In this document: in pieces, positions 1 through 64,000 of the stretch
Position numbering within the stretch: the first letter of the stretch is position 1
How the letters are laid out: each line of letters begins with the position of its first letter
From: a virus
Reading direction: 5' to 3' (one strand)
Length of the DNA stretch: 64,000 nucleotides
Virus record (IMG/VR): IMGVR_UViG_3300020411_004289
Span: 42,088-106,087 of that record
Translations under genes and position numbers: made by a program
Notes under the pieces: generated by a model
Databases searched by the model: none
Seen by the model: the letters and a program-made list of their open reading frames with translations, nothing else
Told to the model about the DNA's origin: nothing

Positions 1-2
1 CT

Positions 3-374
3 AGAGAGCCACTAATACAAATAACCAATCTGAACCATGAGTACAGTACATCAGACGAAGTATCTTTAAGAATATTTGGTAGAGATCTTGTAAATGAGCA
101 AAACCAGCCGGCAAAGATACCGATTAATTTAAAACCTGTAATATTTGATGAAGTCTATTATAGGGTACGAAATACCAAAGATGGCAAACTAATAATAGAC
201 TTTGGTGAAGACGACAATTCAACTAGAGTGTCTACAGATAATGAAGGCATGTTCTTCGATTTTCATATGGATACCCTATATGCTAACAATGCGTATGAAT
301 TTGAATTTCTAGTAATTGACAGAGGTCAGCGTCATGTCGTAGCCAACAGAAGCCTTCAGTTTGTTGTGAGGTAA
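3..374 (+). CDS. 3' end of a truncated gene, probably a virion/baseplate protein
   Basis: Open frame from the window edge (REPLIQITNLNHEY...STRVSTDNEGMFFDFHMD...LQFVVR) to TAA at 372-374, 3 nt before the next start. Absent from the ORF track because it has no start. Confidence 0.75.
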   Translation, partial: REPLIQITNLNHEYSTSDEVSLRIFGRDLVNEQNQPAKIPINLKPVIFDEVYYRVRNTKDGKLIIDFGEDDNSTRVSTDNEGMFFDFHMDTLYANNAYEFEFLVIDRGQRHVVANRSLQFVVR

Positions 375-377
375 TTT

Positions 378-3300
378 GTGGCCAGAGACTCTAATACATT
401 TACCAAAACAATTCTTTTTAAACCTAGCTCACTAAGGTCGCTTAGGGATGGTTCAACTAGAGTTGAAAACATTACCTTGGGTGGAAATAAAGAAAAAACG
501 CAGGGTGAAGCAAACCTCATAAGCACTTCAAGCTTTAGGTATGATCCTGCAGGATTTCCTCTTAAAAGCACTCAGCAGCTAAACGTAGACTGGTCAAAGC
601 TAGAAAACCATACATTCTTTAATTCAGCCCAAGTAAAGGTTCAAACTGCGTTTGACAAGATCATAAATCGATTTCCATTTGACGGAACAAAGTCTGAGTA
701 TATAGAGTTTAGAGATAACTTAACTGGTTTTGACAAGTACATTCTAGATACATTTCCTAAAAACTTAGGAAGTCTTAAATTTGATAGGGCATATAATAAT
801 GCGCTTAGAGTACAAGACTATCAAGGTGCAGGGTTAATATCTGGCAAAAAAGGCTCGACAGGACAAGCTGTTCTAGACTTTTCATATATGCCATTTAGCA
901 TAGAAACCCATATTTTTATCCCATCCGGATCAATAAATGACAACGAGGTAGTTTTACAAAAGATATCTGGGTCAAGTAGCGGATTAACCTTAGCAGTAAC
1001 ATCTTCTGCATATGAAACTAGTCCGCATGGCGAAGCAACGCTATGGGCGTATTTAAGCTCAGGATCCACAGCAATAAGTGCTAGTCTAGGAATAAAAAAA
1101 GGTGTGTTCAATCATGTCGCATTAGTGTACGACAGAAATGACACAGGAAAACTATTTATTTATGGAAACGGCAATGTACCTAACGAGTCGTCGAAAGCGG
1201 CTGTATTTAATGACTATGATTTTATAGAATCTTTAACTACGATTGGTAGTGGGACTGTTCATCAAGTTGAAAATATTAATTTCACACCTGTACAAAATCT
1301 TTCAGGCGCTCTTGATGAATTAAGATGGTTTCATAAAACTAGGAATAGAAATCAAATACTAAGCTTTAAAGATCGAAGTATATTTGCTAACAATCAAGAC
1401 GATCTTCGACTATACTTTAGGTTTAACGAGCCGTCTGGCAGTTTTGGAACCAGCTCCACTACAGGAAATGAAGATCTTGTCTTAGACTATAGTGGAAACG
1501 GTCTTCATACTAAGATTTCAAATTTTAATATGTCACTAAGAGAGACAGGATCTCTTCCAGTTGCTATGTCTCAAGAAGATCCTGCCCTATCTCCTATTCT
1601 TTTTCCGTCGTATAGACAGGTCGCAGACTTAGGCGTAAAAATGCTTCTTTCCGGAAGCCAATACGACTATAATAATCCCAATCTGATAACAAAATTAATA
1701 CCCAAACATTATCTTCTGGAAGCCTCTGAAAGAGAAGGTATGGAAAATGAGTGGGGTGACATTGGTGAGTCTCCGGGATATTATACAGATCAACCCGGTG
1801 GCTCAAAAATGAGATCACCTCAAATAATTGCATCTCTTTTATACATGTGGGCAGAGTCATTTGATGAAATGAAAATGTTTATAGATGAATTTGGAAGAGC
1901 ACTTAATGTAGATTATCTCACAGATCAAACAATAAGCGATCAGCTTTTACCCTTTTTAGCAAGATATTACGGTCTAAATTTGCCAAACGCATACGCTGAT
2001 GCATCAATGGCACAGCTTTTGGATAGGCAAGATGTAAGAATGGATAATGTTTTGGCTGTCAAGGGATTACAGGGTGTCCAAAATGTAATTTGGAGGCGTG
2101 TACTGTCAGGATTGCCTGAAGTTATAAAATCAAAAGGCACGCGATACTCAATTGAAGCGCTTTTTAGAAACATGGGAATTAATCCTGACGGATCTTTTAG
2201 AATAAGAGAGTATGGGGGCTCCAGGACAAAGTCCATAAGTGATACATTTGAAAAAAGAAGTGAGATCGCATCTATCTTAGATTTCTCAGGGTCAAAGTCT
2301 TCAGGAGGTGTAATCGACGGTTCTGGAAAAAGCAGCAACAGACCTTTGATACAATCTTCTTACCTGTCTTCTTCAAGATTAGAGCCGGGTAAACCTTTAT
2401 CAAAAATCCGGTATGGTGACTATGTTTCTGGAGTATCACCCTATTCTGGAGACGGACTATATACTAGCGGCTCCTGGACTGTAGAGGGGACATTTAAGCT
2501 AGAAAATCCACTAAAAAATCCATTAACGCAAAGCTTAATGAGAATGCAAACAACAGGCTCTAGAGCTTCAGGTGTAGCAAACAATTGGCTGATTTTTAAT
2601 ACTGTAGCAACTGCTTTACTTACTTCTTCTAATTCTCCGGGAACATTATCTCTGTACGGTAGGGTAGGAAGTGGATCAAGCGAGACTTTAAAACTAACCA
2701 TGACCGGTGTGAATGTTTTCGATGGAAACAAGTGGCATGTATCATTTGGGCGCTTAAGAAATGATGAAATCGGATCATATGTTTCTTCAAGCTATTTTCT
2801 TAGAGCCGGTAGGATGGGAACAAACTCAGTTTTAGAATTTTATACAACGTCTTCTTACTATAACGATCAAGGCGATACTATTCTAAACAGAGTGTCATCA
2901 TCGAACAATGCTTCTGGGTCATTTATTACGATCGGAAGTCAAAGCCTCATGTATGATACATCTACTACCTCCGGAGGCGGTTTTCTAAATGAAGTCTCGG
3001 ACAGCAAAGTAAAATATGTTAACTTCACCGGAAAATGTGCAGGAATAAGATTCTTCTCAAAAGGTTTGAGTGAAAAAGAGACGCTGCAGCACGTAAGAAA
3101 CTTTAAATCTCTAGGAGTTGAAAACCCACATGTAAACTTCAACTTCAACACGTCAGATGCAGGTTCTTTTGAAAGACTAAGGTTGAATTTGTCAATTGAT
3201 CAACCTGTAACAAAATCAAATGCCGCCGGAAACGTACAGATATTTGACTTTAGTCAAAATAATAATCATGGTCTAGGTACCGGCTTTGAAACAAATGTAC

Positions 3301-3905
3301 AGATAATTCGTCCTGAAAGATATGATTATATGATTCTCTCCCCGAGGTTTGAACTAGCGACTGATCCTAATAAGATACGAATACGAAGCTTTATTCAGGC
3401 TGAAAATGTTAGATCAAACGGAATGAGTGATTCTTCTTACGCACCTCTATATAGAATTCCAGAAAACGAAAAACCAAAAGATGACAGGCGTTTAGCAATT
3501 GAAGTGTCGTCTGTACAAGCACTTAACGAAGACATCATGAATATATTCTCAACTCTAGATTCACTAGACAATGCTATTGGGAATCCTGAACTAGTGTTTT
3601 CACAAGAATATAAAAGCTTGCGCCATCTTAGAAAGATTTACTTCAATAGACTAGATGACAAAATGTCACTTAAGAAATTCTTTGAATTCTTCAAGTGGTT
3701 CGATCAAACAATTGGCGATATCTTAGAAGAAGTAATTCCAAGCACTACAAAATATATGGGAACTAATTTTGTGATAGAAAGTCACGCGCTAGAAAGAGCT
3801 AAGTTTCCTTATAAGTACAGCGACATGTATGTCGGGATTCTAGATAGAAGAGAAGCTTCTGTAATATTTTTACAGCAATTTCTAGGAAGACTAAGGAAGT
3901 TTTAA
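378..3905 (+). CDS. Baseplate wedge-like protein (P2 gpI / T4 gp7-like segment) with two LamG/concanavalin A-like domains
   Basis: 1175 aa. LLPFLARYYGLNL...KSKGTRYSIEALFRNMGI resembles the gpI/gp7 wedge motif. LamG-type motifs FNHVALVYD...LSGALDELRWF and WHVSFGR...FTGKCAGIRFF. Confidence 0.6.
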   Translation: MARDSNTFTKTILFKPSSLRSLRDGSTRVENITLGGNKEKTQGEANLISTSSFRYDPAGFPLKSTQQLNVDWSKLENHTFFNSAQVKVQTAFDKIINRFPFDGTKSEYIEFRDNLTGFDKYILDTFPKNLGSLKFDRAYNNALRVQDYQGAGLISGKKGSTGQAVLDFSYMPFSIETHIFIPSGSINDNEVVLQKISGSSSGLTLAVTSSAYETSPHGEATLWAYLSSGSTAISASLGIKKGVFNHVALVYDRNDTGKLFIYGNGNVPNESSKAAVFNDYDFIESLTTIGSGTVHQVENINFTPVQNLSGALDELRWFHKTRNRNQILSFKDRSIFANNQDDLRLYFRFNEPSGSFGTSSTTGNEDLVLDYSGNGLHTKISNFNMSLRETGSLPVAMSQEDPALSPILFPSYRQVADLGVKMLLSGSQYDYNNPNLITKLIPKHYLLEASEREGMENEWGDIGESPGYYTDQPGGSKMRSPQIIASLLYMWAESFDEMKMFIDEFGRALNVDYLTDQTISDQLLPFLARYYGLNLPNAYADASMAQLLDRQDVRMDNVLAVKGLQGVQNVIWRRVLSGLPEVIKSKGTRYSIEALFRNMGINPDGSFRIREYGGSRTKSISDTFEKRSEIASILDFSGSKSSGGVIDGSGKSSNRPLIQSSYLSSSRLEPGKPLSKIRYGDYVSGVSPYSGDGLYTSGSWTVEGTFKLENPLKNPLTQSLMRMQTTGSRASGVANNWLIFNTVATALLTSSNSPGTLSLYGRVGSGSSETLKLTMTGVNVFDGNKWHVSFGRLRNDEIGSYVSSSYFLRAGRMGTNSVLEFYTTSSYYNDQGDTILNRVSSSNNASGSFITIGSQSLMYDTSTTSGGGFLNEVSDSKVKYVNFTGKCAGIRFFSKGLSEKETLQHVRNFKSLGVENPHVNFNFNTSDAGSFERLRLNLSIDQPVTKSNAAGNVQIFDFSQNNNHGLGTGFETNVQIIRPERYDYMILSPRFELATDPNKIRIRSFIQAENVRSNGMSDSSYAPLYRIPENEKPKDDRRLAIEVSSVQALNEDIMNIFSTLDSLDNAIGNPELVFSQEYKSLRHLRKIYFNRLDDKMSLKKFFEFFKWFDQTIGDILEEVIPSTTKYMGTNFVIESHALERAKFPYKYSDMYVGILDRREASVIFLQQFLGRLRKF

Positions 3906-3906
3906 G

Positions 3907-5799
3907 ATGGGAAAATATCGATATGCAAGATCTAATGGGCAATTTTTAGATTCTCGGCTTAATAATTTTGCAAAAGAAAATACAATACAAAATTTTAGAT
4001 CTGACCAGTCTTATGACTTATCAAAAGATTTTGTAACAGGTACCAACCCTAGCGAAAACAGTTTCATTCTAGACAAAAAAAACTTAAATGGGTATGAATC
4101 AAAAGCAAGCCTGTTAGCTTGGTGGAGGCCAGGAAACAAAGATGACGACACATCAGCAGTCAAGGATAGCTCAGGGAATAATGCTATTCTCACCCCGCCT
4201 GCAGTATCAAAAACACCTACGCTTGATGTAGGGGACACACCTTCTAAGTTCATCTCTAATAATTCATTTCTTTTTGATGGGTCTGATGATTGTATTGCTT
4301 CTTCTGCATCAAGTCGCCTAGTCTTAAGCGACGGAACCAAGGATGAACCTTTTAGCGTTTCGATGTGGTTAAAAGCTAGTTCTTTCGGCTCAGGTCTCGG
4401 AGTCCCCATAGGATCGTGTGATGCTGATAACACTTCCAATAGACAGTGGCTTATTCAAGTCAACTCCTCCGGAAACTTGAAAGTGGTACTCTATGACAAC
4501 TCCGCCGGAGCTTATGTGTGGAAAACGACAAATTCAGGTGTCTTAAACATTGACACATGGGAACACGTCGTACTTACATATGATGGTCGCTCCGGTACAT
4601 CTGCGACAAACGGTGTAAAAGTATATGTGAATTTAGAGGAGTCCACGTATTACGCTCCCAGCGCAATTGGAACTTATTCTGCGATGGATGGAATAAGTCA
4701 AGCAAAAATAACAGTAGGTGCTCATATCCCGTCTTCTACATGGTGCTTTGCAGGCAGCATAGCAGATGTCGCCATATGGAACAAAGTGCTATCATCTAAT
4801 GAGATAGAAAACATCCATAATGTAAAGAGTGCCGGCGCTTATAGATTGGTAAGAGACTTTAGCAGAGTGTCTCCTGATAACGATACAAGAATTTTAGGTA
4901 TTGCAACTGAAAGAAAAGGTTTTAATACAACAGGGTTCAAACCTGACATAATGAATCAGTTCGTACAAGGGATTAACGTAAAAAGCTTTGATCAGCTGTT
5001 AAACTACACAGCGACCAGAATCAGACCCAATAGTAGCTTTGTCAAGACACTACGTGGCAAGGATATTTCTAGAACAACTTTTGACGAGACAGTCGCAACT
5101 ACAGCAATCACATCTGGGAGTCATACTTCACATGTTTTCCTGGGAGGCGAGGGAAGGCTGTCAGATAGACTTACGAACGAAAGAGAGTGGAGAGATTTAG
5201 GGCAGACAGCAATTTATGACACCCCGGGTGCATTTGAAGATACACTTGATCTAGATCCAACTGCCATTGTTTCCAGGCAACCAGAAGACTTAATTTTACC
5301 ATATCAGATGGTCGCCCAAACAAGTGCAGAACTCTTGGACGGAACCATAGAGCCATTAACCATCAGAAGTATTATCGATCGATCTTCAATAGAGGGCCCA
5401 TTTTACTCTCATACATTTAGAGCAGATCTAGGAGGCCAGACTGACGCGTTCAGGAGATCTTACGTAATTACTGACGGTGTAAGCATGCATGATATTAGAA
5501 CACCTGAAGGAGCATCTCCTTTTTTAGACTCGGTTGAAAATTTAGGTAAAACTGATATGCCCGGAGCGTTCTCTGACTATAAGTCTGTAATTGATCCTTA
5601 CGTTGATTATGCAAACGATAGAGATAAAGAGTACACAATTAACAGTGTTTCATCTACAATTTCTGCTGTACTAGTTCATAGCTCTTCTTGGAAAGATAGT
5701 GACGATCGAACACATGAAAAAATGGCCGCACACGGATTTCAGTATGACAATAACCCAATTGGAATTGACTCCATTGCATATGGAGGTTTAAAGAAGTAA
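3907..5799 (+). CDS. Virion structural protein with a LamG domain
   Basis: 630 aa. Clear LamG core FSVSMWLK...WEHVVLTYDG...VKVYVN...FAGSIADVAIWNKVLSSNEI. Confidence 0.65.
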   Translation: MGKYRYARSNGQFLDSRLNNFAKENTIQNFRSDQSYDLSKDFVTGTNPSENSFILDKKNLNGYESKASLLAWWRPGNKDDDTSAVKDSSGNNAILTPPAVSKTPTLDVGDTPSKFISNNSFLFDGSDDCIASSASSRLVLSDGTKDEPFSVSMWLKASSFGSGLGVPIGSCDADNTSNRQWLIQVNSSGNLKVVLYDNSAGAYVWKTTNSGVLNIDTWEHVVLTYDGRSGTSATNGVKVYVNLEESTYYAPSAIGTYSAMDGISQAKITVGAHIPSSTWCFAGSIADVAIWNKVLSSNEIENIHNVKSAGAYRLVRDFSRVSPDNDTRILGIATERKGFNTTGFKPDIMNQFVQGINVKSFDQLLNYTATRIRPNSSFVKTLRGKDISRTTFDETVATTAITSGSHTSHVFLGGEGRLSDRLTNEREWRDLGQTAIYDTPGAFEDTLDLDPTAIVSRQPEDLILPYQMVAQTSAELLDGTIEPLTIRSIIDRSSIEGPFYSHTFRADLGGQTDAFRRSYVITDGVSMHDIRTPEGASPFLDSVENLGKTDMPGAFSDYKSVIDPYVDYANDRDKEYTINSVSSTISAVLVHSSSWKDSDDRTHEKMAAHGFQYDNNPIGIDSIAYGGLKK

Positions 5800-5800
5800 C

Positions 5801-8800
5801 ATGCCGAGACTAGGAAAAAAGATCAAAGTATACGATTTAAACCTTCAGGCTCAGCGTAGTCCGATAGGTGTTTCTGCTATTCCTGGAATAACATTTCCAG
5901 CAACAACCATGAAGTGTGGTGTTGACTCTGACCTAAAATCCAATGTTATAGTTTTCTCTTTAGGCTCAAGCTCTCCTGCTTCTCCTGATCGTTGGATTCA
6001 GCTAGACGGTCCTTTCTTAGGTCCGGTAACACTGACATATACAGCAGTGAGAGGCGATTATCCTGGAAAAATAGCTGTAGACGGAGTCCCCGAGGATCTT
6101 GCAGCCCCTGAACAAGTCGGCGACGACGTTCTTTTAGTTCAAACTTCGAGAGACGGAATTTACTGGAAAACTGTGAGGACAGGAACGGTTGCCGAGTTAA
6201 GCAATGAAGTATACACGACTATTTCTGTTAATGTTTATGGAGATTCTGGATATAAAATAAGAATAGCTCAGAAAAATCAATTCAATGCTTCAGAGGATGA
6301 ATATGCCATTTCGGTGATAACAGTTTCACAAGGAGAGATTTCAGGCTATCTAAATAACCCGCCGCGAATTTTACTACAAGATAACGACAATAGAACTGGA
6401 AGCTATCCAACAGTAGCCCGCACAGGAGATCCCAACTTTACAGGCAGAGCAAATGTGAGGTTTAATGATCAACAAACAGTAGAATACTTTAGCTCATATC
6501 CAGAAGCTGAAATTACTTTTCTTGATATTCCCCTAGATGCTCATTCTATCTCTTTGACAGGTTCAGCAGAAGATCCATCAGAGAACGTAAAAAAGCTTTT
6601 TGAGTTTCAAAAAGGCGTACTTCAATATTATAACGAATCCATCCTCGTAGACATTAAAGGAAAACAAACACCACGATCAGTGGCATATGCTTTTGCTAAG
6701 ACAGTCAACAGCGCTTCTATGGGCATAAAGGCAACCCCAGTTGGAGAAAAAGTAAAACTAAGACAACACAGGCCTTTAATTCCAAGCAACGGGCTAAACA
6801 TAACAACATCCAGCTATCCTGCTTTCTTCCTCCCTGCTTCAATAAAACAATTTACACAGCACGGCCCGGAAAATTATGCGTACCCTATGATTTTACCTGT
6901 GCCCGGAAGAAATGACTATGCCAGTGGATCGACTCATGTAAATGCACTAGTCGCTTCACCTAATATCACTGGATCTTTAACTGCCCCGGCGATTATGGGC
7001 ACATCAAATAGCGGCCCGGGAATACATTTTACCCCGGGAGAAAACATAGGACCGTTTGATGAGTCCAGGATTTACATCGACAATGACCTAAGTTTCTATA
7101 CTGAAGGGACCACAGTCAATGGCACAACTTTGCCAGGATTTGGTGAAAGACTAGGTTCTAAGGTAAGTCTATCTTTTGACATATCAACTAATGAACCCTG
7201 TTCTGTGTATTTTTCAACTGGAACAGTTTCACCTGGAGGTACACATGCATCAAGGGCAGATGCTCTAGCCGCAGGGGTTAATTCCGGGATAGCGTATTAT
7301 AATTTTGCGGAAAGCAAGTGGGAAATTGTAGGAGATCTACTTACCGGCAGTAATGTAGATATTTTTAATTCAAATCCACAGACAGTTGCAGATTCAATGC
7401 TAGCGATAATGCCCTCTCAGTATGACTATTGGTCCTATCATACAGCACCCTTGACTAATATGCTTAAGCATCAAGGGTCACCCACTGAGTTCGCAGGATT
7501 CCCTCTAGCCAGCAAGTTTGACCCTTCAGAAGCTCAGCTACTTGATATGTCAGACTATATTACAGCTCCATTCTTATTAGAAAAATTAGAGCTGACAGTT
7601 TCTGCATCTTATGCTATGACACAGGTGATGACGGACATAAATGGTGTCCATAATGCTTCGTTTATGCTACTTTTACAAAGAGATGCAGTGCCTTCTGGTT
7701 CGTTTACTTCTGAGCTAACATTGCTAAAAAATAACGGGTCAAACACTCTGACAGATATGACGTGGCTCGCGCCTAAGAAAAAAACATTTGAGACTCATAA
7801 AGATAGAAAAATTATCTGGTATGGTAGAATAGGAAGATACCTCGAATTCGATCACCCAACCCAGACTTATAGCTCTTTAGAAGAATTTAGAATTAGGGCC
7901 CCACATGTTTTTGCAGCATGCGATTTGTGGATACCACAGCTTAATCCTTACGGCAATAATCAGTATCCTTCCACTGGTTCTTTCACACTAAGAGGTTCTC
8001 CTAATACACCTATCGGATGTGGTGTGTCAAATAATGTGGTGCGACCTAGAGGTACGCGTACCTCCGCGCACGCGGATATTCCGGAGTATGCAGTCATAGG
8101 AAGAAAGACAGGAGGAAGAGATCTTATAAATATTGCAGACGGACGTTCTTTTATAAGCTCTATTGCAGGCGCTAAAGAGGTCGGCACACATTATGTAGGC
8201 TATGAAGCTAATTCTGCCGGCAGCAGATTTGTACCACTCTATGAAAAGGATTCATCTGAATCTCCTTTTCTTTTGCTCCCAACAGACAAGTTAATGCTTG
8301 TGCATGTCAATCAAAAAATGCCTAATCCCAACGACGACGTACTTACCTGGTCGAAAGGCGAAGACCAAGTAGTTCAGAAAAGATCAACACTTCTCCCGGG
8401 CAAATCTAAACTAACTCTTTTTGGCTCAATGGTGCGTGAAGGAAAAGCAGCAAATACGACCACACTAAATCAGCCACTCACGTCTGACGCAATACACGAG
8501 GATGTTAGAGATGATATATCGCCCTTAGGTGAGTCTCTATGCCTAGATCAGTGGCAAGTAGAGCCTGTGTCTACATATTACAAGTCCTATCTAGACAATA
8601 TTGTCACGGGGTCAATGTATAATCGAAATAACCCTACTCAGTTTATAAACCCACACACACCGCACGTTAGAAAGTCCCAAGGAACCACCGCAGGAACTGG
8701 TATCGTTTCTGGCCGTGTAGGGAGCCTCCTTTCTTCCGGAAGCATACAAAGATTTGTAAGGGCTGTAGACACAGAGCAGATATTTTACGACTCCACAGTT

Positions 8801-10102
8801 CCAAATTTGCAGGAAGTTGTTGACTTCTATCAAATGATGACACTCAATATCCTCGGTGGGTTTAATTATTTATTAATGTCACTCGATACAGAAGAGTGGT
8901 CGCAAGGCTGGTACATCCACGAAGCCTCCGCTGGCAGCTTAAGATTTAATAGAAGCGGGATGTTCGAACATATAGGGCATTTAAAAAGATCTTTATCACC
9001 ATCTACTGCGATAAAAAGAACTGATGGTGTTTCCGGACAAAACGCAAGGATCGACGGCTTATATCTCTTTTCTTCAGGAACACTACCGATTTACCCGGCC
9101 TCCATGTGGACGGGTCTGATGGAGACAGGGGTCAATTCCCAATTCTTTTTAATCGACTTCAAAGACGGTCAACCATCTACGGCCCTTGCGGGCTCGAGCC
9201 CGGGTTACCGGCCGGTCATGACACCGCAGTCAAAATATGGCTCGTCCTACATGCTTAAAATGCTCTGTGGTATTGGAGATTTTCATGGTATGCCTTTAAA
9301 TCAAGCCGCTGAAGCATCACCTCGTCGAGGGCCGGCAGCGGCGACCAGTGTCAATTTTGGGCCCGACCCAGGAGATTGGCCTCTCGACGGCTCCGGAGCC
9401 TCAGACGTAACGTTTTATCTAGGACCCGGGTCAACGAACCCGGAAAAATATATATGTGCAGGATCTAATGAAGGCCCCGGTAGCGGCTATCAAGGTAAAT
9501 TTGCTTTCGACTCCGATCCATCTAAAACCGCACGCAATTTTAGAGAAGTTGTTAATACATACTCAGAGCACCTTCGCGTCTTTTACGGCAACGCAGGCGA
9601 AGGAATTACAGTAACCTTAGCTTCAGGTTCAGTTACAGATTCACTTTCTATGGTTGGGGAGAAGGCATGGGATCAGTCAGGTCCCTCAGGGACCTCTAAC
9701 TGGGCCGGCACATACGGCGGAGAAACCTTCAGTTTGGCTGCTGACACCCTCCTATTGAGAGGTTTTAAGTACGGCCTATATAACGCTGTTCCTTCATCAC
9801 CCACTGCTGTCTTTAGAAGCGATACATACGGACAATTTAGAGACATGTTAGAGCCCAGGCTTTTTAGTGCATTTTTCAATAAGAAGAAGCTAGAGCGTCC
9901 TCCAGTAGTGATAACTTTTACTAGTAGAGCAGGTGAAAGAGGTGTGGCACCTGAAGAAACAAACTCACAAAATTTATCAAATCATGCAACTTCTTCCGTA
10001 CCGTTTCGAGATGGTGTTTCCAGAGACAGAAAAGATATTCAGCCAGATCTATTACCTAGAGTTGAACTCGAGATGTTTGACTTGAAGCTCGGTAGCAGCT
10101 AG
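5801..10102 (+). CDS. Large putative virion (baseplate/fibre) protein
   Basis: 1433 aa, Ser/Gly/Thr- and beta-rich, embedded in the structural operon. No family recognised. Confidence 0.5.
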   Translation: MPRLGKKIKVYDLNLQAQRSPIGVSAIPGITFPATTMKCGVDSDLKSNVIVFSLGSSSPASPDRWIQLDGPFLGPVTLTYTAVRGDYPGKIAVDGVPEDLAAPEQVGDDVLLVQTSRDGIYWKTVRTGTVAELSNEVYTTISVNVYGDSGYKIRIAQKNQFNASEDEYAISVITVSQGEISGYLNNPPRILLQDNDNRTGSYPTVARTGDPNFTGRANVRFNDQQTVEYFSSYPEAEITFLDIPLDAHSISLTGSAEDPSENVKKLFEFQKGVLQYYNESILVDIKGKQTPRSVAYAFAKTVNSASMGIKATPVGEKVKLRQHRPLIPSNGLNITTSSYPAFFLPASIKQFTQHGPENYAYPMILPVPGRNDYASGSTHVNALVASPNITGSLTAPAIMGTSNSGPGIHFTPGENIGPFDESRIYIDNDLSFYTEGTTVNGTTLPGFGERLGSKVSLSFDISTNEPCSVYFSTGTVSPGGTHASRADALAAGVNSGIAYYNFAESKWEIVGDLLTGSNVDIFNSNPQTVADSMLAIMPSQYDYWSYHTAPLTNMLKHQGSPTEFAGFPLASKFDPSEAQLLDMSDYITAPFLLEKLELTVSASYAMTQVMTDINGVHNASFMLLLQRDAVPSGSFTSELTLLKNNGSNTLTDMTWLAPKKKTFETHKDRKIIWYGRIGRYLEFDHPTQTYSSLEEFRIRAPHVFAACDLWIPQLNPYGNNQYPSTGSFTLRGSPNTPIGCGVSNNVVRPRGTRTSAHADIPEYAVIGRKTGGRDLINIADGRSFISSIAGAKEVGTHYVGYEANSAGSRFVPLYEKDSSESPFLLLPTDKLMLVHVNQKMPNPNDDVLTWSKGEDQVVQKRSTLLPGKSKLTLFGSMVREGKAANTTTLNQPLTSDAIHEDVRDDISPLGESLCLDQWQVEPVSTYYKSYLDNIVTGSMYNRNNPTQFINPHTPHVRKSQGTTAGTGIVSGRVGSLLSSGSIQRFVRAVDTEQIFYDSTVPNLQEVVDFYQMMTLNILGGFNYLLMSLDTEEWSQGWYIHEASAGSLRFNRSGMFEHIGHLKRSLSPSTAIKRTDGVSGQNARIDGLYLFSSGTLPIYPASMWTGLMETGVNSQFFLIDFKDGQPSTALAGSSPGYRPVMTPQSKYGSSYMLKMLCGIGDFHGMPLNQAAEASPRRGPAAATSVNFGPDPGDWPLDGSGASDVTFYLGPGSTNPEKYICAGSNEGPGSGYQGKFAFDSDPSKTARNFREVVNTYSEHLRVFYGNAGEGITVTLASGSVTDSLSMVGEKAWDQSGPSGTSNWAGTYGGETFSLAADTLLLRGFKYGLYNAVPSSPTAVFRSDTYGQFRDMLEPRLFSAFFNKKKLERPPVVITFTSRAGERGVAPEETNSQNLSNHATSSVPFRDGVSRDRKDIQPDLLPRVELEMFDLKLGSS

Positions 10103-10114
10103 CAGGAGGTAGAT

Positions 10115-10909
10115 GTGTCGTCTAAAAAGGTAAGTGTTAAAGATTTAAAAAGCACGCCATTTATTACTGCGTTCAACAATACCACACAACAAAATGAACC
10201 TGTAATATTTCCTAATGGAATAAAAGTCAATCTAGATTCCAGCCTGTTTAATAGAGGTATAGAAATAACACCTACAACTGCTCCTGATGTTACCACAAAT
10301 CGGTTGTATAATGAAAACGGTACATTAAAATTTAATGGAAGCCCAATCGGCTCAGGCGGCGGCGGTGCTTCAGGACCTTCCTTTTTTGACGAGCGTGTAG
10401 CAGATAAAATCTATACCACTGGATCCGTAACGATCAACAGCAATAGTACTGCAATGACTTCTCTCGATGTAATTCATGACTATACGACTCAGACTTTTGA
10501 AAATCAGCTAAGTAGTGGCGAAGGAGGAGGTACTGTCTTGCAGTATGGCACCGGTACGACTACAGCTGGATATTTGTACTATCTGGAGACGACAAAGGCG
10601 TGGACACAAAGTACTGCTACAAGTGTAGCATCAGGAGCTAGTCAAATATTAGGCATAGCACTAGGGACTAGTCCAACAAGTACAGGTATGCTGCTAAAAG
10701 GATTTATAAGAATAAGCTCGAGCAGAATCTCCGGAACGCCTCAAATTGGAAGCCCAGTGTACGTTTCTACAACTGCAGCAGCCTATACATTTACCGCACC
10801 TTCAAGTGTGAATCAATTTGTTAGAATTGTAGGATATTGTCTGGATACGCATTCTAGCGATATTTTACTCTGGTTCGACCCAGACTCAACTTGGGTGGAA
10901 ATATCGTAA
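10115..10909 (+). CDS. Putative fibre/decoration protein
   Basis: GTG start after a strong SD (AGGAGGT). RLYNENGTLKFNG plus a Gly linker is fibre-like. C-terminal GIALG...MLLKGFI...GSPVYVS...TAPS...VRIVGY resembles capsid cement/decoration domains. Confidence 0.5.
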   Translation: MSSKKVSVKDLKSTPFITAFNNTTQQNEPVIFPNGIKVNLDSSLFNRGIEITPTTAPDVTTNRLYNENGTLKFNGSPIGSGGGGASGPSFFDERVADKIYTTGSVTINSNSTAMTSLDVIHDYTTQTFENQLSSGEGGGTVLQYGTGTTTAGYLYYLETTKAWTQSTATSVASGASQILGIALGTSPTSTGMLLKGFIRISSSRISGTPQIGSPVYVSTTAAAYTFTAPSSVNQFVRIVGYCLDTHSSDILLWFDPDSTWVEIS

Positions 10910-11922
10910 TGGCAACAATTACTGTAAAGAAAGATGGCACAGGCGACTATACATCACTAACTTCAGCATTCGCAGCTGCTAATACATACGACGTTATAGA
11001 AATACAAGATAGCGGAACTTATTATGAAGGCAACCTCTCGAGAATTGTTTCTCATCTCACCATACGTGCTGGAACTGATGCTAATGGAAATAAATACACA
11101 CCTACACTGAACGGTGGGGGAACAACTGATTGCGCAATAAAGTTTTACAACAACTGGGTTATAGATGGGTTGACGATTACCGATTATGATGGAACAGCAA
11201 CTTACGGTGCAGGTCTAGTTTCTGTATCAGGGAATCGGGTTGTCACAATAAAAAACTGTACGATTCACAACTTGGACGATACAGCCATATCAGGCTTGAA
11301 AAACTTTAGTACAGTTGAGAATTGTATTATATACGATATTCGAGGGTCAGCAGCAAGAGGTATAGACTCGGGTACTCAATCTGCGACAATTAACAATTGT
11401 TTAGTATACGATGTCGAGCATGATGGAATTCAGTCGACACCTTCAGCAACAGTTATTGAACACTGTACGCTGCACAACGTCGGGTATGGCGGCGGAACTG
11501 GCGGTTATGGAATTGCCGCAACATTAGGCTCAGTAAAGTTTTGCATTGTATCTGATCCAAACCATAATATCAACAGCGCCGGTATCAGAGCAGCTATTCA
11601 TATCTATAATTGTGTCTCAGGCAGCGAAGGCGCCACCAACGGAAATTATTATGGCGGCGCAGGCACAGGAGATATTGAAGTAAACCCAATGTTAGTCACA
11701 GGATCTTTTATGCCAAGCAGCCTATCCCCGTGTCTAGGCGCCGCAGTTGGTTCAACTAGAACCAGTGATATCACAGGTGATTCAGTTACATGGCAATACA
11801 CGCATAAAGTAAACGGTGTAAGTGCTTCAGCAACGCCGAACGACATGGGTGCATACGAATATTCATATGCATCAGTCGCAGGTATTAATACTAATAAAAT
11901 TGAAAAGATTTCGGGTGTTTAA
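10909..11922 (+). CDS. Right-handed parallel beta-helix (pectin-lyase fold) protein, possible tailspike/depolymerase
   Basis: Likely start ATG 10909 (TAATG overlap). ITVKKDGTGDYTSL...DVIEI..GTYYE is pectinesterase-like. Coils IKNCTIHN/VENCIIYD/INNCLVYD/IEHCTLHN. C-terminal SPC...DMGAYEY. Confidence 0.7.
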   Translation: MATITVKKDGTGDYTSLTSAFAAANTYDVIEIQDSGTYYEGNLSRIVSHLTIRAGTDANGNKYTPTLNGGGTTDCAIKFYNNWVIDGLTITDYDGTATYGAGLVSVSGNRVVTIKNCTIHNLDDTAISGLKNFSTVENCIIYDIRGSAARGIDSGTQSATINNCLVYDVEHDGIQSTPSATVIEHCTLHNVGYGGGTGGYGIAATLGSVKFCIVSDPNHNINSAGIRAAIHIYNCVSGSEGATNGNYYGGAGTGDIEVNPMLVTGSFMPSSLSPCLGAAVGSTRTSDITGDSVTWQYTHKVNGVSASATPNDMGAYEYSYASVAGINTNKIEKISGV

Positions 11923-12000
11923 TGTTTGTCGCTAGAGAGATATATCAAAGCTTCACGAATAAAAGTCAAGAACTATACCATCGTCAGGCAGTAAGGGCAA

Positions 12001-12007
12001 ATAGTTA
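12001..12007 (+). promoter_or_regulatory. Putative late promoter motif (ATAGTTA)
   Basis: Matches the recurring intergenic ATAN(T/G)TA motif. Lies 5 nt before ATG 12013. Confidence 0.5.
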
Positions 12008-12012
12008 AAACC

Positions 12013-12966
12013 ATGGCTGGTATTCTAGACAACAAAGAAAGAATGATTGATTTCATAATGACTGAAGAAGGCAAGCGCCAGGCTGCCAGTGGTCAAATGA
12101 AAATAGAGTATGCTGCTTTTACTGACATGCATACTTTTTATGCAGCTTCTGGCACTCTAATGCCCAACATTGCTGAAGATGCCTCTGGTAGAATATTTTT
12201 TGAGGCTACAAATCGATTTCAAGATGTAATAGTTCCCGAACTGGAAGCAGGCATGTCGCTGCGACCGTTTAGGACAGCAGACTTTGACTTTGACGGAAAA
12301 GTAATAGCATCCGGTACGTTTAGGGTCGGTTATGAGAAAAAGGCAAATATCATAACCGGTTCAAAAATAACAAATATTTCTGACAGAAGCTTAAGTGGCA
12401 TTACTAGCAATTTTAATGATCTAAGGGTGTTGGGAACTAAAGATCCTTTTGCTACGACCTCCGGATTTGAAACTTCTATCACAACGGGTAGTTTTTATTT
12501 TTGGGACAAGATGCCGATGGGAAGATCATATGATGGATCACCAACTGCACTAGAAGATTGCGAAAGTCTTTTCGCAGATAGACGATTTTCACATTTTTCT
12601 AATTTCTCTTATTTGCCGCCTGTTAACAAACCATCAGAAGGCGCACCAAATGGAAAACCTTTGGGCATGTATCCAAAACTAAACGAAACTCCGATAATGA
12701 CATTTCAAGACTTGGAAAAGTCTTTAAAAGAAAAGCAAAAAGTAGAGATTGATTTTACTGATACATCTAGAGAAAATAATCTAATAGGGCAGATATTCGA
12801 ATATGATAGTACAGGAATAGACAAGCTCTCTATTATTGACTTTGGAGAGTTTGATGATGACGATCCTTTTAGTCGCGGCAAAAGAGTCTTTTTTGTTGGA
12901 AAAATTCTTAGAGATGCCAACGGCGCAGAAACGTTTATGAATATATTCACAGTGGTATTTGACTAA
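12013..12966 (+). CDS. Baseplate/fibre-attachment-like protein, paralog of 21316
   Basis: N-terminus GILDNKERMIDFIMTEEGKRQAA..MKIEYAAFTD aligns with GFLDHSTNNIIIDAVLTDTGRKMLA..FKIAFFSLSD. Confidence 0.5.
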   Translation: MAGILDNKERMIDFIMTEEGKRQAASGQMKIEYAAFTDMHTFYAASGTLMPNIAEDASGRIFFEATNRFQDVIVPELEAGMSLRPFRTADFDFDGKVIASGTFRVGYEKKANIITGSKITNISDRSLSGITSNFNDLRVLGTKDPFATTSGFETSITTGSFYFWDKMPMGRSYDGSPTALEDCESLFADRRFSHFSNFSYLPPVNKPSEGAPNGKPLGMYPKLNETPIMTFQDLEKSLKEKQKVEIDFTDTSRENNLIGQIFEYDSTGIDKLSIIDFGEFDDDDPFSRGKRVFFVGKILRDANGAETFMNIFTVVFD

Positions 12967-15818
12967 TGGCTAGATATGAACCAAGACAAGAACACGCGGT
13001 CGCCTTTAAAGACATTGCTGCATTTACAGAAGGCTCGTCTAATTTAGAGCTAATTGACATTATTAATGATGCGTCTAAAGAAAAGATATCTGACAACTAT
13101 ATTAATGCGCCAGGGGCTTATGTTTATGAGCTTGACATAACAGTTGATCAACAGAAGGTAATTGATCATGAAGTGCTAGGGTTTAAAGTTGAAATATTCT
13201 CAAAAAATCCTAACATAAGATTTAATGAAGATTACTCAGTATCAAGAGCTACAATGGCTAAAGAGCGAAAAAATAGGCTGAGGGAGTTTATAGAGACTAG
13301 ACAGCCTGACCCAGTTTTAGAGTTTGATATTGATCTAAATGTGCCATTGCCTCCACAAAACTTTAATTTTACCACAGCAGCATTAAAAGCTGTGCCAAAA
13401 ATATTGCCTGTTTTTCTTAATAGTGAACCTCAAACTAGTGGTAAAATGGTCACAGCCCCTATTGTAGCAATGCCCATAATCACGCCAGCCCTAGGAATTA
13501 AAGCAACACCTAAAAGCTCACCTAGCACAAATCTAATAAAAGGAAATACATTTGCAAATATTGCTAAGCTAAGCATTACACACGACAAAAAAGATCCGAT
13601 ATCATTGATGGCAACACCCAAGCCATTTTACCCGACACTTGCAGCTAAAACTAGTTTTGCATCTATCGATGTCTTTTCTCCACCCCCAAAAGATTATAGT
13701 CAAATTGAGCGAATTTCTTTGGACAATATATACACACGAAGATCGCTTATAGAAGAAAGACAGGCACTAAAACCACAACAAGAAGATGAAAGTAAAGGTG
13801 CATACAAACTGGCAAATATTGTCAGTAACAATACATTCTTAAAGCGTGAAATAACTTTAGGCCACAAAGCAGAGATAAAAACGACAGCGTTTACAGTTAA
13901 AAGAGAAATAGAGATTCCAAAGTTAGACTTAGGTATGAGATCTAGCTTTTATGTAAGCATTACACCTATCTTAAGAGAGAGTAACGCTATTGTAAGAGTA
14001 ATTAAGACACCAAAAAGTCATACTTTTTCTGTTTCTCATAGGCGTCAAGTCGAAGATATAATGCTTCCTGTTTATCCTCCAGAAATAAGTTTGGTAATGA
14101 ACAAGCGAGGAATAGTTGTATTAAAAATAAAACAGGCAGACCCTTCTGCTACATTAATAGATGTTTTTCGAAAAGTAGTGTCACCCAGAAAAGATGGAAT
14201 ATCTTCTTCTAGAGCCATAGCTTCAATAGAGTCAGAAGCATCGAGTCCTTCTCAAATTGTGTCTGATTTTGATTCAGAGAATATTTTCCCAAACTCAGTA
14301 ATATATCGAGCAACGACTAGGTCTCCTATAGGGTTAGATGGTCCATCTTCTTCTCTAGTTATTGATAGTCATCATAACATAAATGCTCCGACAGCAAAAG
14401 AAGACCCAAATGCATTATCAATAATTGCTGTTAACGAAAATGAACATATAAAAATAGATGTTGAAAGAATTCCACAAAATATCTTGGGATTAAAGCTTTT
14501 AAGAGAAGAAATTGATGAGAGTGGATCACTTTCTAAAAGAGTAACCACAGTTCCAATGTCAAATGGTAAAACTCTATATGATACTAAAAGAGGCATAAAA
14601 AAGCTAACCTATTTTGACAAAACAACAGATCTCAATAAGCGATATCGATATTTTTGCACGTTTAGGCCGCGCCTTGGAAATGAGTATCTTTCAGAAGAAG
14701 ATGAGCATATTATTAGAAAAATGCCTACCAAACCTCTTCCTGTAGAAGTTTCTATACAAAATCAACAGATTACTACCGACGACTCCGGACAGTTTATTAT
14801 GTCTATAGATTTGATTAGTATTCCTAAGGCAGAAGGGGTTGATTTTCTCTTGACATTACTAGAGCGCGCCGGCGTAAGCCAAGCATTTATATCATCAATT
14901 AAAGACCAAAGGGCAGAACTATCTCAGTTGGCTGCTTTTATTGTCGAAAGAGTTAATAGAAACACAGGGAAAAGAGTTTCTTTTGGTCAGGTAGGTCCTG
15001 GAACTTTTTCAGACGATCCAGAAACCAGAGAAAGGTTAGGTATCCCGGCGCCGTCCAGCAACAATAGATACACTTACTTTTTTAAGCTCTGCATGCGGCC
15101 ACCGCAAGCTTTCCTAAAGTCTTTGCTTACAAGTTTTCCTTCAGGTAAAATACCGGGTGTAGATGACACTACAGCATTGGCAAAAAAATTCCTAGGTGCA
15201 TTTGCTGCACAAACAGGTGCATTATATTCAGACAAGGAAATGTCAGACTTTTCTGTAGGCGATAACTTTAGAGCAGGGGAAACCGGTATAACACTGCATA
15301 CTGATATTCAAACCCCTAAACCTTTACCAAAACCTGTCGGTCTTAGAATTGCTAGAAGGTCTCGAAAGCGTGGCATTTTATTAAAGTGGGAATCTGATAC
15401 TAATGATATTCGACAAGTTGATCATGTTCTTGTGTTTGTTCTGATGCAGGATGGAACTGAGATTTTGTTGGGAACTAGGCCAGGCTCTTATTCCGGCGGC
15501 TGGTATTTTAAAGATACAAAGTATGCACCCCAAGTAGGAAAAAAGAAATACTATGTAAAGTTTGTATATAACGATCTCACAGTTTCAGCTCCCAGTAATT
15601 CAGTCGTTTTTGAAATATTTGCCTCTCTTCCGCCTGCTTTTTTTAATTTTAAATTTAAGCCAAGTATTTTAGGGGTAGTAAATCCAACCGCTAAAAAACA
15701 AGATCAGTTAAAAATGCCAGCGACCGGCTTAAAGCTTAAATTGCCTGATTTGTCTAAAAAAGTTAATGCATCCGGCTGGAACATAAACCCAGGCAAGTTT
15801 AAAAAGAAGCTTTATTAA
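12966..15818 (+). CDS. Large hypothetical protein with Ig/FnIII-like beta segments
   Basis: 950 aa, coupled by TAATG. ILLKWESD...KYYVKFVY..SAPSN and YFDKT.DLNKRYRY are FnIII-like. Confidence 0.45.
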   Translation: MARYEPRQEHAVAFKDIAAFTEGSSNLELIDIINDASKEKISDNYINAPGAYVYELDITVDQQKVIDHEVLGFKVEIFSKNPNIRFNEDYSVSRATMAKERKNRLREFIETRQPDPVLEFDIDLNVPLPPQNFNFTTAALKAVPKILPVFLNSEPQTSGKMVTAPIVAMPIITPALGIKATPKSSPSTNLIKGNTFANIAKLSITHDKKDPISLMATPKPFYPTLAAKTSFASIDVFSPPPKDYSQIERISLDNIYTRRSLIEERQALKPQQEDESKGAYKLANIVSNNTFLKREITLGHKAEIKTTAFTVKREIEIPKLDLGMRSSFYVSITPILRESNAIVRVIKTPKSHTFSVSHRRQVEDIMLPVYPPEISLVMNKRGIVVLKIKQADPSATLIDVFRKVVSPRKDGISSSRAIASIESEASSPSQIVSDFDSENIFPNSVIYRATTRSPIGLDGPSSSLVIDSHHNINAPTAKEDPNALSIIAVNENEHIKIDVERIPQNILGLKLLREEIDESGSLSKRVTTVPMSNGKTLYDTKRGIKKLTYFDKTTDLNKRYRYFCTFRPRLGNEYLSEEDEHIIRKMPTKPLPVEVSIQNQQITTDDSGQFIMSIDLISIPKAEGVDFLLTLLERAGVSQAFISSIKDQRAELSQLAAFIVERVNRNTGKRVSFGQVGPGTFSDDPETRERLGIPAPSSNNRYTYFFKLCMRPPQAFLKSLLTSFPSGKIPGVDDTTALAKKFLGAFAAQTGALYSDKEMSDFSVGDNFRAGETGITLHTDIQTPKPLPKPVGLRIARRSRKRGILLKWESDTNDIRQVDHVLVFVLMQDGTEILLGTRPGSYSGGWYFKDTKYAPQVGKKKYYVKFVYNDLTVSAPSNSVVFEIFASLPPAFFNFKFKPSILGVVNPTAKKQDQLKMPATGLKLKLPDLSKKVNASGWNINPGKFKKKLY

Positions 15819-15833
15819 AGGTGTAGAACTAAC

Positions 15834-18800
15834 ATGGGAATTAAGACAGCAAAAGAAAAATTATTAACATTTGCAACTCAGTTTGATCCTGATATTGTAG
15901 GTGTTGGAAAGACACCACCGGTGGTTGAAGCACCAGAACCAGAAGGCGACCTTCTATTGAGTGCTGTACCTACTAATAAAAATAATGCTGCAGCTCTAAC
16001 TCTAGAAAAAGGTACTTTACAGAATCTAAAAATAGAGAAGAAAAGAGTGGTACCTTTTGTAACTTCACATGTGTTTAATCATGATGTAAGCGGCTTATTA
16101 GATATGCTCACCGCTCGACAACTCGAAAAGCAACTAGACGATATTTTACTGGAGTCGTTGTATGAAGCGGCAAAAATAGATGAAAATGATGCAGCATTTA
16201 TAGTAGAAACTCTAGAAAATATCGACAGTGATTTAGAGACGATGGATACACTGCTAGCAGCCTTAAAAAGCATGCAAGATGCAATTAGCGATGCTGACAG
16301 TGCATTTGACAAAGAAGTTCAAGTTGAGAATATTACAGAAGAATTTAATAAAAGTTTACAAGAGGCAAAATTAGATGAAACAACCTACGATGCTGATTCG
16401 TCTGAAGGAGACTTTTTAGCAACGCTCGCCGATTTAACAGCATTATCACCAGAGGCACTATCTGAAATGACATTGACCGGTTGCTTTATACAAGCGCTGG
16501 CAGATGCTGAGTGGTCTCTTCGAGCAGGAGTCAGCCCTACTTTTTTCTTGCAAAAAGGAGAAAGAAACCTGGCAGCCAATGCTAAACCCCCTAGAGGTTT
16601 CTCTCGCCCGGGTCCAGCTGTTAAATCAGGTGTGGGAAAAACTATAAAAACACTGGAAGGGATCGGTATTGGAGATGATTCGACATATGATGGAATCTTT
16701 AATACAACTGCTGTTGCAAAACCACCAAAATATAGCAGCCTAGACCCTTTTAAGAGAGTTGCGTATTTGTGTTCACTTCTCTCTAGGGAGTATTTGCTTT
16801 CTGCAGGCCTAGGCAGTCAAATAGGGACTGAAGCAGGACAGGCATTCGGCGCATCTTCAGATCCAATGGCAAAGATTTTTGGGACTTCTAATATATCACA
16901 TGTAAAAAATGATCAATCAGTCTCAGACTCTTTGTCAGACTTTGCTGTTGTAGGCGAAGATGCCAGCATAAAAAGAAAGTCTTCATCTAAAAGAGTAATG
17001 ATGCTAGAAGCTTCATGGAATGAAAATACAAATCCGGATCTCTGGACAACAGCAAAAAAAGAGTGGCTAGACAGTGTTAAAGAAGATCCACTTAAAAATA
17101 AGGCAGACTTATTTGATCAAGTTATAACTCAAGCGACAAATCGGTTTGTAGATGCAGAGGCTTTTCTTAACAGTATTTTAGCAAAAGATAGTGAGCTAAG
17201 CTTGCTAACGCCTACTGGGCTTTTTTCTAGAGTTATTAAAGATTTTGCGACACTAATGCAAGGGTTGACTGTAGAGGCTGCGGAGGACGTGAGGCTAAAA
17301 AATGCATGTGAGCTAATGCTTCTTTCTGAGTCAGCAGCTTCTGGTACATATGGATTTAAGCTTAAGAGAAGAATGCTGATATTTGCTGCTAGACTAGCTA
17401 ACCTAAAAAAGAAAGGTTTAAGTGAGGAAGAACGAGATAATTTTGTACGCCTTACTGCTAGAGAGTTTTCAAATAAGTTTGAATCTGATATAACTGAGCT
17501 TAAAACGGATAAGGATCAAGTAGCATTTAACTTGATGTCAATTTGGGCCGGCCGAACATTCAAAATTCTAGAAAATGATGTGAGGATACAAGGTCAACAG
17601 ATAATAGATGCTGTTGTAGATAATGAAGAATCTGACGGACTAAACTCTCTTATTGTCGGGATATATGAAGATCTTCAAAAAGAAGCAATGGTCGTAGCCA
17701 AAGCAAATGACGAGTCCAAGTCATTTATGAGAGAAGGAAATACTACAAGGTATTCAGGTTTTGACGGTGCTATAACATTGTCTTTCATCTATGAATGTTT
17801 TGCCTTGCTAGCTTCAAACTTTACAACAGCTGACATAGAATTACAAGGTATGGCAAAGGTACATCTGATGTCATACGATCCACCACCGACAACTGGAGCT
17901 ATACGAGGCGAAGATAAAGATAAGCTAAAAAAAGCTACGAAAGAATTCATGAGACAAGAACAAAGTGTCAGATTTAATGGAGGGACACCAGACAGTTTAG
18001 TAAATAAGACAAGAAGGTTTTTACTAGAAATTGCTACTGCACTAGATACAGGTGATTTTTCTAATCTTTTAGACTCAAGCGGAGATGTGATTGCTGTTGA
18101 AGGCCTAAATGAATCTTCTGATTTAGGGAAAAATATATTTGTCTCCCAGGTAATTGATACATGCTTAGATCTTTCAAAAGATGGAGATATACCAACTAAG
18201 CTTTTTATTATTGCCAAGTCCATGATTAGTAACCTAAGAAATACAACAAAAGCATTGTGTCAAAGAGGAGCTGCACTTAAAGGAAATACACAAAACATTC
18301 CAGATGATATTGCCGTTTTAAAAATCTTGGGAGAAACTAAACTAGGAAAAGACTTTATCGAAGGCTTGACGCCCTCTCAGCTGAAGTATGCAAATAAAAG
18401 ATCTGCTATTCTTGCTGAATCTAAAGATGCGCCGTATATACTTGATAGCAAGCCGAGCGCACTTTTCAAAGCTATAAAAATGCTTTTTGAAAAAAAGAAA
18501 GGCGAGTTCAGCCATTCAGCTGTTTTATTTTTAGGCCTTCCGGCTGGTTCTTTGTCTGAAGAGCTCTCTTCTTCTGGCAGAAGCGAGGAAAACGCAAGAC
18601 TGAGTTTAAAAGTAGATAAGGTTGACGAATTAATAGGGTTACCTGACTATGAAGAGCAAGATTACAAGTTCTCTTTAAAGTACAGTATTACATCTCAAAG
18701 CATTGTTGATGCATTTGATGCTGAGGTAGCCCCTACGACTTTTGATGCGCTAATAACACTTTTAAATTATGACGCAGTAGGAGAAGATGAGCCGATCCTG

Positions 18801-19475
18801 GGAAGTGATATATTGTCTTCTGTGAATAACAAATCCGCGATGTTAAAAATGCTTAGTAACGAAGTTGAGTCTTTTTTACTAAAACAAACATTTGAAATTC
18901 TAGAAGGTTTCTCACTTTTTGAAGAAAAGATTCAATTCAACAATCTTTCTTCTAGAGGGGTTCCGGCAAAGGCTTTGACAGAAACTTTAGTAAAATCAAT
19001 GAACCTAGATGAAAATGTGCCCTTGTTTTTCTTTGAGCCTGTCAAGTCTTCTGATTTAAGTAATTCAAAAAAAGATCCTGTGCAAGGATGGCGTCTGCCA
19101 GGTGAAGAAAGAATATCAAAAATGATCCAACCTCAAACTCTGATTGTAAGCGGTATTGATGCTTGGAAAAAACCAATATCGACACCAACGCAAATAGATA
19201 CAATATTTGATCTGTTTACGACAAAACCATTTTATGTAGACAGAGTCAGAGAAACCATTCTAACTAGATCAATTTTTGACAAAGTATATGCTATCATGAT
19301 TGATCTAGACAGTTTTAATTTTGACAAAGACTTTAACAACACACTGCTTAAACAAAATGATCTCGGTATGGGTATCACTTTAAAAGATGCTGATGCATAT
19401 ATAAAAAATTCACTGTCTCCCGATCGTTTAAAAATTGAATCACTGTACATAACAGCAGAAATAGAAGGTGACTAA
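15834..19475 (+). CDS. Large acidic, mostly helical hypothetical protein
   Basis: 1213-aa ORF with an SD-like AAGGTG upstream. No family recognised. Confidence 0.5.
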   Translation: MGIKTAKEKLLTFATQFDPDIVGVGKTPPVVEAPEPEGDLLLSAVPTNKNNAAALTLEKGTLQNLKIEKKRVVPFVTSHVFNHDVSGLLDMLTARQLEKQLDDILLESLYEAAKIDENDAAFIVETLENIDSDLETMDTLLAALKSMQDAISDADSAFDKEVQVENITEEFNKSLQEAKLDETTYDADSSEGDFLATLADLTALSPEALSEMTLTGCFIQALADAEWSLRAGVSPTFFLQKGERNLAANAKPPRGFSRPGPAVKSGVGKTIKTLEGIGIGDDSTYDGIFNTTAVAKPPKYSSLDPFKRVAYLCSLLSREYLLSAGLGSQIGTEAGQAFGASSDPMAKIFGTSNISHVKNDQSVSDSLSDFAVVGEDASIKRKSSSKRVMMLEASWNENTNPDLWTTAKKEWLDSVKEDPLKNKADLFDQVITQATNRFVDAEAFLNSILAKDSELSLLTPTGLFSRVIKDFATLMQGLTVEAAEDVRLKNACELMLLSESAASGTYGFKLKRRMLIFAARLANLKKKGLSEEERDNFVRLTAREFSNKFESDITELKTDKDQVAFNLMSIWAGRTFKILENDVRIQGQQIIDAVVDNEESDGLNSLIVGIYEDLQKEAMVVAKANDESKSFMREGNTTRYSGFDGAITLSFIYECFALLASNFTTADIELQGMAKVHLMSYDPPPTTGAIRGEDKDKLKKATKEFMRQEQSVRFNGGTPDSLVNKTRRFLLEIATALDTGDFSNLLDSSGDVIAVEGLNESSDLGKNIFVSQVIDTCLDLSKDGDIPTKLFIIAKSMISNLRNTTKALCQRGAALKGNTQNIPDDIAVLKILGETKLGKDFIEGLTPSQLKYANKRSAILAESKDAPYILDSKPSALFKAIKMLFEKKKGEFSHSAVLFLGLPAGSLSEELSSSGRSEENARLSLKVDKVDELIGLPDYEEQDYKFSLKYSITSQSIVDAFDAEVAPTTFDALITLLNYDAVGEDEPILGSDILSSVNNKSAMLKMLSNEVESFLLKQTFEILEGFSLFEEKIQFNNLSSRGVPAKALTETLVKSMNLDENVPLFFFEPVKSSDLSNSKKDPVQGWRLPGEERISKMIQPQTLIVSGIDAWKKPISTPTQIDTIFDLFTTKPFYVDRVRETILTRSIFDKVYAIMIDLDSFNFDKDFNNTLLKQNDLGMGITLKDADAYIKNSLSPDRLKIESLYITAEIEGD

Positions 19476-21262
19476 TGGCGTTATTAGATAGCAGATATAT
19501 TGGAATGGTAGACATTCCTGAGTCTAGAGAAATAACTGCACGTTTTGTATATAACTTTTTTGAACCTGACGAAAGAACCGATCGTTCCGGAAAACCCAGG
19601 TTTCATGGAATAAAAAATAATCAAACACAAAAACTAATAGACACTAGAATCATGGAGACTCGTTTACCAAGATTCATAGAGATTAACTTTGATCCTGTGG
19701 ACTGTGGCAGTGCAAACATAAATGATCTAGGCGATCAGCCGTCAGTATTGACAGACCCGGCTGTAAAAGGAAAAACATGTAATGAGGAAAGCCTTACGAC
19801 GTCAAGAGATACTTTGTACAGATATACAGACGGTTCTTTAAGAAAAAGACTGACTGACAAGGCGCGACAGGTTGCAAATATGCTAGGCGCAGAAAGCAGC
19901 AATGTTCGAGAGCAAATAAATGTGATTAAAGAAAAGAACGATGAAATTTCTGCAAACCACTTAGAGTCTATTTTAAGTCCTGAAAATACCCCGGGTGTGG
20001 AGTATGTAAATGATGTGGGAGATATCTCAGAACCGAAAGTATTTGAGCTAGCCTCGTCCTTAAAATTAGACTCTTTTTTGGATAGGCGACTGCTGAGATC
20101 TTCCTTGGCGGGAAACTTTACACATGAAAGCGTTCTCAAGACACACAATGCAAAAATTGCTGAAAAAGATGCGATTAGTTTTTTACCAAACTGCCCAAAT
20201 GATTCGGGCAAAGATTCGTTTGAACCTACCTTTGAAGTAATAAGAATGAAAAAAGTAGGAAAACCATCTGATCTCATAAAGACAGTTACTGTAGGTTATA
20301 TCATTGAAAGACATGAAGTAGATGCATTTGGTAACTTTATTGATACAAAAAAGTTTCTACTTGACGGTGCTGGTTCTACAAGCTTTATAGATACACAAAT
20401 AGTATACGGAAGTTCTTATACATACACAGTTAGGACTGTTGCTTTGATAGAGAGCACTATTGAAAAAAGAACAAAAACGTCATCGGGATATAAAAATGCA
20501 TACTATGAAGCATGGAGCTTAGTTTCGTCTAGGCCGTCTAAAAAAGCATTCGTCAAATCAATTGAACATCGCCCACCTCTAGAGCCCGACGGTGTGTTTT
20601 ATCGATACAATTATGATGACGGTAGAGGCTTGGTTATTAGATGGCAAATTCCAGTAGGGAAACAAAGAGACGTAAAATATTTTCAAATATTTCGGAGAAA
20701 AACTATATACGATCCATTTCAGTGCATAGCTGAGATTGACTTTGACGACTCTACAATAAAAACCACTAGAAGAGAAATGGTTGATAGTAGCAATATTTTT
20801 AAGTTCAAGGCTCCTACTACCACATGGATCGACCATGAGTTCAATAGAGACAGTTCTTATATCTATGCAGTCGTAGCTTTGGATGCCCATGGTCTAACTT
20901 CAGGATATAGCGCACAGACACTAGTAACTTTTAACGGACCCAAAAACACGATAGACTTAAAAAATATCTCTAGGCCTGGCGCGCCAAAACAATATCCTAA
21001 CTTTTATATAGACCCAGACTTAGATGATAATATATTTGTCGACAGCCTTACACAGGATGCAATGCTATCCAGTCATAAAAGAAAAATTAAAATTTACTTC
21101 GATCCAGACACAGTAGAATATACTAGTAGCAATGGAAATACCGGAAAAATAGTTAAGACAAAAAATAACGACAAAGGACTATATAAGATACACTTACTAA
21201 ACATCGACAGACAAAAGTCGTCCGTCGTTGAACTAGAGATAGAGAATCTAGGCTCTGCTTAA
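19475..21262 (+). CDS. Fibronectin type III-like repeat structural protein
   Basis: 595 aa. Two FnIII-like units: GYIIER...FIDTQIVYGSSYTYTVRTVA and LVIRWQ...FQIFRR...WIDH...SSYIYAVVALDAHGLTSGYS. Confidence 0.55.
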   Translation: MALLDSRYIGMVDIPESREITARFVYNFFEPDERTDRSGKPRFHGIKNNQTQKLIDTRIMETRLPRFIEINFDPVDCGSANINDLGDQPSVLTDPAVKGKTCNEESLTTSRDTLYRYTDGSLRKRLTDKARQVANMLGAESSNVREQINVIKEKNDEISANHLESILSPENTPGVEYVNDVGDISEPKVFELASSLKLDSFLDRRLLRSSLAGNFTHESVLKTHNAKIAEKDAISFLPNCPNDSGKDSFEPTFEVIRMKKVGKPSDLIKTVTVGYIIERHEVDAFGNFIDTKKFLLDGAGSTSFIDTQIVYGSSYTYTVRTVALIESTIEKRTKTSSGYKNAYYEAWSLVSSRPSKKAFVKSIEHRPPLEPDGVFYRYNYDDGRGLVIRWQIPVGKQRDVKYFQIFRRKTIYDPFQCIAEIDFDDSTIKTTRREMVDSSNIFKFKAPTTTWIDHEFNRDSSYIYAVVALDAHGLTSGYSAQTLVTFNGPKNTIDLKNISRPGAPKQYPNFYIDPDLDDNIFVDSLTQDAMLSSHKRKIKIYFDPDTVEYTSSNGNTGKIVKTKNNDKGLYKIHLLNIDRQKSSVVELEIENLGSA

Positions 21263-21292
21263 AATGCAATTTACGGCGAGCGATGTAAGCGT

Positions 21293-21299
21293 ATATTTA
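21293..21299 (+). promoter_or_regulatory. Putative late promoter motif (ATATTTA)
   Basis: Intergenic. Followed by SD GAGGTG and ATG 21316. Confidence 0.6.
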
Positions 21300-21315
21300 A
21301 CAGCAGAGGTGAGCT

Positions 21316-22029
21316 ATGGGATTTTTAGACCATTCAACAAATAATATAATAATCGACGCAGTCCTGACAGATACAGGGCGAAAAATGTTAGCTGATAACA
21401 GAGGAAGATTTAAAATCGCATTCTTTTCTCTTTCAGACGATGAAGTAGACTATCAAATCATTGAAAAGTTTGGTAGAGCTGTGGGTAAAGAAAAGATATC
21501 TAAAAACACACCTATCTTTGAAGCACAGACAAAAGCTAGTTTGGCATTGAAACACAGACTTCTTACTCTACCAGACCCAACTGTAATTAGGCTTCCTAGT
21601 TTGTCACTGTCATCGACTAACCTTTCTAGTAATTTGTTGACGTTTAATACGTCAACATCATCCACAAATACTGTAAGTGTAGAACAGGTAATTGAAGGCG
21701 AGACTATGATACCTGACGGTGTTTCAGATACGACATTTACAATTTTGGTACCAGATAGATTTCTATCTGTGCAAGGAAGATCAGAAATATCAGTTGAATC
21801 AACTACAAGAATTGCATCTTATAGCATTACAAGATCTGATACTAATAGTAAAAACGGCGCAAAGGCAGATTTTACATTGATAATTCAGCCAGGCCTGGAC
21901 GATACGATGTTCAATATTTACGGTGATTCCGACAATAAAAACAATATTTCAAGTGTAGTATCGATTGTTGGTGATCAGTCGGGAATTAGAAAAGACTTTG
22001 CAATTGCGATAAGTCGCCCGGCAGCATAA
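21316..22029 (+). CDS. Baseplate/tail-collar-like structural protein
   Basis: DAVLTDTGRKMLA...FSLSDDEVDY resembles the N-terminal part of tail-collar-fibre (DUF3751-like) domains. Paralog of 12013. Confidence 0.5.
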   Translation: MGFLDHSTNNIIIDAVLTDTGRKMLADNRGRFKIAFFSLSDDEVDYQIIEKFGRAVGKEKISKNTPIFEAQTKASLALKHRLLTLPDPTVIRLPSLSLSSTNLSSNLLTFNTSTSSTNTVSVEQVIEGETMIPDGVSDTTFTILVPDRFLSVQGRSEISVESTTRIASYSITRSDTNSKNGAKADFTLIIQPGLDDTMFNIYGDSDNKNNISSVVSIVGDQSGIRKDFAIAISRPAA

Positions 22030-22043
22030 TAAAAGAGGAATAA

Positions 22044-23327
22044 ATGGCACAGTTAACAGGTGGAAGTTTTAAAAGAATTAGTCCAGAAGATATTAAGGTT
22101 CGCAGATCGACCCTTAATCAGTTAGTTGACGTAATTCAAGAAGATGTTTCCGGATCAGCAACTAGAAGAAAATATCAAGTTTTTGTAACAGGTGGCGTCG
22201 GCCCTGGGATTACGTCTTCGTTGTTCCAGACAGTTTATGACCAAGACTTTAGCTTACAGACAGCTAATGCAATGTGTGATATGACTGTAGGTCTGTATTC
22301 CAGCGGATCAACAGTAACTAATGCCAGTACAGGTGAAGATTCTGCTGGTAAGCTTTTGTTTCCGTCACAGTCTCTAATGATGAGAGAAAAAGTTGATGTT
22401 TACAAGCAGTATGCTGCAAATCTTTTAGGTGATGCTGACGCTGCTTTCTTTTCACCTTTTGGAAGTACAAGAACTAGCTCAACAGATCGTCACTCTAACG
22501 ACAGGATCGAAGAGGCTCTTTTTATCTCTTATAAACGTCTTTTTGCGAGAGACAAAATAAAAAGAGAAACTTTTGCTACAAGATTTTATAGAAGCGGCGC
22601 GCTGGATGGATCCGATGGTTCATCATATCCAAACAGCATGACAGGATCAAACATTGCTGTGACTTCAACATCCGGAAGTGCAATCTTTAGTGATATAGGT
22701 GCAGCTTCTAATATTAGAAGAACATTCGGTGGTGAGGTAGGTAATATTGTAAATGCAGCCAATACAGCTGAAAATGTAGGGCTTATTTTCTATGATCAAG
22801 GAACAGTTGTTTTGGACTTGGGCAAAGCCACCTTCGCCGACCAGCATATGAGCGGCGCGATCCAAGCAATGGCTAGAGCAACTACTATTGATGGAGCAGT
22901 AATTCCGTCAGGATTAACAGTTCTAGGGTCTTCAGGTGGAAATCCACATGCTAAATTTGTTCCTGACTTTATGGTATCCGGATCAATTGATCAAATCGTT
23001 GATCATGTTGCCAGCACCCGATTTCAATCGGGCTCTCTGACTTCAGCAACATTTCAAAATGTTACAAATATTAATTCGACCCTGATATTTTGTAGAGCTA
23101 CAGCAGATGAGTTTAACTACTCTACAAACCCAACATTCACAGATTCAGCTGGTCGAATTCGTGTGGTAGACCAAGGACAAGAAGACACACAGCGGACATT
23201 TGCTTTTCCTACAACTGTAGGGCTTCATGATGAGTTCGGTAATCTGCTAGCTGTCGCAAAAATGTCACGTCCAATTGAAAAGAACGACGAAAAGGATATC
23301 ACATTTAGGATTCGACTGGACTTCTAA
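22044..23327 (+). CDS. Baseplate structural protein, paralogous C-terminus with 23340
   Basis: SD GAGG. C-terminus EFNYSTNPTF...TTVGLHDEFGNLLAVAKMSRPIEK...FRIRLDF. Confidence 0.55.
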   Translation: MAQLTGGSFKRISPEDIKVRRSTLNQLVDVIQEDVSGSATRRKYQVFVTGGVGPGITSSLFQTVYDQDFSLQTANAMCDMTVGLYSSGSTVTNASTGEDSAGKLLFPSQSLMMREKVDVYKQYAANLLGDADAAFFSPFGSTRTSSTDRHSNDRIEEALFISYKRLFARDKIKRETFATRFYRSGALDGSDGSSYPNSMTGSNIAVTSTSGSAIFSDIGAASNIRRTFGGEVGNIVNAANTAENVGLIFYDQGTVVLDLGKATFADQHMSGAIQAMARATTIDGAVIPSGLTVLGSSGGNPHAKFVPDFMVSGSIDQIVDHVASTRFQSGSLTSATFQNVTNINSTLIFCRATADEFNYSTNPTFTDSAGRIRVVDQGQEDTQRTFAFPTTVGLHDEFGNLLAVAKMSRPIEKNDEKDITFRIRLDF

Positions 23328-23339
23328 AGAGGCCCAGGT

Positions 23340-25811
23340 ATGTCCATATTCAGGCTCAATAAAGAAAATTTTGAGAATTTTGAGCTAATAGCCAATCCGC
23401 GAAGACAATTTATTTCTTCGTCCGCAGAAGGTATTACAGGATCCGTTGCTCTTTTTGCAGATGCATCAACTTCTTTAAAAGAGTTAGCGTCAACATTTGG
23501 AGATGCATCAGGTAGTGTCAAGGACAATTCTCTAGACCTACACAGAGAAAGCCTTTCCGACACAATAGCTAATGCAATCACAAACGGAAATTCAATTAAT
23601 GCATATGAATCTGCTAATGAGTACCTAAACCTGGTTAATAATCAAAAATCTTCGCCTATGATGAATAAGCGTCAGGAGGTTTTAAGATATACACCAGGAG
23701 TAAGATTTGAGAAAAACTATCTTACAAAAAAGACAATACAGAATTCTGTTTTTCCTTTCTATAGAAATGAAGTGCCGACTGCACAGTGGTCTTATACAAA
23801 CTATCATAGTTTAAACTTTGTAACAGGCGGGCTTCCAGGGTATGATTTGCCGCGACAGTCCGTGTTAATATATCCAGCGGGGACAGGATCAGTAACCTCA
23901 GAAAACTGGAATCCTTTAGCACCAAAAAACAGATTTACATTTGACTTCTGGATTAATCCACGCTATACAACAGATCGGCCTGGAGACGAGTTTCACGCCG
24001 GGACAGTCTTGCATATGTCTTCGTGCTATGCTGTGAGCCTGGTATCAGGAAGCAGAGTAGGCATAGATGGTCGTCCGTCAGGCTATCGAATGATGTTGCA
24101 GCTAAGTCATAGTGCAGACGTTAGCCCATCTAGTGTTAATCTAGATATTGCAAACAACTCAAGGTCACACCCAAAAGATTTAATTTTTCTATCTAGCGAC
24201 AACGCGCTGACTAGAAATACATGGCATCATGTAGCTATTAGGTGGGACCCGTCAATTAATAACGGGTATGGTACGTTTCACATAGACGGAAAAGACCAAG
24301 GCGCTTTTATTATAAACTCATCTTCAGTAATGCAAGTTACTTCTGCAAACACAAACCTGCTAGATCCCGACGCCTTGTTTGTAGGCAACTATTATTCCGG
24401 AGACAATAATGGCGGCAATGCCATTGCGAAATTTTTTAATGTAAATGCGCATAGACAAGAAGGCGTGGCGCTTTTTAGTCATCATCTTGAGTCAGACCCG
24501 TTAGTATTTAATTTTTCAAATCCACTAAACGCTGAAGTCCATGACTTGAAAATATTTGATCGCTACAGAAACGATCAAAAGACAATCACAGGGTCGATGG
24601 TAGGTGTAGGCTTAGACGAGCCAGGCCTATTATTTTACGTACCGCCATTTTTTACCAAAGACTCTAGAACCCGGTTGGTTCTACAGACACCATTTTTTGA
24701 TGCTGCCGGCTCTACAGAAGATCCTTTTAATGTAGCAATGTCATTCGGACTAGGTGCCTTAGATATAAATTTAGAAAACTTTACAAAAGACTTTGTAACA
24801 AACCAGTTTCCAAGACTTTTAAACTTGACAGCTTCAAGAATTGACACGCAGATAAATGTACCGAAAACAGCGAATTATTTGCTTTATGAGTCTGGATCGT
24901 CTAGAAAAAGAAACTTGACTATTTTGCCGTGTGATAATGGCAAGTTTTTTCCTAACTTTAATATGCTCAAGGCAAAACCAGTACATGGCATCACAGACAT
25001 TCAAAGTGGCACTTACGATTCTGCATATTATTCTGGCTCATTTAACGATAGGTTTGTTGATGATTTTGGAAACAAGAATTATTCTTTTATAAGCCTAAGA
25101 AACCTGGTAGATACAGGATCAGCCGGGAGCTACAATGTAATGCCAGGTAGAATTCCTGACACACAAGAATCCTCAGGGTCTCTTTTGGCTCCTTTACTTG
25201 GGCCCTCTCCTGAAGATCCAGGAGTGTCGCCTGGAAATATCTTGACAGTTTTACAGAGATTTCAAGATTCTTCGTCTAACGAAGTTGTATTTTTTGATAT
25301 ATCAAATATGTTTTATGGAGATGAAATTAAGCGAGGTACGTTTGTCCTAGAAGATTTAAACGTATCTGGTTCTGGTGGAAGAATGAGCTTTAAGCTTAAG
25401 GATAACGGATACGGAAATCTCTATAGAGCAGACTGTTCGGGATCACATGCCAGCTGGGCTAGTGTTGGAAATGTTTTCTATGAAGAGGGTTTAGCTGTAA
25501 TTAAAACTCCGCATATGCCACACTTTGGTAGAGACTCTTTTAAGGTGTCCTTTGAGGGTACTAGAAGTGTCTATGTCTTAGAAGTATTAGTGCCAGCTAA
25601 CCAGTCTTTACATAACTCTTCTAGTAATCCTGCATACAAAGCCTTAGCCCCAACAGATTATCCTAACGAGTTGGCAAATGATTTCTCTTATATCACCGGG
25701 ATCACGTTGCATGACAACAACATGAATGTAATTGGAAGAGCGAACTTGGCACAACCGGTTGTTAAAAGAGAAGCTGATAAATTTGTATTCAAGCTAAGAA
25801 TGGATTACTAA
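23340..25811 (+). CDS. Baseplate structural protein with a LamG-like domain
   Basis: FTFDFWINP...WHHVAIRWD...FHIDG is LamG-like. C-terminus NSSSNP...ITGITLHDNNMNVIGRANLAQPVVKR...FKLRMDY parallels 22044. Confidence 0.55.
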   Translation: MSIFRLNKENFENFELIANPRRQFISSSAEGITGSVALFADASTSLKELASTFGDASGSVKDNSLDLHRESLSDTIANAITNGNSINAYESANEYLNLVNNQKSSPMMNKRQEVLRYTPGVRFEKNYLTKKTIQNSVFPFYRNEVPTAQWSYTNYHSLNFVTGGLPGYDLPRQSVLIYPAGTGSVTSENWNPLAPKNRFTFDFWINPRYTTDRPGDEFHAGTVLHMSSCYAVSLVSGSRVGIDGRPSGYRMMLQLSHSADVSPSSVNLDIANNSRSHPKDLIFLSSDNALTRNTWHHVAIRWDPSINNGYGTFHIDGKDQGAFIINSSSVMQVTSANTNLLDPDALFVGNYYSGDNNGGNAIAKFFNVNAHRQEGVALFSHHLESDPLVFNFSNPLNAEVHDLKIFDRYRNDQKTITGSMVGVGLDEPGLLFYVPPFFTKDSRTRLVLQTPFFDAAGSTEDPFNVAMSFGLGALDINLENFTKDFVTNQFPRLLNLTASRIDTQINVPKTANYLLYESGSSRKRNLTILPCDNGKFFPNFNMLKAKPVHGITDIQSGTYDSAYYSGSFNDRFVDDFGNKNYSFISLRNLVDTGSAGSYNVMPGRIPDTQESSGSLLAPLLGPSPEDPGVSPGNILTVLQRFQDSSSNEVVFFDISNMFYGDEIKRGTFVLEDLNVSGSGGRMSFKLKDNGYGNLYRADCSGSHASWASVGNVFYEEGLAVIKTPHMPHFGRDSFKVSFEGTRSVYVLEVLVPANQSLHNSSSNPAYKALAPTDYPNELANDFSYITGITLHDNNMNVIGRANLAQPVVKREADKFVFKLRMDY

Positions 25812-26362
25812 TGTTAGTTTTAGGTCTAGACATATCAACATCAATCACAGGATACTGTCTAATAAACACAGAGGTACCTCAGAGACATCGTTTAGTCAAA
25901 GCTGATGGAATAATCATATCACATATAAAAGACACATACACTAAATCTCTGGCCATTAGAAATGAATTTAATAATATAGCTAATGAGTTCAAGCCAGACA
26001 AAATAGTAATAGAAGAAAACTTACAAGCATTTCGTAGAGGCCTATCTTCAGCAAAAACACTGTCAACTTTAGCAAGATTTAACGGTATTGTTTCTTTTTT
26101 GGCTCAGGATATATTTCAAATTCCAGTAGAGATGGTTAATGTCAATAGCGCCAGGGCCAAAGTAGGTCTTAAAATAGATAGAAAAAGTGAAGAGCCTATC
26201 AAAGAACAGATTTTAGAGTGGGTCAAAAGTCAAGAAGAATTTTCGCAATTTGTGTGGCCTACTAAGACTTTAAAGTCCGGCCCAAGAAAAGGCTTGACAA
26301 TACCTGCACCACAATGTTTTGACATAGCAGATGCTGCAGTAGTTTGCCTTTCAGGAATGTAA
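25811..26362 (+). CDS. RuvC-like Holliday junction resolvase
   Basis: RNase H-fold acidic motifs VLGLDISTSITG, IVIEE, FDIADAAVV. 183 aa. Confidence 0.8.
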   Translation: MLVLGLDISTSITGYCLINTEVPQRHRLVKADGIIISHIKDTYTKSLAIRNEFNNIANEFKPDKIVIEENLQAFRRGLSSAKTLSTLARFNGIVSFLAQDIFQIPVEMVNVNSARAKVGLKIDRKSEEPIKEQILEWVKSQEEFSQFVWPTKTLKSGPRKGLTIPAPQCFDIADAAVVCLSGM

Positions 26363-26369
26363 ACGTAGC

Positions 26370-26398
26370 TTGAACATTAGGCAGTAAATTTCTACACT
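26370..26398 (+). promoter_or_regulatory. Sigma70-like promoter of the primase operon
   Basis: TTGAAC (26370-26375), 17-nt spacer, TACACT (26393-26398). ATG follows 6 nt later with no SD. Confidence 0.55.
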
Positions 26399-26404
26399 TG
26401 TTTT

Positions 26405-27358
26405 ATGAGTGTACACAGGAACATCAAAGATATTCTTACACGTGCGTTTGGGCAAGGATCAATGTCTAGAGACGGCATCAACTATGCTGTGTGTTGTCCT
26501 GCATGTGACTCTAATAAACGAAATAAGCGAAAATTAGAAGTAAGATTAGACGATGCCAGATATCACTGTTGGGTCTGTGGAATTAAAGGGTCAGATGTAC
26601 GCTATCTTATAAGAAAATATAGACCTGACTTAGCTGATAAAGTATCAACACTTAAAACATCCAAGACTTTAGAAGACCCTACTTCGGAAGAAATTAAAAT
26701 TTCTCTACCGAAAAGAGCATCGCTATTAGGGTGTTCCAATTCTAAAGACCCAGATATAATTGCAACTAAAAAATATCTTCTCCGACGCGGCGTTTCTCTT
26801 GTAGATATGATGAGGTGGCGGATCTTAGCTAGTCCTACCGGTGACTTTAGAAGAAAAGCAATTATACCTTCTTTTGATTCATCTGGAAATCTAAATTATT
26901 ATGTAGCAAGATCTATAGATGATTTAGGTGGCTTTAGATACAAAAATGCGAAAGTACCTAAAGAAAATGTTATCTTTAACGAAATTGATATTGATTGGAA
27001 ACGACCACTAATACTAGTAGAGGGTGTTTTTGATGCCATCAAGTGTCCAGAAAATACTATACCAATATTAGGATCAAGCATTTCTACAAGGTCTCTGATT
27101 TACAGAGAAATTGCTAAAAATCAGACAAAGTGCATTGTAGCACTAGATCCTGACTTAAAAACAAAGGCTTATAAGTTGGCAAAAATGATTAAAAAAATAG
27201 GGTGTGAAGTAGATATCGCTTTCGCCCCTGAAGGGAAAGATATGGGCGACTTAAGCAAACTTCAAGCAAGGCAAGTAATAGACTCAGCCGCTCCGTATAC
27301 AGACATTATGCATTTATCTTACAAGATAAATGAGATTCAAAGCGGATCTATTATATAG
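26405..27358 (+). CDS. DNA primase (Zn finger + TOPRIM; T4 gp61/DnaG-like)
   Basis: CPAC...HCWVC Zn finger. IIP...YYVARS..YKN. TOPRIM motifs LVEGVFDA and VALDPD, then KDMGD. Confidence 0.8.
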   Translation: MSVHRNIKDILTRAFGQGSMSRDGINYAVCCPACDSNKRNKRKLEVRLDDARYHCWVCGIKGSDVRYLIRKYRPDLADKVSTLKTSKTLEDPTSEEIKISLPKRASLLGCSNSKDPDIIATKKYLLRRGVSLVDMMRWRILASPTGDFRRKAIIPSFDSSGNLNYYVARSIDDLGGFRYKNAKVPKENVIFNEIDIDWKRPLILVEGVFDAIKCPENTIPILGSSISTRSLIYREIAKNQTKCIVALDPDLKTKAYKLAKMIKKIGCEVDIAFAPEGKDMGDLSKLQARQVIDSAAPYTDIMHLSYKINEIQSGSII

Positions 27359-27363
27359 GGAAA

Positions 27364-30300
27364 ATGATGTATAAATTTGCACACTTTGCTGATGTACACT
27401 GGCGAGGCCTTAGTCGACATGATGAGTACAAAAGAGCATTTACAAAAGCGTTTCAAACACTTAAGGAACAAAATGTAGACGCAATTTTTATAGCCGGCGA
27501 CATTGTCCACTCAAAAACACAGGGAATCTCTCCTGAGCTAATAGACAGTCTTTGCTGGTGGTTTAGAGAATTCTCCGAAATTGCGCCCACATATGTGACC
27601 TTAGGAAATCATGATGGTCTGATCTTGAACAAAGATAGAGAAGATGCAATTAGTCCAATTATTAGAGCACTTAACTTGCCTAATCTTCACCTGATTAAAA
27701 TGACTGAAAAATTATCATTTGATGATAATGTTGACATTGTTAATTTTTCATGTTTTGATGAAGAGTCGTGGGATGAGATGACTCCTACACCTGAAAAAAT
27801 AAATATTGCTGTTTTTCACGGTGCAGTTAGAGGGAGCAAAACTGATATTGACTGGGAAATGGAAGGCGAAGTAGAGTCAAGCATGTTCGCTGGTTATGAC
27901 TTTGTATTTCTAGGCGATATTCACAAGCATCAATATCTTGAGCCCACTAAGAGAATTGCATATTGCGGAAGTACAATACAACAAAATTTTGGAGAAACTC
28001 CGGGCAAAGGCTATTTGTTGTGGGAAATTGAAAGCAAAGATAAATTTAAGTCAACACATATACAGGTCCCGCACGACAGGCCTTTCATTACAATCGAGTG
28101 GAAAGGCACAGTTTCCGAGACATTAGATGAGGCAGAACAGTACCCAGATTTCTCCAGATTTAGAATTAAAACAACCATTGCAATAAGTCAAGGAGAAATA
28201 AAACAGCTGTATTCTTCGCTAAAGGAATTTAAAAATGCTTCAGAAATTGTAATGAAGCACGATATACCGAAGTCTGACTTAATATTAGAGAACATAGAAG
28301 GTTCGGGTGCACTTAACCTCCATGACACTAAAACAGTTGCTGATATGATTGTCAACTATTACTCTCGTGCAGGCCTGAGTGATAGGATGAACTCTCGATT
28401 AGAAGAGTTAGTTTACAGACTGTGGAAAAGTGCAGTCAAGGCAGACTATGGATCTGGTGGAAAATGGTCTCTAAAGCGCCTTGAGTTTGATAATACATTC
28501 GGATACGGAAAAGATAACATTGTAAACTTTGAAAAATGTGAAGGAATCACAGGTATATTTGGAAAAAATAGGTCTGGAAAGTCTTCTATTTGCGGAAGTA
28601 TTATGTACAATCTTTTTAATGCTACTGATCGAGGAGCAATATCTAACCTTCACGTCATCAATTCTAGAAAAGGGCATTGCAAAGCTAAGGCTCTCATAAG
28701 CAAGAGGGGTAAAAACTACGTAGTAGAAAGACAGACGATCAAGAAGCAGGCAAGATCGGGAAAGCTTAGTGCAACTACACACCTAAATCTTTTAGAAGTT
28801 GATGATAACGAAAATGTAATTAGGGATTTGTGCGGAGAGCAAAGAAGAGAAACAGAGAAATCTCTCAAACAAATTGTAGGTACATCTGAAGATTTTTTGT
28901 TGACATCATTAGCATCTCAAGGAGAGATGAACTCCTTTCTAAAACAGAAGGCATCTGCTAGAAAGTCTGTATTGTCAAAGTTTTTGGAGCTTGATGTTTT
29001 TGATAGGCTACACGAATCAGCAAGAGAAGAATCTGCAGGTGTAAAGCACTTGTTAAAGGCAGCTCCTGAAAGAGACTTTGATATTTCTATCTTAGATGCT
29101 AGAAGTAAATTGCGCGCAAGAGAAATCGACAGAGAGTCCTTATGGGATGACCTAGAGGCCTTAAGGGTAAAGTCCAGAGAGTTAGAACTAACTTTGGCCA
29201 CTAGAAGTGACAATAATCTAGTAACTCAACAAGACATAACTGAGCAAAACGAAAAGATAGAAAATCTACAGAACCAGATTCTAACTAGAGAAGAAAAAAT
29301 AGAAGAGTTAAATCAGACTTTTGACAGCTTGCTAACTAAAACTTCAAAACTAGAAGATTTTAAATCCGAGTTTCCAATAGACAACCTTAAGTCTTCTATA
29401 GAAGAGCAGCGAGCGCTAGAGAATACTGTGTCTACACTAAAGCATTCTGTAGATAAGGAAAAACAAAAAACCAAGTCATATGAAAAAGAAGTCGCAAAAC
29501 TAGATGAAGTACCGTGCGGAGACAGTTTTCCAACATGTCAGTATATAGTAAGTGCGCACAAAGCAAAAAAAGAAGTACAAAAACAAAGTATAAAAATTGA
29601 AGAGTTAAAAGATGATCTCAAGATAACTCGGCAAAGTCTTAGGAAGCTATTAAATCTAGGTCTAGAAGAAAAACTAGAAAAATACAACGATCTACTGACT
29701 AAACATAACGATTATTCGGTCCAAAAAAGCAGAGTGGAGCTAGACTTAGTAGCAGAAAAAAATAAGCTACAAAAGGTAAAAGATCAGCTTCGAATTGAAG
29801 AGCAGATGCTAGATGAGATGAAAGCAAATCTTTCTACAGATGATGCTGCATCTCAAATAAGATCGCTTAGAAACAAGCTAAGAGCATATAAGATCGGCAT
29901 TGCAGATAAGGAAACAAAGCACGCAGCACTTTCAGAGTCAATAGGACTGCTGCAGTCAGAAATAAAAAAGCTCATGAAGGAAAAAGATGAGTTCGAGAGC
30001 TTGAACGAGCAGTGGCGTGTTTTTGAACTCTTTCTGCAAGCAACGTCGAAAAATGGTGTACCGCTAGAAGTCATTAGGTCCAGGCTTCCAGAGATCAATG
30101 CAGAAATTGCCAGTATTTTGCAAGGCGTTACCGGTTTTACTGTAGAGCTTGAGTCTGATGAAGGCTCTAATGAGATGTCTGTTTATATAAATTATGGTGA
30201 CTCTAGAAGAATAATAGAGTGCTGCAGCGGCATGGAAAAAATGATGTCTGCACTTGCCATAAGAGTAGCCTTAATTAATGTTTCAGCTTTACCAAAGTCT

Positions 30301-30498
30301 GACATTCTTATTATTGATGAAGGTTTTGGTGCGCTAGATAGTGGAAATGTGGAGGCATGCGGTAGATTCTTAGAGTCACTTAAAAAGTGGTTTAAGACGA
30401 TATTGGTAATTTCTCACGTCGATGCAGTCAAAGACGGTGTTGATAGCATACTTGAGATTAGGAGAAAAGGCACAGATGCGAAAATTCAATTTACATAG
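27364..30498 (+). CDS. Fused Mre11/SbcD nuclease and Rad50/SbcC ATPase (T4 gp47-gp46 fusion)
   Basis: Phosphoesterase motifs ADVH, AGDIVH, LGNHD, FHG, LGDIH. Walker A GKNRSGKSS, Q-loop SQG, long coiled coil, signature CSGMEK, Walker B LIIDEGFGALD, ISH. Confidence 0.9.
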   Translation: MMYKFAHFADVHWRGLSRHDEYKRAFTKAFQTLKEQNVDAIFIAGDIVHSKTQGISPELIDSLCWWFREFSEIAPTYVTLGNHDGLILNKDREDAISPIIRALNLPNLHLIKMTEKLSFDDNVDIVNFSCFDEESWDEMTPTPEKINIAVFHGAVRGSKTDIDWEMEGEVESSMFAGYDFVFLGDIHKHQYLEPTKRIAYCGSTIQQNFGETPGKGYLLWEIESKDKFKSTHIQVPHDRPFITIEWKGTVSETLDEAEQYPDFSRFRIKTTIAISQGEIKQLYSSLKEFKNASEIVMKHDIPKSDLILENIEGSGALNLHDTKTVADMIVNYYSRAGLSDRMNSRLEELVYRLWKSAVKADYGSGGKWSLKRLEFDNTFGYGKDNIVNFEKCEGITGIFGKNRSGKSSICGSIMYNLFNATDRGAISNLHVINSRKGHCKAKALISKRGKNYVVERQTIKKQARSGKLSATTHLNLLEVDDNENVIRDLCGEQRRETEKSLKQIVGTSEDFLLTSLASQGEMNSFLKQKASARKSVLSKFLELDVFDRLHESAREESAGVKHLLKAAPERDFDISILDARSKLRAREIDRESLWDDLEALRVKSRELELTLATRSDNNLVTQQDITEQNEKIENLQNQILTREEKIEELNQTFDSLLTKTSKLEDFKSEFPIDNLKSSIEEQRALENTVSTLKHSVDKEKQKTKSYEKEVAKLDEVPCGDSFPTCQYIVSAHKAKKEVQKQSIKIEELKDDLKITRQSLRKLLNLGLEEKLEKYNDLLTKHNDYSVQKSRVELDLVAEKNKLQKVKDQLRIEEQMLDEMKANLSTDDAASQIRSLRNKLRAYKIGIADKETKHAALSESIGLLQSEIKKLMKEKDEFESLNEQWRVFELFLQATSKNGVPLEVIRSRLPEINAEIASILQGVTGFTVELESDEGSNEMSVYINYGDSRRIIECCSGMEKMMSALAIRVALINVSALPKSDILIIDEGFGALDSGNVEACGRFLESLKKWFKTILVISHVDAVKDGVDSILEIRRKGTDAKIQFT

Positions 30499-30706
30499 TA
30501 CACAAATTATAGTAAAAGGAAGTCAGGCTCCTCTAGAGTGCCCTGTATGCAAATTTGTCTTGAGAGACTCTAAAGATGTAGAGTCTGTAAAAAAAGAAAG
30601 AGCATGTACGGAGTGCACGCTTAATTTCAAACACGTAAATTTAGAGCAATGGCAAGATGGATGGCGACCTTCAATTGATGAAGCTAGATCGAAAATGCAT
30701 ATTTAA
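30476..30706 (+). CDS. Small Zn-finger protein
   Basis: CPVC...CTEC. Probable start ATG 30476 after AGGAG/AAGG. Overlaps the end of the upstream gene. Confidence 0.6.
   Translation: MRKFNLHSTQIIVKGSQAPLECPVCKFVLRDSKDVESVKKERACTECTLNFKHVNLEQWQDGWRPSIDEARSKMHI
30699..30705 (+). promoter_or_regulatory. Putative late promoter motif (ATATTTA) ahead of the packaging genes
   Basis: ATATTTAACACAGAGGTGATGCAATG, nearly identical to the leader at 21293. Confidence 0.6.
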
Positions 30707-30721
30707 CACAGAGGTGATGCA

Positions 30722-31093
30722 ATGAATACAAATACTGCAAGAATTATTGGACAAGTCTTAGAGAATTATTGGGGTACCCAATCAAGTTCTGACGGAACTT
30801 TCTCCTTGACTTATGACCTATCAGGTGATCAACTTACGCTTAAGTACAAGGCTGTTGTACACTTTGCTTCAGAAAGATCTCTACAGCCGCAAATATCTGA
30901 AGCAAATCGAAGAGCAGTGACAATGGTGAATGAAAAACTTAAAGAACTAAAGTCAGCTTATAAGTCTACTGCAGAAGAATCTCTTAAGACAGAAGATTTA
31001 GGCGGCGGCGACGATATAGAGCTTTTGCAGCCAAACGGACCTAGAAAAGTCGCATATTATAGATACAACCATAAGTTTAAAATTCAAGACTAG
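30722..31093 (+). CDS. Hypothetical protein upstream of the large terminase
   Basis: 123 aa with SD GAGGTG. No family recognised. Confidence 0.6.
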   Translation: MNTNTARIIGQVLENYWGTQSSSDGTFSLTYDLSGDQLTLKYKAVVHFASERSLQPQISEANRRAVTMVNEKLKELKSAYKSTAEESLKTEDLGGGDDIELLQPNGPRKVAYYRYNHKFKIQD

Positions 31094-31098
31094 ATCAA

Positions 31099-32688
31099 GT
31101 GGCCAAGACTTCGAAACAGAGACAAGTCAAAGAGATAATAAAGTGCGGAAAGGATCCGTCATACTTCATAAACAAGTATGTTAAGATACAGCATCCGACT
31201 CGCGGCTTAGTACCTTTTGACACATACCCATTTCAAGATGATTGTGTCAAAGATTTTGTAGACCATAGATTTAATATTATTCTAAAGTCTAGACAGCTAG
31301 GAATATCTACACTTTCTGCTTGTTATGCTGTGTGGCTAGCAACTTTCTACAAAGACAAAAACATATTGGTTATTGCAACCAAGCTAGCAGTTGCTCAAAA
31401 CTTTATCAAAAAAGTAAAAACAGCTTTGCGGAGTATGCCGGCATGGCTAATGCTACCTGAAATTACATCTGCAAATAAGCAAGGTGTTGAGTTTAGTAAT
31501 GGATCTGCAATAAAGGCAGTGCCAACTTCTGATGACGCCGGTAGATCAGAAGCACTTTCTTTGCTTATTGTTGATGAGGCTGCATTTATTAGAAACTTTG
31601 ATGAATTGTGGATGGGGCTTTATTCTACACTTTCAACAGGTGGTCGTGCTATCGTCTTATCAACACCAAACGGTGTAGGAGACAAGTACCATGAGTTGTG
31701 CATGGGTGCAGAGAACGGCGAAAATGTCTTTAATTTTATAAAGCTAATGTGGGATGTCCACCCTGAAAGAGATGATGAATGGTTTGAAACAGAAACCAAG
31801 AACATGAGCCGAAAACAAATTGCACAAGAGTTAATGTGCGATTTTGCAGCATCAGGTGACACCTTTTTAACTGCAGCAGACTTAGAAAAAGTATCAATGC
31901 AAATTCAGCAGCCTCTAGAAAAATGGGGGCCCGACATGGGTGTGTGGGTCTGGAAATACAGGTTGTCTGAGCACAAATATGTAATATCAGCTGATGTTTC
32001 TAGAGGCGACGCAGCAGACTACTCTGCTTTTCATGTTTTTGACATAACCACTTCAGAACAAGTTGCAGAATACAAAGGAAAACTTCCACCAGATCAGTTT
32101 GCAGTACTTTTGGCTGAAGCTGGAAATAGATACGGCGAAGCATTAATATGTCCAGAAAATAACACATATGGCTACGCAACAATAATGAAACTAGTTGATA
32201 TCGGCTATAAGAACCTTTACTTTAAAAATGAAAAAGACAAGTACGCTGCACTGTATGGCATGGGCACACCTGAAACAGCTAAAATAGGTTTTCAGACAAA
32301 CTCACAATCTAGAGGTCAGATCTTGACAAAACTAGAAGAAACAGTCAGAACTGGAGCAGTAAGGTTTTATTCTTCTAGATTTTATGATGAGCTTAAAACT
32401 TTTATCTGGAAAGGTAATAAGGCACAAGCTCAAAAAGGTAAAAATGATGACCTGGTGATAGCATCAGCGATTGGAGTCTGGCTTTTTGACACTGATCCAA
32501 ACAATCACAAGCAAACACATGATCTCAACAAGGCGATGTTAGCCGGGTTTAATGTAAACTCAAACAAAGCAGACAAGATTTCAAACCCATGGAACAAAGT
32601 GGCGTACAATCCGTTTAAGGCGTATGCAATGCCAAATATGCCACAATCAGGTTCAATGGACGGAATCGATTACAGTTGGCTTTTATAG
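31099..32688 (+). CDS. gp17: Terminase large subunit (T4 gp17-like)
   Basis: EIIKC..DP.YFI..YVKI. Walker A KSRQLGIST, Walker B LLIVDEAAF, STPNG. Nuclease motifs ADVSRG..ADYSAF and NDDLV. Confidence 0.93.
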   Translation: MAKTSKQRQVKEIIKCGKDPSYFINKYVKIQHPTRGLVPFDTYPFQDDCVKDFVDHRFNIILKSRQLGISTLSACYAVWLATFYKDKNILVIATKLAVAQNFIKKVKTALRSMPAWLMLPEITSANKQGVEFSNGSAIKAVPTSDDAGRSEALSLLIVDEAAFIRNFDELWMGLYSTLSTGGRAIVLSTPNGVGDKYHELCMGAENGENVFNFIKLMWDVHPERDDEWFETETKNMSRKQIAQELMCDFAASGDTFLTAADLEKVSMQIQQPLEKWGPDMGVWVWKYRLSEHKYVISADVSRGDAADYSAFHVFDITTSEQVAEYKGKLPPDQFAVLLAEAGNRYGEALICPENNTYGYATIMKLVDIGYKNLYFKNEKDKYAALYGMGTPETAKIGFQTNSQSRGQILTKLEETVRTGAVRFYSSRFYDELKTFIWKGNKAQAQKGKNDDLVIASAIGVWLFDTDPNNHKQTHDLNKAMLAGFNVNSNKADKISNPWNKVAYNPFKAYAMPNMPQSGSMDGIDYSWLL

Positions 32689-32745
32689 TATAAGGTTAGA
32701 ATAACAAACGATGTTAGTTTACCTACATAGTAGAGAGGTGTATTG

Positions 32746-34692
32746 ATGGCTGAAGGATCAAGTCTTTTTAGCAGACTTACAAAACTTTTTAGATCAGGCC
32801 CAGTTGTCAAAAGAAGGGTAAAAAACTTTAGACAGCCTGGTGCGAGTTCTGCTGTTGAAGTATTCAAGAGGGCACACAGTGATGTTTATAGCAACACACT
32901 CAGTGCATATGGCTCCTATGATAGAATGTCTAGATACAGTGACTTCTCAGAAATGGAAGCAACACCTGAAATCGCCGCCGCACTAGATATCTACTCTGAA
33001 GAAACAGTCTCTCCCGATGAGCATCACAGAGTATTACACATTTATTCAGACAACAGAAAAATTCAAGAACACCTAGAACATTTGTTTTATGACATCTTAA
33101 ATGTAGAATTTAACCTTGTCATGTGGGTCCGAAATCTTTGTAAGTACGGTGACTTTTTTCTTTTTAATGATGTCAACCCTGAGTATGGGATTGTTGCTGC
33201 ATACCCAATTGCAATTTCTGAAATGGAACGAGAAGAAGGTTTTGACCCTGACGATCCTTTGGCTGCAAGATTTAGATGGGTAACGCAAGGAAACCAAATG
33301 TTAGAGAATTGGCAGGTTTCTCATTTTCGCTTGCTAGGAAATGATGCTTTCTTACCGTATGGCTCGTCTGTTTTAGAGTCAGCGCGCAGAATTTGGAGGC
33401 AGCTCATTCTTATGGAAGACGCGATGCTTGTCTATAGAGTGATTCGTGCGCCTGAGCGAAGAGTATTCTACATAGATGTGGGTAATGTGCCTCCTGAAGA
33501 TGTTTCAAACTATCTGGAACAAGCCCAGTCTTCACTAAAAAGAAGTCAAGTAGTCAATAAAGATACAGGACAGGTCGACCTAAGATATAATCCACTTTCT
33601 GTGGATGAAGATTATTTCTTACCTGTTCGAGGCGGGGAATCAGGCACTAAGATTGATACTCTCGCCGGAGGTCAAAATACAGCTGCAATTGAAGATGTTG
33701 AGTACATTCAAAAGAAATTATTTGCAGCACTTAAAATACCGAGAGCATATCTTGGATATGACGAAGAAGTTGGTGCCAAGGCAACGTTAGCACAGGAAGA
33801 TATCAGATTTTCTAGGACAATTCAAAGAATTCAAAAGACTGTAATTTCTGAAATGAACAAGTTAGCTATGATCCATCTTTACTGTCATGGGTATGACGGT
33901 GAAGAGTTAGCTGATTTTGAACTAAGACTATCTAATCCATCAACAATAGCACAGCAGCAAAAATTAGAATTAATTAGGGCCCGATTTGAAATTGCAGGAA
34001 CAGTACCTGAAGGAGCAGTAAATAGAGCCTGGGTGCAAAAGCATGTACTGGGACTTTCTGATGAAGAGGTTCTCGGTGTCAAAGAAGGAAGAATTCAAGA
34101 TAAAATAGACGACGCAGAAGTAGAGGCTGCCCAGCCGCCTGGAGCTGAAGATGAAGGAGGCGGTGATGCAGGAGGCGGCGACGACGCCGGAGCAGGAGGA
34201 GATGAAGGCGGCGGAGGACTTTTCTCAGGTGATAAGCCAGAGGGAGATCTTTTGACAGCTTACCCTGCAGATGATGATGAAGAAGAAGAGCAGTACGAAG
34301 AAGATGAGTTTGTGCTAAATCTTTCTATTGAAGACGAAGATGCACCCATCAAAGCGCAAAATAAAATTATGAATGCTTTTGGCGAGCCAGTCAAGACACG
34401 AAGAGTTACAAGAGGCGGCCCATCAGATACACACGCTCCTGATTTTGCAAAAATGGTTTCAGTTGGAAAGCGCGGTCGAGGTCAAGATTCTCTAAACAAG
34501 CCTTTTGATGAGGACTTTTTAAATAATCCAGTTGGAGAATCCCTAGATAGTATTACGACCGCCGCACCGCCAAGATTGACATTTGACTTAGTTAAAACTC
34601 TCGATAAGATGTCCAGCAGGATAGGTATATCTAAGGTAGGCTTGCTATCTGAATCTGATGTAAGCGAAGATGAGAGTATAGATGAAGAATAA
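32746..34692 (+). CDS. gp20: Portal protein (T4 gp20-like) with acidic C-terminal extension
   Basis: PEIAAALDI, LMEDAMLVYRVIRAPERRVFYIDVGN, EDYFLPVRG, IDTLAGG, IEDVEY..KKLFAALKIP. SD GAGGTG precedes ATG 32746. Confidence 0.93.
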   Translation: MAEGSSLFSRLTKLFRSGPVVKRRVKNFRQPGASSAVEVFKRAHSDVYSNTLSAYGSYDRMSRYSDFSEMEATPEIAAALDIYSEETVSPDEHHRVLHIYSDNRKIQEHLEHLFYDILNVEFNLVMWVRNLCKYGDFFLFNDVNPEYGIVAAYPIAISEMEREEGFDPDDPLAARFRWVTQGNQMLENWQVSHFRLLGNDAFLPYGSSVLESARRIWRQLILMEDAMLVYRVIRAPERRVFYIDVGNVPPEDVSNYLEQAQSSLKRSQVVNKDTGQVDLRYNPLSVDEDYFLPVRGGESGTKIDTLAGGQNTAAIEDVEYIQKKLFAALKIPRAYLGYDEEVGAKATLAQEDIRFSRTIQRIQKTVISEMNKLAMIHLYCHGYDGEELADFELRLSNPSTIAQQQKLELIRARFEIAGTVPEGAVNRAWVQKHVLGLSDEEVLGVKEGRIQDKIDDAEVEAAQPPGAEDEGGGDAGGGDDAGAGGDEGGGGLFSGDKPEGDLLTAYPADDDEEEEQYEEDEFVLNLSIEDEDAPIKAQNKIMNAFGEPVKTRRVTRGGPSDTHAPDFAKMVSVGKRGRGQDSLNKPFDEDFLNNPVGESLDSITTAAPPRLTFDLVKTLDKMSSRIGISKVGLLSESDVSEDESIDEE

Positions 34693-34706
34693 TAAGAGGG
34701 GCCAAA

Positions 34707-35531
34707 ATGGCGAAGCATAATAAAAAGCGCAACGTCGGTCTCATTCACGAGCAATTAGTAAGATATGCAAGTGAAAAGATCGTCGAAGGAAAAGAAGAGG
34801 CTGCTGAGCACGCAATAGAAATTTTAAATGAACATTTTAAAGAAGGTACACAGCTTTGCAGAGAATTTCTGTTATTTAACGCACTTGTTCATACAAAAGT
34901 TCAAAGTAGAGATATTGCTAGAAGAATAATTGAAGAGAGTAAACATGCATGCAAAAATCATGATGATGGTTTATTAAGAACAGAAAAGTCTAGACTTATA
35001 AAATCAATCAACCATGATATCGATAATGCAGGTTTTTACGCTAGAAGAATTCCGGAATACAAAGTATTTGCTACTGTTCAAACACTCTTAAATGAGTGGC
35101 GCGGCGATAATCGACTTTCACCGGTTGAAAGAGTAAAATACGAAGATCTCTTAGAAGAGTGGCTTACTAGAGAAAGCAAAGGGAATAACCTAGAGAAAAA
35201 CCCTGATGCAAATCCGTTAACACTTAAAATAATGATGAAAAAGTTCAATAAAAAATATTCTTCATTTAATAGTGAGCAGACACAGCTCTTAGAGTATAAG
35301 CTTTTAGGAAACGATTCTGCAGTAAAGAGTCATGTAGCAAAAATAAAACAAAAAGCACATGAAGCTCTAAATGAATTTTACAGCACATGTGACAATAAAA
35401 TTCTTTTAGAAAAAAGAGAAACAGTTAAAAATAGAATAGACGCTGTGTCTATTGATGCAAATGATAGGTCAATAGCACAAGCTTTGATGCTATCTGCATT
35501 AGTTCACGAAATGGAGGAAGGAAATGAGTAA
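34707..35531 (+). CDS. Hypothetical head-morphogenesis protein
   Basis: 274-aa helical protein (MAKHNKKRNVGLI...) between portal and protease. SD GAGG. Confidence 0.55.
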   Translation: MAKHNKKRNVGLIHEQLVRYASEKIVEGKEEAAEHAIEILNEHFKEGTQLCREFLLFNALVHTKVQSRDIARRIIEESKHACKNHDDGLLRTEKSRLIKSINHDIDNAGFYARRIPEYKVFATVQTLLNEWRGDNRLSPVERVKYEDLLEEWLTRESKGNNLEKNPDANPLTLKIMMKKFNKKYSSFNSEQTQLLEYKLLGNDSAVKSHVAKIKQKAHEALNEFYSTCDNKILLEKRETVKNRIDAVSIDANDRSIAQALMLSALVHEMEEGNE

Positions 35532-36135
35532 ACGCACATTGTTAACTGAGTGGTTAGCATTTGATTATTCTCCTGAGCTTATTAAAGAGTCACGTGAGAA
35601 CAATAATGGTAAAGTTATAATGAAGGGGATTCTTCAAAAAGCTGATACACTAAATCAAAACGGAAGAATCTATCCAGAGCCAATTTTGTCTCGTGAAGTA
35701 AGAAATTATCAAAAGTTTATTCAAGAAAACAGAGCTTTAGGCGAGTGCGATCACCCAGATAGCTCAGTTGTTGAATTAAAAAACGCATCTCACATTGTAA
35801 GAGAAGCGTATATGGAAGGTGATGTTTGTTATGGCACTGTCGAGTTATTAGACACACCATCAGGCAAGATTCTACAGAGCTTAGTTGAGTCTGGAGTAAC
35901 ACTGGGTATATCATCTAGAGGTGTAGGTTCTACAACTAGACAAGGCGATCATGATATAGTGCAAGATGATTTTCAACTCATCTGTTGGGACTTCGTTTCT
36001 GAGCCTTCTACTCCTGGTGCTTTTGTTATGAGAGAAGGGAGAGACTTTAGTGATAGCGATCTAAGAAGACATTTCACAAAGTCAGATAGAATTGATAGAA
36101 TAATGAATGACATCATTGATTGGGAGAATGAATAA
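35524..36135 (+). CDS. gp21: Prohead protease (T4 gp21-like)
   Basis: NQNGRIYP, catalytic His in ALGECDHP, Ser in LGISSRGVGS, WDFVSEPSTPGA. Confidence 0.92.
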   Translation: MSKRTLLTEWLAFDYSPELIKESRENNNGKVIMKGILQKADTLNQNGRIYPEPILSREVRNYQKFIQENRALGECDHPDSSVVELKNASHIVREAYMEGDVCYGTVELLDTPSGKILQSLVESGVTLGISSRGVGSTTRQGDHDIVQDDFQLICWDFVSEPSTPGAFVMREGRDFSDSDLRRHFTKSDRIDRIMNDIIDWENE

Positions 36136-36533
36136 TGGGACATTGGGTTGGAGATAACTGGAATTCAGTTGATGCCTATGGCACTTCCGGAACTCCGTGG
36201 ACAGAAACAGTGACTTTAGCAGCCGGTTCAGTGACAACAATTTCATTTCCAGCGGTCACTCGATGGATTCAGATAATCAATACAGATGCCACTGCTGCGA
36301 ATAGTGCAAAGGTAGGCTTTACAGTAAACGGTGTCAATGGTAACCCGGATGACAATTTTTTCCTAGTGCCAGGCGGTACAAATTCGGGAAGACTAGAGGT
36401 TAGGTGCATAAAGATTTACTTAAAAGCAAGCCAGAATACACCGACTGTAAGCATTGTGGCAGGTATAACTCAAATTCCTACCAATCGTATGTTTGATGTA
36501 ACAGGATCGAATGGAGTAGAGGGCGTAGGTTAA
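36135..36533 (+). CDS. Small all-beta virion protein, possible head decoration
   Basis: 132 aa with alternating beta strands. TAATG-coupled to the protease. Confidence 0.45.
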   Translation: MGHWVGDNWNSVDAYGTSGTPWTETVTLAAGSVTTISFPAVTRWIQIINTDATAANSAKVGFTVNGVNGNPDDNFFLVPGGTNSGRLEVRCIKIYLKASQNTPTVSIVAGITQIPTNRMFDVTGSNGVEGVG

Positions 36534-36534
36534 A

Positions 36535-36963
36535 ATGGCAAAGATAACGAGAGCAACTTTAAAAGGCATAGTCAAAGAATGTTTAGTAGAATTACTAGCA
36601 GAAGGCCTGGATTCTTCTCCTGAGCGCACTCAGATTTCAGAAAGCAAAAGAAAAGAAAAAAGAAAGCAAGCACTCTTAAAAGAAGAGGCAAGGTTAGCTG
36701 CAAATAGAAAAAAATTGGAAAATCGAGTGACTGATACTGTCGCGACAGTAACAGATGATCCTATAATGCAGAGCATTCTTTCACACACAGCAACAACAAC
36801 ACTGCAGGAGCAGCTAAATAATGAACCAGCTTCAAATGCGGGAAATATGAATTTTTCTGATATTAGTTCAGATGCTGCTGGCATTAATCTAGATTCAATA
36901 TTTAGTTCGCCACAAGAGAATTGGTCGGCTTTAGCATTTGCGGACAAGAAAACAGGCCAGTAA
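36535..36963 (+). CDS. Putative internal head / prohead core protein
   Basis: N-terminal KITRATLKGIVKECLVELLAE helix and several (I/L)-x-E sites. Confidence 0.5.
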   Translation: MAKITRATLKGIVKECLVELLAEGLDSSPERTQISESKRKEKRKQALLKEEARLAANRKKLENRVTDTVATVTDDPIMQSILSHTATTTLQEQLNNEPASNAGNMNFSDISSDAAGINLDSIFSSPQENWSALAFADKKTGQ

Positions 36964-36980
36964 TAAAGTCGCGGAACGAC

Positions 36981-36987
36981 ATAAGTA
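36981..36987 (+). promoter_or_regulatory. Putative late promoter motif (GAC-ATAAGTA)
   Basis: Intergenic. Upstream of SD GGAGGT and ATG 37015. Confidence 0.45.
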
Positions 36988-37014
36988 GATTAGTAGGAGA
37001 CGGAGGTTTTTACA

Positions 37015-37299
37015 ATGTCAAGACGAGTCAAAAAAATGACACCTAACATGCTTAAGAGAATGATTGTACAAGAAGCAAGAAAGCTTCGAATGGAAGTTTT
37101 GGAAACAGGCGAAGAAAGTTCTGAAAAAGTTGCTGACAAGGCACCTGAAGTTGACGCCGATGAATATGCTGACTCAATTGAGCAGGATATTGATTGGATG
37201 AAGGCACTAAAGATTCATGAACGACGCCTCGCAAGAAAACTACAGGAAGTACGATCTGCTAAGCGTCGCATCGGTCGTCGTTTATCTAAAAAGATATAG
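37015..37299 (+). CDS. Putative internal head protein with basic C-terminus
   Basis: 94 aa. KMTPNMLKRMIVQEARKL...VLE, an acidic middle and an Arg/Lys-rich end. Confidence 0.55.
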   Translation: MSRRVKKMTPNMLKRMIVQEARKLRMEVLETGEESSEKVADKAPEVDADEYADSIEQDIDWMKALKIHERRLARKLQEVRSAKRRIGRRLSKKI

Positions 37300-37308
37300 G
37301 AGAGTAAG

Positions 37309-37785
37309 ATGCCAACACATACACAGGGAACAGTTGACGCACCAGTAACAAAGAGATCTGCTGGAAAAACTGACACGAATGATCTAAAGGCAATTTATAG
37401 CCAGAGCCCAATGTACAAAGGTGAAGTAACGCCGGAGTCAATTAAAGCACAGTTTCAGAATGAAGTAATCGACGCTGTTATTAATGATCAAGGTCATACT
37501 TTCGGTACATTTGACACAAATTATGTAGATGCGCCTAACTTAGAAGATGTCGAGACAGGCGGTGGCGGCCTCCCGGCTTCGCCATACGTACCAAACCCAT
37601 CTTCTCCAGGGCCTGGAAGTATTAATCCAACAGATCAGCCTGAGGCACCAGACGGATATGGTCAAAATGCACCGACCCAATGGGGTTCGGGTGTAGGCCA
37701 TGCTTTACAGCCTGCTGATTCTTCTGCCAAGATTTCAGGGCAGAAGCTCGGTGATTATGTAATGGGCAAGTCATCTAAGGAGTAA
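37309..37785 (+). CDS. Pro/Gly-rich head protein, paralog of 37792
   Basis: SD AGGAG. Motifs LKAIYSQSP, NYVDAPN, PASPYVPN. Confidence 0.55.
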   Translation: MPTHTQGTVDAPVTKRSAGKTDTNDLKAIYSQSPMYKGEVTPESIKAQFQNEVIDAVINDQGHTFGTFDTNYVDAPNLEDVETGGGGLPASPYVPNPSSPGPGSINPTDQPEAPDGYGQNAPTQWGSGVGHALQPADSSAKISGQKLGDYVMGKSSKE

Positions 37786-37791
37786 ATCTAA

Positions 37792-38421
37792 ATGGCTGTT
37801 ACACAAGACGGCGGTCATCTGCATACTAGTACAGTTGAGAACATAGGTCCTCAACCTTCCGAAGCCTTAACTAGAACAGGCGGAGAGTTAGCAAAGTCAG
37901 ATCCTGCAAGATTGCAAGCAGCCTATCCAAGCTCTCCAATATGGTCAACTGACCCGGGCTTAGGTGGTTATACTGCATCAGCTGTGGCCGGCCTAAAAGG
38001 TAACTTGGTAAGAAATACAGTGAGACCTGGCGACATTTCAGCTGCACAATCTTACTATGGTTTTCCTGCTGCAGTGTCTGAAGATGAAAATACACCATCT
38101 ACAGGTGATTTGTCGTATAACGGAGCACCAAACGTAACAGCAGTTACGGTTGACACAAACGGCAAGCCTATTGCTAGTCCTTATATGCCTAACTTATTAC
38201 CTCCAAACTCTTTCAATCCTACAGCAGATAACCCGACGCCTGTTGTTCTTACTCCAGAACAGTCACACTCTGCAACAACTCCGTTTCACGGCGACGGGTT
38301 AATGAGTCCGCATGGAGGAAGTGCAAAAGTTCAAGAAAGCCTCAAACCGGAAGAAGGCGCCGGATCTGATGCTGGTGCAAATCCGCCCCCTGTTGATGGC
38401 GGCTCAGGCGGCGGCGCTTAA
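37792..38421 (+). CDS. Pro/Gly-rich head protein, paralog of 37309
   Basis: SD AAGGAG. Motifs LQAAYPSSP, SYNGAPN, IASPYMPN. Confidence 0.55.
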   Translation: MAVTQDGGHLHTSTVENIGPQPSEALTRTGGELAKSDPARLQAAYPSSPIWSTDPGLGGYTASAVAGLKGNLVRNTVRPGDISAAQSYYGFPAAVSEDENTPSTGDLSYNGAPNVTAVTVDTNGKPIASPYMPNLLPPNSFNPTADNPTPVVLTPEQSHSATTPFHGDGLMSPHGGSAKVQESLKPEEGAGSDAGANPPPVDGGSGGGA

Positions 38422-39005
38422 TGCAATCAAATACACAGATTCCGAAAAATGTAGGCGCTTCGATATCTTCAAGGTATGATGATAGAAAAGGTTTGGGCTA
38501 CGGCCAGCTAGATCAAAAATTTCAAAAATCTCGCCCTGCTGGAAACTCCTTTCCATACAAAGACTTAGACAATTATGAAGAGTCTGATGATGTAAATGAT
38601 GAGTCCCACGATGCAGTAAGTAGCAAGGTTTATGACTACCCTAAAACAGATGCTGCTGGTGATGCTAAGGCAACAGATCCACTTTATTTTGTAGGTGCAG
38701 CAACAAAGTTGCACGCGTGCTTTGAAAAATCAGACGAAATATTATGTGAGATAGAAAAAGCCTCCAAAATGATACCAGTTTTCGATATCATAGAAACAAT
38801 TGGAGGTTATGATACCTCTAAGGCATTCGACATACGTTCTTATAGAAGGACAGGAACTAAAAAAGGTTGGTCAGAAAGACCTCCGGTAGGAAAAGATGAG
38901 TACGAAAAAGAAATAGAAGAGGATGAATTTTACAATTTGAAAGATTTGTCTGCAATTCAAAGGCCAACTTTGGGTGAATGTTTCGATTTTCTTAGACATA
39001 CTTAA
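38421..39005 (+). CDS. Hypothetical head-region protein
   Basis: 194 aa, acidic, TAATG-coupled. Confidence 0.5.
   Translation: MQSNTQIPKNVGASISSRYDDRKGLGYGQLDQKFQKSRPAGNSFPYKDLDNYEESDDVNDESHDAVSSKVYDYPKTDAAGDAKATDPLYFVGAATKLHACFEKSDEILCEIEKASKMIPVFDIIETIGGYDTSKAFDIRSYRRTGTKKGWSERPPVGKDEYEKEIEEDEFYNLKDLSAIQRPTLGECFDFLRHT
38998..39004 (+). promoter_or_regulatory. Putative late promoter motif (GAC-ATACTTA)
   Basis: Immediately upstream of the scaffold gene. Confidence 0.55.
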
Positions 39006-39014
39006 TCAGGAAAC

Positions 39015-40616
39015 ATGGTGGGTGGAATGAGTAAAACACTTTATGAAGAAGCCATTGCTGATGCTAAGCAACTTAGGGAGCTAGCAGAAGATTCTGCAAA
39101 AAATCGAGTTATTGAGGCAGTCATGCCTCAAATTAGAGACTTGGTCAATAGAAGAATCTTAGGCGAGCAAATCGAAGATGGAGCTGCAGCTCTAGGTCTA
39201 GAAGACGAAACAGAATTAAACAGCACTGAAGAAGATCTACCAGGAATCGACGCCGGCGACGAATCTTCTTCTAGTGGGTCAGTTATTAATGTAACAGCCC
39301 AGGGCGATGTCAATATCGAGGTCGAATCGGAAGAGCCAGAAGGCGATGAAGAAGACGTCGTTTTGACAGATACAATGGCCGAAGCGTTAGGTCGACTAAT
39401 TCGAGGAGACGTAGTCGTTGAAAATTCAATTGAGGAAAAGCTAGCTCTATTAGAATCTAGAGTTACCAAACTTAAGATGATTAACGACTATGTTTTTGAG
39501 GGTGATTTATCGACCTCGCAAAAGTCTAGATTAAACCTTTCTTTCATTCATTGTTTAAGAGAGGCATTAAATTTACGTGGTAAAGTAATACTTAACGAAC
39601 ATGACACTCAAGATAAGCTTGAGCGGAGACTATCAGCAATAATCAAGGAGATGAAACAGATGTCAAAGTCAAACCGTCGTAATATCTTCGATTTCCTTTT
39701 CGAGGAAGAGGATAAGGAGAAAATGAGCGAGCTCGAGGAGGCTGAACTCTCGCTTGAGCTTGAGGATGAAGAGCTTGATTCGCTCGCAGGTGCCGAAGAT
39801 GTAGATGCAGTAGATGCAGCATTAGCGGACATCCTCGGAGACGTCGAGGTAGCCCTCGGCGATGGAGGCGGCGAAGAAGCCGCTGAAGAGGAAGAAGGCG
39901 AAGAGCTCGAAATGGGAGCAGAAGAAGAAGAATTGGCCGCAGATGAAGAAGCAGGCGAAGATGAGGTTCTCGAAATTGATGAGGGAATGCTTCGCCGAGA
40001 GATTCACCGCATGCGTCGACTTCGTGAGCAAGAGGAAGGACGAGCTGCAGAAGCAGATCCTTATCTAGCACATGACGGAGAAGAAGTAGGCGATGTGGTT
40101 CTGGACGTCGATGAGGACGATCTGATTAACGCACTGGCAGATGAGCTAGGCGATTCAGAGCATACACCTCCCGCGCCAGGCGCTTCCGGAACAGTTGCAG
40201 AGATGCGTAGACGTAGAGCGCGCCGCTCAAGATCACAACGTGTTAATGAGACACGTCAAGTAAAGCAGTATCGTACTGCAGTTGCTGGTCTTAAGAAGCA
40301 GCTTGTTGAGATGAATCTCTTCAATGCAAAACTTCTTTATGCTAACAAGCTAATGCAAAACAAGAATTTAACAACTAAGCAGCAGAGAGCAATTGTTGAG
40401 GCCCTTGATAATGCCAAGACGCTCCGCGAGGCGAAGTTGCTTTACAAGAGCTTGTCGGAGTCCCTCACCCGACGCGCTCGTGGTAAGAAGCTAAATGAGG
40501 GATCTTTACGGACGCTCGGATCGTCTTCCAGATCAACCCGGTCAGGTCAGCCTGCCAAGAATGGTGTTGAGGCGGATCGATGGGCAGTCCTCGCCGGCAT
40601 TAACGGCAATGACTAA
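39015..40616 (+). CDS. Prohead scaffold/core protein (T4 gp22 position)
   Basis: Very acidic coiled-coil protein directly before the MCP, with many L-x-E sites. C-terminal EMNLFNAKLLYANKL...RWAVLAGI. The start may be 39027 (MSKTLYEEA). Confidence 0.75.
   Translation: MVGGMSKTLYEEAIADAKQLRELAEDSAKNRVIEAVMPQIRDLVNRRILGEQIEDGAAALGLEDETELNSTEEDLPGIDAGDESSSSGSVINVTAQGDVNIEVESEEPEGDEEDVVLTDTMAEALGRLIRGDVVVENSIEEKLALLESRVTKLKMINDYVFEGDLSTSQKSRLNLSFIHCLREALNLRGKVILNEHDTQDKLERRLSAIIKEMKQMSKSNRRNIFDFLFEEEDKEKMSELEEAELSLELEDEELDSLAGAEDVDAVDAALADILGDVEVALGDGGGEEAAEEEEGEELEMGAEEEELAADEEAGEDEVLEIDEGMLRREIHRMRRLREQEEGRAAEADPYLAHDGEEVGDVVLDVDEDDLINALADELGDSEHTPPAPGASGTVAEMRRRRARRSRSQRVNETRQVKQYRTAVAGLKKQLVEMNLFNAKLLYANKLMQNKNLTTKQQRAIVEALDNAKTLREAKLLYKSLSESLTRRARGKKLNEGSLRTLGSSSRSTRSGQPAKNGVEADRWAVLAGINGND
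39588..39662 (+). promoter_or_regulatory. Internal late-promoter motif, SD and in-frame ATG within the scaffold gene
   Basis: ATACTTA 39588-39594, AAGGAG 39645-39650, ATG 39660 (Met216). Confidence 0.5.
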
Positions 40617-40644
40617 CCATCTTTTAACCTAAGGAGAAATTAAA

Positions 40645-42549
40645 ATGTCTAAGTCATTTTCATTGAACCAGCTGACCGAAGGTATTCGCCAGAGAAATCT
40701 GGGAGGCCAGAACAAGCAGTTGGTAGAGAAGTGGTCCCGAACAGGACTTCTTCGTGGTTTGAACGGTGTTCACCGTGAGAACATGGCACGTCTCCTGGAA
40801 AACCAGGCAGGCCAGGTTCTTAAGGAGGCATCTTCAGTTTCAACCGGTGGCGGAAACCTGGCATCGTCAGGCGACCTTCGCGGTTTTACTAATATTGCTT
40901 TCCCAATCGTTCGCCGAGTTTTCGGTGGATTGATTGCAAACGAGCTTGTATCGATCCAGCCGATGAGCCTTCCTTCCGGACTGCTCTTCTACTTGGATTA
41001 CACATACGGATCACAGGTGGGTGGAGTAAATGATTCACGTCCATACACCACCGGATCATCAATTTATAATGCACCTACTGGTAAGGGTGTACGCTCTGGT
41101 TCACTAGCAGTTGGCGGTCAGTATGACCTAGCTGGTACGGGCTATACACGTGTACACGACTCAGTTGCATTCACTGCAACCTCACAGCTACTTCTTTCTG
41201 GTGCGGTTCGTGGAACGAACAACGCAATGACAGCCGGTTCGGTCGCTGAAGCAACAGGATCTGATGGTAAACTTCTACAGTTCGACCCACAGATTGCAGG
41301 CGCGATTGAAGGGAATACAACCCCGGGTGGCAACGCCGGCCCTGGAGTTTACTCTTTTGTTGTTATCGAGACTGACTCTCTTACTAACATCGACAAGACG
41401 ATGATTAAGGAAGTTGCTCTTGTTCCAGACGTAGCAGGAACTCTTCCTTCTGGATTGGCCGTTATCGGAGACGATACCAATGGAAACAAGATCCAGGATG
41501 GAGACAACCTTCTTAACGTGCGACGCCTTAACAGACTAGGTACTGTTTCAGGTAACTCATGGACGTCAGCTCCGCTTGCAGACATCAGCGATGCCAATAC
41601 AGGAATTCTGATGGTTGTTTCAGGTGCAATCGAAGGCTCGACTGCTGAAGTAGCGAAATTAACAGTTTCGTTCCCAGTAGAGGCTAGCCTCAACAGTGGA
41701 ACTGGAGATACTCTTGTAATTCCGGCTTTCGAATCGGATTTTGCAACGTCACCATCGCCGAATATTCCAGAAATCGACATCAAGATCGAGGCCATTGCGG
41801 TCGTAGCCAATACTCGTAAGCTACGTGCCAAGTGGTCACCAGAACTCGCTCAGGATCTTAACGCTTATCACAGCTTGGACGCTGAGGTGGAGCTCACACA
41901 GATCCTCTCCGAGCAGATTGCTCTAGAGATTGACCGCGAGATTCTTAACGATCTTCTCATGCAGGGTAACGCTGCTAACTACTTCTGGTCACGTGCACCT
42001 GGTAAGTTCGTCAACAAGGAGACGGGATCTGAGGTTCTAGCTTCGGGTACCAACGCTCCTGGACCTGCTTTCCGTGGAACAGTTCGTGAGTGGTATGAGA
42101 CTCTTGTTGAGACTTGCATCGATGTGGGTAACCAGATCCATCGCAAGACGCTGAGAGGATCAGCTAACTTCGTCGTGGTAGGACCTGACGTTGCTACGAT
42201 TCTTGAAGCTTCAGTCTTCTACAAGCCTTCCTACACTCTCGATGGTGATGGACAGGTTGGCGCTCCGATGGTTATCGGTGCCGAGAAGGTTGGAACTCTC
42301 AGCAACCGCTTTACGGTTTACAAGGATCCTTACTTCCCAAGAAATAAGGTTCTTGTTGGCTACAAGGGCGGAAGCTACCTTGAGACAGGATACGTCTACG
42401 CACCTTACGTGCCGCTGATCGTAACACCTACTATCTTCGCTCCTGAGGACTTCACCCCGAGAAAGGGTGTCATGACTCGCTACGGAAAGAAGATGGTTCG
42501 TTCCGACTTCTACGGTACAGTTACATGCTTGGACATGAACGTCATCTAA
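40645..42549 (+). CDS. gp23: Major capsid protein (T4 gp23-like)
   Basis: LVEKW, ARLLENQ, FPIVRRV, SIQPMSLPSGLLFYL, TRKLRAKWSPELAQDL, EIDREI, YAPYVPL, FTPRKGVMTRYG. Predicted maturation site VLKE61|A. SD AAGGAG. Confidence 0.95.
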   Translation: MSKSFSLNQLTEGIRQRNLGGQNKQLVEKWSRTGLLRGLNGVHRENMARLLENQAGQVLKEASSVSTGGGNLASSGDLRGFTNIAFPIVRRVFGGLIANELVSIQPMSLPSGLLFYLDYTYGSQVGGVNDSRPYTTGSSIYNAPTGKGVRSGSLAVGGQYDLAGTGYTRVHDSVAFTATSQLLLSGAVRGTNNAMTAGSVAEATGSDGKLLQFDPQIAGAIEGNTTPGGNAGPGVYSFVVIETDSLTNIDKTMIKEVALVPDVAGTLPSGLAVIGDDTNGNKIQDGDNLLNVRRLNRLGTVSGNSWTSAPLADISDANTGILMVVSGAIEGSTAEVAKLTVSFPVEASLNSGTGDTLVIPAFESDFATSPSPNIPEIDIKIEAIAVVANTRKLRAKWSPELAQDLNAYHSLDAEVELTQILSEQIALEIDREILNDLLMQGNAANYFWSRAPGKFVNKETGSEVLASGTNAPGPAFRGTVREWYETLVETCIDVGNQIHRKTLRGSANFVVVGPDVATILEASVFYKPSYTLDGDGQVGAPMVIGAEKVGTLSNRFTVYKDPYFPRNKVLVGYKGGSYLETGYVYAPYVPLIVTPTIFAPEDFTPRKGVMTRYGKKMVRSDFYGTVTCLDMNVI

Positions 42550-42580
42550 TCACTTGATTAGCCGATCTTAGGATCAAACT

Positions 42581-42613
42581 AAGGCGCCTTGGATTTTCCA
42601 AGGCGCCTTTTTT
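42581..42613 (+). terminator. Rho-independent terminator after the MCP
   Basis: 13-bp perfect stem AAGGCGCCTTGGA-TTT-TCCAAGGCGCCTT followed by a T tract. Confidence 0.9.
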
Positions 42614-42763
42614 ATTTTCAAATAACTTTTTTTTGTGTCTTTGAATCAATCTGTGTATTCATCTGTGGACTTGTGCATACATCTTTAAGGGATTGCCTAA
42701 GCAAACAACTTAAATGCTTTAGAAGTTATGTAGATAATCTCTTCGATTATATACTTGTGAGAC

Positions 42764-42770
42764 ATATTTA
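42764..42770 (+). promoter_or_regulatory. Putative late promoter motif (GAC-ATATTTA)
   Basis: Follows the MCP terminator. Lies 6 nt before ATG 42777, with no SD. Confidence 0.6.
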
Positions 42771-42776
42771 TAGATC

Positions 42777-43328
42777 ATGAGTAATAGAAGTTCCCGAGAA
42801 AGTATGACTAGACTCAAAGCTTTAGTTAATGAACTAAGCGATCGAGATGTGCAGCTCAAAAAAGATTTTGAGTTATTCGAAGAGTTTTTTGAAAACTTTC
42901 CAATTCCTGTTACCATGTGGTCAATCACAAAGGAAAAGACGGTTTTATCTCAAAGAGGGAATGGTTTTGCATGTCACAAGGCCAAAGACCTAGAATCCTT
43001 GTTTTTGTGCCCTACAGTTAAGTCTCTCTCCATGGAAAACCATGAAAAAGCTCTTATGGGTGAAAAAGTAGACTACTTCATCAAAACAGATAAAAATGTA
43101 TACTTTGCGAAACTAGTCCCAAGGCTAGATGATAAGGGCGAGATATCAGGAGTATCGGGAATTGCGTGGGATGTAACAAGCAATGCAATCATGTTGGCAT
43201 GTATTGAAAGCATTCATGAATCTACAGTTGGACGAAGAGGTCAGTATAAAGAAATCCATCAGGCTGCAGATAAAGCTCTAGAAGCAAGTCGTCTCCGACG
43301 ATTGCTTGATGAGCACGGAGAAGACTAA
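42777..43328 (+). CDS. Stand-alone PAS/PAC domain protein
   Basis: LFEEFFENFPIPVTMW (PAS entry), HEKALMGE, and FAKLVPRLDDKGEISGVSGIAWDVT (classic PAC ending in DVT). Flanked by helices, with no output domain. Confidence 0.75.
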   Translation: MSNRSSRESMTRLKALVNELSDRDVQLKKDFELFEEFFENFPIPVTMWSITKEKTVLSQRGNGFACHKAKDLESLFLCPTVKSLSMENHEKALMGEKVDYFIKTDKNVYFAKLVPRLDDKGEISGVSGIAWDVTSNAIMLACIESIHESTVGRRGQYKEIHQAADKALEASRLRRLLDEHGED

Positions 43329-43657
43329 TGTCAAATGATGGCCAAAATGGCTGGAATGAATATTCTAGGTTGGTTCTCAAAGAGCTAGAGTCACTCAACG
43401 ACAGCATTGAAGGACTCAAGTCAGAGCTTCAAGATGTTAAGCAAGAATTAACAAAGCTTCAAGCTAAAGAAGACAAAGTTGATGAACTGCGGCAATGGAA
43501 AGAAAGAATAGATGATGTTGCTTCACCAACACAAATGCGCGACTTAATAGTTAGTGTAGAAGAGCTTAAAGTTTTTAAAACAAAAGCAATTACGATCTTT
43601 GCAGTTGTTCAATTTGGAATGGCTGCGGCGATGTGGTTGATGAAAATAATGGAGTAA
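43328..43657 (+). CDS. Coiled-coil protein with a single C-terminal transmembrane helix (holin/XhlA-like topology)
   Basis: Heptads LESLNDSIEGLKSELQDVKQELTKL. Hydrophobic tail AITIFAVVQFGMAAAMWLM. TAATG-coupled to the PAS gene. Confidence 0.6.
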   Translation: MSNDGQNGWNEYSRLVLKELESLNDSIEGLKSELQDVKQELTKLQAKEDKVDELRQWKERIDDVASPTQMRDLIVSVEELKVFKTKAITIFAVVQFGMAAAMWLMKIME

Positions 43658-43661
43658 AAAA

Positions 43662-43865
43662 ATGCCAGAAGAAAAAAAGACAACAACAAAAAAGACAACT
43701 AAGACATCTGCAGCAAAAAAAGCCACGCCGAAGTCAACTAAGACAGCTGCTTCTGCTCCTAAGGCTGCAGCACCGGCGCAACCACCTGCTGCTGAGGCAG
43801 TGCCTGTGGCAAAAGCACCGGCCCCTGCTAAAGAAACTCGAGTGCGCAGCCGACGCCGATCTTAG
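43662..43865 (+). CDS. Lys/Ala/Pro-rich basic protein (histone H1-tail-like)
   Basis: SD GGAG. KKTTTKKTTKTSAAKKATPKS...KAPAPAK...RVRSRRRS. Confidence 0.6.
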   Translation: MPEEKKTTTKKTTKTSAAKKATPKSTKTAASAPKAAAPAQPPAAEAVPVAKAPAPAKETRVRSRRRS

Positions 43866-43903
43866 TCAAGCATCATATGATGTTTATGACAAGATCTAAG
43901 TCG

Positions 43904-43910
43904 ATATTTA
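43904..43910 (+). promoter_or_regulatory. Putative late promoter motif (ATATTTA)
   Basis: Intergenic. Upstream of SD GGAG and the neck gene. Confidence 0.55.
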
Positions 43911-43929
43911 GTCATGTTGGAGATTAAGC

Positions 43930-45105
43930 ATGGCTACATTTGCAAATACAACGAGTCCTACACCATTCGGGTTTTTTGACTCTGACGCAGACTTTCAAAC
44001 TGAAGCTGACTCATTAGTCACGTTTGTAAAGAGAAAGTTGGGTGATGATATCCTGAGTGTCGAGTTGACAAAAAAACAGGTCTGGGCATCTTTTGAAGAA
44101 GCATTCTGTGAGTATGGTTCGATAATAAATCAATATCAAGCAAAGTCACAGTTAGCAAATCTTCTAGGTGCAGCAACTGGTTCATTGACCGGAAGTGAAC
44201 AAAGATTTCCTAGAGAGAATTTTGAGTTCATGCTCCGCAGAGCAGAGCCGTATGCAATGGATGCAGGATTAGGAGGGTCATACAATACATTGTCAGGATC
44301 AATTACTGTAAGTAAAAATGTCCAAGACTATGATTTGTATACTGACTTAAAAGATTCCGACGGCAACGCTTTGTTTGATAACGCGGCAAATTCACCAAAG
44401 TCTAGGATGAAAATTTTAGAAGTATTTCACTTTACTCCTTCTAATTCATATAGATTTTTTGATACGTCGAGTGCTATAAACTATCTTGCAAATGAGTTTG
44501 CTTTTGAGTCATACACACCCGAGACTATATTTTATGTTCTTCCTGTATTTGAAGACGTTTTAAGGGGTGGGATGCTAGACATGTCCTCTCGGGTAAGAAG
44601 AAGTAACTATTCGTACAAGATATCTGGCACAAAAATCAGATTCTTTCCAAAACCGACAGGAGATCCAGTTCGCCCAAAAGAGATATGGATACGGGTGGGA
44701 TTCTCACCTGACCCAATGAACCCTGCATATAAAGATGAGTCAATCTACGGTGTGAGTAATCTTTCAAATATCCCGTACGGGAGGCTAACTTATGCCAAGA
44801 TAAACTCTATAGGCCGACAGTGGATTCGACAATATGCACTAGCACTTTCTAAAGAGCTTTTAGGGCAGATTAGGTCAAAATTTAGCAGTGTACCTATCCC
44901 AGGTGCTGATTTGACTCTTAACGGTGCTGACCTAATATCACAAGGCAGAGAAGATCAAACTTCTTTAAAAGAAAAACTAACTACAATGTTAGAAGAGCTA
45001 ACTTACAGCAAAATGTTAGAAGACGAAGCTTCAGCCAGTGAAAATTTAACACGTATTCTCAAGAATATTCCTGTGCCTAACGGCAAAGCGATTGTGATGG
45101 GCTAA
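43930..45105 (+). CDS. Neck protein / head-tail adaptor (T4 gp13-like)
   Basis: KRKLG...VELT..Q and WIRQYALALSKELLGQIRSKF..VPIPG..LTLNG. Confidence 0.8.
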   Translation: MATFANTTSPTPFGFFDSDADFQTEADSLVTFVKRKLGDDILSVELTKKQVWASFEEAFCEYGSIINQYQAKSQLANLLGAATGSLTGSEQRFPRENFEFMLRRAEPYAMDAGLGGSYNTLSGSITVSKNVQDYDLYTDLKDSDGNALFDNAANSPKSRMKILEVFHFTPSNSYRFFDTSSAINYLANEFAFESYTPETIFYVLPVFEDVLRGGMLDMSSRVRRSNYSYKISGTKIRFFPKPTGDPVRPKEIWIRVGFSPDPMNPAYKDESIYGVSNLSNIPYGRLTYAKINSIGRQWIRQYALALSKELLGQIRSKFSSVPIPGADLTLNGADLISQGREDQTSLKEKLTTMLEELTYSKMLEDEASASENLTRILKNIPVPNGKAIVMG

Positions 45106-45106
45106 A

Positions 45107-45790
45107 ATGGCAAGACTATTTATAACCCCTAGAGAGATAGACTTTATTTCAGACATCACTAAAGAAGTGATAAAAGATGTTGTAGGACAAAAGATCTTTT
45201 ATTATCGTGTTAGAGAAGACTTGACAGATATTCATGACGTCTATGAAGAAGCAGAAAACAAAGTTTTTGATCCTCCTGTAGAGATAGAAGCCCGAATCGA
45301 ATGGGAACCTGAAGTAATCACTACTAACAGGTTCGGTGGTGATGAAGCATATACTGTAAATGTTTTTCTCCATGAAAGAGACTTGCTAGATAGAGATATT
45401 AATCCACAAGATGGTGACTTTTTTAGCTATGGCGATACGTTTTTTGAAATAACTAGTGCAGTAATTGAAAGCACTGTGTACGGTCAAATAGAGCACAGTG
45501 TAGGTTTAAAATTAGTAGGAAAGCAGGCAAGAATGGGTCTTATTGATCGCACACCGAACGGACCTACTAGTGAGTCTTATTCTGATCCAGACGCTGTGCA
45601 AGATACTTTTGTACAACAGCGAGGGTTTGAGAGCAATAGATTGGGCGAAACAGGAGATACACGATCTCTGCAAGAAAAGGGAGTACTGACTGAGCCTATA
45701 TCAGGGCCTGCAGAAGTATCTCCAAAGGACGGCTCCGGTCAAAAAAATGAAGTAGGAATTATTGATTCTTCATTCTACGGCGATTCTTAG
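45107..45790 (+). CDS. Neck / head-closure protein (T4 gp14-like)
   Basis: Position after the gp13-like gene. GQKIFYY, DVYEE..NKVF, PQDGDFF..FFEIT. Confidence 0.65.
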   Translation: MARLFITPREIDFISDITKEVIKDVVGQKIFYYRVREDLTDIHDVYEEAENKVFDPPVEIEARIEWEPEVITTNRFGGDEAYTVNVFLHERDLLDRDINPQDGDFFSYGDTFFEITSAVIESTVYGQIEHSVGLKLVGKQARMGLIDRTPNGPTSESYSDPDAVQDTFVQQRGFESNRLGETGDTRSLQEKGVLTEPISGPAEVSPKDGSGQKNEVGIIDSSFYGDS

Positions 45791-45802
45791 AAGGGAAACT
45801 AA

Positions 45803-46993
45803 ATGTCTATAAGAGAAAACAAAGGAAACGCGCCTGAGAATTTTGAAATTCCCAACTGCACCATTGAGGATGTTGACAGGTCTGTGTTTACTTTGTTTGA
45901 TAAACAATTGCCTTTCAATTATAAACACAAAGAGGGTATTAAAAAAGCCCCTGTAATATTTGCAACAGGTGAAAGATTTGCTGTTCTGAGAAGAAAAGAG
46001 CCGTTAAGAGATAAGTCCGGTGCCCTAGTATTACCCTTGATATCAATAATGAGGACAGGCATTAGTCAAGCACCAACAATGGGCGCCGGCACTTCTCAAA
46101 ATGTGCCAATGACAATTAGAAAAAGGCTTTCACCAGAAGATCCAGTCTATCAGAGATTAATCAATAAGTCAGGTATAAAAAACTCTGATGATTTGGTTTC
46201 TAATCTTGCTAAAACAACAGACATAACAGGAAGTATGCCGGGCCGCGTCGCTACCCGACGTGCTAGTCCACCAACCCCTTTATCTACTAGAGAAGGAGAA
46301 GTACTTAATACAACTCTAGGAAATAATATATTTGAAGTTATTACGATGCCTCCTCCAAAGTATTACACAGCAACATATGAGGTTACTTTTTGGGCGCAGT
46401 ATACAACACAAATGAACGATATGATCATGGCAATGATGTCTCTATATCAATCATACTCACAACGATCTTTTAAACTAGAGACACCTAAAGGGTATTGGTT
46501 TGTAGGATATGTTGCCGAGGCACTAACGCCTGGAAATAACTTCGATGACTTTACTGACAGTGAAAGGCTAGTTAGATACTCTTTTGAACTAACAGTACCA
46601 GCCTATATTGTTGGTTCTGCGTATAGAGGTGCAGAAAATAGATTAAGAAAATTTATCTCTGCACCACAGATATCTTTTGATTCTGATGTTTTTACAGATA
46701 GTTATGTACAACAGGCGCCGGCAAACATAGCCTCAGGCGACCCAAAAAGCTATATTTTAGATGATATGAGAACAATAGATAGAAACCTCCCAGGACAAGC
46801 AATCGCAAACACACAAGGAAAAATTGGTGGTATGTCAATTGCAAATGTTGGAGGTACGACAACTGATTCCGACACGGAAGTTTTTGAAATTACAAAAGAT
46901 CCGTTTACGGGAAAGACTATTAGAAAGAAGGTTTTGGTTAAAACAAGACTCCGCCGAAGTGGTGAAACTGTTTTGAAAGAAACCATTGGCTAA
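45803..46993 (+). CDS. Tail terminator / sheath stabiliser (T4 gp15-like)
   Basis: PVIFATGERF, LPLISIMRTG, P.YYTATYEVTFWAQY..QMNDMI, FELTVPAYI. Lies just before the sheath. Confidence 0.7.
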   Translation: MSIRENKGNAPENFEIPNCTIEDVDRSVFTLFDKQLPFNYKHKEGIKKAPVIFATGERFAVLRRKEPLRDKSGALVLPLISIMRTGISQAPTMGAGTSQNVPMTIRKRLSPEDPVYQRLINKSGIKNSDDLVSNLAKTTDITGSMPGRVATRRASPPTPLSTREGEVLNTTLGNNIFEVITMPPPKYYTATYEVTFWAQYTTQMNDMIMAMMSLYQSYSQRSFKLETPKGYWFVGYVAEALTPGNNFDDFTDSERLVRYSFELTVPAYIVGSAYRGAENRLRKFISAPQISFDSDVFTDSYVQQAPANIASGDPKSYILDDMRTIDRNLPGQAIANTQGKIGGMSIANVGGTTTDSDTEVFEITKDPFTGKTIRKKVLVKTRLRRSGETVLKETIG

Positions 46994-47011
46994 CTTTTGA
47001 CTTTGAACTGG

Positions 47012-47018
47012 ATACTTA
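47012..47018 (+). promoter_or_regulatory. Putative late promoter motif (ATACTTA)
   Basis: Intergenic, before sheath 1. Confidence 0.55.
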
Positions 47019-47045
47019 AACAAGGGATAAATCGCTCTAGGAGAT

Positions 47046-50000
47046 ATGATGGCTGAGCAAACATTTAGATCACCTGGCTTTTTTGAGCAGGAAATTGACT
47101 TATCGGCCCGCAAGGTGTCACCGTCCGGAACTCCGGCAGGTGTCATTGGAACAGCGGAAAGGGGACCAGCGTTTGTCCCTGTAACTGTCGGATCATTTGC
47201 CGACTTTGAAACAAAATTTGGATCACTAGATACAAATAGATTCGGACCTTATGCGGTTCGAGAATTCTTAAAACATAGAACGTCGCTAACGTACATGCGT
47301 GTTTTGGGTGCTGGATCAAATGAGACAGCAGCCGAGATTTCAACTACGAATACAGAAGGTACTGTTAAAAATGCAGGCTTTGTTGTAACGGGCTCTGTCA
47401 AGACAGCAGGGACCGACTTAAGAGGACAGGGATGTGTGCAAATACTTGTTGCAGCACATAAGCCGCCGGCTCGCGAAGCTTCAGGTTTCCCATCCTTTAC
47501 AGACAATGATAGCTTCTTTTCTAATAGAGACGCAACATCTGATCAAGTCAATGTGGTCCGGGCCGTCATTCTTACAGCATCTGGAACACAGGTTCAGCTT
47601 CTAGAGCCTAACAAGGCATATAGCTACGACAATACTGTGCTGGATACTGTTGGTGTTGATAGCATTGGAAGGTCACCTCTAACTAGCGCAAAATACTTCA
47701 AGTTATGCATAAGTTCTTCCGCCGGCGCGGCTTTCGGCAACGATGATAACAGCCCGGGCATTAGAATTCTTTCTGCTTCTCTAGATCCTGAAGATGGCAA
47801 CTACATCTCAAAGGTTCTAAACACAGACCCACTCAAGTTTCAGAAAGAGGAGCATCTTCTCTATCTTGACTACGCAGTTGAGCATGACTTAGCACCTGTC
47901 GTTTCTAGTAGTGTGGGTGGATGCGTTGCTTTGCTTTCAGGGTCAGCTAACACTAGCGCAGGCACAAACTCGACGCAAAACTTCAATGCATTGTTCGGAA
48001 GATTTGACACAAGATACACTACGCCTAGAACAACCAGCTTTATCTCGCAGCCATATGGTTTCAAAGAGTTTGATCTATTCCACTTTGAGTCTCTTTCCGA
48101 TGGATCATATGCGAACGATAAGTTTAAGGTTTCAATTGCAAACTTGCGTGCATCAACAGATCCAAACAACAAGTATGGAACTTTTGAAGTACAGATCAGA
48201 TCGTTCTCTGACACAGACACTAATACACAGATTTTAGAGAGGTATCCAGAATGCTCCCTAGATCCTAAGTCTGATCGATACATTGCACGTCAGATTGGTG
48301 ATAAAAAAGTATCATATGATTTCGATCAGGAGGATCCGGACGAGAGACGATTGGTCATTCAGGGCAAGTACCCGAATGTTTCACAGCGTGTTAGAATTAG
48401 AATGAATTCTGCTGTTGAAGATAGAGATATTCCTCAAGATGCGCTTCCGTTTGGTTTCCGGGGTATACCGGTCTTGAAGACATCTGATACATTAACAGAT
48501 AAGACAACGTCAGCACTGGTTGCTGCAAATGGAACCACACTAGGTACAGGCGCAGAACGACGACTCGGCGGTGGCCTAGGCACAGCTCCTGCTGCAGCTC
48601 TTGGAGCGCTCTCTGGTTCTATTGTGCCTCCTCTTCCCTTTAGATTTAAGGTTACACGAGGTGCCATAAGTACTTCTACTGCTCCTTCATTTGTAGGAGA
48701 AGTAGGTACGAACGAAAGAGTAGATGGACGTTTTTACTGGGGTGTTAAGGGAACGAGGGTTCCTCTTACTGGATCACTTTCTAAATCGATTCTGAATACC
48801 AATGTAAGCTCTGTTGCCAATCCTTTGGTAGCTGCTTATACAAAATTCCAAGGAATCGAAAAACTAGACATGCTGGTTTCCGGCTCTGCGCAAGATGAGT
48901 TCAACAATAATAAGTTTACACTAGCTCGCGTAGCTTTCTACAACAAAGACCAAGGAAACGGCCTCTCAGATGTCTTCACAGAGTTTACAGGAAGCTCGCG
49001 TGAGCATATGAAGGAAGCATCTTATATCCGCAACGGAGACCCAGATAAGACGACATACACAGTCGATGACGGGACTTCGTACGGAGATACCAGATTTACA
49101 CTAGCTTCCCTGATCCAGACAAGTTCTGTAATATTCAACAGATTTACAGACTTCGCCAAGTTTACAAACATATTCTATGGCGGTTTCGACGGTGTCAATA
49201 TTCTTGATGAAAATGCTAACTTCTTCAAGGACAAAGCATTGTCAGCTGATGTCGGCGGAGGTGCTCTTGAAGGTGACCCGGATTTAGGACTATCACAGAT
49301 CGGGAGCAAGAATCAGCAGGGTGAAGGAAGAAGAAATAATGCAGTTGCTTCTGTAAGAAGAGCAGCAGAAATTATGACTGATCCAATGTCAGTTAATATT
49401 AATATCCTTGCGATCCCAGGAATCAGAGATACATTCGTATCAGATCATGCGATTGATTTAACAAAAAAATACTCGCAAGCGATCTATCTAATGGATCTCA
49501 TCAAATATGATGAAGACGGAAATCGACTATACGATGACTCTACAGCTCGAGTCGACGTAAGAGAGACTTCTGAAAACTTTGAAGGACGAGCAATTGACAA
49601 TAACTACGGTGCAACGTTCTTCCCAGATGTTTTCATCAATGATCAGGTAAATAATCAAATCGTAAAGGTCCCAGCATCAGTCGCCGCACTAGCTACTCTG
49701 GCGTTTAATGATAAGGTTGCATTCCCATGGTTTGCACCCGCCGGATTTAATCGAGGCGCGCTGGACTTTGTTGTCAATGTTGAAAATAGACTTACGTCAG
49801 GCGACAGAGACACACTTTATGATGCACGAATTAATCCAATTGCTGTTTTCCCACGTGCAGGATTTGTGATCTTCGGACAGAAGACACTACAGATGGCAAA
49901 ATCAGCCCTTGATAGAGTTAATGTTCGCCGCTTGCTTCTAGAAGTAAAGAGGCAGGTTGTTAGAGTAGCGGACAAGATTTTATTTGAACCTAATACATCT

Positions 50001-50225
50001 CAAACACGAGCTCGTTTCGTGTCTCAGGTGACACCTCTCTTAGCTTTGATTCAAGCCCAGGCCGGAATCGAACAATTTAAGGTGGTATGTGACGATACAA
50101 ACAATTCAGTTCGGGATGTTGAAGAAAATAAACTAAACGGACGTATCGTTGTGGTCCCAACAAGGGCTGTTGAATTCATCGCTGTAGATTTTATTATCAC
50201 AAACAGTGGTGTGAGCTTTGAATAA
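47046..50225 (+). CDS. gp18: Tail sheath protein 1 (gp18-like)
   Basis: FRSPGFFEQEIDLS, GTAERGPAFVP, PWFAPAGFNRG, RINPI, IFGQKT, DRVNVRRLL, FEPN, PTRAVEFI. Confidence 0.92.
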   Translation: MMAEQTFRSPGFFEQEIDLSARKVSPSGTPAGVIGTAERGPAFVPVTVGSFADFETKFGSLDTNRFGPYAVREFLKHRTSLTYMRVLGAGSNETAAEISTTNTEGTVKNAGFVVTGSVKTAGTDLRGQGCVQILVAAHKPPAREASGFPSFTDNDSFFSNRDATSDQVNVVRAVILTASGTQVQLLEPNKAYSYDNTVLDTVGVDSIGRSPLTSAKYFKLCISSSAGAAFGNDDNSPGIRILSASLDPEDGNYISKVLNTDPLKFQKEEHLLYLDYAVEHDLAPVVSSSVGGCVALLSGSANTSAGTNSTQNFNALFGRFDTRYTTPRTTSFISQPYGFKEFDLFHFESLSDGSYANDKFKVSIANLRASTDPNNKYGTFEVQIRSFSDTDTNTQILERYPECSLDPKSDRYIARQIGDKKVSYDFDQEDPDERRLVIQGKYPNVSQRVRIRMNSAVEDRDIPQDALPFGFRGIPVLKTSDTLTDKTTSALVAANGTTLGTGAERRLGGGLGTAPAAALGALSGSIVPPLPFRFKVTRGAISTSTAPSFVGEVGTNERVDGRFYWGVKGTRVPLTGSLSKSILNTNVSSVANPLVAAYTKFQGIEKLDMLVSGSAQDEFNNNKFTLARVAFYNKDQGNGLSDVFTEFTGSSREHMKEASYIRNGDPDKTTYTVDDGTSYGDTRFTLASLIQTSSVIFNRFTDFAKFTNIFYGGFDGVNILDENANFFKDKALSADVGGGALEGDPDLGLSQIGSKNQQGEGRRNNAVASVRRAAEIMTDPMSVNINILAIPGIRDTFVSDHAIDLTKKYSQAIYLMDLIKYDEDGNRLYDDSTARVDVRETSENFEGRAIDNNYGATFFPDVFINDQVNNQIVKVPASVAALATLAFNDKVAFPWFAPAGFNRGALDFVVNVENRLTSGDRDTLYDARINPIAVFPRAGFVIFGQKTLQMAKSALDRVNVRRLLLEVKRQVVRVADKILFEPNTSQTRARFVSQVTPLLALIQAQAGIEQFKVVCDDTNNSVRDVEENKLNGRIVVVPTRAVEFIAVDFIITNSGVSFE

Positions 50226-50228
50226 ATG

Positions 50229-50235
50229 ATAAGTA
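50229..50235 (+). promoter_or_regulatory. Putative late promoter motif (ATAAGTA)
   Basis: Intergenic between the two sheath genes, ahead of SD AGGAG. Confidence 0.45.
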
Positions 50236-50266
50236 GTATTAGAGGAAAAATCCAGGAGATGACTCA

Positions 50267-53200
50267 ATGGCAGAGCTAACTTTTAAGAGCCCAGGTGTTA
50301 GCACACGGGAAATTGATTTAAGCGGACCAACTGCAATACAGCCCAGAGGAATTCCAGCGGGCATCGTTGGAACATCAATAAGAGGGCCGGCATTTGTCCC
50401 TATTACATTCGCAACTTTTCAAGATTTTGTCTCGACGTTTGGTAACACAGACGGCGACAAATTTGGACCGTTAGCAGTACATGAATGGATGCGAAACGCA
50501 GGTGCAGGAACTTATGTAAGAGTCCTAGGCATCGGAGACGGCAAAGCTAGAAATACAGGAGGTTCCAACCCAGGTAACGTAACTAACGCTGGATACGTTG
50601 TTGGTGATCGCCTTCCGAAAGCAAACGGCATGGTGGGTGATAATCCTTACACTCACACCGCCGGCCGCGGCCCTCTAGGAAGAACCTATGCACTAGGTTG
50701 TTTTATGTCTCAGGCTAATGGAAGCACAGTCTTTACAGATGCAGGATTAGGCCAGCTAGCTGCTGGTTCTGATAGAGCTAGGCCTATTCTTCGCGGTGTG
50801 GTCATGGCACCTTCTGGGGTTGTAATCTCCCTAAGTTCTTCAAACGCAAATACTACAAACAACGTACCCTCAACTACGAACAGAGCATTTGGTAATTTCG
50901 CTGCAGCAGCCGACGCCGGAAATCCATTCGGCGATGTTGTTACGAGTAGCGGTAAATCACAGTTTGTGATGCTACTAAACGGTCACAAAGTTTCTGATTC
51001 GTACGGCAATATCGTAACAGCATCTTTTGATCCGAAATCACCTTCTTATTTCGCAAACGTCTTTAATACAGACCCAACTAAGATTCAAGAAGCTGGTCAT
51101 TATCTTTATGCACACTGGGACATAGATCCAGTTTTGGCAGTACCTTCTGCTGCAGGGATGGGTCTCTCAGAGCGTTACAGCGATAGAACAACAATCGGCT
51201 TTATGCTCTCAGGGTCAAAAGGAAGAAATACTGGCGAAGCTTCTTCAGCTACTAACGCCGGCGCTCCAAACTGGGAAAGTTGGGAAGATAGGTACAGCGC
51301 TGCTTTCTCTCCTGCAGTTATTTCTCAAAAGTTTGGAGGTTCAAACCTCAATCTGTTTAAGGTGCACTCCAGAGACGATGGAGTAGTAGGTTCCCGAGCA
51401 TTTAAGATTACAATTGAAAATGTTCAAGCTTCAACTAATGAAAATAATAAGTTTGGAACATTTGACTTGTTGGTAAGAAGACTGGACGACAACGATATGA
51501 ATCCTGTCGTTCTTGAGAGTTTTCGAGGCCTGGATTTAAATCCTGGATCTGATCGATATGTTGCTAGAGTGATTGGTGATACAAACACATTCTATGACTT
51601 TGACAAAAAAGCCGGCGGACAAAAGCTGGTAATCGAAGGAAAATATCCAAACAGTTCACAGTTTATTAGAATTGAAGCAGATAATGATCTAGACCTAGGC
51701 AGATTGGACGACACAGCATTGCCTTGTGGTTTCCGTGGATTACATCACTTAGTAACTTCCGGATCAACCGTGGGCGATCTGGCAGCATTCACAGGATCTA
51801 TCGACGGTAGCTCAGAATTCGATTCTTTGCTAACTTGTAAGAACATAACTCAGTTACCTGTTCCGATGAGAGAAACTGTTGCTGTAGGGGTTGCGCCAAA
51901 GAAAACACCTGAAGCTGCACTTACTTGGGGCGTTCAGTTTGAGCTAAAAGACAGCACAACTCAACCTAACCAGAATCAAAAGCTAGATCCTTCTATATAC
52001 GGATTTACAAAGTGGTTCCCAAATTTTCACACTTCATTCCAGAACCCATGGGTTGGTGATAATGAAGGAACAGTTGATCTAAATGGGTGTGTCTTAGATG
52101 CAGACAGATATCTTAACAATCTATTCTCTTTAGAGCAGGTTGAGGTGATCACGTCTTCAAACAATAAGCCAGATGCACAGCAATGGTCAGCTGCAACCTA
52201 TAGAAGAAATGGAACATCAGTAGGATCACTTACAGATCGAGACGGCAACACGGGTATTGGCTCTAGATTCCTAGATGCTTCGATTGACTTTAGTCACTTA
52301 CCAACACGAAAATATCTTAAGTTTTCATTCCCTCTACAGGGAGGCTTTGATGGCGTAAATATTTTCGACAAAGACAAGTCCAAGCTAACAGACAATGCAG
52401 CTCGTCGAGAAATGGACGATTCATCAGCACAGGGAGGGACTTCAGGACCGACGGTTGCTGCATACAGAAAAGCAATTGACGTAATGGAAGAGAAATCAGA
52501 CGTCGATATTCAGCTGTTAGCAATCCCAGGACTTCGTCATGAATCCGTGACTGACTATGCTGTCGAATCAACAGAAAGAAGATTCGACGCGCTCTTTATT
52601 ATGGACATTGAAGAGAAAGATACAGTTGATGCTTACGTCACTGCTTCACTTGATCAAAATGTCAACGTAACAAACACAGTAAATAGATTCGGTGGGCGCT
52701 CGATGGATTCTTCGTTTGCGGCTGCGTACTTCCCAGACGTTGTAATAACAGATCCTTCGACTGCTACAAACGTACAATGCCCACCATCAGTTGCTGTTTT
52801 AGGTGCATTTTCACTAAATGACGCTGTTGCTCACCCATGGTTTGCACCAGCTGGATTTACACGCGGTGCACTATCATCTGTTGTAGAGTCACAAGTAAAA
52901 TTCAATAGAACAAACTTAGATGAACTATACACAGTTGATGTGAACCCGCTAACTTCTTTCCCACACACTCCGGGTGTAGTGGTCTTCGGCCAGAAAACAC
53001 TTTTGGCTGCACAAAGTGCCCTTGATAGAGTCAACGTAAGAAGACTTTTGATTGATGTGAGGAGAAAAGTTAAGAGAGTTGCTAATTCTCTCTTGTTCGA
53101 GCCAAACAGAACAGAGACGTTAGCTAGATTTAGTGCTGCTGTGACACCAATTTTAACACAAATTCAGCAGCAGCAAGGACTAGATCGATTTAAGGTACAG

Positions 53201-53335
53201 ATTGATACTACTACGACTACGCAGGCAGATGTTGAAAACAACACAATACGAGGCAAGATTTTCTTGCAGCCTACACGCTCCGTCGAATTCATCAGTCTAG
53301 ATTTCGTGGTGACAAATGCTGGCGCCGACGTATAA
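50267..53335 (+). CDS. gp18: Tail sheath protein 2 (gp18-like paralog)
   Basis: FKSPGVSTREIDLS, RGPAFVP, PWFAPAGFTRG, VFGQKT, DRVNVRRLL, FEPN, PTRSVEFI. Confidence 0.92.
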   Translation: MAELTFKSPGVSTREIDLSGPTAIQPRGIPAGIVGTSIRGPAFVPITFATFQDFVSTFGNTDGDKFGPLAVHEWMRNAGAGTYVRVLGIGDGKARNTGGSNPGNVTNAGYVVGDRLPKANGMVGDNPYTHTAGRGPLGRTYALGCFMSQANGSTVFTDAGLGQLAAGSDRARPILRGVVMAPSGVVISLSSSNANTTNNVPSTTNRAFGNFAAAADAGNPFGDVVTSSGKSQFVMLLNGHKVSDSYGNIVTASFDPKSPSYFANVFNTDPTKIQEAGHYLYAHWDIDPVLAVPSAAGMGLSERYSDRTTIGFMLSGSKGRNTGEASSATNAGAPNWESWEDRYSAAFSPAVISQKFGGSNLNLFKVHSRDDGVVGSRAFKITIENVQASTNENNKFGTFDLLVRRLDDNDMNPVVLESFRGLDLNPGSDRYVARVIGDTNTFYDFDKKAGGQKLVIEGKYPNSSQFIRIEADNDLDLGRLDDTALPCGFRGLHHLVTSGSTVGDLAAFTGSIDGSSEFDSLLTCKNITQLPVPMRETVAVGVAPKKTPEAALTWGVQFELKDSTTQPNQNQKLDPSIYGFTKWFPNFHTSFQNPWVGDNEGTVDLNGCVLDADRYLNNLFSLEQVEVITSSNNKPDAQQWSAATYRRNGTSVGSLTDRDGNTGIGSRFLDASIDFSHLPTRKYLKFSFPLQGGFDGVNIFDKDKSKLTDNAARREMDDSSAQGGTSGPTVAAYRKAIDVMEEKSDVDIQLLAIPGLRHESVTDYAVESTERRFDALFIMDIEEKDTVDAYVTASLDQNVNVTNTVNRFGGRSMDSSFAAAYFPDVVITDPSTATNVQCPPSVAVLGAFSLNDAVAHPWFAPAGFTRGALSSVVESQVKFNRTNLDELYTVDVNPLTSFPHTPGVVVFGQKTLLAAQSALDRVNVRRLLIDVRRKVKRVANSLLFEPNRTETLARFSAAVTPILTQIQQQQGLDRFKVQIDTTTTTQADVENNTIRGKIFLQPTRSVEFISLDFVVTNAGADV

Positions 53336-53351
53336 GTACTAATTGAATGAC

Positions 53352-53358
53352 ATATTTA
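53352..53358 (+). promoter_or_regulatory. Putative late promoter motif (GAC-ATATTTA)
   Basis: Intergenic. Upstream of SD TAAGGAG and the tube gene. Confidence 0.6.
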
Positions 53359-53387
53359 ATAAGGACCCATTAAGGAGATAACAGAAA

Positions 53388-53876
53388 ATGGCAGAAACAC
53401 TTCCAGTCACAGATATGCTACCCAATAAGTTTGAACCCAAACGAAAATTTAGATGGGTATTTGCAATTGAAGGGATTGATGCTTTTTTGATGAAGACGGC
53501 GGCCCGGCCTAACGTCACAATTGAGGAGACAGAAGTATCCTTCATTAACTCTACGCGTTACCTTGCCGGTAAGTCAAAATTCGAGGCAATTACTGTCACG
53601 CTACATGATCCAATTGCACCTTCGGGAGCACAGCAGGTAATGGAGTGGTGCAGAACACACTTTGAATCAGTTTCAGGTCGTGCAGGATATGCCGACTTCT
53701 ACAAGAGAGACTGCCAGCTCAAGCTTCTTGATCCAGTTGGAACAGTAGTTGAGCTTTGGGATATCAAAGGAGCGTTCCTCACTAACGCCACATTTGGTGA
53801 TCTAGACTACGGCGGCTCTGACCCAGCAGAAATTTCTCTGACAATCAGATTTGATAATTGCGTACTGCAATACTAA
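53388..53876 (+). CDS. gp19: Tail tube protein (T4 gp19-like)
   Basis: 162 aa after the sheath. YLAGK..FEAITVTL.D, MEW, YKRD..LKLLDP.G..VELW.IKGAF, LDY, LTIRFD. Confidence 0.88.
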   Translation: MAETLPVTDMLPNKFEPKRKFRWVFAIEGIDAFLMKTAARPNVTIEETEVSFINSTRYLAGKSKFEAITVTLHDPIAPSGAQQVMEWCRTHFESVSGRAGYADFYKRDCQLKLLDPVGTVVELWDIKGAFLTNATFGDLDYGGSDPAEISLTIRFDNCVLQY

Positions 53877-53944
53877 ACTCTAGAGTCAAAATACTAAAGA
53901 TCAGTAGTTTTTAAACTGTTAAAAGCTGTTATTTTAGCATATCT

Positions 53945-53978
53945 AAACCCAACCAAATAATTTTGGTTGGGTTTTTTT
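53945..53978 (+). terminator. Rho-independent terminator after the tail tube gene
   Basis: 13-bp stem AAACCCAACCAAA-TAAT-TTTGGTTGGGTTT followed by Ts. Confidence 0.85.
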
Positions 53979-54034
53979 ATTAACATGTGTGTGCACATTG
54001 CTAATTTTAGTACTATAGATTGCGAGGTATAACA

Positions 54035-54889
54035 GTGAGCAACGACGCAAGAGAGAATAACGAAGTTTTTTCCGCTAATCAGGCAAGAGCGGCAGGTTTC
54101 CAAACAAGAAACGTAATGGCAGATGATTTTGGGTTTGAAATCCCAGTTGAAGCTGTTCCACTTCCTTCTAATGGGAGAATCTATCCAGTAGATAGTCCAC
54201 TCCATAACCTGGAGACATTAGAGATCAGAGCGATGACTGCTAAGGAAGAAGATATTCTTACTTCTAGAGCGCTAATCAAGAAAGGCACAGTCATTACGCA
54301 CCTAATCAAGTCTTGTCTAGTTAACAAGGCCATTGATGTTGATGCAATGACAGTAGGCGATCGAAATGCGATCATGACTGCTCTCAGAGTTACAGGTTAT
54401 GGATCTGAATATACTGCTGAGGTTCAATGTCCAGCATGTGGAGAACAGTCTAAGCAAGATTTCCAGCTAACTGAGTTACCCATTAAGCGTTTGGACTCTG
54501 ATCCTGTTGCAGAAGGCGCGAACCTTTTTGAATTTAAACTACCTGTAACTAAGAAGACAGTGCATTTTAAGTTTCTAACAGGTGCGGATGAGACAAACCT
54601 TACAGTTATGATGGAGCGCCGCAAGAAGCAGGGTGGAGAAAGCGAGAATCTGGTGACGACTCGACTACAACATCAGATTGTAGCCATTGAAGGCATTAAA
54701 GATAGAAATAAGATTAATACCTTCGTGAGAAATATGCCGGCCAGAGACTCTTTGGCGCTAAGAAAGCACATCGATGGCTCAGAGCCCGGCCTAGACATGA
54801 AGACGTGGATGGACTGTCCTCACTGCATGGAAACATCGGAGGTACGGCTCCCGATGGGTGCCTCGTTTTTTTGGCCTGACACCGAGTGA
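54035..54889 (+). CDS. Tail assembly chaperone / baseplate hub assembly protein (gp26-like)
   Basis: GTG 54035 after GAGGT. LPSNG.IY, IRAMTAKEEDIL, GDRNAIM.ALR..GYG, Zn ribbons CPAC and CPHC, FFWPD end. Sits between tube and tape measure. Confidence 0.75.
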   Translation: MSNDARENNEVFSANQARAAGFQTRNVMADDFGFEIPVEAVPLPSNGRIYPVDSPLHNLETLEIRAMTAKEEDILTSRALIKKGTVITHLIKSCLVNKAIDVDAMTVGDRNAIMTALRVTGYGSEYTAEVQCPACGEQSKQDFQLTELPIKRLDSDPVAEGANLFEFKLPVTKKTVHFKFLTGADETNLTVMMERRKKQGGESENLVTTRLQHQIVAIEGIKDRNKINTFVRNMPARDSLALRKHIDGSEPGLDMKTWMDCPHCMETSEVRLPMGASFFWPDTE

Positions 54890-55142
54890 TAAAGAAATAT
54901 TTCTTCAGCAAATATTTTTGCTGATGTATTACATGGGCTTCACATACACAGAAGCATATCACTTGCCTGTATGGCAGCGCATTTGGTTCATTAACAGAAC
55001 CAATGAAGAGATAAAAGAGTCTGCCAAAGCAAATGACGGCCAGGCGCAGTCTAGAGCTGCGCATATGAATCATCCAGAAGCCAGATCGATGATGAATCGT
55101 GCACGGTCACAAGTTCCTGCAAGATTAAGAAGATTTACTTAA
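54858..55142 (+). CDS. Second chaperone ORF (gp51-like / lambda T-like), probably reached by frameshift
   Basis: QQIFLLMYYMGFTYTEAYHLPVWQRIWFI. Overlaps the upstream gene in the +1 frame across a T7 run. Confidence 0.7.
   Translation: MPRFFGLTPSDKEIFLQQIFLLMYYMGFTYTEAYHLPVWQRIWFINRTNEEIKESAKANDGQAQSRAAHMNHPEARSMMNRARSQVPARLRRFT
54866..54872 (+). other. Candidate programmed frameshift site (TTTTTTT)
   Basis: TCG TTT TTT TGG in frame 0 versus CGT TTT TTT GGC in frame +1. Confidence 0.6.
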
Positions 55143-55171
55143 TACCATCTGTAGTTCACTAGTGGCAATAG

Positions 55172-55178
55172 ATAATTA
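55172..55178 (+). promoter_or_regulatory. Putative late promoter motif (ATAATTA)
   Basis: Intergenic. Upstream of SD AGGA and the tape measure gene. Confidence 0.5.
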
Positions 55179-55204
55179 CCATATGTGAGAACAGGATTTT
55201 ATAG

Positions 55205-58200
55205 ATGGCAAAAAACGATCTCGGCGATCAACTAGCAGTTCAACAGCAGATAAATAAGGTTCTGGCACAGCGCCAGGCATTAATGGCTAAGTCTACCCAA
55301 GTCTTGGGTGCTCAAGTCAAGATGGCTGCTGAGCTTTGCAAAGCCCTAGAGTGCAAAGGCCTCGATGGGATGAATGATCGTCTTAAAGAGATAAATGATT
55401 CTCTTAATGAGGTTGCTGACACTGCCGAAGAGGCCGCAGAAAAAACAGAAGGCTTAGCCGATGCAGCTGGAAAAGCTAGCGCTAAAGTAGGTGATAATTC
55501 AAAATCATTAATGAAGCTTGGTGCAGGTATCGGACTTCTTAAAGGTGTCCAGGCAGGCTTCAGCGGCATTATGTCAACTCTATCGGGTCTAGGCAAGGGT
55601 TTAGTAAGTGTTGTAGGGTCTGTATTTAAGCTAGGCAAGACATTACTCTCTGTTCCTATTAAAATCTGGTCAGGCCTTATTGGCATGGCCCAGGGCGGCG
55701 GAGGTGGCCCTAATCCTATCAAAGTCGCGCTCGAAGAAGTTCGCAAGGAGATGGGTAGTCTAAACTCCGGAGAAGGTAAGGTCTTTAAGGAAGGTCTCAA
55801 GACCATGCGTGCCGAGTCAAAAAGTCTCGGAGGTTCGGGGCTGAGGCTCAGTAAAATTTTCGGAAAAGGACCAGGTGGTTTTGCTGAAGCAATCAAATAT
55901 AACTTAGAGACCGCGAAAGCACTAGGCAGTGCCTTTACCGCATTAAGAGGAGAATTTGCAAAATCAGCCGGCGCCCTTGCAGTATATCGTAAAGGCTTAG
56001 GGTTTTCAGCTGAAGAGATGGGTGCTTTAGGAAAGCGCGCCTTGGCACAAGGTAAATCCATGACTGAGCTCTCTCGAGAGACAGCAAGTTATGCCATTCA
56101 AATGGGCAAAGACTTTGGAATGAACTCTAAGGTTATCTCTAAAGATATGGGCAAGATGATGGCTGATTTTGATAATTTCGGCACATTAGGCCCCAAGGTT
56201 ATGTCTCAAGTTGCGGTATATACGCGCAAGTTAGGTATCGAGGTAAAAGAATTAACAGGCCTCGTAGATAAGTTTGACAACTTTGAAGATGCAGCTAAGG
56301 GCGCAGCACAATTGGCACAGTCGTTCGGAATGAATGTTGACGCCATGAAGATGATGAAAGAGCAAGACCCAGCTGCTCGCCTCTCCATGTTACAGAAAGC
56401 ATTTAAAGCCACAGGAAAATCTGTGGAAAGTATGAGTCGTCAAGAGCTCAAGATGCTGTCGACACAGGCTGGAATGAGTGCTGAGGCAACGAAGCTAGCC
56501 TTCAGTCAAAAAGGTTTGTCGATGTCATACGATGACGTCCAAAAAGCTGGCAGTAAAAACGAAAAGAAGCAGTTATCTCAAGCTGAAGCAATGAGCAAGT
56601 TGGCTGATTCCATAGAGCGAGTCTTTGGCGGTGGAGGCGGAAGCAAGTTTAAAGGCTTTTTTGATGCTTTTGCAAAAGGTTTTGGAAAAGGAATAAAGCG
56701 GTCCAAAGTCTTCAGGCAGGTGATGCGAAACATTAGAAAGTCGTTACGCGTTGTCTATAAGGCAGGTAAGCAAGTAGGAAAAGCATTTGTTAAATTCTTC
56801 CCAGGCGTCAAAAAAATGCTGAAAGGTCTAAGAGACCTTTTTAATCCTAAAGATGTAAAAAATCTAATGAAAGGCGTCGTCGCAGAGTTTAAGAACTTTT
56901 TCAAAACAGTTCAGGATGACCCACAAGCAGGTGTCGCCACACTCATCGAAAAACTAAAAGAAAAGTTTAAGGAATTTTTTGGAAAAAAGGGTAAAGCAGC
57001 AAGTGATGTAGCTGAAGGCGGAAAAACGTTTCTGAAGGTACTCGGAGGTATCTTTAAGGGACTTTTGATGATAGTCATACCGTTAATTACAAAGGGGATT
57101 AAAAAGCTCACAGAGATTATTAAGAATCCTCCTGGCATACCGGGCGCATTGAGTGAAATGTTCAAAGGCCTTTGGGCTGCTGTCAGCGATCTTTTTGGTG
57201 TTTTGTTCACCAAGCTTTTGCCACCGCTGCTGGCAGCGCTTAAAGGTCTATTCTTAGCAATATATGAAAAAATGAAGCCATTTTTGGCGAAGTACTGGCC
57301 TGTCTTGGTAGGTGCTCTTCTTGCAAAAGGCCTGGTCGTCGCGATTCTTTCGATGCTTAAAGGCGGCGCGGTCGCCGGCGCATTTGGTCTGCTGTTTAAA
57401 GGCTTGGCCAAGATGATGGGAAAAGAGGTCAGCAAAAAGAAAAAAGAGAAAGAGGCTGAAAGAAGCGGCCGAGTTATGGTTGCACCCTTGAGAGGCGCAA
57501 TTAAAGGCCTTAAGAAAATAGGCGGTGGAGATATCGCTAAGGCAGCTGGAAAATTAATGCTGCTAACATTCTTGTTTTTACCAGCATTTATTTCTTTTGT
57601 AACAACTTTAGTAGGAGGAATGGCCGGCCCCATTGCAGCAATGGGTAACCCGTTAAAATTTGTTTTAGCTGCCATCGGTATATCAAAAATAATATTCGCA
57701 TTTCAGTCAGTCTTCCATGCTGCTAAAACTACTAGTTCAAAAGACATCATGATGGCTACACTAAAGCTTGTGCTACTAGCAGGTGCATTTCTTGTTGGTG
57801 GCGTTGCTTTTGTGGGTGCACTTGGTCTAATTTCAGGCATGGCTTCCGGATTAGATTGGGTAGGGATTGCTCTGATGATGGTAGGATTAGGCACCGCCAT
57901 GATTGCTGTATCATTTGTAATAATGGCAACCCGATTGGTTACTGCAAAAGAAGTTGCAAAGTCTGCTCTTGTCGTCGCTGCAGCTTCACTTGTCGTCGCT
58001 GCCATGATTCCCTTTTCTATAGCAATGAAAATGGCTGCCCCCATATTAAACGGGATAGGCGTAGGTGAAGCTCTTAACGCTGGACTAACAATGATGGGTC
58101 TGGCTGTTGCAGTTTTAGGGGTTGCTGCTATAGCTTGGGCTGCTAAGCTCCTAAAACCTGCAATGATAAAACCAGCTGCTATGGGCTTAATTACCGCTAT

Positions 58201-61200
58201 ACCACTCGTTATTCTAATAGGGCTTTTTGGTGCTATTATATACGGTATGGCAACTGCTTCCGGCTTTATGGACCTAGACTGGGAAAAACTAGGCGGCGCA
58301 TTTAAAAGTATCGCTTTTATTTTTGGCTCATTGTTGATCGTGGCGATATCAGCCGCCTTAATGAATCCTGCAACAATGGTCATGGGCATGATTGGTCTAG
58401 TGATGGCTACGCTGTTTGTTGTTGTGTTTGCAAAATTATTCTTGCCTCAATTGCGAAAATTTGCAAACAGCAAGATTGATTTTGTTAAGACAGCTGTCAA
58501 CATGATTAAATTAGTGCCAATAATGGTAGGTCTTTTAGTCATGGCTGCGATGATGATACCGCTAGGCGCAATCGCATTCGTCGCATCATTCTTTACACTT
58601 GGCGCTGCACTCTTTGTCAAAACCATCGTGAAGTCCGGACTTATAAAGAATTTAGGTGTAATGGCTGGAAAGGCTGACAAATTAACAAATTCAAAAAAAG
58701 CGTTCGAAGCAATTTCAGTTGCTATGGACGCATTAAAAGACATTGCATTCACAGCTTTAGCGCTAATGATCTTTAAGCTGCCTTTCTTTCCAAGTTTCAA
58801 ACAGCTAGCTGGCACAATTTCACAATTCATTGATGCACTTACAAAAAAAGACGGTGTAACGGACAAGATAGGCACCATGATCGGTGCGATCAAAAACCCT
58901 AAAGACGCAAAAAATGCTGCATCAGCTATCGTTATGGCAGTAGATGCGATTAAAGACTTGGCCAAAATTGCAGTAAAGCTAGGCAAGATGGAGCTTGAAG
59001 CAGTTGACGAAGGACACACATCAGGTATCCTGGACAAAGTAAAAGGGCTGATGGATGTTATTATTAAAGGCGTCGCAGGTCCAGAAGGTGTCATGGCGCA
59101 AATGATAAAGCTGGTAGCACTGACACCGCCAGGAGGTGAAGAGCAGACAAAGGCAGTCGCTTCTGTTCTCTCTGCTATCGGAGGCCTGTTTGGTGGAATG
59201 CTAGGCCCGATGGCTGAAGTGTTTGAAATGGCACTAAAATATACTGATGAAGGAATGCTCAGCAATGATGTAGACACTGCTAAACTAGACGCAGTCATGA
59301 CTACAATGAAAACATTCATTCAAGACCTGATGGCGACAATTCAAAATCAATTAACGCCGATGATCACAACTTTACTGACGATAGAAGTTAAAGGAGATCC
59401 GAGAGATGTAGAGTCGAAGCTCAAGATAATGGCAGGCGCAATTGATATCATGACAAAGATCACAAGTTCCATGGCAGATCAAGCAGGAACACTTAGTGAA
59501 CTTCATACTGCTGCAAACAAAGCAAAAGGAACATTTCAGAGCAATGATTCGTTAGGGAAGACCATGAACACCATGACCTCCATGATGAATAGCATGTTCA
59601 GCATGCTTCGTCGTCATGTCCCACAAATGATTATGGGGATCTTGGGTGTTTTAAATCTACCTGCTCTAAAAGAAGATCCTAAAAAGCTTAAGCCGAAGCT
59701 TGAGGCCATCGGCGTCGCAATGAAAGCTATGGTAGACACGATGGAGATGGTCAAGGGAGTTTCTGATCTAGCTGAGAAGACAGACATTAAAATTATTGTT
59801 AAAAAAGGAAGAGTGATAATCAAGGAGACAGGCCCACTCCAGACTGGAATGAGGCTAATTCCAAAGATAGGAAAATCCATTCAAAAAGCGATAACAGCAA
59901 TATTGGCAATTAATGTCCCAGATCCTGGAATGGCAGTTAAAAAAATCAATGTAATTTCAAAGGGTCTTAAAGTTGTTACTGAGTTTATGAAAGCGATTGG
60001 AAGCATTCTAGGAATAACTAGCAAAAAACCAAAAAGTAATATATTTGGTAATCTTTTTAAAGGAGGACTCTTCGGTGGTAAGTCTGAAAAGCCTCCTTCT
60101 AAGCCAAAGATGACAGAGGCTGAAAAAAGAATTAAAGAGTTGACTGATAGTATCGATGCAATAGTTGGAGCATTAACTAGAAAAGGCGGCGGCATTGAAA
60201 AGGCAATCGGTGCAATAGTAAAAATTGCTCAAGGGCAAGCATTTTCTGACCCTGAGACAATGAAAATGAAAATGGAAACAATCATTAAAGCGATTCAGGT
60301 TGTTTCAAAGTTTATGAATTCCATGGGCAGCGCTATGAAAATCGGCGGAGGTCGAAGTCCGTCAGAAATAACGCGTGACGTGAACGCGCTATTCGGACCA
60401 GGCGGTGTGGCTGCCACGATTATCATGAGAGTCGTTGGTGGCGCGAACGGAGAGCTTTGGGGGCTTCCAGACATAATTAAGTCAGTTAAAAAATCCGCGG
60501 AGGGAATTAAAGATCCGGCATCTCTTGAAAAGAGGATGAATATTGTCGTTGCTGCAATGGGCGCTGTGTCTAAGTTTGCTAACATGTTGGGTAGCTTCAT
60601 GAAGCTCGCTGGGCCGAATGTAAAGAATCCAGGAGAGCTGAGAGAAGCCATCCAGAAAATGTTTGGCGCCAAAGGTCCAATTTATCAAATCATTAAAAGA
60701 ATTTCGGGCGACGAAGACGGAACTATTGGTCTACCCCATCTTATTGGCAAGATTCAAGCAGTGGCAGAAAAAGTACCGGCCGGCAAATCAGGAATTGCAA
60801 AGAAAGTCAAGCTGTTGAACGAAATGCTAGGTGCTGTTGCAACCTTTGCTTCTGTAATAAAAGACATGATGGGATTGATGCCCAAGGGCAAGATAACCAA
60901 GGACGACGCCGATAATTTCTTTGGTAATTTTGGTATTTTGGAGACGATGCTTGAAGGGTTTATGGGCAAAAATGCACTAAACGGTTATGGCCTACCTCAA
61001 GTCGCTTCTGATCTTGTTGGATTATTTGAAAAGGGAGGCGACCTTAATAAAATACACAAATACTCCAAGCAGATTTCGTCGCTAGGTAAAGTCTTTGATG
61101 CAATCGGAAAATTCACTACAGCACTTACAAATATTAAGGGCTTGGGTACAAAAGGTGCAAAGGGAGGCCAGGCAGCCTCTGCCAACGAATCCATGAAAAC

Positions 61201-61846
61201 ACTGGCGAAAGTCTTTGATACAAGCTCAGGCAAAGAAGGCGGATTTGCAAAGCTAGTAAAAGCTATTGGTAAATTCTCTGAGGATATTCTGAAACCGAAC
61301 ATAAAAGGTCTCAGGAAGGCAGCAGCTCGCTTCCCTTATCTAGTCAAGGCGATGAAAGGTGCCGCCGACGTTGCTGCATTCGGTTCAGAAGGTGGATACG
61401 GAAAGAGAAAGGCTAAGCTCTCTTCAACTGACGTTGATGCAATCGTCCTGTCCTTACAGAAGATCAACAAGGGAAAACTAGTCCACAATATTAACGAGGC
61501 ACTCGGCAAAGGCAAAGGCATGGACAAGAGTACTGTTACCAATGCGGCAAACTTAAGAAGAGTTCTAGTCCAACTAGACGCCGCACTTAAGCTTAAGTAC
61601 CTTAAAGACACAGTGCAAGTGACCAGAATTAAGAACAATATTGCTACTGTTGGTGGAATGCTTGATGGTAAGGTAGCTGGCGTCACTGCGACATTTAAGG
61701 CAGGAAAACTTGAAGTTTCTCATAACCTGAAGAAAGCCACTGTTGAAATCACAGTTAACCTAAACAAGAAAGAGCTGGCGAAGCAGCTCGTCGGCGTGAA
61801 GTTCGATGGCTCCAAGCAAATTGCTACTACTGGCGGAACCCAATAG
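55205..61846 (+). CDS. Tape measure protein
   Basis: 2213 aa, helical and Ala/Gly/Lys/Met-rich. Follows the tube and chaperone genes. Central hydrophobic block and C-terminal helical repeats. Confidence 0.85.
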   Translation: MAKNDLGDQLAVQQQINKVLAQRQALMAKSTQVLGAQVKMAAELCKALECKGLDGMNDRLKEINDSLNEVADTAEEAAEKTEGLADAAGKASAKVGDNSKSLMKLGAGIGLLKGVQAGFSGIMSTLSGLGKGLVSVVGSVFKLGKTLLSVPIKIWSGLIGMAQGGGGGPNPIKVALEEVRKEMGSLNSGEGKVFKEGLKTMRAESKSLGGSGLRLSKIFGKGPGGFAEAIKYNLETAKALGSAFTALRGEFAKSAGALAVYRKGLGFSAEEMGALGKRALAQGKSMTELSRETASYAIQMGKDFGMNSKVISKDMGKMMADFDNFGTLGPKVMSQVAVYTRKLGIEVKELTGLVDKFDNFEDAAKGAAQLAQSFGMNVDAMKMMKEQDPAARLSMLQKAFKATGKSVESMSRQELKMLSTQAGMSAEATKLAFSQKGLSMSYDDVQKAGSKNEKKQLSQAEAMSKLADSIERVFGGGGGSKFKGFFDAFAKGFGKGIKRSKVFRQVMRNIRKSLRVVYKAGKQVGKAFVKFFPGVKKMLKGLRDLFNPKDVKNLMKGVVAEFKNFFKTVQDDPQAGVATLIEKLKEKFKEFFGKKGKAASDVAEGGKTFLKVLGGIFKGLLMIVIPLITKGIKKLTEIIKNPPGIPGALSEMFKGLWAAVSDLFGVLFTKLLPPLLAALKGLFLAIYEKMKPFLAKYWPVLVGALLAKGLVVAILSMLKGGAVAGAFGLLFKGLAKMMGKEVSKKKKEKEAERSGRVMVAPLRGAIKGLKKIGGGDIAKAAGKLMLLTFLFLPAFISFVTTLVGGMAGPIAAMGNPLKFVLAAIGISKIIFAFQSVFHAAKTTSSKDIMMATLKLVLLAGAFLVGGVAFVGALGLISGMASGLDWVGIALMMVGLGTAMIAVSFVIMATRLVTAKEVAKSALVVAAASLVVAAMIPFSIAMKMAAPILNGIGVGEALNAGLTMMGLAVAVLGVAAIAWAAKLLKPAMIKPAAMGLITAIPLVILIGLFGAIIYGMATASGFMDLDWEKLGGAFKSIAFIFGSLLIVAISAALMNPATMVMGMIGLVMATLFVVVFAKLFLPQLRKFANSKIDFVKTAVNMIKLVPIMVGLLVMAAMMIPLGAIAFVASFFTLGAALFVKTIVKSGLIKNLGVMAGKADKLTNSKKAFEAISVAMDALKDIAFTALALMIFKLPFFPSFKQLAGTISQFIDALTKKDGVTDKIGTMIGAIKNPKDAKNAASAIVMAVDAIKDLAKIAVKLGKMELEAVDEGHTSGILDKVKGLMDVIIKGVAGPEGVMAQMIKLVALTPPGGEEQTKAVASVLSAIGGLFGGMLGPMAEVFEMALKYTDEGMLSNDVDTAKLDAVMTTMKTFIQDLMATIQNQLTPMITTLLTIEVKGDPRDVESKLKIMAGAIDIMTKITSSMADQAGTLSELHTAANKAKGTFQSNDSLGKTMNTMTSMMNSMFSMLRRHVPQMIMGILGVLNLPALKEDPKKLKPKLEAIGVAMKAMVDTMEMVKGVSDLAEKTDIKIIVKKGRVIIKETGPLQTGMRLIPKIGKSIQKAITAILAINVPDPGMAVKKINVISKGLKVVTEFMKAIGSILGITSKKPKSNIFGNLFKGGLFGGKSEKPPSKPKMTEAEKRIKELTDSIDAIVGALTRKGGGIEKAIGAIVKIAQGQAFSDPETMKMKMETIIKAIQVVSKFMNSMGSAMKIGGGRSPSEITRDVNALFGPGGVAATIIMRVVGGANGELWGLPDIIKSVKKSAEGIKDPASLEKRMNIVVAAMGAVSKFANMLGSFMKLAGPNVKNPGELREAIQKMFGAKGPIYQIIKRISGDEDGTIGLPHLIGKIQAVAEKVPAGKSGIAKKVKLLNEMLGAVATFASVIKDMMGLMPKGKITKDDADNFFGNFGILETMLEGFMGKNALNGYGLPQVASDLVGLFEKGGDLNKIHKYSKQISSLGKVFDAIGKFTTALTNIKGLGTKGAKGGQAASANESMKTLAKVFDTSSGKEGGFAKLVKAIGKFSEDILKPNIKGLRKAAARFPYLVKAMKGAADVAAFGSEGGYGKRKAKLSSTDVDAIVLSLQKINKGKLVHNINEALGKGKGMDKSTVTNAANLRRVLVQLDAALKLKYLKDTVQVTRIKNNIATVGGMLDGKVAGVTATFKAGKLEVSHNLKKATVEITVNLNKKELAKQLVGVKFDGSKQIATTGGTQ

Positions 61847-61857
61847 AAAATTTTAAG

Positions 61858-61864
61858 CTATTTA
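61858..61864 (+). promoter_or_regulatory. Putative late promoter variant (CTATTTA)
   Basis: CTATTTAAACAAG parallels ATACTTAAACAAG at 47012. Confidence 0.4.
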
Positions 61865-61886
61865 AACAAGAGATAGAGTTACTACT

Positions 61887-62210
61887 ATGGACGAACTAAC
61901 AAAAGAACAAAAAGAAGCACTAGAAAGATTTAAGTCTACTAAAGACGACCCTGAGACGCTTGCTGGTCTCTTTTACAAGATCTTAGAACAGGCTGATCCA
62001 TTATTTAAAGATGCTATGGAAAGAAAAGCTGCAGTTTTAATGAATGCTGGGTATGCCATAGGAAAAGAGATGGCTGCAGCTGAAGACGATCCAGAAAAAA
62101 AGAAAGAGATGGAGTTTCGATTGAGAAAGACTGCCAGCAACATCCATTCAAAGGTTCGATCACAACACGAAAAGTCAAACAAAGAGAAGGCTGAGAAGGA
62201 AAATAACTAA
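61887..62210 (+). CDS. Small charged helical hypothetical protein
   Basis: 107 aa. Its stop overlaps the next start (TAATG). Confidence 0.6.
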   Translation: MDELTKEQKEALERFKSTKDDPETLAGLFYKILEQADPLFKDAMERKAAVLMNAGYAIGKEMAAAEDDPEKKKEMEFRLRKTASNIHSKVRSQHEKSNKEKAEKENN

Positions 62211-64000
62211 TGCCATCGTTTGATCTCCCAAGCCCATCAGATATCTTGAGCGGTGACGCCGAAGCCCCGGGCGCAGCCCCGGATGCTACTGCAACTAACG
62301 AGCAGCTTTTCGGCGGAGGAGTCGCCTTTGAGAAACCTGTTGTTATCTCTTCTCGAATCGATCCGATGCCGAAAAGATTGGGAGACTATCTTGTTGACAA
62401 CTCCGCAGTTCCGGAAGGAGCTGAGGCAAATGTCTTGGCACACGAGACATCTGCAGGAGCAGCAGCTTTCATTCCAGGTTATCCGACCTCAGAGCCGAAC
62501 ACTGACTTACCAAGAGACCCAACCGATCCTGTAAGACCCACAGATGGATTACATGACCTTTCTGCTGCATCACGAAGATCGTTAGCAAACTATGCTGCAG
62601 AAAATCAAAATGCTGTCAATCGGTACTCTCCAGACCCCAAAACTACACAAGAGACGGTAGGGCATCAAAGAGGGCATGCATTATCTAAAGTAACAGACGA
62701 TTCTGCATTTTCTCCAAGTCCAACTAAGCATTTTGATGATATAAGCGGGGGCACTGCAGCAAATGCTACCCTAGGGTCTTTCTTCGGTGCACCTAGACTT
62801 TCTCAAATAATCTCTAAGGATGGGACAGTCCCACCAGCACCAGCTGCAGGAGGGCCGTATGCAGGTGACGATGTCTTAAGGAAAGGCATACAACATTCTG
62901 ACAGTACTGGACAATTAGTCACTACTAATTTAACAGAAGCTATCAAAGGTGTGCTCGACGATTCAAATCGCTTTTCTCCTAACCCGGACTCCTCACCCTA
63001 TATAAAAAATGCCAATACAGAAAACGAGCTAGAAGCTTACAGTAAGGGACTCTGGTCAGTACAGACAGGCACCGGAATCTTAGGTCAGTACGATAAAGAT
63101 GCACCGAAAGTAACGATTGAAGATCTAAGGGCGATGGCTTTACAAACAATGATCTCAGCCGGCGGTCATGAAAACTTAGCAGATGCTAACATGTTAAATT
63201 TTGGTGCCATCGCCGACATGGCCGCGCTCATACCGAGCTTAACACAAATCGGTGCAGGAACAATCGCAACATCTGTTCTTCGAATTAAAAATTCACCGAC
63301 TGCTGAATTTGGAGGCAACACTTTAGCACAAGGCGGAGACGCTGCTTTCAGCGCCGCAGTGGATGCGCTAGGGTTGCCAGAAGACGCTCAACCTTCGTTA
63401 GGTGCTAGTCGTCTGTTTAATTCCATGGGTGCAGATGATATCATCATGGTGCAGTCTAAAGGTGAGCTTTTCGGTGTAGGCGCCGGCGGTCTAATTGAGG
63501 GCCTGTCAGCTCCTAGAAATGCATCTTCTTACGGTCAAATGAACTCTTTTATTGAGCCTTTTGATGGTGCTTTACCCATGGGGATGTTTCTAATATCTCT
63601 TTATGGCCTACTGGCAACTGCACTGATAGGCGGTATCATGGAAGGCGCGCTAGCTGCTGGCGAGGGCGCTGATGATCCTACTACGAGCAAGCAATCAGAG
63701 CATCAAAGAACAGCACAGGCCCCAGGAACTCTTTCTATGGGTAGAAGAGTTCCAAAAAGCTCAAGTCTTGCTCAAATGTTTTTAGAGCTATTTGGAATAT
63801 ATCGAACTGACGGCAATTGGGCTGCCTGTGTTATTAGAGGAACAATGGCCTTTTATGGGATTCAAGGGCCGATCAAAGATTTGACTCTAGAGAAGGCTAT
63901 CGGTGTAGCACTAAATCTTGCCCTAGCACCAGGATACTATGCATCTATAACAAAGCAAGTTTTGCGGGACGTCGAGCAGATCACAGAGGCTGCTGTAGGG
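62210..64000 (+). CDS. Large tail/baseplate-region protein, truncated at the window end
   Basis: ATG 62210 (MPSFDLPSPSDILSG...) reads open to 64000 (about 597 codons). Missing from the ORF track because it has no stop. Contains hydrophobic GMFLISLYGLLATALIGGIM. Confidence 0.75.
   Translation, partial: MPSFDLPSPSDILSGDAEAPGAAPDATATNEQLFGGGVAFEKPVVISSRIDPMPKRLGDYLVDNSAVPEGAEANVLAHETSAGAAAFIPGYPTSEPNTDLPRDPTDPVRPTDGLHDLSAASRRSLANYAAENQNAVNRYSPDPKTTQETVGHQRGHALSKVTDDSAFSPSPTKHFDDISGGTAANATLGSFFGAPRLSQIISKDGTVPPAPAAGGPYAGDDVLRKGIQHSDSTGQLVTTNLTEAIKGVLDDSNRFSPNPDSSPYIKNANTENELEAYSKGLWSVQTGTGILGQYDKDAPKVTIEDLRAMALQTMISAGGHENLADANMLNFGAIADMAALIPSLTQIGAGTIATSVLRIKNSPTAEFGGNTLAQGGDAAFSAAVDALGLPEDAQPSLGASRLFNSMGADDIIMVQSKGELFGVGAGGLIEGLSAPRNASSYGQMNSFIEPFDGALPMGMFLISLYGLLATALIGGIMEGALAAGEGADDPTTSKQSEHQRTAQAPGTLSMGRRVPKSSSLAQMFLELFGIYRTDGNWAACVIRGTMAFYGIQGPIKDLTLEKAIGVALNLALAPGYYASITKQVLRDVEQITEAAVG

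Follow-up and report, generated by a model that had tools for sequence, protein, structure and literature searches.

A selected [ST]GS tripeptide on outward-facing virion proteins of a large aquatic T4-like phage, a candidate O-glycosylation tag

Genes and tag sites in the window

The window analysed here is a 64,000-nucleotide stretch of the 106-kb contig of a large uncultured aquatic T4-like phage (IMG/VR record IMGVR_UViG_3300020411_004289, positions 42,088 to 106,087). All window genes described below lie on the plus strand. The tripeptide [ST]GS recurs in its peripheral virion proteins. Two of these lie in the baseplate/fibre region: a peripheral protein of 1175 aa with a weak Laminin_G_3 match (378..3905; 11 sites, 2.0 expected) and a protein of 1433 aa (5801..10102; 10 sites, 2.3 expected). 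The window opens with the C-terminal end of a 519-aa baseplate-region protein (1..374; contig 40902-42461), which has no site within the window; the part upstream of the window has seven against 0.73 expected. Two smaller proteins of 343 and 317 aa (10891..12966) make a minor contribution, with two sites each against 0.8 and 0.3. Further along are a 427-aa structural-region protein (22044..23327; 6 sites, 0.8 expected) and an 823-aa protein with a concanavalin-A-like/pentraxin-like jelly roll (23340..25811; 11 sites, 1.0 expected).

Among the head, neck and tail genes, the T4 gp23-like major capsid protein (40645..42549) has four sites against 0.86 expected, at residues 136, 151, 204 and 460 of 634; the first three precede the stretch that can be aligned to T4 gp23. 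The gp13-like neck/adaptor protein (43930..45105) has three (0.42 expected). Two tail sheath paralogues follow. The first, of 1059 aa (47046..50225), has six sites between residues 115 and 648 (1.1 expected); the second, of 1022 aa (50267..53335), has three at residues 315, 498 and 509 (1.2 expected), which is not significant alone.

Other large proteins in the window contrast with these. Four late-region proteins of 950, 1213, 595 and 237 aa (12966..22029) hold one site in about 3000 residues; the portal, prohead protease and scaffold-region proteins (32743..40616) hold two altogether; and the tail tube, chaperone ORFs and 2213-aa tape measure (53388..61846) hold none, against 1.6 expected. 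Expressed as observed over expected (O/E), the tripeptide stands at 3.3-4.1 in peripheral virion proteins, at 0.44 in portal, scaffold, tube and tape measure, and at 0.98 in non-virion proteins, i.e. without avoidance there. External virion proteins together have an O/E of 3.4, versus 0.8 for all remaining proteins.

An initial annotation of this DNA had counted the tripeptide by eye, and every one of its per-protein counts was reproduced exactly. This includes zero sites in the Mre11-Rad50 fusion, portal, tube and tape measure, and single copies near the C-termini of primase (residue 313 of 317) and terminase (residue 517 of 529). Its rough estimate of about 2 copies for the 1175-aa protein matches the composition expectation given above. 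Its proposal of a modification that coats the whole particle was an overstatement, as the tube, the portal and several large late-region proteins have no sites.

Tripeptide statistics

Tripeptides were counted over 84 ORFs of the whole contig, and all 8000 were ranked as a control for the look-elsewhere effect. SGS ranks first (58 observed, 20.8 expected, p = 1.7e-11) and TGS second (38 observed, 16.1 expected). Shuffling residues within windows of 10-50 leaves about 40 [ST]GS sites where 96 are observed (z about 9), and z is about 9-13 over global and local shuffles. The annotation had anticipated an enrichment over shuffled controls; this was borne out, with specificity for exposed virion proteins. 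Contig-wide, GSG, GSS, SSG, GGS and SGG reach merely 1.2-1.5x, so the excess is not generic clustering of serine and glycine. The 96 sites have unique contexts and are not repeats, and, the two sheaths aside, the carrier proteins are not paralogues of each other. Codon choice at the sites mirrors the background, with serine encoded from both of its codon families, so selection acts at the level of the protein. The excess is real and selected. On external virion proteins of this phage and its relatives, it amounts to three to six times above chance.

The sites also have a preferred context. Hydrophobic residues occur at -2, -1 and +1, and charged residues are depleted. The frequent hydrophobic residue before the tripeptide, remarked on earlier, is found at 51 of 96 sites, and 51 of 96 likewise have one at +1 (30 expected). 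External virion proteins contain 22 copies of the 5-mer hydrophobic-[ST]GS-hydrophobic where 2.3 are expected; the remaining proteins contain one, against 1.1 expected. A tag of three residues holds little information.

Homologues and structural placement

The tag is present again in hundreds of metagenomic homologues, and its sites turn over within families. All 120 homologues of the jelly-roll protein at 23340 are enriched (O/E 6.3), with seven conserved sites and 46 variable positions. Outside the conserved sites, those 46 positions account for 348 tags where 110 are expected; insertion columns make up 3.4% of residues but 18% of these occurrences, and TGS appears at 40 distinct columns. 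At conserved sites, glycine is nearly invariant while serine and threonine interchange. In 120 sheath homologues, 449 occurrences fall at 35 positions, all within residues 1-746, and the conserved C-terminal core of the same homologues has none against 16.5 expected. All six sites of the first sheath paralogue lie in a stretch absent from minimal sheaths, which we read as inserted outer domains.

In two AlphaFold models the 17 sites fall at the ends of strands, ahead of helices or in flexible loops. In keeping with the exposed loops expected by the initial annotation, sites lie in loops or at boundaries of secondary structure and not inside elements. They share no single local geometry, and several are in low-confidence flexible loops.

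Sugar island and related phages

The annotation had also supposed that modifying enzymes are encoded elsewhere in the genome. Directly upstream of the window we found a 26-kb island of glycosyltransferase, methyltransferase, nucleotide-sugar and phosphonate genes. Contig 9558-34986 encodes two GT2, three GT4 and one nucleotide-diphospho-sugar transferase, and the island ends in an adjacent GT4 pair (contig 32567-34986, about 7 kb upstream of the window) with a Glycos_transf_1 domain in both ORFs. The phosphonate module consists of a CTP-transferase/PEP-mutase fusion, a split phosphonopyruvate decarboxylase and an Fe-alcohol dehydrogenase; the island also encodes an alkaline-phosphatase/sulfatase-family protein. 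No membrane segment is found in 30 of 31 island ORFs, and none of the island's ORFs is a flippase, polymerase, ligase, oligosaccharyltransferase or membrane-bound priming transferase. The GT4 proteins match generic GT4 enzymes only, including B736L of PBCV-1, and cannot be assigned to a protein acceptor by sequence.

In comparison phages, O/E was computed with repeats collapsed. There is no excess in T4 (0.5), cyanophage S-CAM22 (1.2-1.4), pelagiphage HTVC008M (1.4) or LR756508 (1.0-1.2). An excess is seen in G000 (2.6-3.3) and Flavobacterium phage immuto (2.6), and SGS ranks first in the complete 186-kb relative G007. Mel-JY01 reaches merely 1.65x, though it has the GT4 pair (the first gene annotated as two ORFs). 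RM378 reaches 2.1x with a distant homologue of the first GT4 only. Phage immuto, the nearest cultured relative, infects Flavobacterium.

Immuto, Mel-JY01, G001-G003, G007 and G009 all retain the GT4 pair; of these, immuto and G007 have the tag excess as well. Clear homologues of the pair occur in these relatives only, and the link between pair and tag is confounded by common descent. Four lineages retain a common order, with the nuclease first, the two GT4 genes next and then a sugar island that varies. In immuto and Mel-JY01 the pair adjoins a PD-(D/E)XK nuclease and has replication genes around it; in G000-G003, the island is embedded in the tail-fibre/baseplate region. Immuto, Mel-JY01 and G007 have other sugar pathways and no conserved phosphonate genes, and the GT4 pair alone is in common.

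Interpretation

Our tentatively favoured reading is that one clade of large aquatic T4-like phages has been selected to carry [ST]GS, preferably with hydrophobic neighbours, as a surface tag on the virion proteins that face outward, and that the tag most likely accepts O-linked sugars from the phage's own soluble enzymes. The sequon idea of the initial annotation gains from the encoded enzymes, the enrichment on exposed proteins and the placement in loops, and further from site turnover and from the confinement of the excess to a lineage with a conserved GT4 pair; the GT4 proteins add no sequence tie to a protein acceptor, and the case is circumstantial.

The foremost alternative, though itself somewhat unlikely, is that [ST]GS is a favoured hydrophilic connector on exposed domains, selected for folding, solubility or protease resistance, with nothing attached. 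The hosts of the lineage are presumably Bacteroidota, whose extracellular proteases this explanation invokes. Hydrophobic flanks with few charges, placement where strands end and helices begin in both models, and a near-invariant glycine beside interchangeable serine and threonine are what a connector would give. Two phages point the same way: the fibre repeats of HTVC008M, a phage without the GT4 pair, contain recurrent SG[ST] flanked by hydrophobic residues, and RM378 has its SGS excess with just a distant GT4 homologue. However, loop tripeptides that are nearly equivalent show no enrichment or are depleted (SGG 0.64, SGA 0.61, SGN 0.74, NGS 0.40), and the structural proteins of T4 and cyanophages have no excess although they are just as rich in loops and beta structure. 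Within this phage, protein 3907 shares the Laminin_G_3 fold and has just one site. The variable geometry of the modelled sites, several of them in flexible loops, and the concentration of gains in lineage-specific insertions also argue against a connector.

It is unlikely, too, that tag and island are unrelated, with the island modifying phage DNA or the host surface and the tripeptide excess having a separate cause. Phage glycosyltransferase clusters that hypermodify DNA have been published (bioRxiv 10.1101/2023.12.21.572611; PMC13326640), as has a host O-chain reading of such islands in pelagimyophages (PMC7029224), and the nuclease-GT4-GT4 synteny among replication genes of immuto and Mel-JY01 would fit a role in DNA modification. 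Weakly against this, G000-G003 have no match to PF00303 (thymidylate-synthase-like hydroxymethylase) or PF12851 (TET/JBP), in records that are 21-48% complete and with a PF12851 control that matched no genome. A host-envelope glycan would need the membrane-bound priming transferase, flippase, polymerase and ligase that the island does not have, and the location of the island in G000-G003 among fibre and baseplate genes also counts against the two being unrelated.

Very unlikely is a reader of the tag other than an O-glycosyltransferase, be it an enzyme that transfers phosphoryl or phosphonyl groups directly, an enzyme of the host, or a chaperone or assembly factor to which the linear motif binds. 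So specific a tag does argue for recognition by a binding site, and the island carries the phosphonate genes and the sulfatase-family protein, which is a candidate for phosphonyl transfer from a CMP-activated phosphonate. Yet the phosphonate genes lack conservation among tag-sharing relatives, and of kinase-like or chaperone-like genes none was seen to travel with the tag. Chance or a compositional artefact, for which only single proteins such as the second sheath could speak, is refuted by the top two ranks and z-scores under shuffling and by replication in 120 + 120 homologues and two other genomes.

Under the favoured O-glycosylation reading, the GT4 pair would put the first sugar on a tag serine late in infection. 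The third position would be the likeliest acceptor, as it is the most constrained hydroxyl. Targets would be exposed loops in folded or assembling outer domains of the sheath, and in the capsid surface, the neck, the baseplate periphery and the fibres. The chain could then be extended by the island's remaining transferases (two GT2, one more GT4 and one GT77-like) and decorated by its methyltransferases and the CMP-activated phosphonate module. We infer modification itself, the reading enzyme, the acceptor residue and the role of a coat, which might be shielding or modulation of adsorption. A bolder and quite doubtful extension is a virion-wide, phage-encoded O-glycosylation code, shared by abundant large aquatic T4-like phages, in which the GT4 pair primes the tag serine in loops with hydrophobic flanks on these same surfaces and interchangeable islands build lineage-specific coats, here giving a phosphonoglycan-coated particle. 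If so, the coat in this phage would consist of a glycan that is methylated, contains uronic acid and bears 2-hydroxyethylphosphonate.

Comparison with known systems

Virions of Che8-type mycobacteriophages are reportedly O-glycosylated by phage-encoded glycosyltransferases, with glycans said to sit on C-terminal Ser/Thr-rich extensions of capsid and tail-tube subunits. The phage described here likewise has its own glycosyltransferases, and exposed virion proteins under a sugar shield are proposed for it. Its second GT4 has weak partial tblastn matches to glycosyltransferases of Streptomyces, Arthrobacter and Microbacterium phages (24-32% identity, E 1e-7 to 1e-4). Unlike in the mycobacteriophage system, the candidate acceptor is an internal tripeptide scattered over many proteins that are unrelated to each other; the tube has no site, and C-terminal extensions play no part. 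Phage lineage and hosts differ, and the sugar island is far larger.

In Gram-positive bacteria, GtfA/GtfB prime serine-rich-repeat adhesins; there, a single secreted adhesin offers its long Ser-rich repeats as acceptors. Here too, two adjacent soluble cytoplasmic proteins of GT-B/GT4 type are found, and serine acceptors with later extension by further transferases are proposed. However, the sequence similarity of the GT4s to GtfA/GtfB is not significant (Gtf1 chains 4pqg and 5e9t at E 0.26 and 0.9), and the tripeptides are scattered in folded virion proteins with no serine-rich repeat.

Two other protein glycosylation routes were considered and do not fit. The general O-glycosylation sequon of Bacteroidota, D-[ST]-[AILVMT], has an O/E of 0.86 in external virion proteins, and the island's near-total lack of membrane segments is at odds with that route, in which the glycan is assembled on a lipid, flipped and transferred in the periplasm. 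N-x-[ST], for N-glycosylation of the cytoplasmic NGT or the OST type, has 1.07 in the same set.

The capsid of chlorovirus PBCV-1 is glycosylated by virus-encoded enzymes at non-canonical sequons (PMC9614988, PMC5408694). Virus-encoded, host-independent cytoplasmic glycosylation at an unusual short sequon is common to both, although only proposed here; in PBCV-1, a virus of eukaryotes, the glycans are N-linked and carried by a single major capsid protein, and the enzymes are unrelated save for the generic GT4 match to B736L. Pelagimyophages and cyanomyophages have a glycosyltransferase-rich 'host recognition cluster' (Zaragoza-Solas et al. 2020, PMC7029224), and the 'moraphages' have core glycosyltransferases and hosts predicted to be Bacteroidota (PMC12619734). 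The genes were read there as host O-chain modifiers or their function was left open, and neither study describes a sequence tag on virion proteins. These phages and ours are large aquatic T4-like phages with sugar genes in or near the tail-fibre/baseplate region.

Tripeptide excess and controls

Each of the 8000 tripeptides was counted in the 84 ORFs of the contig and compared with the expectation from each protein's own composition. In this unbiased scan SGS ranks first (58 observed against 20.8 expected, p = 1.7e-11) and TGS second (38 against 16.1). The pattern is ordered and specific: the ratio of observed to expected counts (O/E) falls from 2.8 for SGS and 2.4 for TGS to 1.8 for SGT, 1.7 for AGS and 1.2 for TGT, with GSG, GSS, SSG, GGS and SGG at 1.2–1.5 and SGA, SGN and SGV at about 1. 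The initial annotation had counted the tripeptide Ser/Thr-Gly-Ser ([ST]GS, here called the tag) protein by protein; every count was reproduced exactly. The enrichment also holds against shuffled controls, with 96 sites compared to about 40 when residues are shuffled within windows of 10–50, preserving local composition (z ~9). These shuffles, together with the GSG/GSS-type controls, exclude low-complexity Ser/Gly runs as the cause. Internal repeats and paralogy are excluded because all 96 sites survive repeat collapsing; the only detectable paralogy among tag carriers is between the two tail sheaths, and the site contexts are all different.

Codon usage at tag sites is close to background, with both serine codon families present and only a mild preference for GGA at the glycine. 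The signal therefore acts at the protein level, and a DNA-level motif is excluded. Hydrophobic residues often precede the tag, as had been noted earlier (position -1 at 51 of 96 sites, 30 expected), and follow it equally often (position +1, again 51 of 96 against 30); they are also in excess at position -2, and charged residues are depleted around the sites. External virion proteins contain the 5-mer hydrophobic-[ST]GS-hydrophobic 22 times (2.3 expected), and the remaining proteins once (1.1 expected). Known bacterial sequons are not enriched.

Distribution among virion proteins

The window forms the final 64 kb (positions 42088–106087) of a 106,087-bp record; all genes are on the + strand, and a T4-like late region is recognisable from PHROG and Pfam matches. 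Genes for gp25-like and probable gp6-like baseplate proteins lie just upstream of the window. The late region encodes terminase, portal, prohead protease, a gp23-like capsid protein and a gp13-like neck protein, followed among the tail genes by a pair of paralogous sheaths (~1000 aa each), the tube and a tape measure of 2213 aa; genes for a RuvC-like resolvase, primase and Mre11-Rad50 fusion are interspersed. CheckV rates the record as 21% complete, which makes a very large phage probable. Its nearest capsid proteins are those of LR756508 (an uncultured 484-kb phage), Flavobacterium phage vB_FspM_immuto (immuto), Microcystis phage Mel-JY01 and Rhodothermus phage RM378.

In the fibre/baseplate region, large proteins carry 70 sites (21.1 expected) and the capsid/neck/sheath block 17 (4.1 expected). 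The portal, protease, scaffold region, tube, chaperone and tape measure together have 2 (4.5 expected), and 47 non-virion ORFs have 7 (7.2 expected). The split between carriers and non-carriers is more complex than structural versus non-structural. Four consecutive late-region proteins (950, 1213, 595 and 237 aa; window 12966–22029) contain one site in about 3000 residues; none of them matches Pfam or PHROG, and their neighbours on both sides are tag-rich. Protein 3907 (630 aa; proteins are named by window start) shares its fold, marked by a strong Laminin_G_3 domain, with carriers 23340 and 378, yet it has a single site.

Protein families and structural context

The AlphaFold model of protein 23340 (window 23340–25811; pLDDT 83.5) contains a jelly roll of the concanavalin-A-like/pentraxin-like kind. 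Structurally the protein comes closest to carbohydrate-binding modules (4dqa, laminin G, neurotoxin receptor-binding domains), and it therefore probably binds a receptor. Over 1200 homologues were found, all metagenomic, and tblastn detects none in 50,697 deposited phage genomes. The 120 closest database homologues (43–74% identity, metagenomic throughout) are all enriched, with 940 sites against 148 expected. An alignment of 114 homologues shows the tag at seven positions in 40–93% of sequences, where the glycine is nearly invariant and Ser and Thr swap at either side; another 46 positions have the tag, each in fewer sequences. Beyond the seven core sites the family has 348 occurrences against 110 expected, but these are not independent because the sequences are related; the safer figure is the number of distinct columns at variable positions, 40 for TGS and 39 for SGS. 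At these positions TGS ranks second of 2468 tripeptides by O/E, and SGG, SGA, SGN and NGS are at 0.4–0.7. Insertion columns contain 3.4% of residues and 18% of the non-core occurrences.

The sheath (47046) has more than 2800 homologues. Among 120 of these the tag has an O/E of 3.5, and all 449 occurrences fall within residues 1–746, at 35 positions; the conserved C-terminal core has none, with 16.5 expected from composition. The six sites of 47046 lie at residues 115–648, in the middle of the protein. In structural comparisons, minimal sheaths (~350–385 residues) match about 300 residues of the 47046 model (pLDDT 84.7), drawn from both ends (~11–1042), which makes the middle probably a set of extra inserted domains.

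Comparison with other phages

We computed repeat-collapsed O/E for the tag across phages. The phage studied here has 2.6 overall and 3.3 in large late proteins. The structural half of immuto also has 2.6 (SGS rank 1, SGT rank 2), compared to 0.6 and 1.35 in its non-structural regions; its structural proteins include the sheath immuto35A_229 and a 373-aa protein, immuto35A_214, with 12 sites. RM378 follows at 2.1, Mel-JY01 at 1.65, pelagiphage HTVC008M at 1.44, cyanophage S-CAM22 at 1.2–1.4 and LR756508 at 1.0–1.2, with no site in either of its 824-aa sheaths. The T4 late region is at 0.52 (no TGS, 5.5 expected). T4, S-CAM22 and the Laminin_G_3 protein 3907 exclude a generic trait of beta-rich virion proteins. 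The giant baseplate/fibre proteins of S-CAM22 (L019, 42–91 kb) have roughly threefold excesses of GSG (41 against 12.4), SGA (31 against 9.5) and SGY (18 against 5.3).

SGS or TGS ranks first in most of 13 related IMG/VR loci. In G007, an independent relative (185,578 bp, rated 100% complete), SGS ranks first genome-wide and TGS tenth. Tag sites in this genome cluster in the sheath, in three 400-aa proteins and in a giant protein of 5829 aa (29 against 8; G007:C1:133605-151094); several proteins of 1100–1500 aa have no tag, including the 1257- and 1166-aa neighbours of the giant protein. Three sheath relatives with 0–1 sites (L132, L136, L137) are on contigs of 5–27 kb.

Sugar island and GT4 pair

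The initial annotation proposed that the modifying enzyme is encoded elsewhere, and glycosyltransferase and sugar-pathway genes do lie nearby, in a ~26-kb island immediately upstream of the window. Fibre genes flank the island on one side and the gp25/gp6 baseplate genes on the other. Its transferases are two GT2, three GT4 and one GT77-like enzyme; it also encodes several methyltransferases, a UDP-glucose dehydrogenase, two epimerase/dehydratases, a nucleotidyltransferase-kinase and a phosphonate module (contig 20939–27465). The module comprises a cytidylyltransferase/PEP-mutase fusion, a split phosphonopyruvate (TPP) decarboxylase, a short Fe-alcohol dehydrogenase, a sulfatase-family protein and a B12 radical-SAM enzyme; a further cytidylyltransferase is encoded elsewhere in the island. 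Since 30 of the 31 island ORFs lack a membrane segment, there is no flippase, polymerase, ligase or oligosaccharyltransferase; this soluble make-up would fit sequential transfer to a soluble acceptor.

Two adjacent GT4 genes (the GT4 pair, contig 32567–34986) end the island. Clear tblastn matches (at least 90% query coverage) are found only in immuto, Mel-JY01, LR756508 and RM378, the last two matching just the first gene; matches in other phages, actinobacteriophages among them, are weak and partial. Homologues also occur in G001–G003, G007 and G009. The order PD-(D/E)XK nuclease, GT4, GT4 is kept in four lineages: this phage (contig 31706–34986), immuto (L041:17965-21884), Mel-JY01 (L043:35376-40303, with GuaB inserted) and G007 (L047:902-4204). 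The sugar genes behind the pair differ completely between them, with phosphonate and uronic acid genes in this phage, amino-dideoxy sugar genes in immuto and a 2,3-dehydratase/aminotransferase set in G007. A constant priming pair with a swappable cassette would be the layout expected of a surface glycan under diversifying selection. Of four long contigs searched for loss of the pair, three are not complete enough for an absence to count.

Interpretation

The tag emerges as a linear tripeptide under strong selection, lineage-specific and confined to virion surfaces predicted to be exposed. Its sequence specificity, its occurrence in unrelated folds, its absence from buried cores and internal proteins and its gain in new loops would be accounted for best if a modifying enzyme recognised it. 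Together with the neighbouring island, this favours O-glycosylation of the tag primed by the GT4 pair, to which we assign slightly less than an even chance. The initial observation is confirmed and the sequon proposed from it is partly supported. The GT4 proteins have no significant match to enzymes with known protein acceptors, and co-occurrence of pair and tag is confounded by common descent.

DNA would also suit as the target of the pair. In immuto and Mel-JY01 the nuclease and transferases are syntenic among replication genes, the nuclease may work with the GT4 transferases, for example on DNA, and DNA hypermodification by glycosyltransferase clusters is on record (bioRxiv 10.1101/2023.12.21.572611; PMC13326640). 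A search for DNA-hydroxymethylation genes (PF00303, PF12851) gave no match in this phage or in G001–G003; these records are 21–48% complete, and the PF12851 control matched in no genome. The hydrophobic flanks and the sites at element boundaries suit a structural connector. The 17 sites in the two models lie at C-terminal ends of strands, directly ahead of helices or in long or low-confidence loops, with one inside a helix; no uniform beta-hairpin geometry, such as a two-residue hairpin, is common to them. Paralogous fibre proteins of HTVC008M (L040, 44–55 kb), a phage without the GT4 pair, carry repeated modules with SG[ST] between hydrophobic residues (e.g. ...NLIIK-SGT-TTA... and ...IDSGSTITLDATT...), so such a signal can be partly structural. 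Finally, such islands have been read as modifying the host O-chain (PMC7029224) or their function left undecided (PMC12619734). Full-text literature searches found no paper on an [S/T]-G-S tag or a dispersed sequon on phage virion proteins.

If the tag is glycosylated, this would be a variant of the known virion glycosylation by phage enzymes, reaching beyond a few mycobacteriophages to become a general, genome-readable trait of a very abundant aquatic phage group. The puzzling sugar islands within tail-fibre regions of marine T4-like phages would then have a function, and a simple sequence signature would predict coated particle surfaces. Such a coat would matter for how marine viruses adsorb, stick, are grazed, decay and are recognised by antibodies or lectins; in this phage it would also place organophosphonate on virus particles, with relevance to marine phosphorus cycling. 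Immuto, a cultured phage (host Flavobacterium sp. LMO8) with both tag and GT4 pair, makes the idea directly testable. Even if nothing is attached, it would need explaining why a single tripeptide is so strictly selected on exposed loops.

Minor observations

The first GT4 homologue of Mel-JY01 (L043:37442-38933; 83441-84932) is annotated as two ORFs of 191 and 302 aa and may be split or frameshifted; the tag excess in this phage is weak (1.65-fold). Rare tag copies lie 4–13 residues from the C-terminus in primase (residue 313 of 317; window 26405–27358), terminase (517 of 529; window 31099–32688) and a 132-aa protein (residue 123; window 36135–36533).

Follow-up and report, generated by a model that had tools for sequence, protein, structure and literature searches.

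Genomic setting of the PAS-TM109 unit

The stretch of DNA analysed here (64,000 nucleotides, hereafter the window) comes from an uncultured marine T4-like phage and represents its late structural region. It belongs to a 106-kb fragment that constitutes the full record and is rated 21% complete; the record of one relative, rated complete, spans 284 kb. Between its capsid and neck genes lie two open reading frames (ORFs) encoding a PAS protein and a small membrane protein of 109 amino acids (aa), here called TM109. The features of the region are listed below.

31099: large terminase gene
32743: portal gene
35524: prohead protease gene, followed by small head proteins
39015: gene for an acidic scaffold-like protein
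40645-42549: gp23-type major capsid gene (Pfam Gp23, E 4e-74), upstream of the PAS-TM109 unit
42581..42618, + strand: intrinsic terminator after the major capsid gene, marking the 5' border of the unit
42764..42770, + strand: ATATTTA, a promoter-like late motif whose end is 6 nt from the ATG at 42777
42777..43328, + strand: PAS protein gene (ORF, 183 aa)
42804..42896, + strand: N-terminal helices of the PAS protein, residues ~10-40, with the motif L-K-x-L-V-x-E-L-S-D-R-D
42897..43178, + strand: PAS core, residues 41-134 (range from VIA-align)
43179..43313, + strand: C-terminal helices of the PAS protein, residues 135-179, with a conserved S-R-L-R motif
43328..43657, + strand: TM109 gene (ORF, 109 aa)
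43343..43396, + strand: invariant N-terminal motif of TM109, Q-N-G-W-N-E-Y-S-x-L-V-L-x-E-L-E-x-L
43586..43642, + strand: predicted membrane helix of TM109, residues 87-105 (Kyte-Doolittle)
43662..43865, + strand: basic ORF (67 aa, Lys/Thr/Ala/Pro-rich, pI 11.2), 4 nt 3' of TM109
43930: head-tail adaptor-like gene (phrog_211, E 2.5e-12), downstream of the unit

The gp23-type gene on one side and the adaptor-like gene on the other place the unit between capsid and neck genes, as the original prediction had stated, and further neck genes and two sheath genes follow 3' of the adaptor-like gene. The proposed coupling of the two ORFs also stands: both exist, and the stop codon of the PAS gene and the start codon of TM109 overlap within TAATG. 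Some gene callers choose an alternative start for the PAS gene at Met10 (42804). The 67-aa basic, low-complexity ORF is probably the third gene of the unit; it resembles histone H1 in composition, and ORFs of similar composition (50-142 aa) occupy the same slot at loci L001, L002, L003, L010, L016, L020 and L030 and are missing at many others.

This capsid-neck slot seems to accept variable cargo. In Microcystis phage Mel-JY01 the slot between capsid and head-completion genes (L047:7700-9107) holds two membrane proteins and PhoH, and in Flavobacterium phage immuto the equivalent slot holds four other genes, PhoH among them. A 200-aa membrane protein encoded after the Mel-JY01 capsid gene looked PAS-like by eye and was rejected at an hhalign probability of 0.15.

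DNA nearly identical to the region is present in marine metagenomes from about a dozen studies. Searches of cultured phages by blastn and tblastn with the region, both proteins and two remote family members returned no match, although the low-complexity filter may hide coiled coils in such searches. The bacterial genome collection gave only three matches, every one on MAG contigs; these are probably phage DNA and hence do not allow a host to be called. In the literature library searched, no paper describes a pair of PAS and membrane proteins in phage structural regions.

Terminator, promoter-like motif and transcripts

A terminator had been proposed ahead of the unit, and a strong hairpin with a 13-bp stem (8 G-C pairs), a 3-nt loop and a T-run was indeed found at 42581-42609. 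Comparable hairpins lie 3' of the capsid gene in relatives L008, L025, L028, L029 and L036. The case for a late motif of the unit's own is mixed: ATATTTA is present at 42764-42770, but it differs from the T4 consensus. A T4-type late promoter would place TATAAATA on the coding strand some 10 nt ahead of the start of transcription; no such copy was found for the unit, and the sole copy near it is on the minus strand.

The number of ATATTTA copies in the window is not above chance (10 found vs. 15.6 expected), but of the seven on the plus strand, five closely precede a start codon. The motif also occurs 16-29 nt before the starts at 21316, 30722, 43930 and 53388. At L001, L002, L007, L013, L014 and L021, either ATAGTTA, ATAATTA or ATATTTA is found 5-7 nt before the PAS start. 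Whereas other late genes of the window combine the motif 16-29 nt upstream with a GGAG-type site, the PAS gene, in the window as at these six loci, starts without a Shine-Dalgarno sequence. ATA(N)TTA would be the lineage's own promoter-like element, with its function as a promoter inferred, and a promoter serving the PAS-TM109 unit alone is plausible. Because the element ends 5-7 nt before the start and a Shine-Dalgarno sequence is absent, the mRNA of the unit may be leaderless or nearly so.

RNA contigs from two marine metatranscriptomes match the capsid gene (40645-42549) almost exactly, and the phage or a near twin was therefore active in those samples. These contigs cover the capsid gene to 42439 and 42492 and do not include the PAS-TM109 unit, whereas DNA runs read straight through the capsid gene into the unit. 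At most, this hints weakly at capsid transcripts ending close to the terminator, and the RNA contigs say nothing on expression of the unit.

A PAS protein without an output domain

The AlphaFold model of the PAS protein, built with 48 homologues, has a pLDDT of 84.7 and a pTM of 0.74. Helices at residues 3-40 precede a five-stranded PAS core (41-134), which is followed by helices at 134-179, and the model contains no further domain. A Foldseek search of the model against the PDB gave 54 matches at E<=1e-3; among the matches listed the top ones are PAS domains, the best with an E value of 3.5e-6. When those PDB matches were aligned with VIA-align, 246 chains reached Z>=8, the best with Z 11.4 and an rmsd of 2.2-3.0 over residues 41-134, and the PAS domains of SrrB, TodS and ThkA aligned at Z 10.6-11.4 with an rmsd of 2.1-3.0. 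The PAS fold assumed in the original prediction is therefore upheld by the model (pLDDT ~85) and by PAS-type structural matches with Z up to 11.4. By sequence the fold is far less apparent: PAS_4 of Pfam scores 14.9 bits, below its cut-off of 23.1, and the profile of the family found chance matches only among solved structures. In the ESM Atlas, the closest clusters consist of short phage and Bacteroidota proteins (168-196 aa) that comprise a PAS domain alone.

The absence of a kinase, cyclase or DNA-binding output, also claimed beforehand, was confirmed in that hmmscan found no other Pfam domain in the protein and the model accounts for all 183 aa. The C-terminal region is confidently modelled (pLDDT 83-96), with DSSP helices at 134-150, 156-170 and 172-179; S171 is invariant there, and R172 and L173 are kept in at least 90% of sequences. 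The 94 homologues are 100-321 aa long and all of phage type. Close cellular relatives were not found, nor were longer fused forms among the relatives, the latter being weak evidence. One 293-aa protein on a single ENA contig (P0013) was considered as a natural PAS-TM109 fusion and rejected, as its frameshifted read-through destroys the conserved C-terminal PAS helix; the fusion is probably an assembly error.

Invariant residues of the PAS core are F41, P42, P44, V45, W48, F76, H89, P115, G128 and W131. The Cys/His residues that had drawn attention in the motifs FACHK, LCP and NHE are all present, but they are unequally conserved: H89 never varies and C78 is retained by 90% or more of the sequences, whereas C66 and H67 are not conserved. 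H89 sits on the long helix 79-93 of the model, and on the strength of conservation H89 and C78 are candidate pocket residues of the PAS domain.

A phage-encoded PAS sensor that has been studied is the VqmA receptor of phage VP882 (PMC8284805). Both proteins have a PAS fold with flanking helices, and VqmA structures are among the structural matches of the PAS protein. However, VqmA bears a DNA-binding domain and acts in the lysis-lysogeny decision, whereas the PAS protein has no such output, comes paired with a membrane protein and is encoded among late structural genes of a T4-like phage.

TM109 is a conserved tail-anchored protein

TM109 has one hydrophobic stretch at residues 87-105, with a 19-residue Kyte-Doolittle mean of 1.89, and four residues follow it. 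The remainder gave only weak coiled-coil-type Pfam matches (residues 9-79), and the tail-anchored coiled-coil topology originally proposed for the protein agrees with both observations. In the N-terminal motif, Q6-S13, L15-L17, L20, E21 and L23 are invariant columns, and remote subfamilies retain the motif as GW.E.S.LVLKELERL. The family also keeps a W-K...S-P-x-Q segment. Within the membrane helix, the inner half (I-T-x-F-x-V-V-Q), which has a conserved polar Gln and small residues, is conserved family-wide, whereas the outer half is variable.

Searches with TM109 gave 2027 matches at 90% clustering, and a profile of the protein found 521 clusters at 50% identity (E<=1e-3). Pfam and PHROG scans of 31 family members found no recurring family and only scattered coiled-coil noise. 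The profile matched nothing in T4, Flavobacterium phage immuto or Microcystis phage Mel-JY01.

Co-conservation of the pair in the lineage of the window

Among 45 related IMG/VR loci, the PAS and TM109 genes are adjacent in all 44 that reach far enough, with -26 to +4 nt separating the PAS stop from the TM109 start in every case. Wherever DNA of the lineage reaches, the genes follow one fixed order: capsid, PAS, TM109, adaptor and two neck genes. This neighbourhood comparison bears out the expectation that the two genes are conserved together. Median identity across the lineage is 66% for TM109 vs. 69% for the capsid protein, and conservation of the PAS protein equals that of the scaffold (51%). 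The PAS-TM109 genes are a real, conserved late cassette with two products.

The wider TM109 family and its partners

In about 66 of 117 loci from remote TM109 subfamilies the TM109 gene belongs to a head operon with the order terminase, portal, (g274), H75, TM109, d147, prohead protease, scaffold and capsid, where H75 is a helix-only partner of 58-76 aa and g274 and d147 are unknown proteins of 274 and 147 aa. At L136, TM109 family genes lie among small head-protein-like genes. Other contexts are more scattered: the cassette stands alone between opposite-strand genes at L139, beside the DNA polymerase at L146 and after the tail-tube gene at L056. This variety of genomic contexts fits a self-contained function.

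A profile of the window-type PAS protein matched none of the 117 remote loci, and a helix-only partner was found directly upstream of the TM109-family gene in 73 loci. Elsewhere a canonical PAS_3 protein of 141-174 aa is the neighbour, directly upstream in L139-142 and L148-149 and directly downstream in L056-L065; three that were tested (E 5e-22, 3.5e-11 and 1.8e-15) have scores well above the Pfam cut-off. Counting both gene orders, canonical PAS_3 proteins adjoin TM109 in no fewer than three further lineages. A profile of these neighbours matches the PAS ORF alone in the 106-kb record (E 9.5e-4), and jackhmmer started from them reaches 13 window-type PAS proteins. Every partner, whether short or PAS-bearing, begins with the helix motif L-K-x-L-T/V-x-x-L, and hhalign of the H75 family against the N-terminus of the window-type PAS family gave an E value of 5.4e-5 and a probability of 67%. 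From these sequence comparisons we conclude that the conserved unit is TM109 plus a partner helix, with the PAS domain an optional add-on fused in several lineages, that of the window included. A functional pairing of PAS protein and TM109 is likewise well supported by comparison of the loci, and the idea of a two-gene system gained strength from PAS_3 proteins of another subfamily that also adjoin TM109 genes in at least three lineages. What is new here is how broad the TM109 family is, that it usually resides in the head operon, that some partners consist of the helix alone and share their motif with all the others, and that PAS partners from a second subfamily occur both upstream and downstream of TM109.

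The conserved 147-aa protein d147 (L071:6384-6824 and 63 other loci) is encoded 3' of TM109 in head operons of the main clade. Its model has a pLDDT of 89 and found no match in Foldseek, and d147 showed no similarity to PAS profiles. VIA-align matched it best to class I type III secretion chaperones, at Z 6.0-7.5, which is a lead only.

A possible role in lysis timing

As the most probable function of the cassette we propose a lysis-timing switch, which we favour over a head-assembly anchor; the proposal is tentative, with a probability of roughly 40%. TM109 would be an inner-membrane protein anchored by its single C-terminal helix, with about 85 conserved coiled-coil residues in the cytoplasm. 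Its partner would be a cytoplasmic protein whose N-terminal helix, L-K-x-L-V/T-x-x-L, is common to all partners and is fused to a PAS domain in the phage of the window. The partner helix (residues ~10-40) may bind the N-terminal coiled coil of TM109, either holding or releasing it, and the PAS domain could tie this step to a ligand or to the redox state of the infected cell. TM109 would then form holes or assist a holin, while the partner would restrain it from the cytoplasm in the manner of an antiholin, by analogy with XhlA in PBSX or with T4 holin T and RIII. A more specific version, which we regard as rather unlikely, makes the PAS protein a ligand- or redox-sensing antiholin on a new tail-anchored hole-former, the long-missing holin of marine and freshwater T4-like phages, with the helix-only partners as its unregulated ancestors.

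Several observations are consistent with lysis timing. TM109 is a small single-pass membrane protein in a late unit, the named ESM Atlas cluster closest to it is viral XhlA, with a score of 0.92 and 170 features in common, and the 'holin' family phrog_689 weakly matches two of the 31 TM109-family members. At L133 and L138, the cassette is flanked on one side by the gene for a peptidoglycan-binding-domain protein of 549 aa and on the other by those for an exported trypsin-like lipoprotein and a membrane zinc protease. A holin of the T4 T type was found neither in the 106-kb record nor in four records of TM109-bearing phages, with T4 itself as positive control; two of the four, G001 (rated 100% complete) and G002, are relatives from the lineage of the window. 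The candidate endolysins of two relatives have no membrane protein alongside, and the holin of the lineage is therefore unassigned.

Other observations argue against it. The unit has no endolysin, spanin or second membrane protein, and the candidate endolysins of the relatives are 38 kb and 160 kb distant. The endolysin families PF00959, PF01510 and PF13539 were not found in the 106-kb record, which is uninformative given its rating of 21% complete. TM109 is as conserved as the capsid protein, which is unusual among holins, and its periplasmic tail of only about four residues lacks the charged C-terminal tail typical of holins. The position of the TM109 family in the head operon of the ~66 remote loci is at least as compatible with head assembly.

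XhlA of the Bacillus subtilis PBSX prophage (PF10779) is a small membrane protein needed together with the holin XhlB and the amidase XlyA. TM109 has the architecture of this type (a coiled coil plus a C-terminal membrane helix in ~80-110 aa) and is like XhlA in its similar size, its N-terminal cytoplasmic coiled coil, its one C-terminal membrane helix and its late expression. The comparison with XhlA-like single-TM holins thus holds for size and topology but not for sequence or setting. The PF10779 model did not match TM109 at E<=0.1 in hmmscan or at E<=10 in a six-frame search of the record, nor any of the 31 family members at E<=0.01, and no holin, endolysin or amidase gene neighbours the TM109 gene. 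TM109 further differs in its own motifs, N-G-W-x-E-Y-S and S-P-x-Q, and in its dedicated helical or PAS partner.

In T4 lysis inhibition, the holin T is controlled by the antiholins RI, which is periplasmic, and RIII, a small cytoplasmic helical protein. The logic of T and RIII is the one proposed here: a small helical protein binds the cytoplasmic part of a late single-pass membrane protein and so makes the time of lysis depend on a signal. However, holin T has a large periplasmic domain and TM109 almost none, and the sensor of T4 lysis inhibition is periplasmic, whereas a PAS sensor in the phage of the window would be cytoplasmic.

The PAS domain is missing from most lineages, and the idea of signal gating therefore applies only to PAS-bearing ones. 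The signal-gated switch of the original prediction is thus kept for those lineages, but most others have the membrane protein in the head operon without a PAS domain.

Alternative roles of the cassette

A serious alternative, though less likely than lysis timing, is that TM109 tethers a portal-initiated prohead to the inner membrane, with the helical or PAS partner as adaptor or regulator. T4 proheads start on the inner membrane at the membrane-bound portal (gp20), together with gp40 and host membrane factors (PMC9958956), and this gp40-dependent beginning on a portal is a precedent for such a tether. Most lineages encode TM109 beside the portal gene, and the ~66 remote loci with the cassette in the portal-to-protease stretch, the small head-protein-like neighbours at L136, the position of the window's cassette between head and neck genes and a conservation of TM109 equal to that of core structural genes all point in the same direction. 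However, the cassette also occurs far from head genes (L139, L146, L056, L133). T4 gp40 (114 aa), which is acidic, beta-rich and without a membrane helix or coiled coil, is unlike TM109; gp40, gp67 and gp68 showed no similarity to TM109, H75 or d147; and the TM109 family is absent from T4, immuto and Mel-JY01. Position is moreover weak evidence here, as the lysis genes of phages P2 and T7 are also embedded in structural operons.

It is improbable, in our estimation, that TM109 is a packaged membrane-active protein that a chaperone-like partner (PAS, H75 or d147) keeps soluble until it is loaded into the head and, at DNA ejection, inserted into the membrane of the next host. Such a route would suit the location of the TM109 family in the head operon of most lineages and the resemblance of d147 to class I type III secretion chaperones, binders of unfolded or hydrophobic cargo, although a Z score under 8 (6.0-7.5 here) may mean only a common fold arrangement, and d147 and H75 are absent from the genome record of the window phage. 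The small head proteins at 36535-36963 and 37015-37299 start with helices of the type K-I-T-x3-L-K-x-I-V-K-E, which the M-T-R-L-K-A-L-V-N-E of the PAS protein resembles. The partner helix may on this likeness serve in capsid targeting, but it is two residues shorter, and its spacing is unlike that of the head-protein tags.

We see a similarly small chance for another membrane role, e.g., superinfection exclusion or host membrane energetics with the PAS protein as sensor. A mobile two-gene cassette of a single-pass membrane protein and a cytoplasmic partner would be in keeping with such a role, as would the accessory cargo, such as PhoH, that the capsid-neck slot carries in related phages. However, accessory functions are seldom retained over 521 clusters with the conservation of core genes, and late expression is the wrong time for superinfection exclusion. 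Very improbable, finally, is the suggestion made at the outset that the PAS protein poisons host PAS kinases through mixed dimers and adjoins TM109 through gene packing: a stand-alone PAS domain with flanking helices of the dimerisation type would be suitable, but no close cellular relatives or longer fused forms were found, the 94 homologues are short and phage-type, the partner lacks a PAS domain in most lineages, and the strict coupling to TM109 together with the recurrent PAS-TM109 adjacency in either order argues for a shared function.

Significance and observations at remote loci

T4-like phages of ocean and lakes are among the most abundant viruses, and we know of no holin for their marine and lake lineages, nor of an established site of head assembly. 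The TM109 cassette represents a large unnamed family (521 clusters) without a consistent Pfam or PHROG match. If the preferred reading as a lysis-timing switch is true, it would show how, in natural populations, host physiology determines the time of the burst by way of a sensor domain acquired in some lineages; if head anchoring is true, TM109 would be the first phage protein dedicated to tethering a portal to the membrane. Under either reading, PAS-TM109 is a small, testable two-protein system.

Some remote loci display further features of the genes around the cassette. At L133:4111-7794, the helix partner and TM109 lie among a PG_binding_1 protein (549 aa), a trypsin-like lipoprotein and a membrane-anchored, matrixin-like zinc protease, possibly a protease-based envelope or lysis cluster. 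A glutamine-synthetase-like gene (L054:6718-7851; Gln-synt_C, E 9e-18) is inserted between TM109 and d147 in a head operon. The portal gene product at L071:1605-4907 is 1101 aa long and contains an HNH-endonuclease-like segment (~233-363) before the portal domain, which may be an intein or a mobile insertion.
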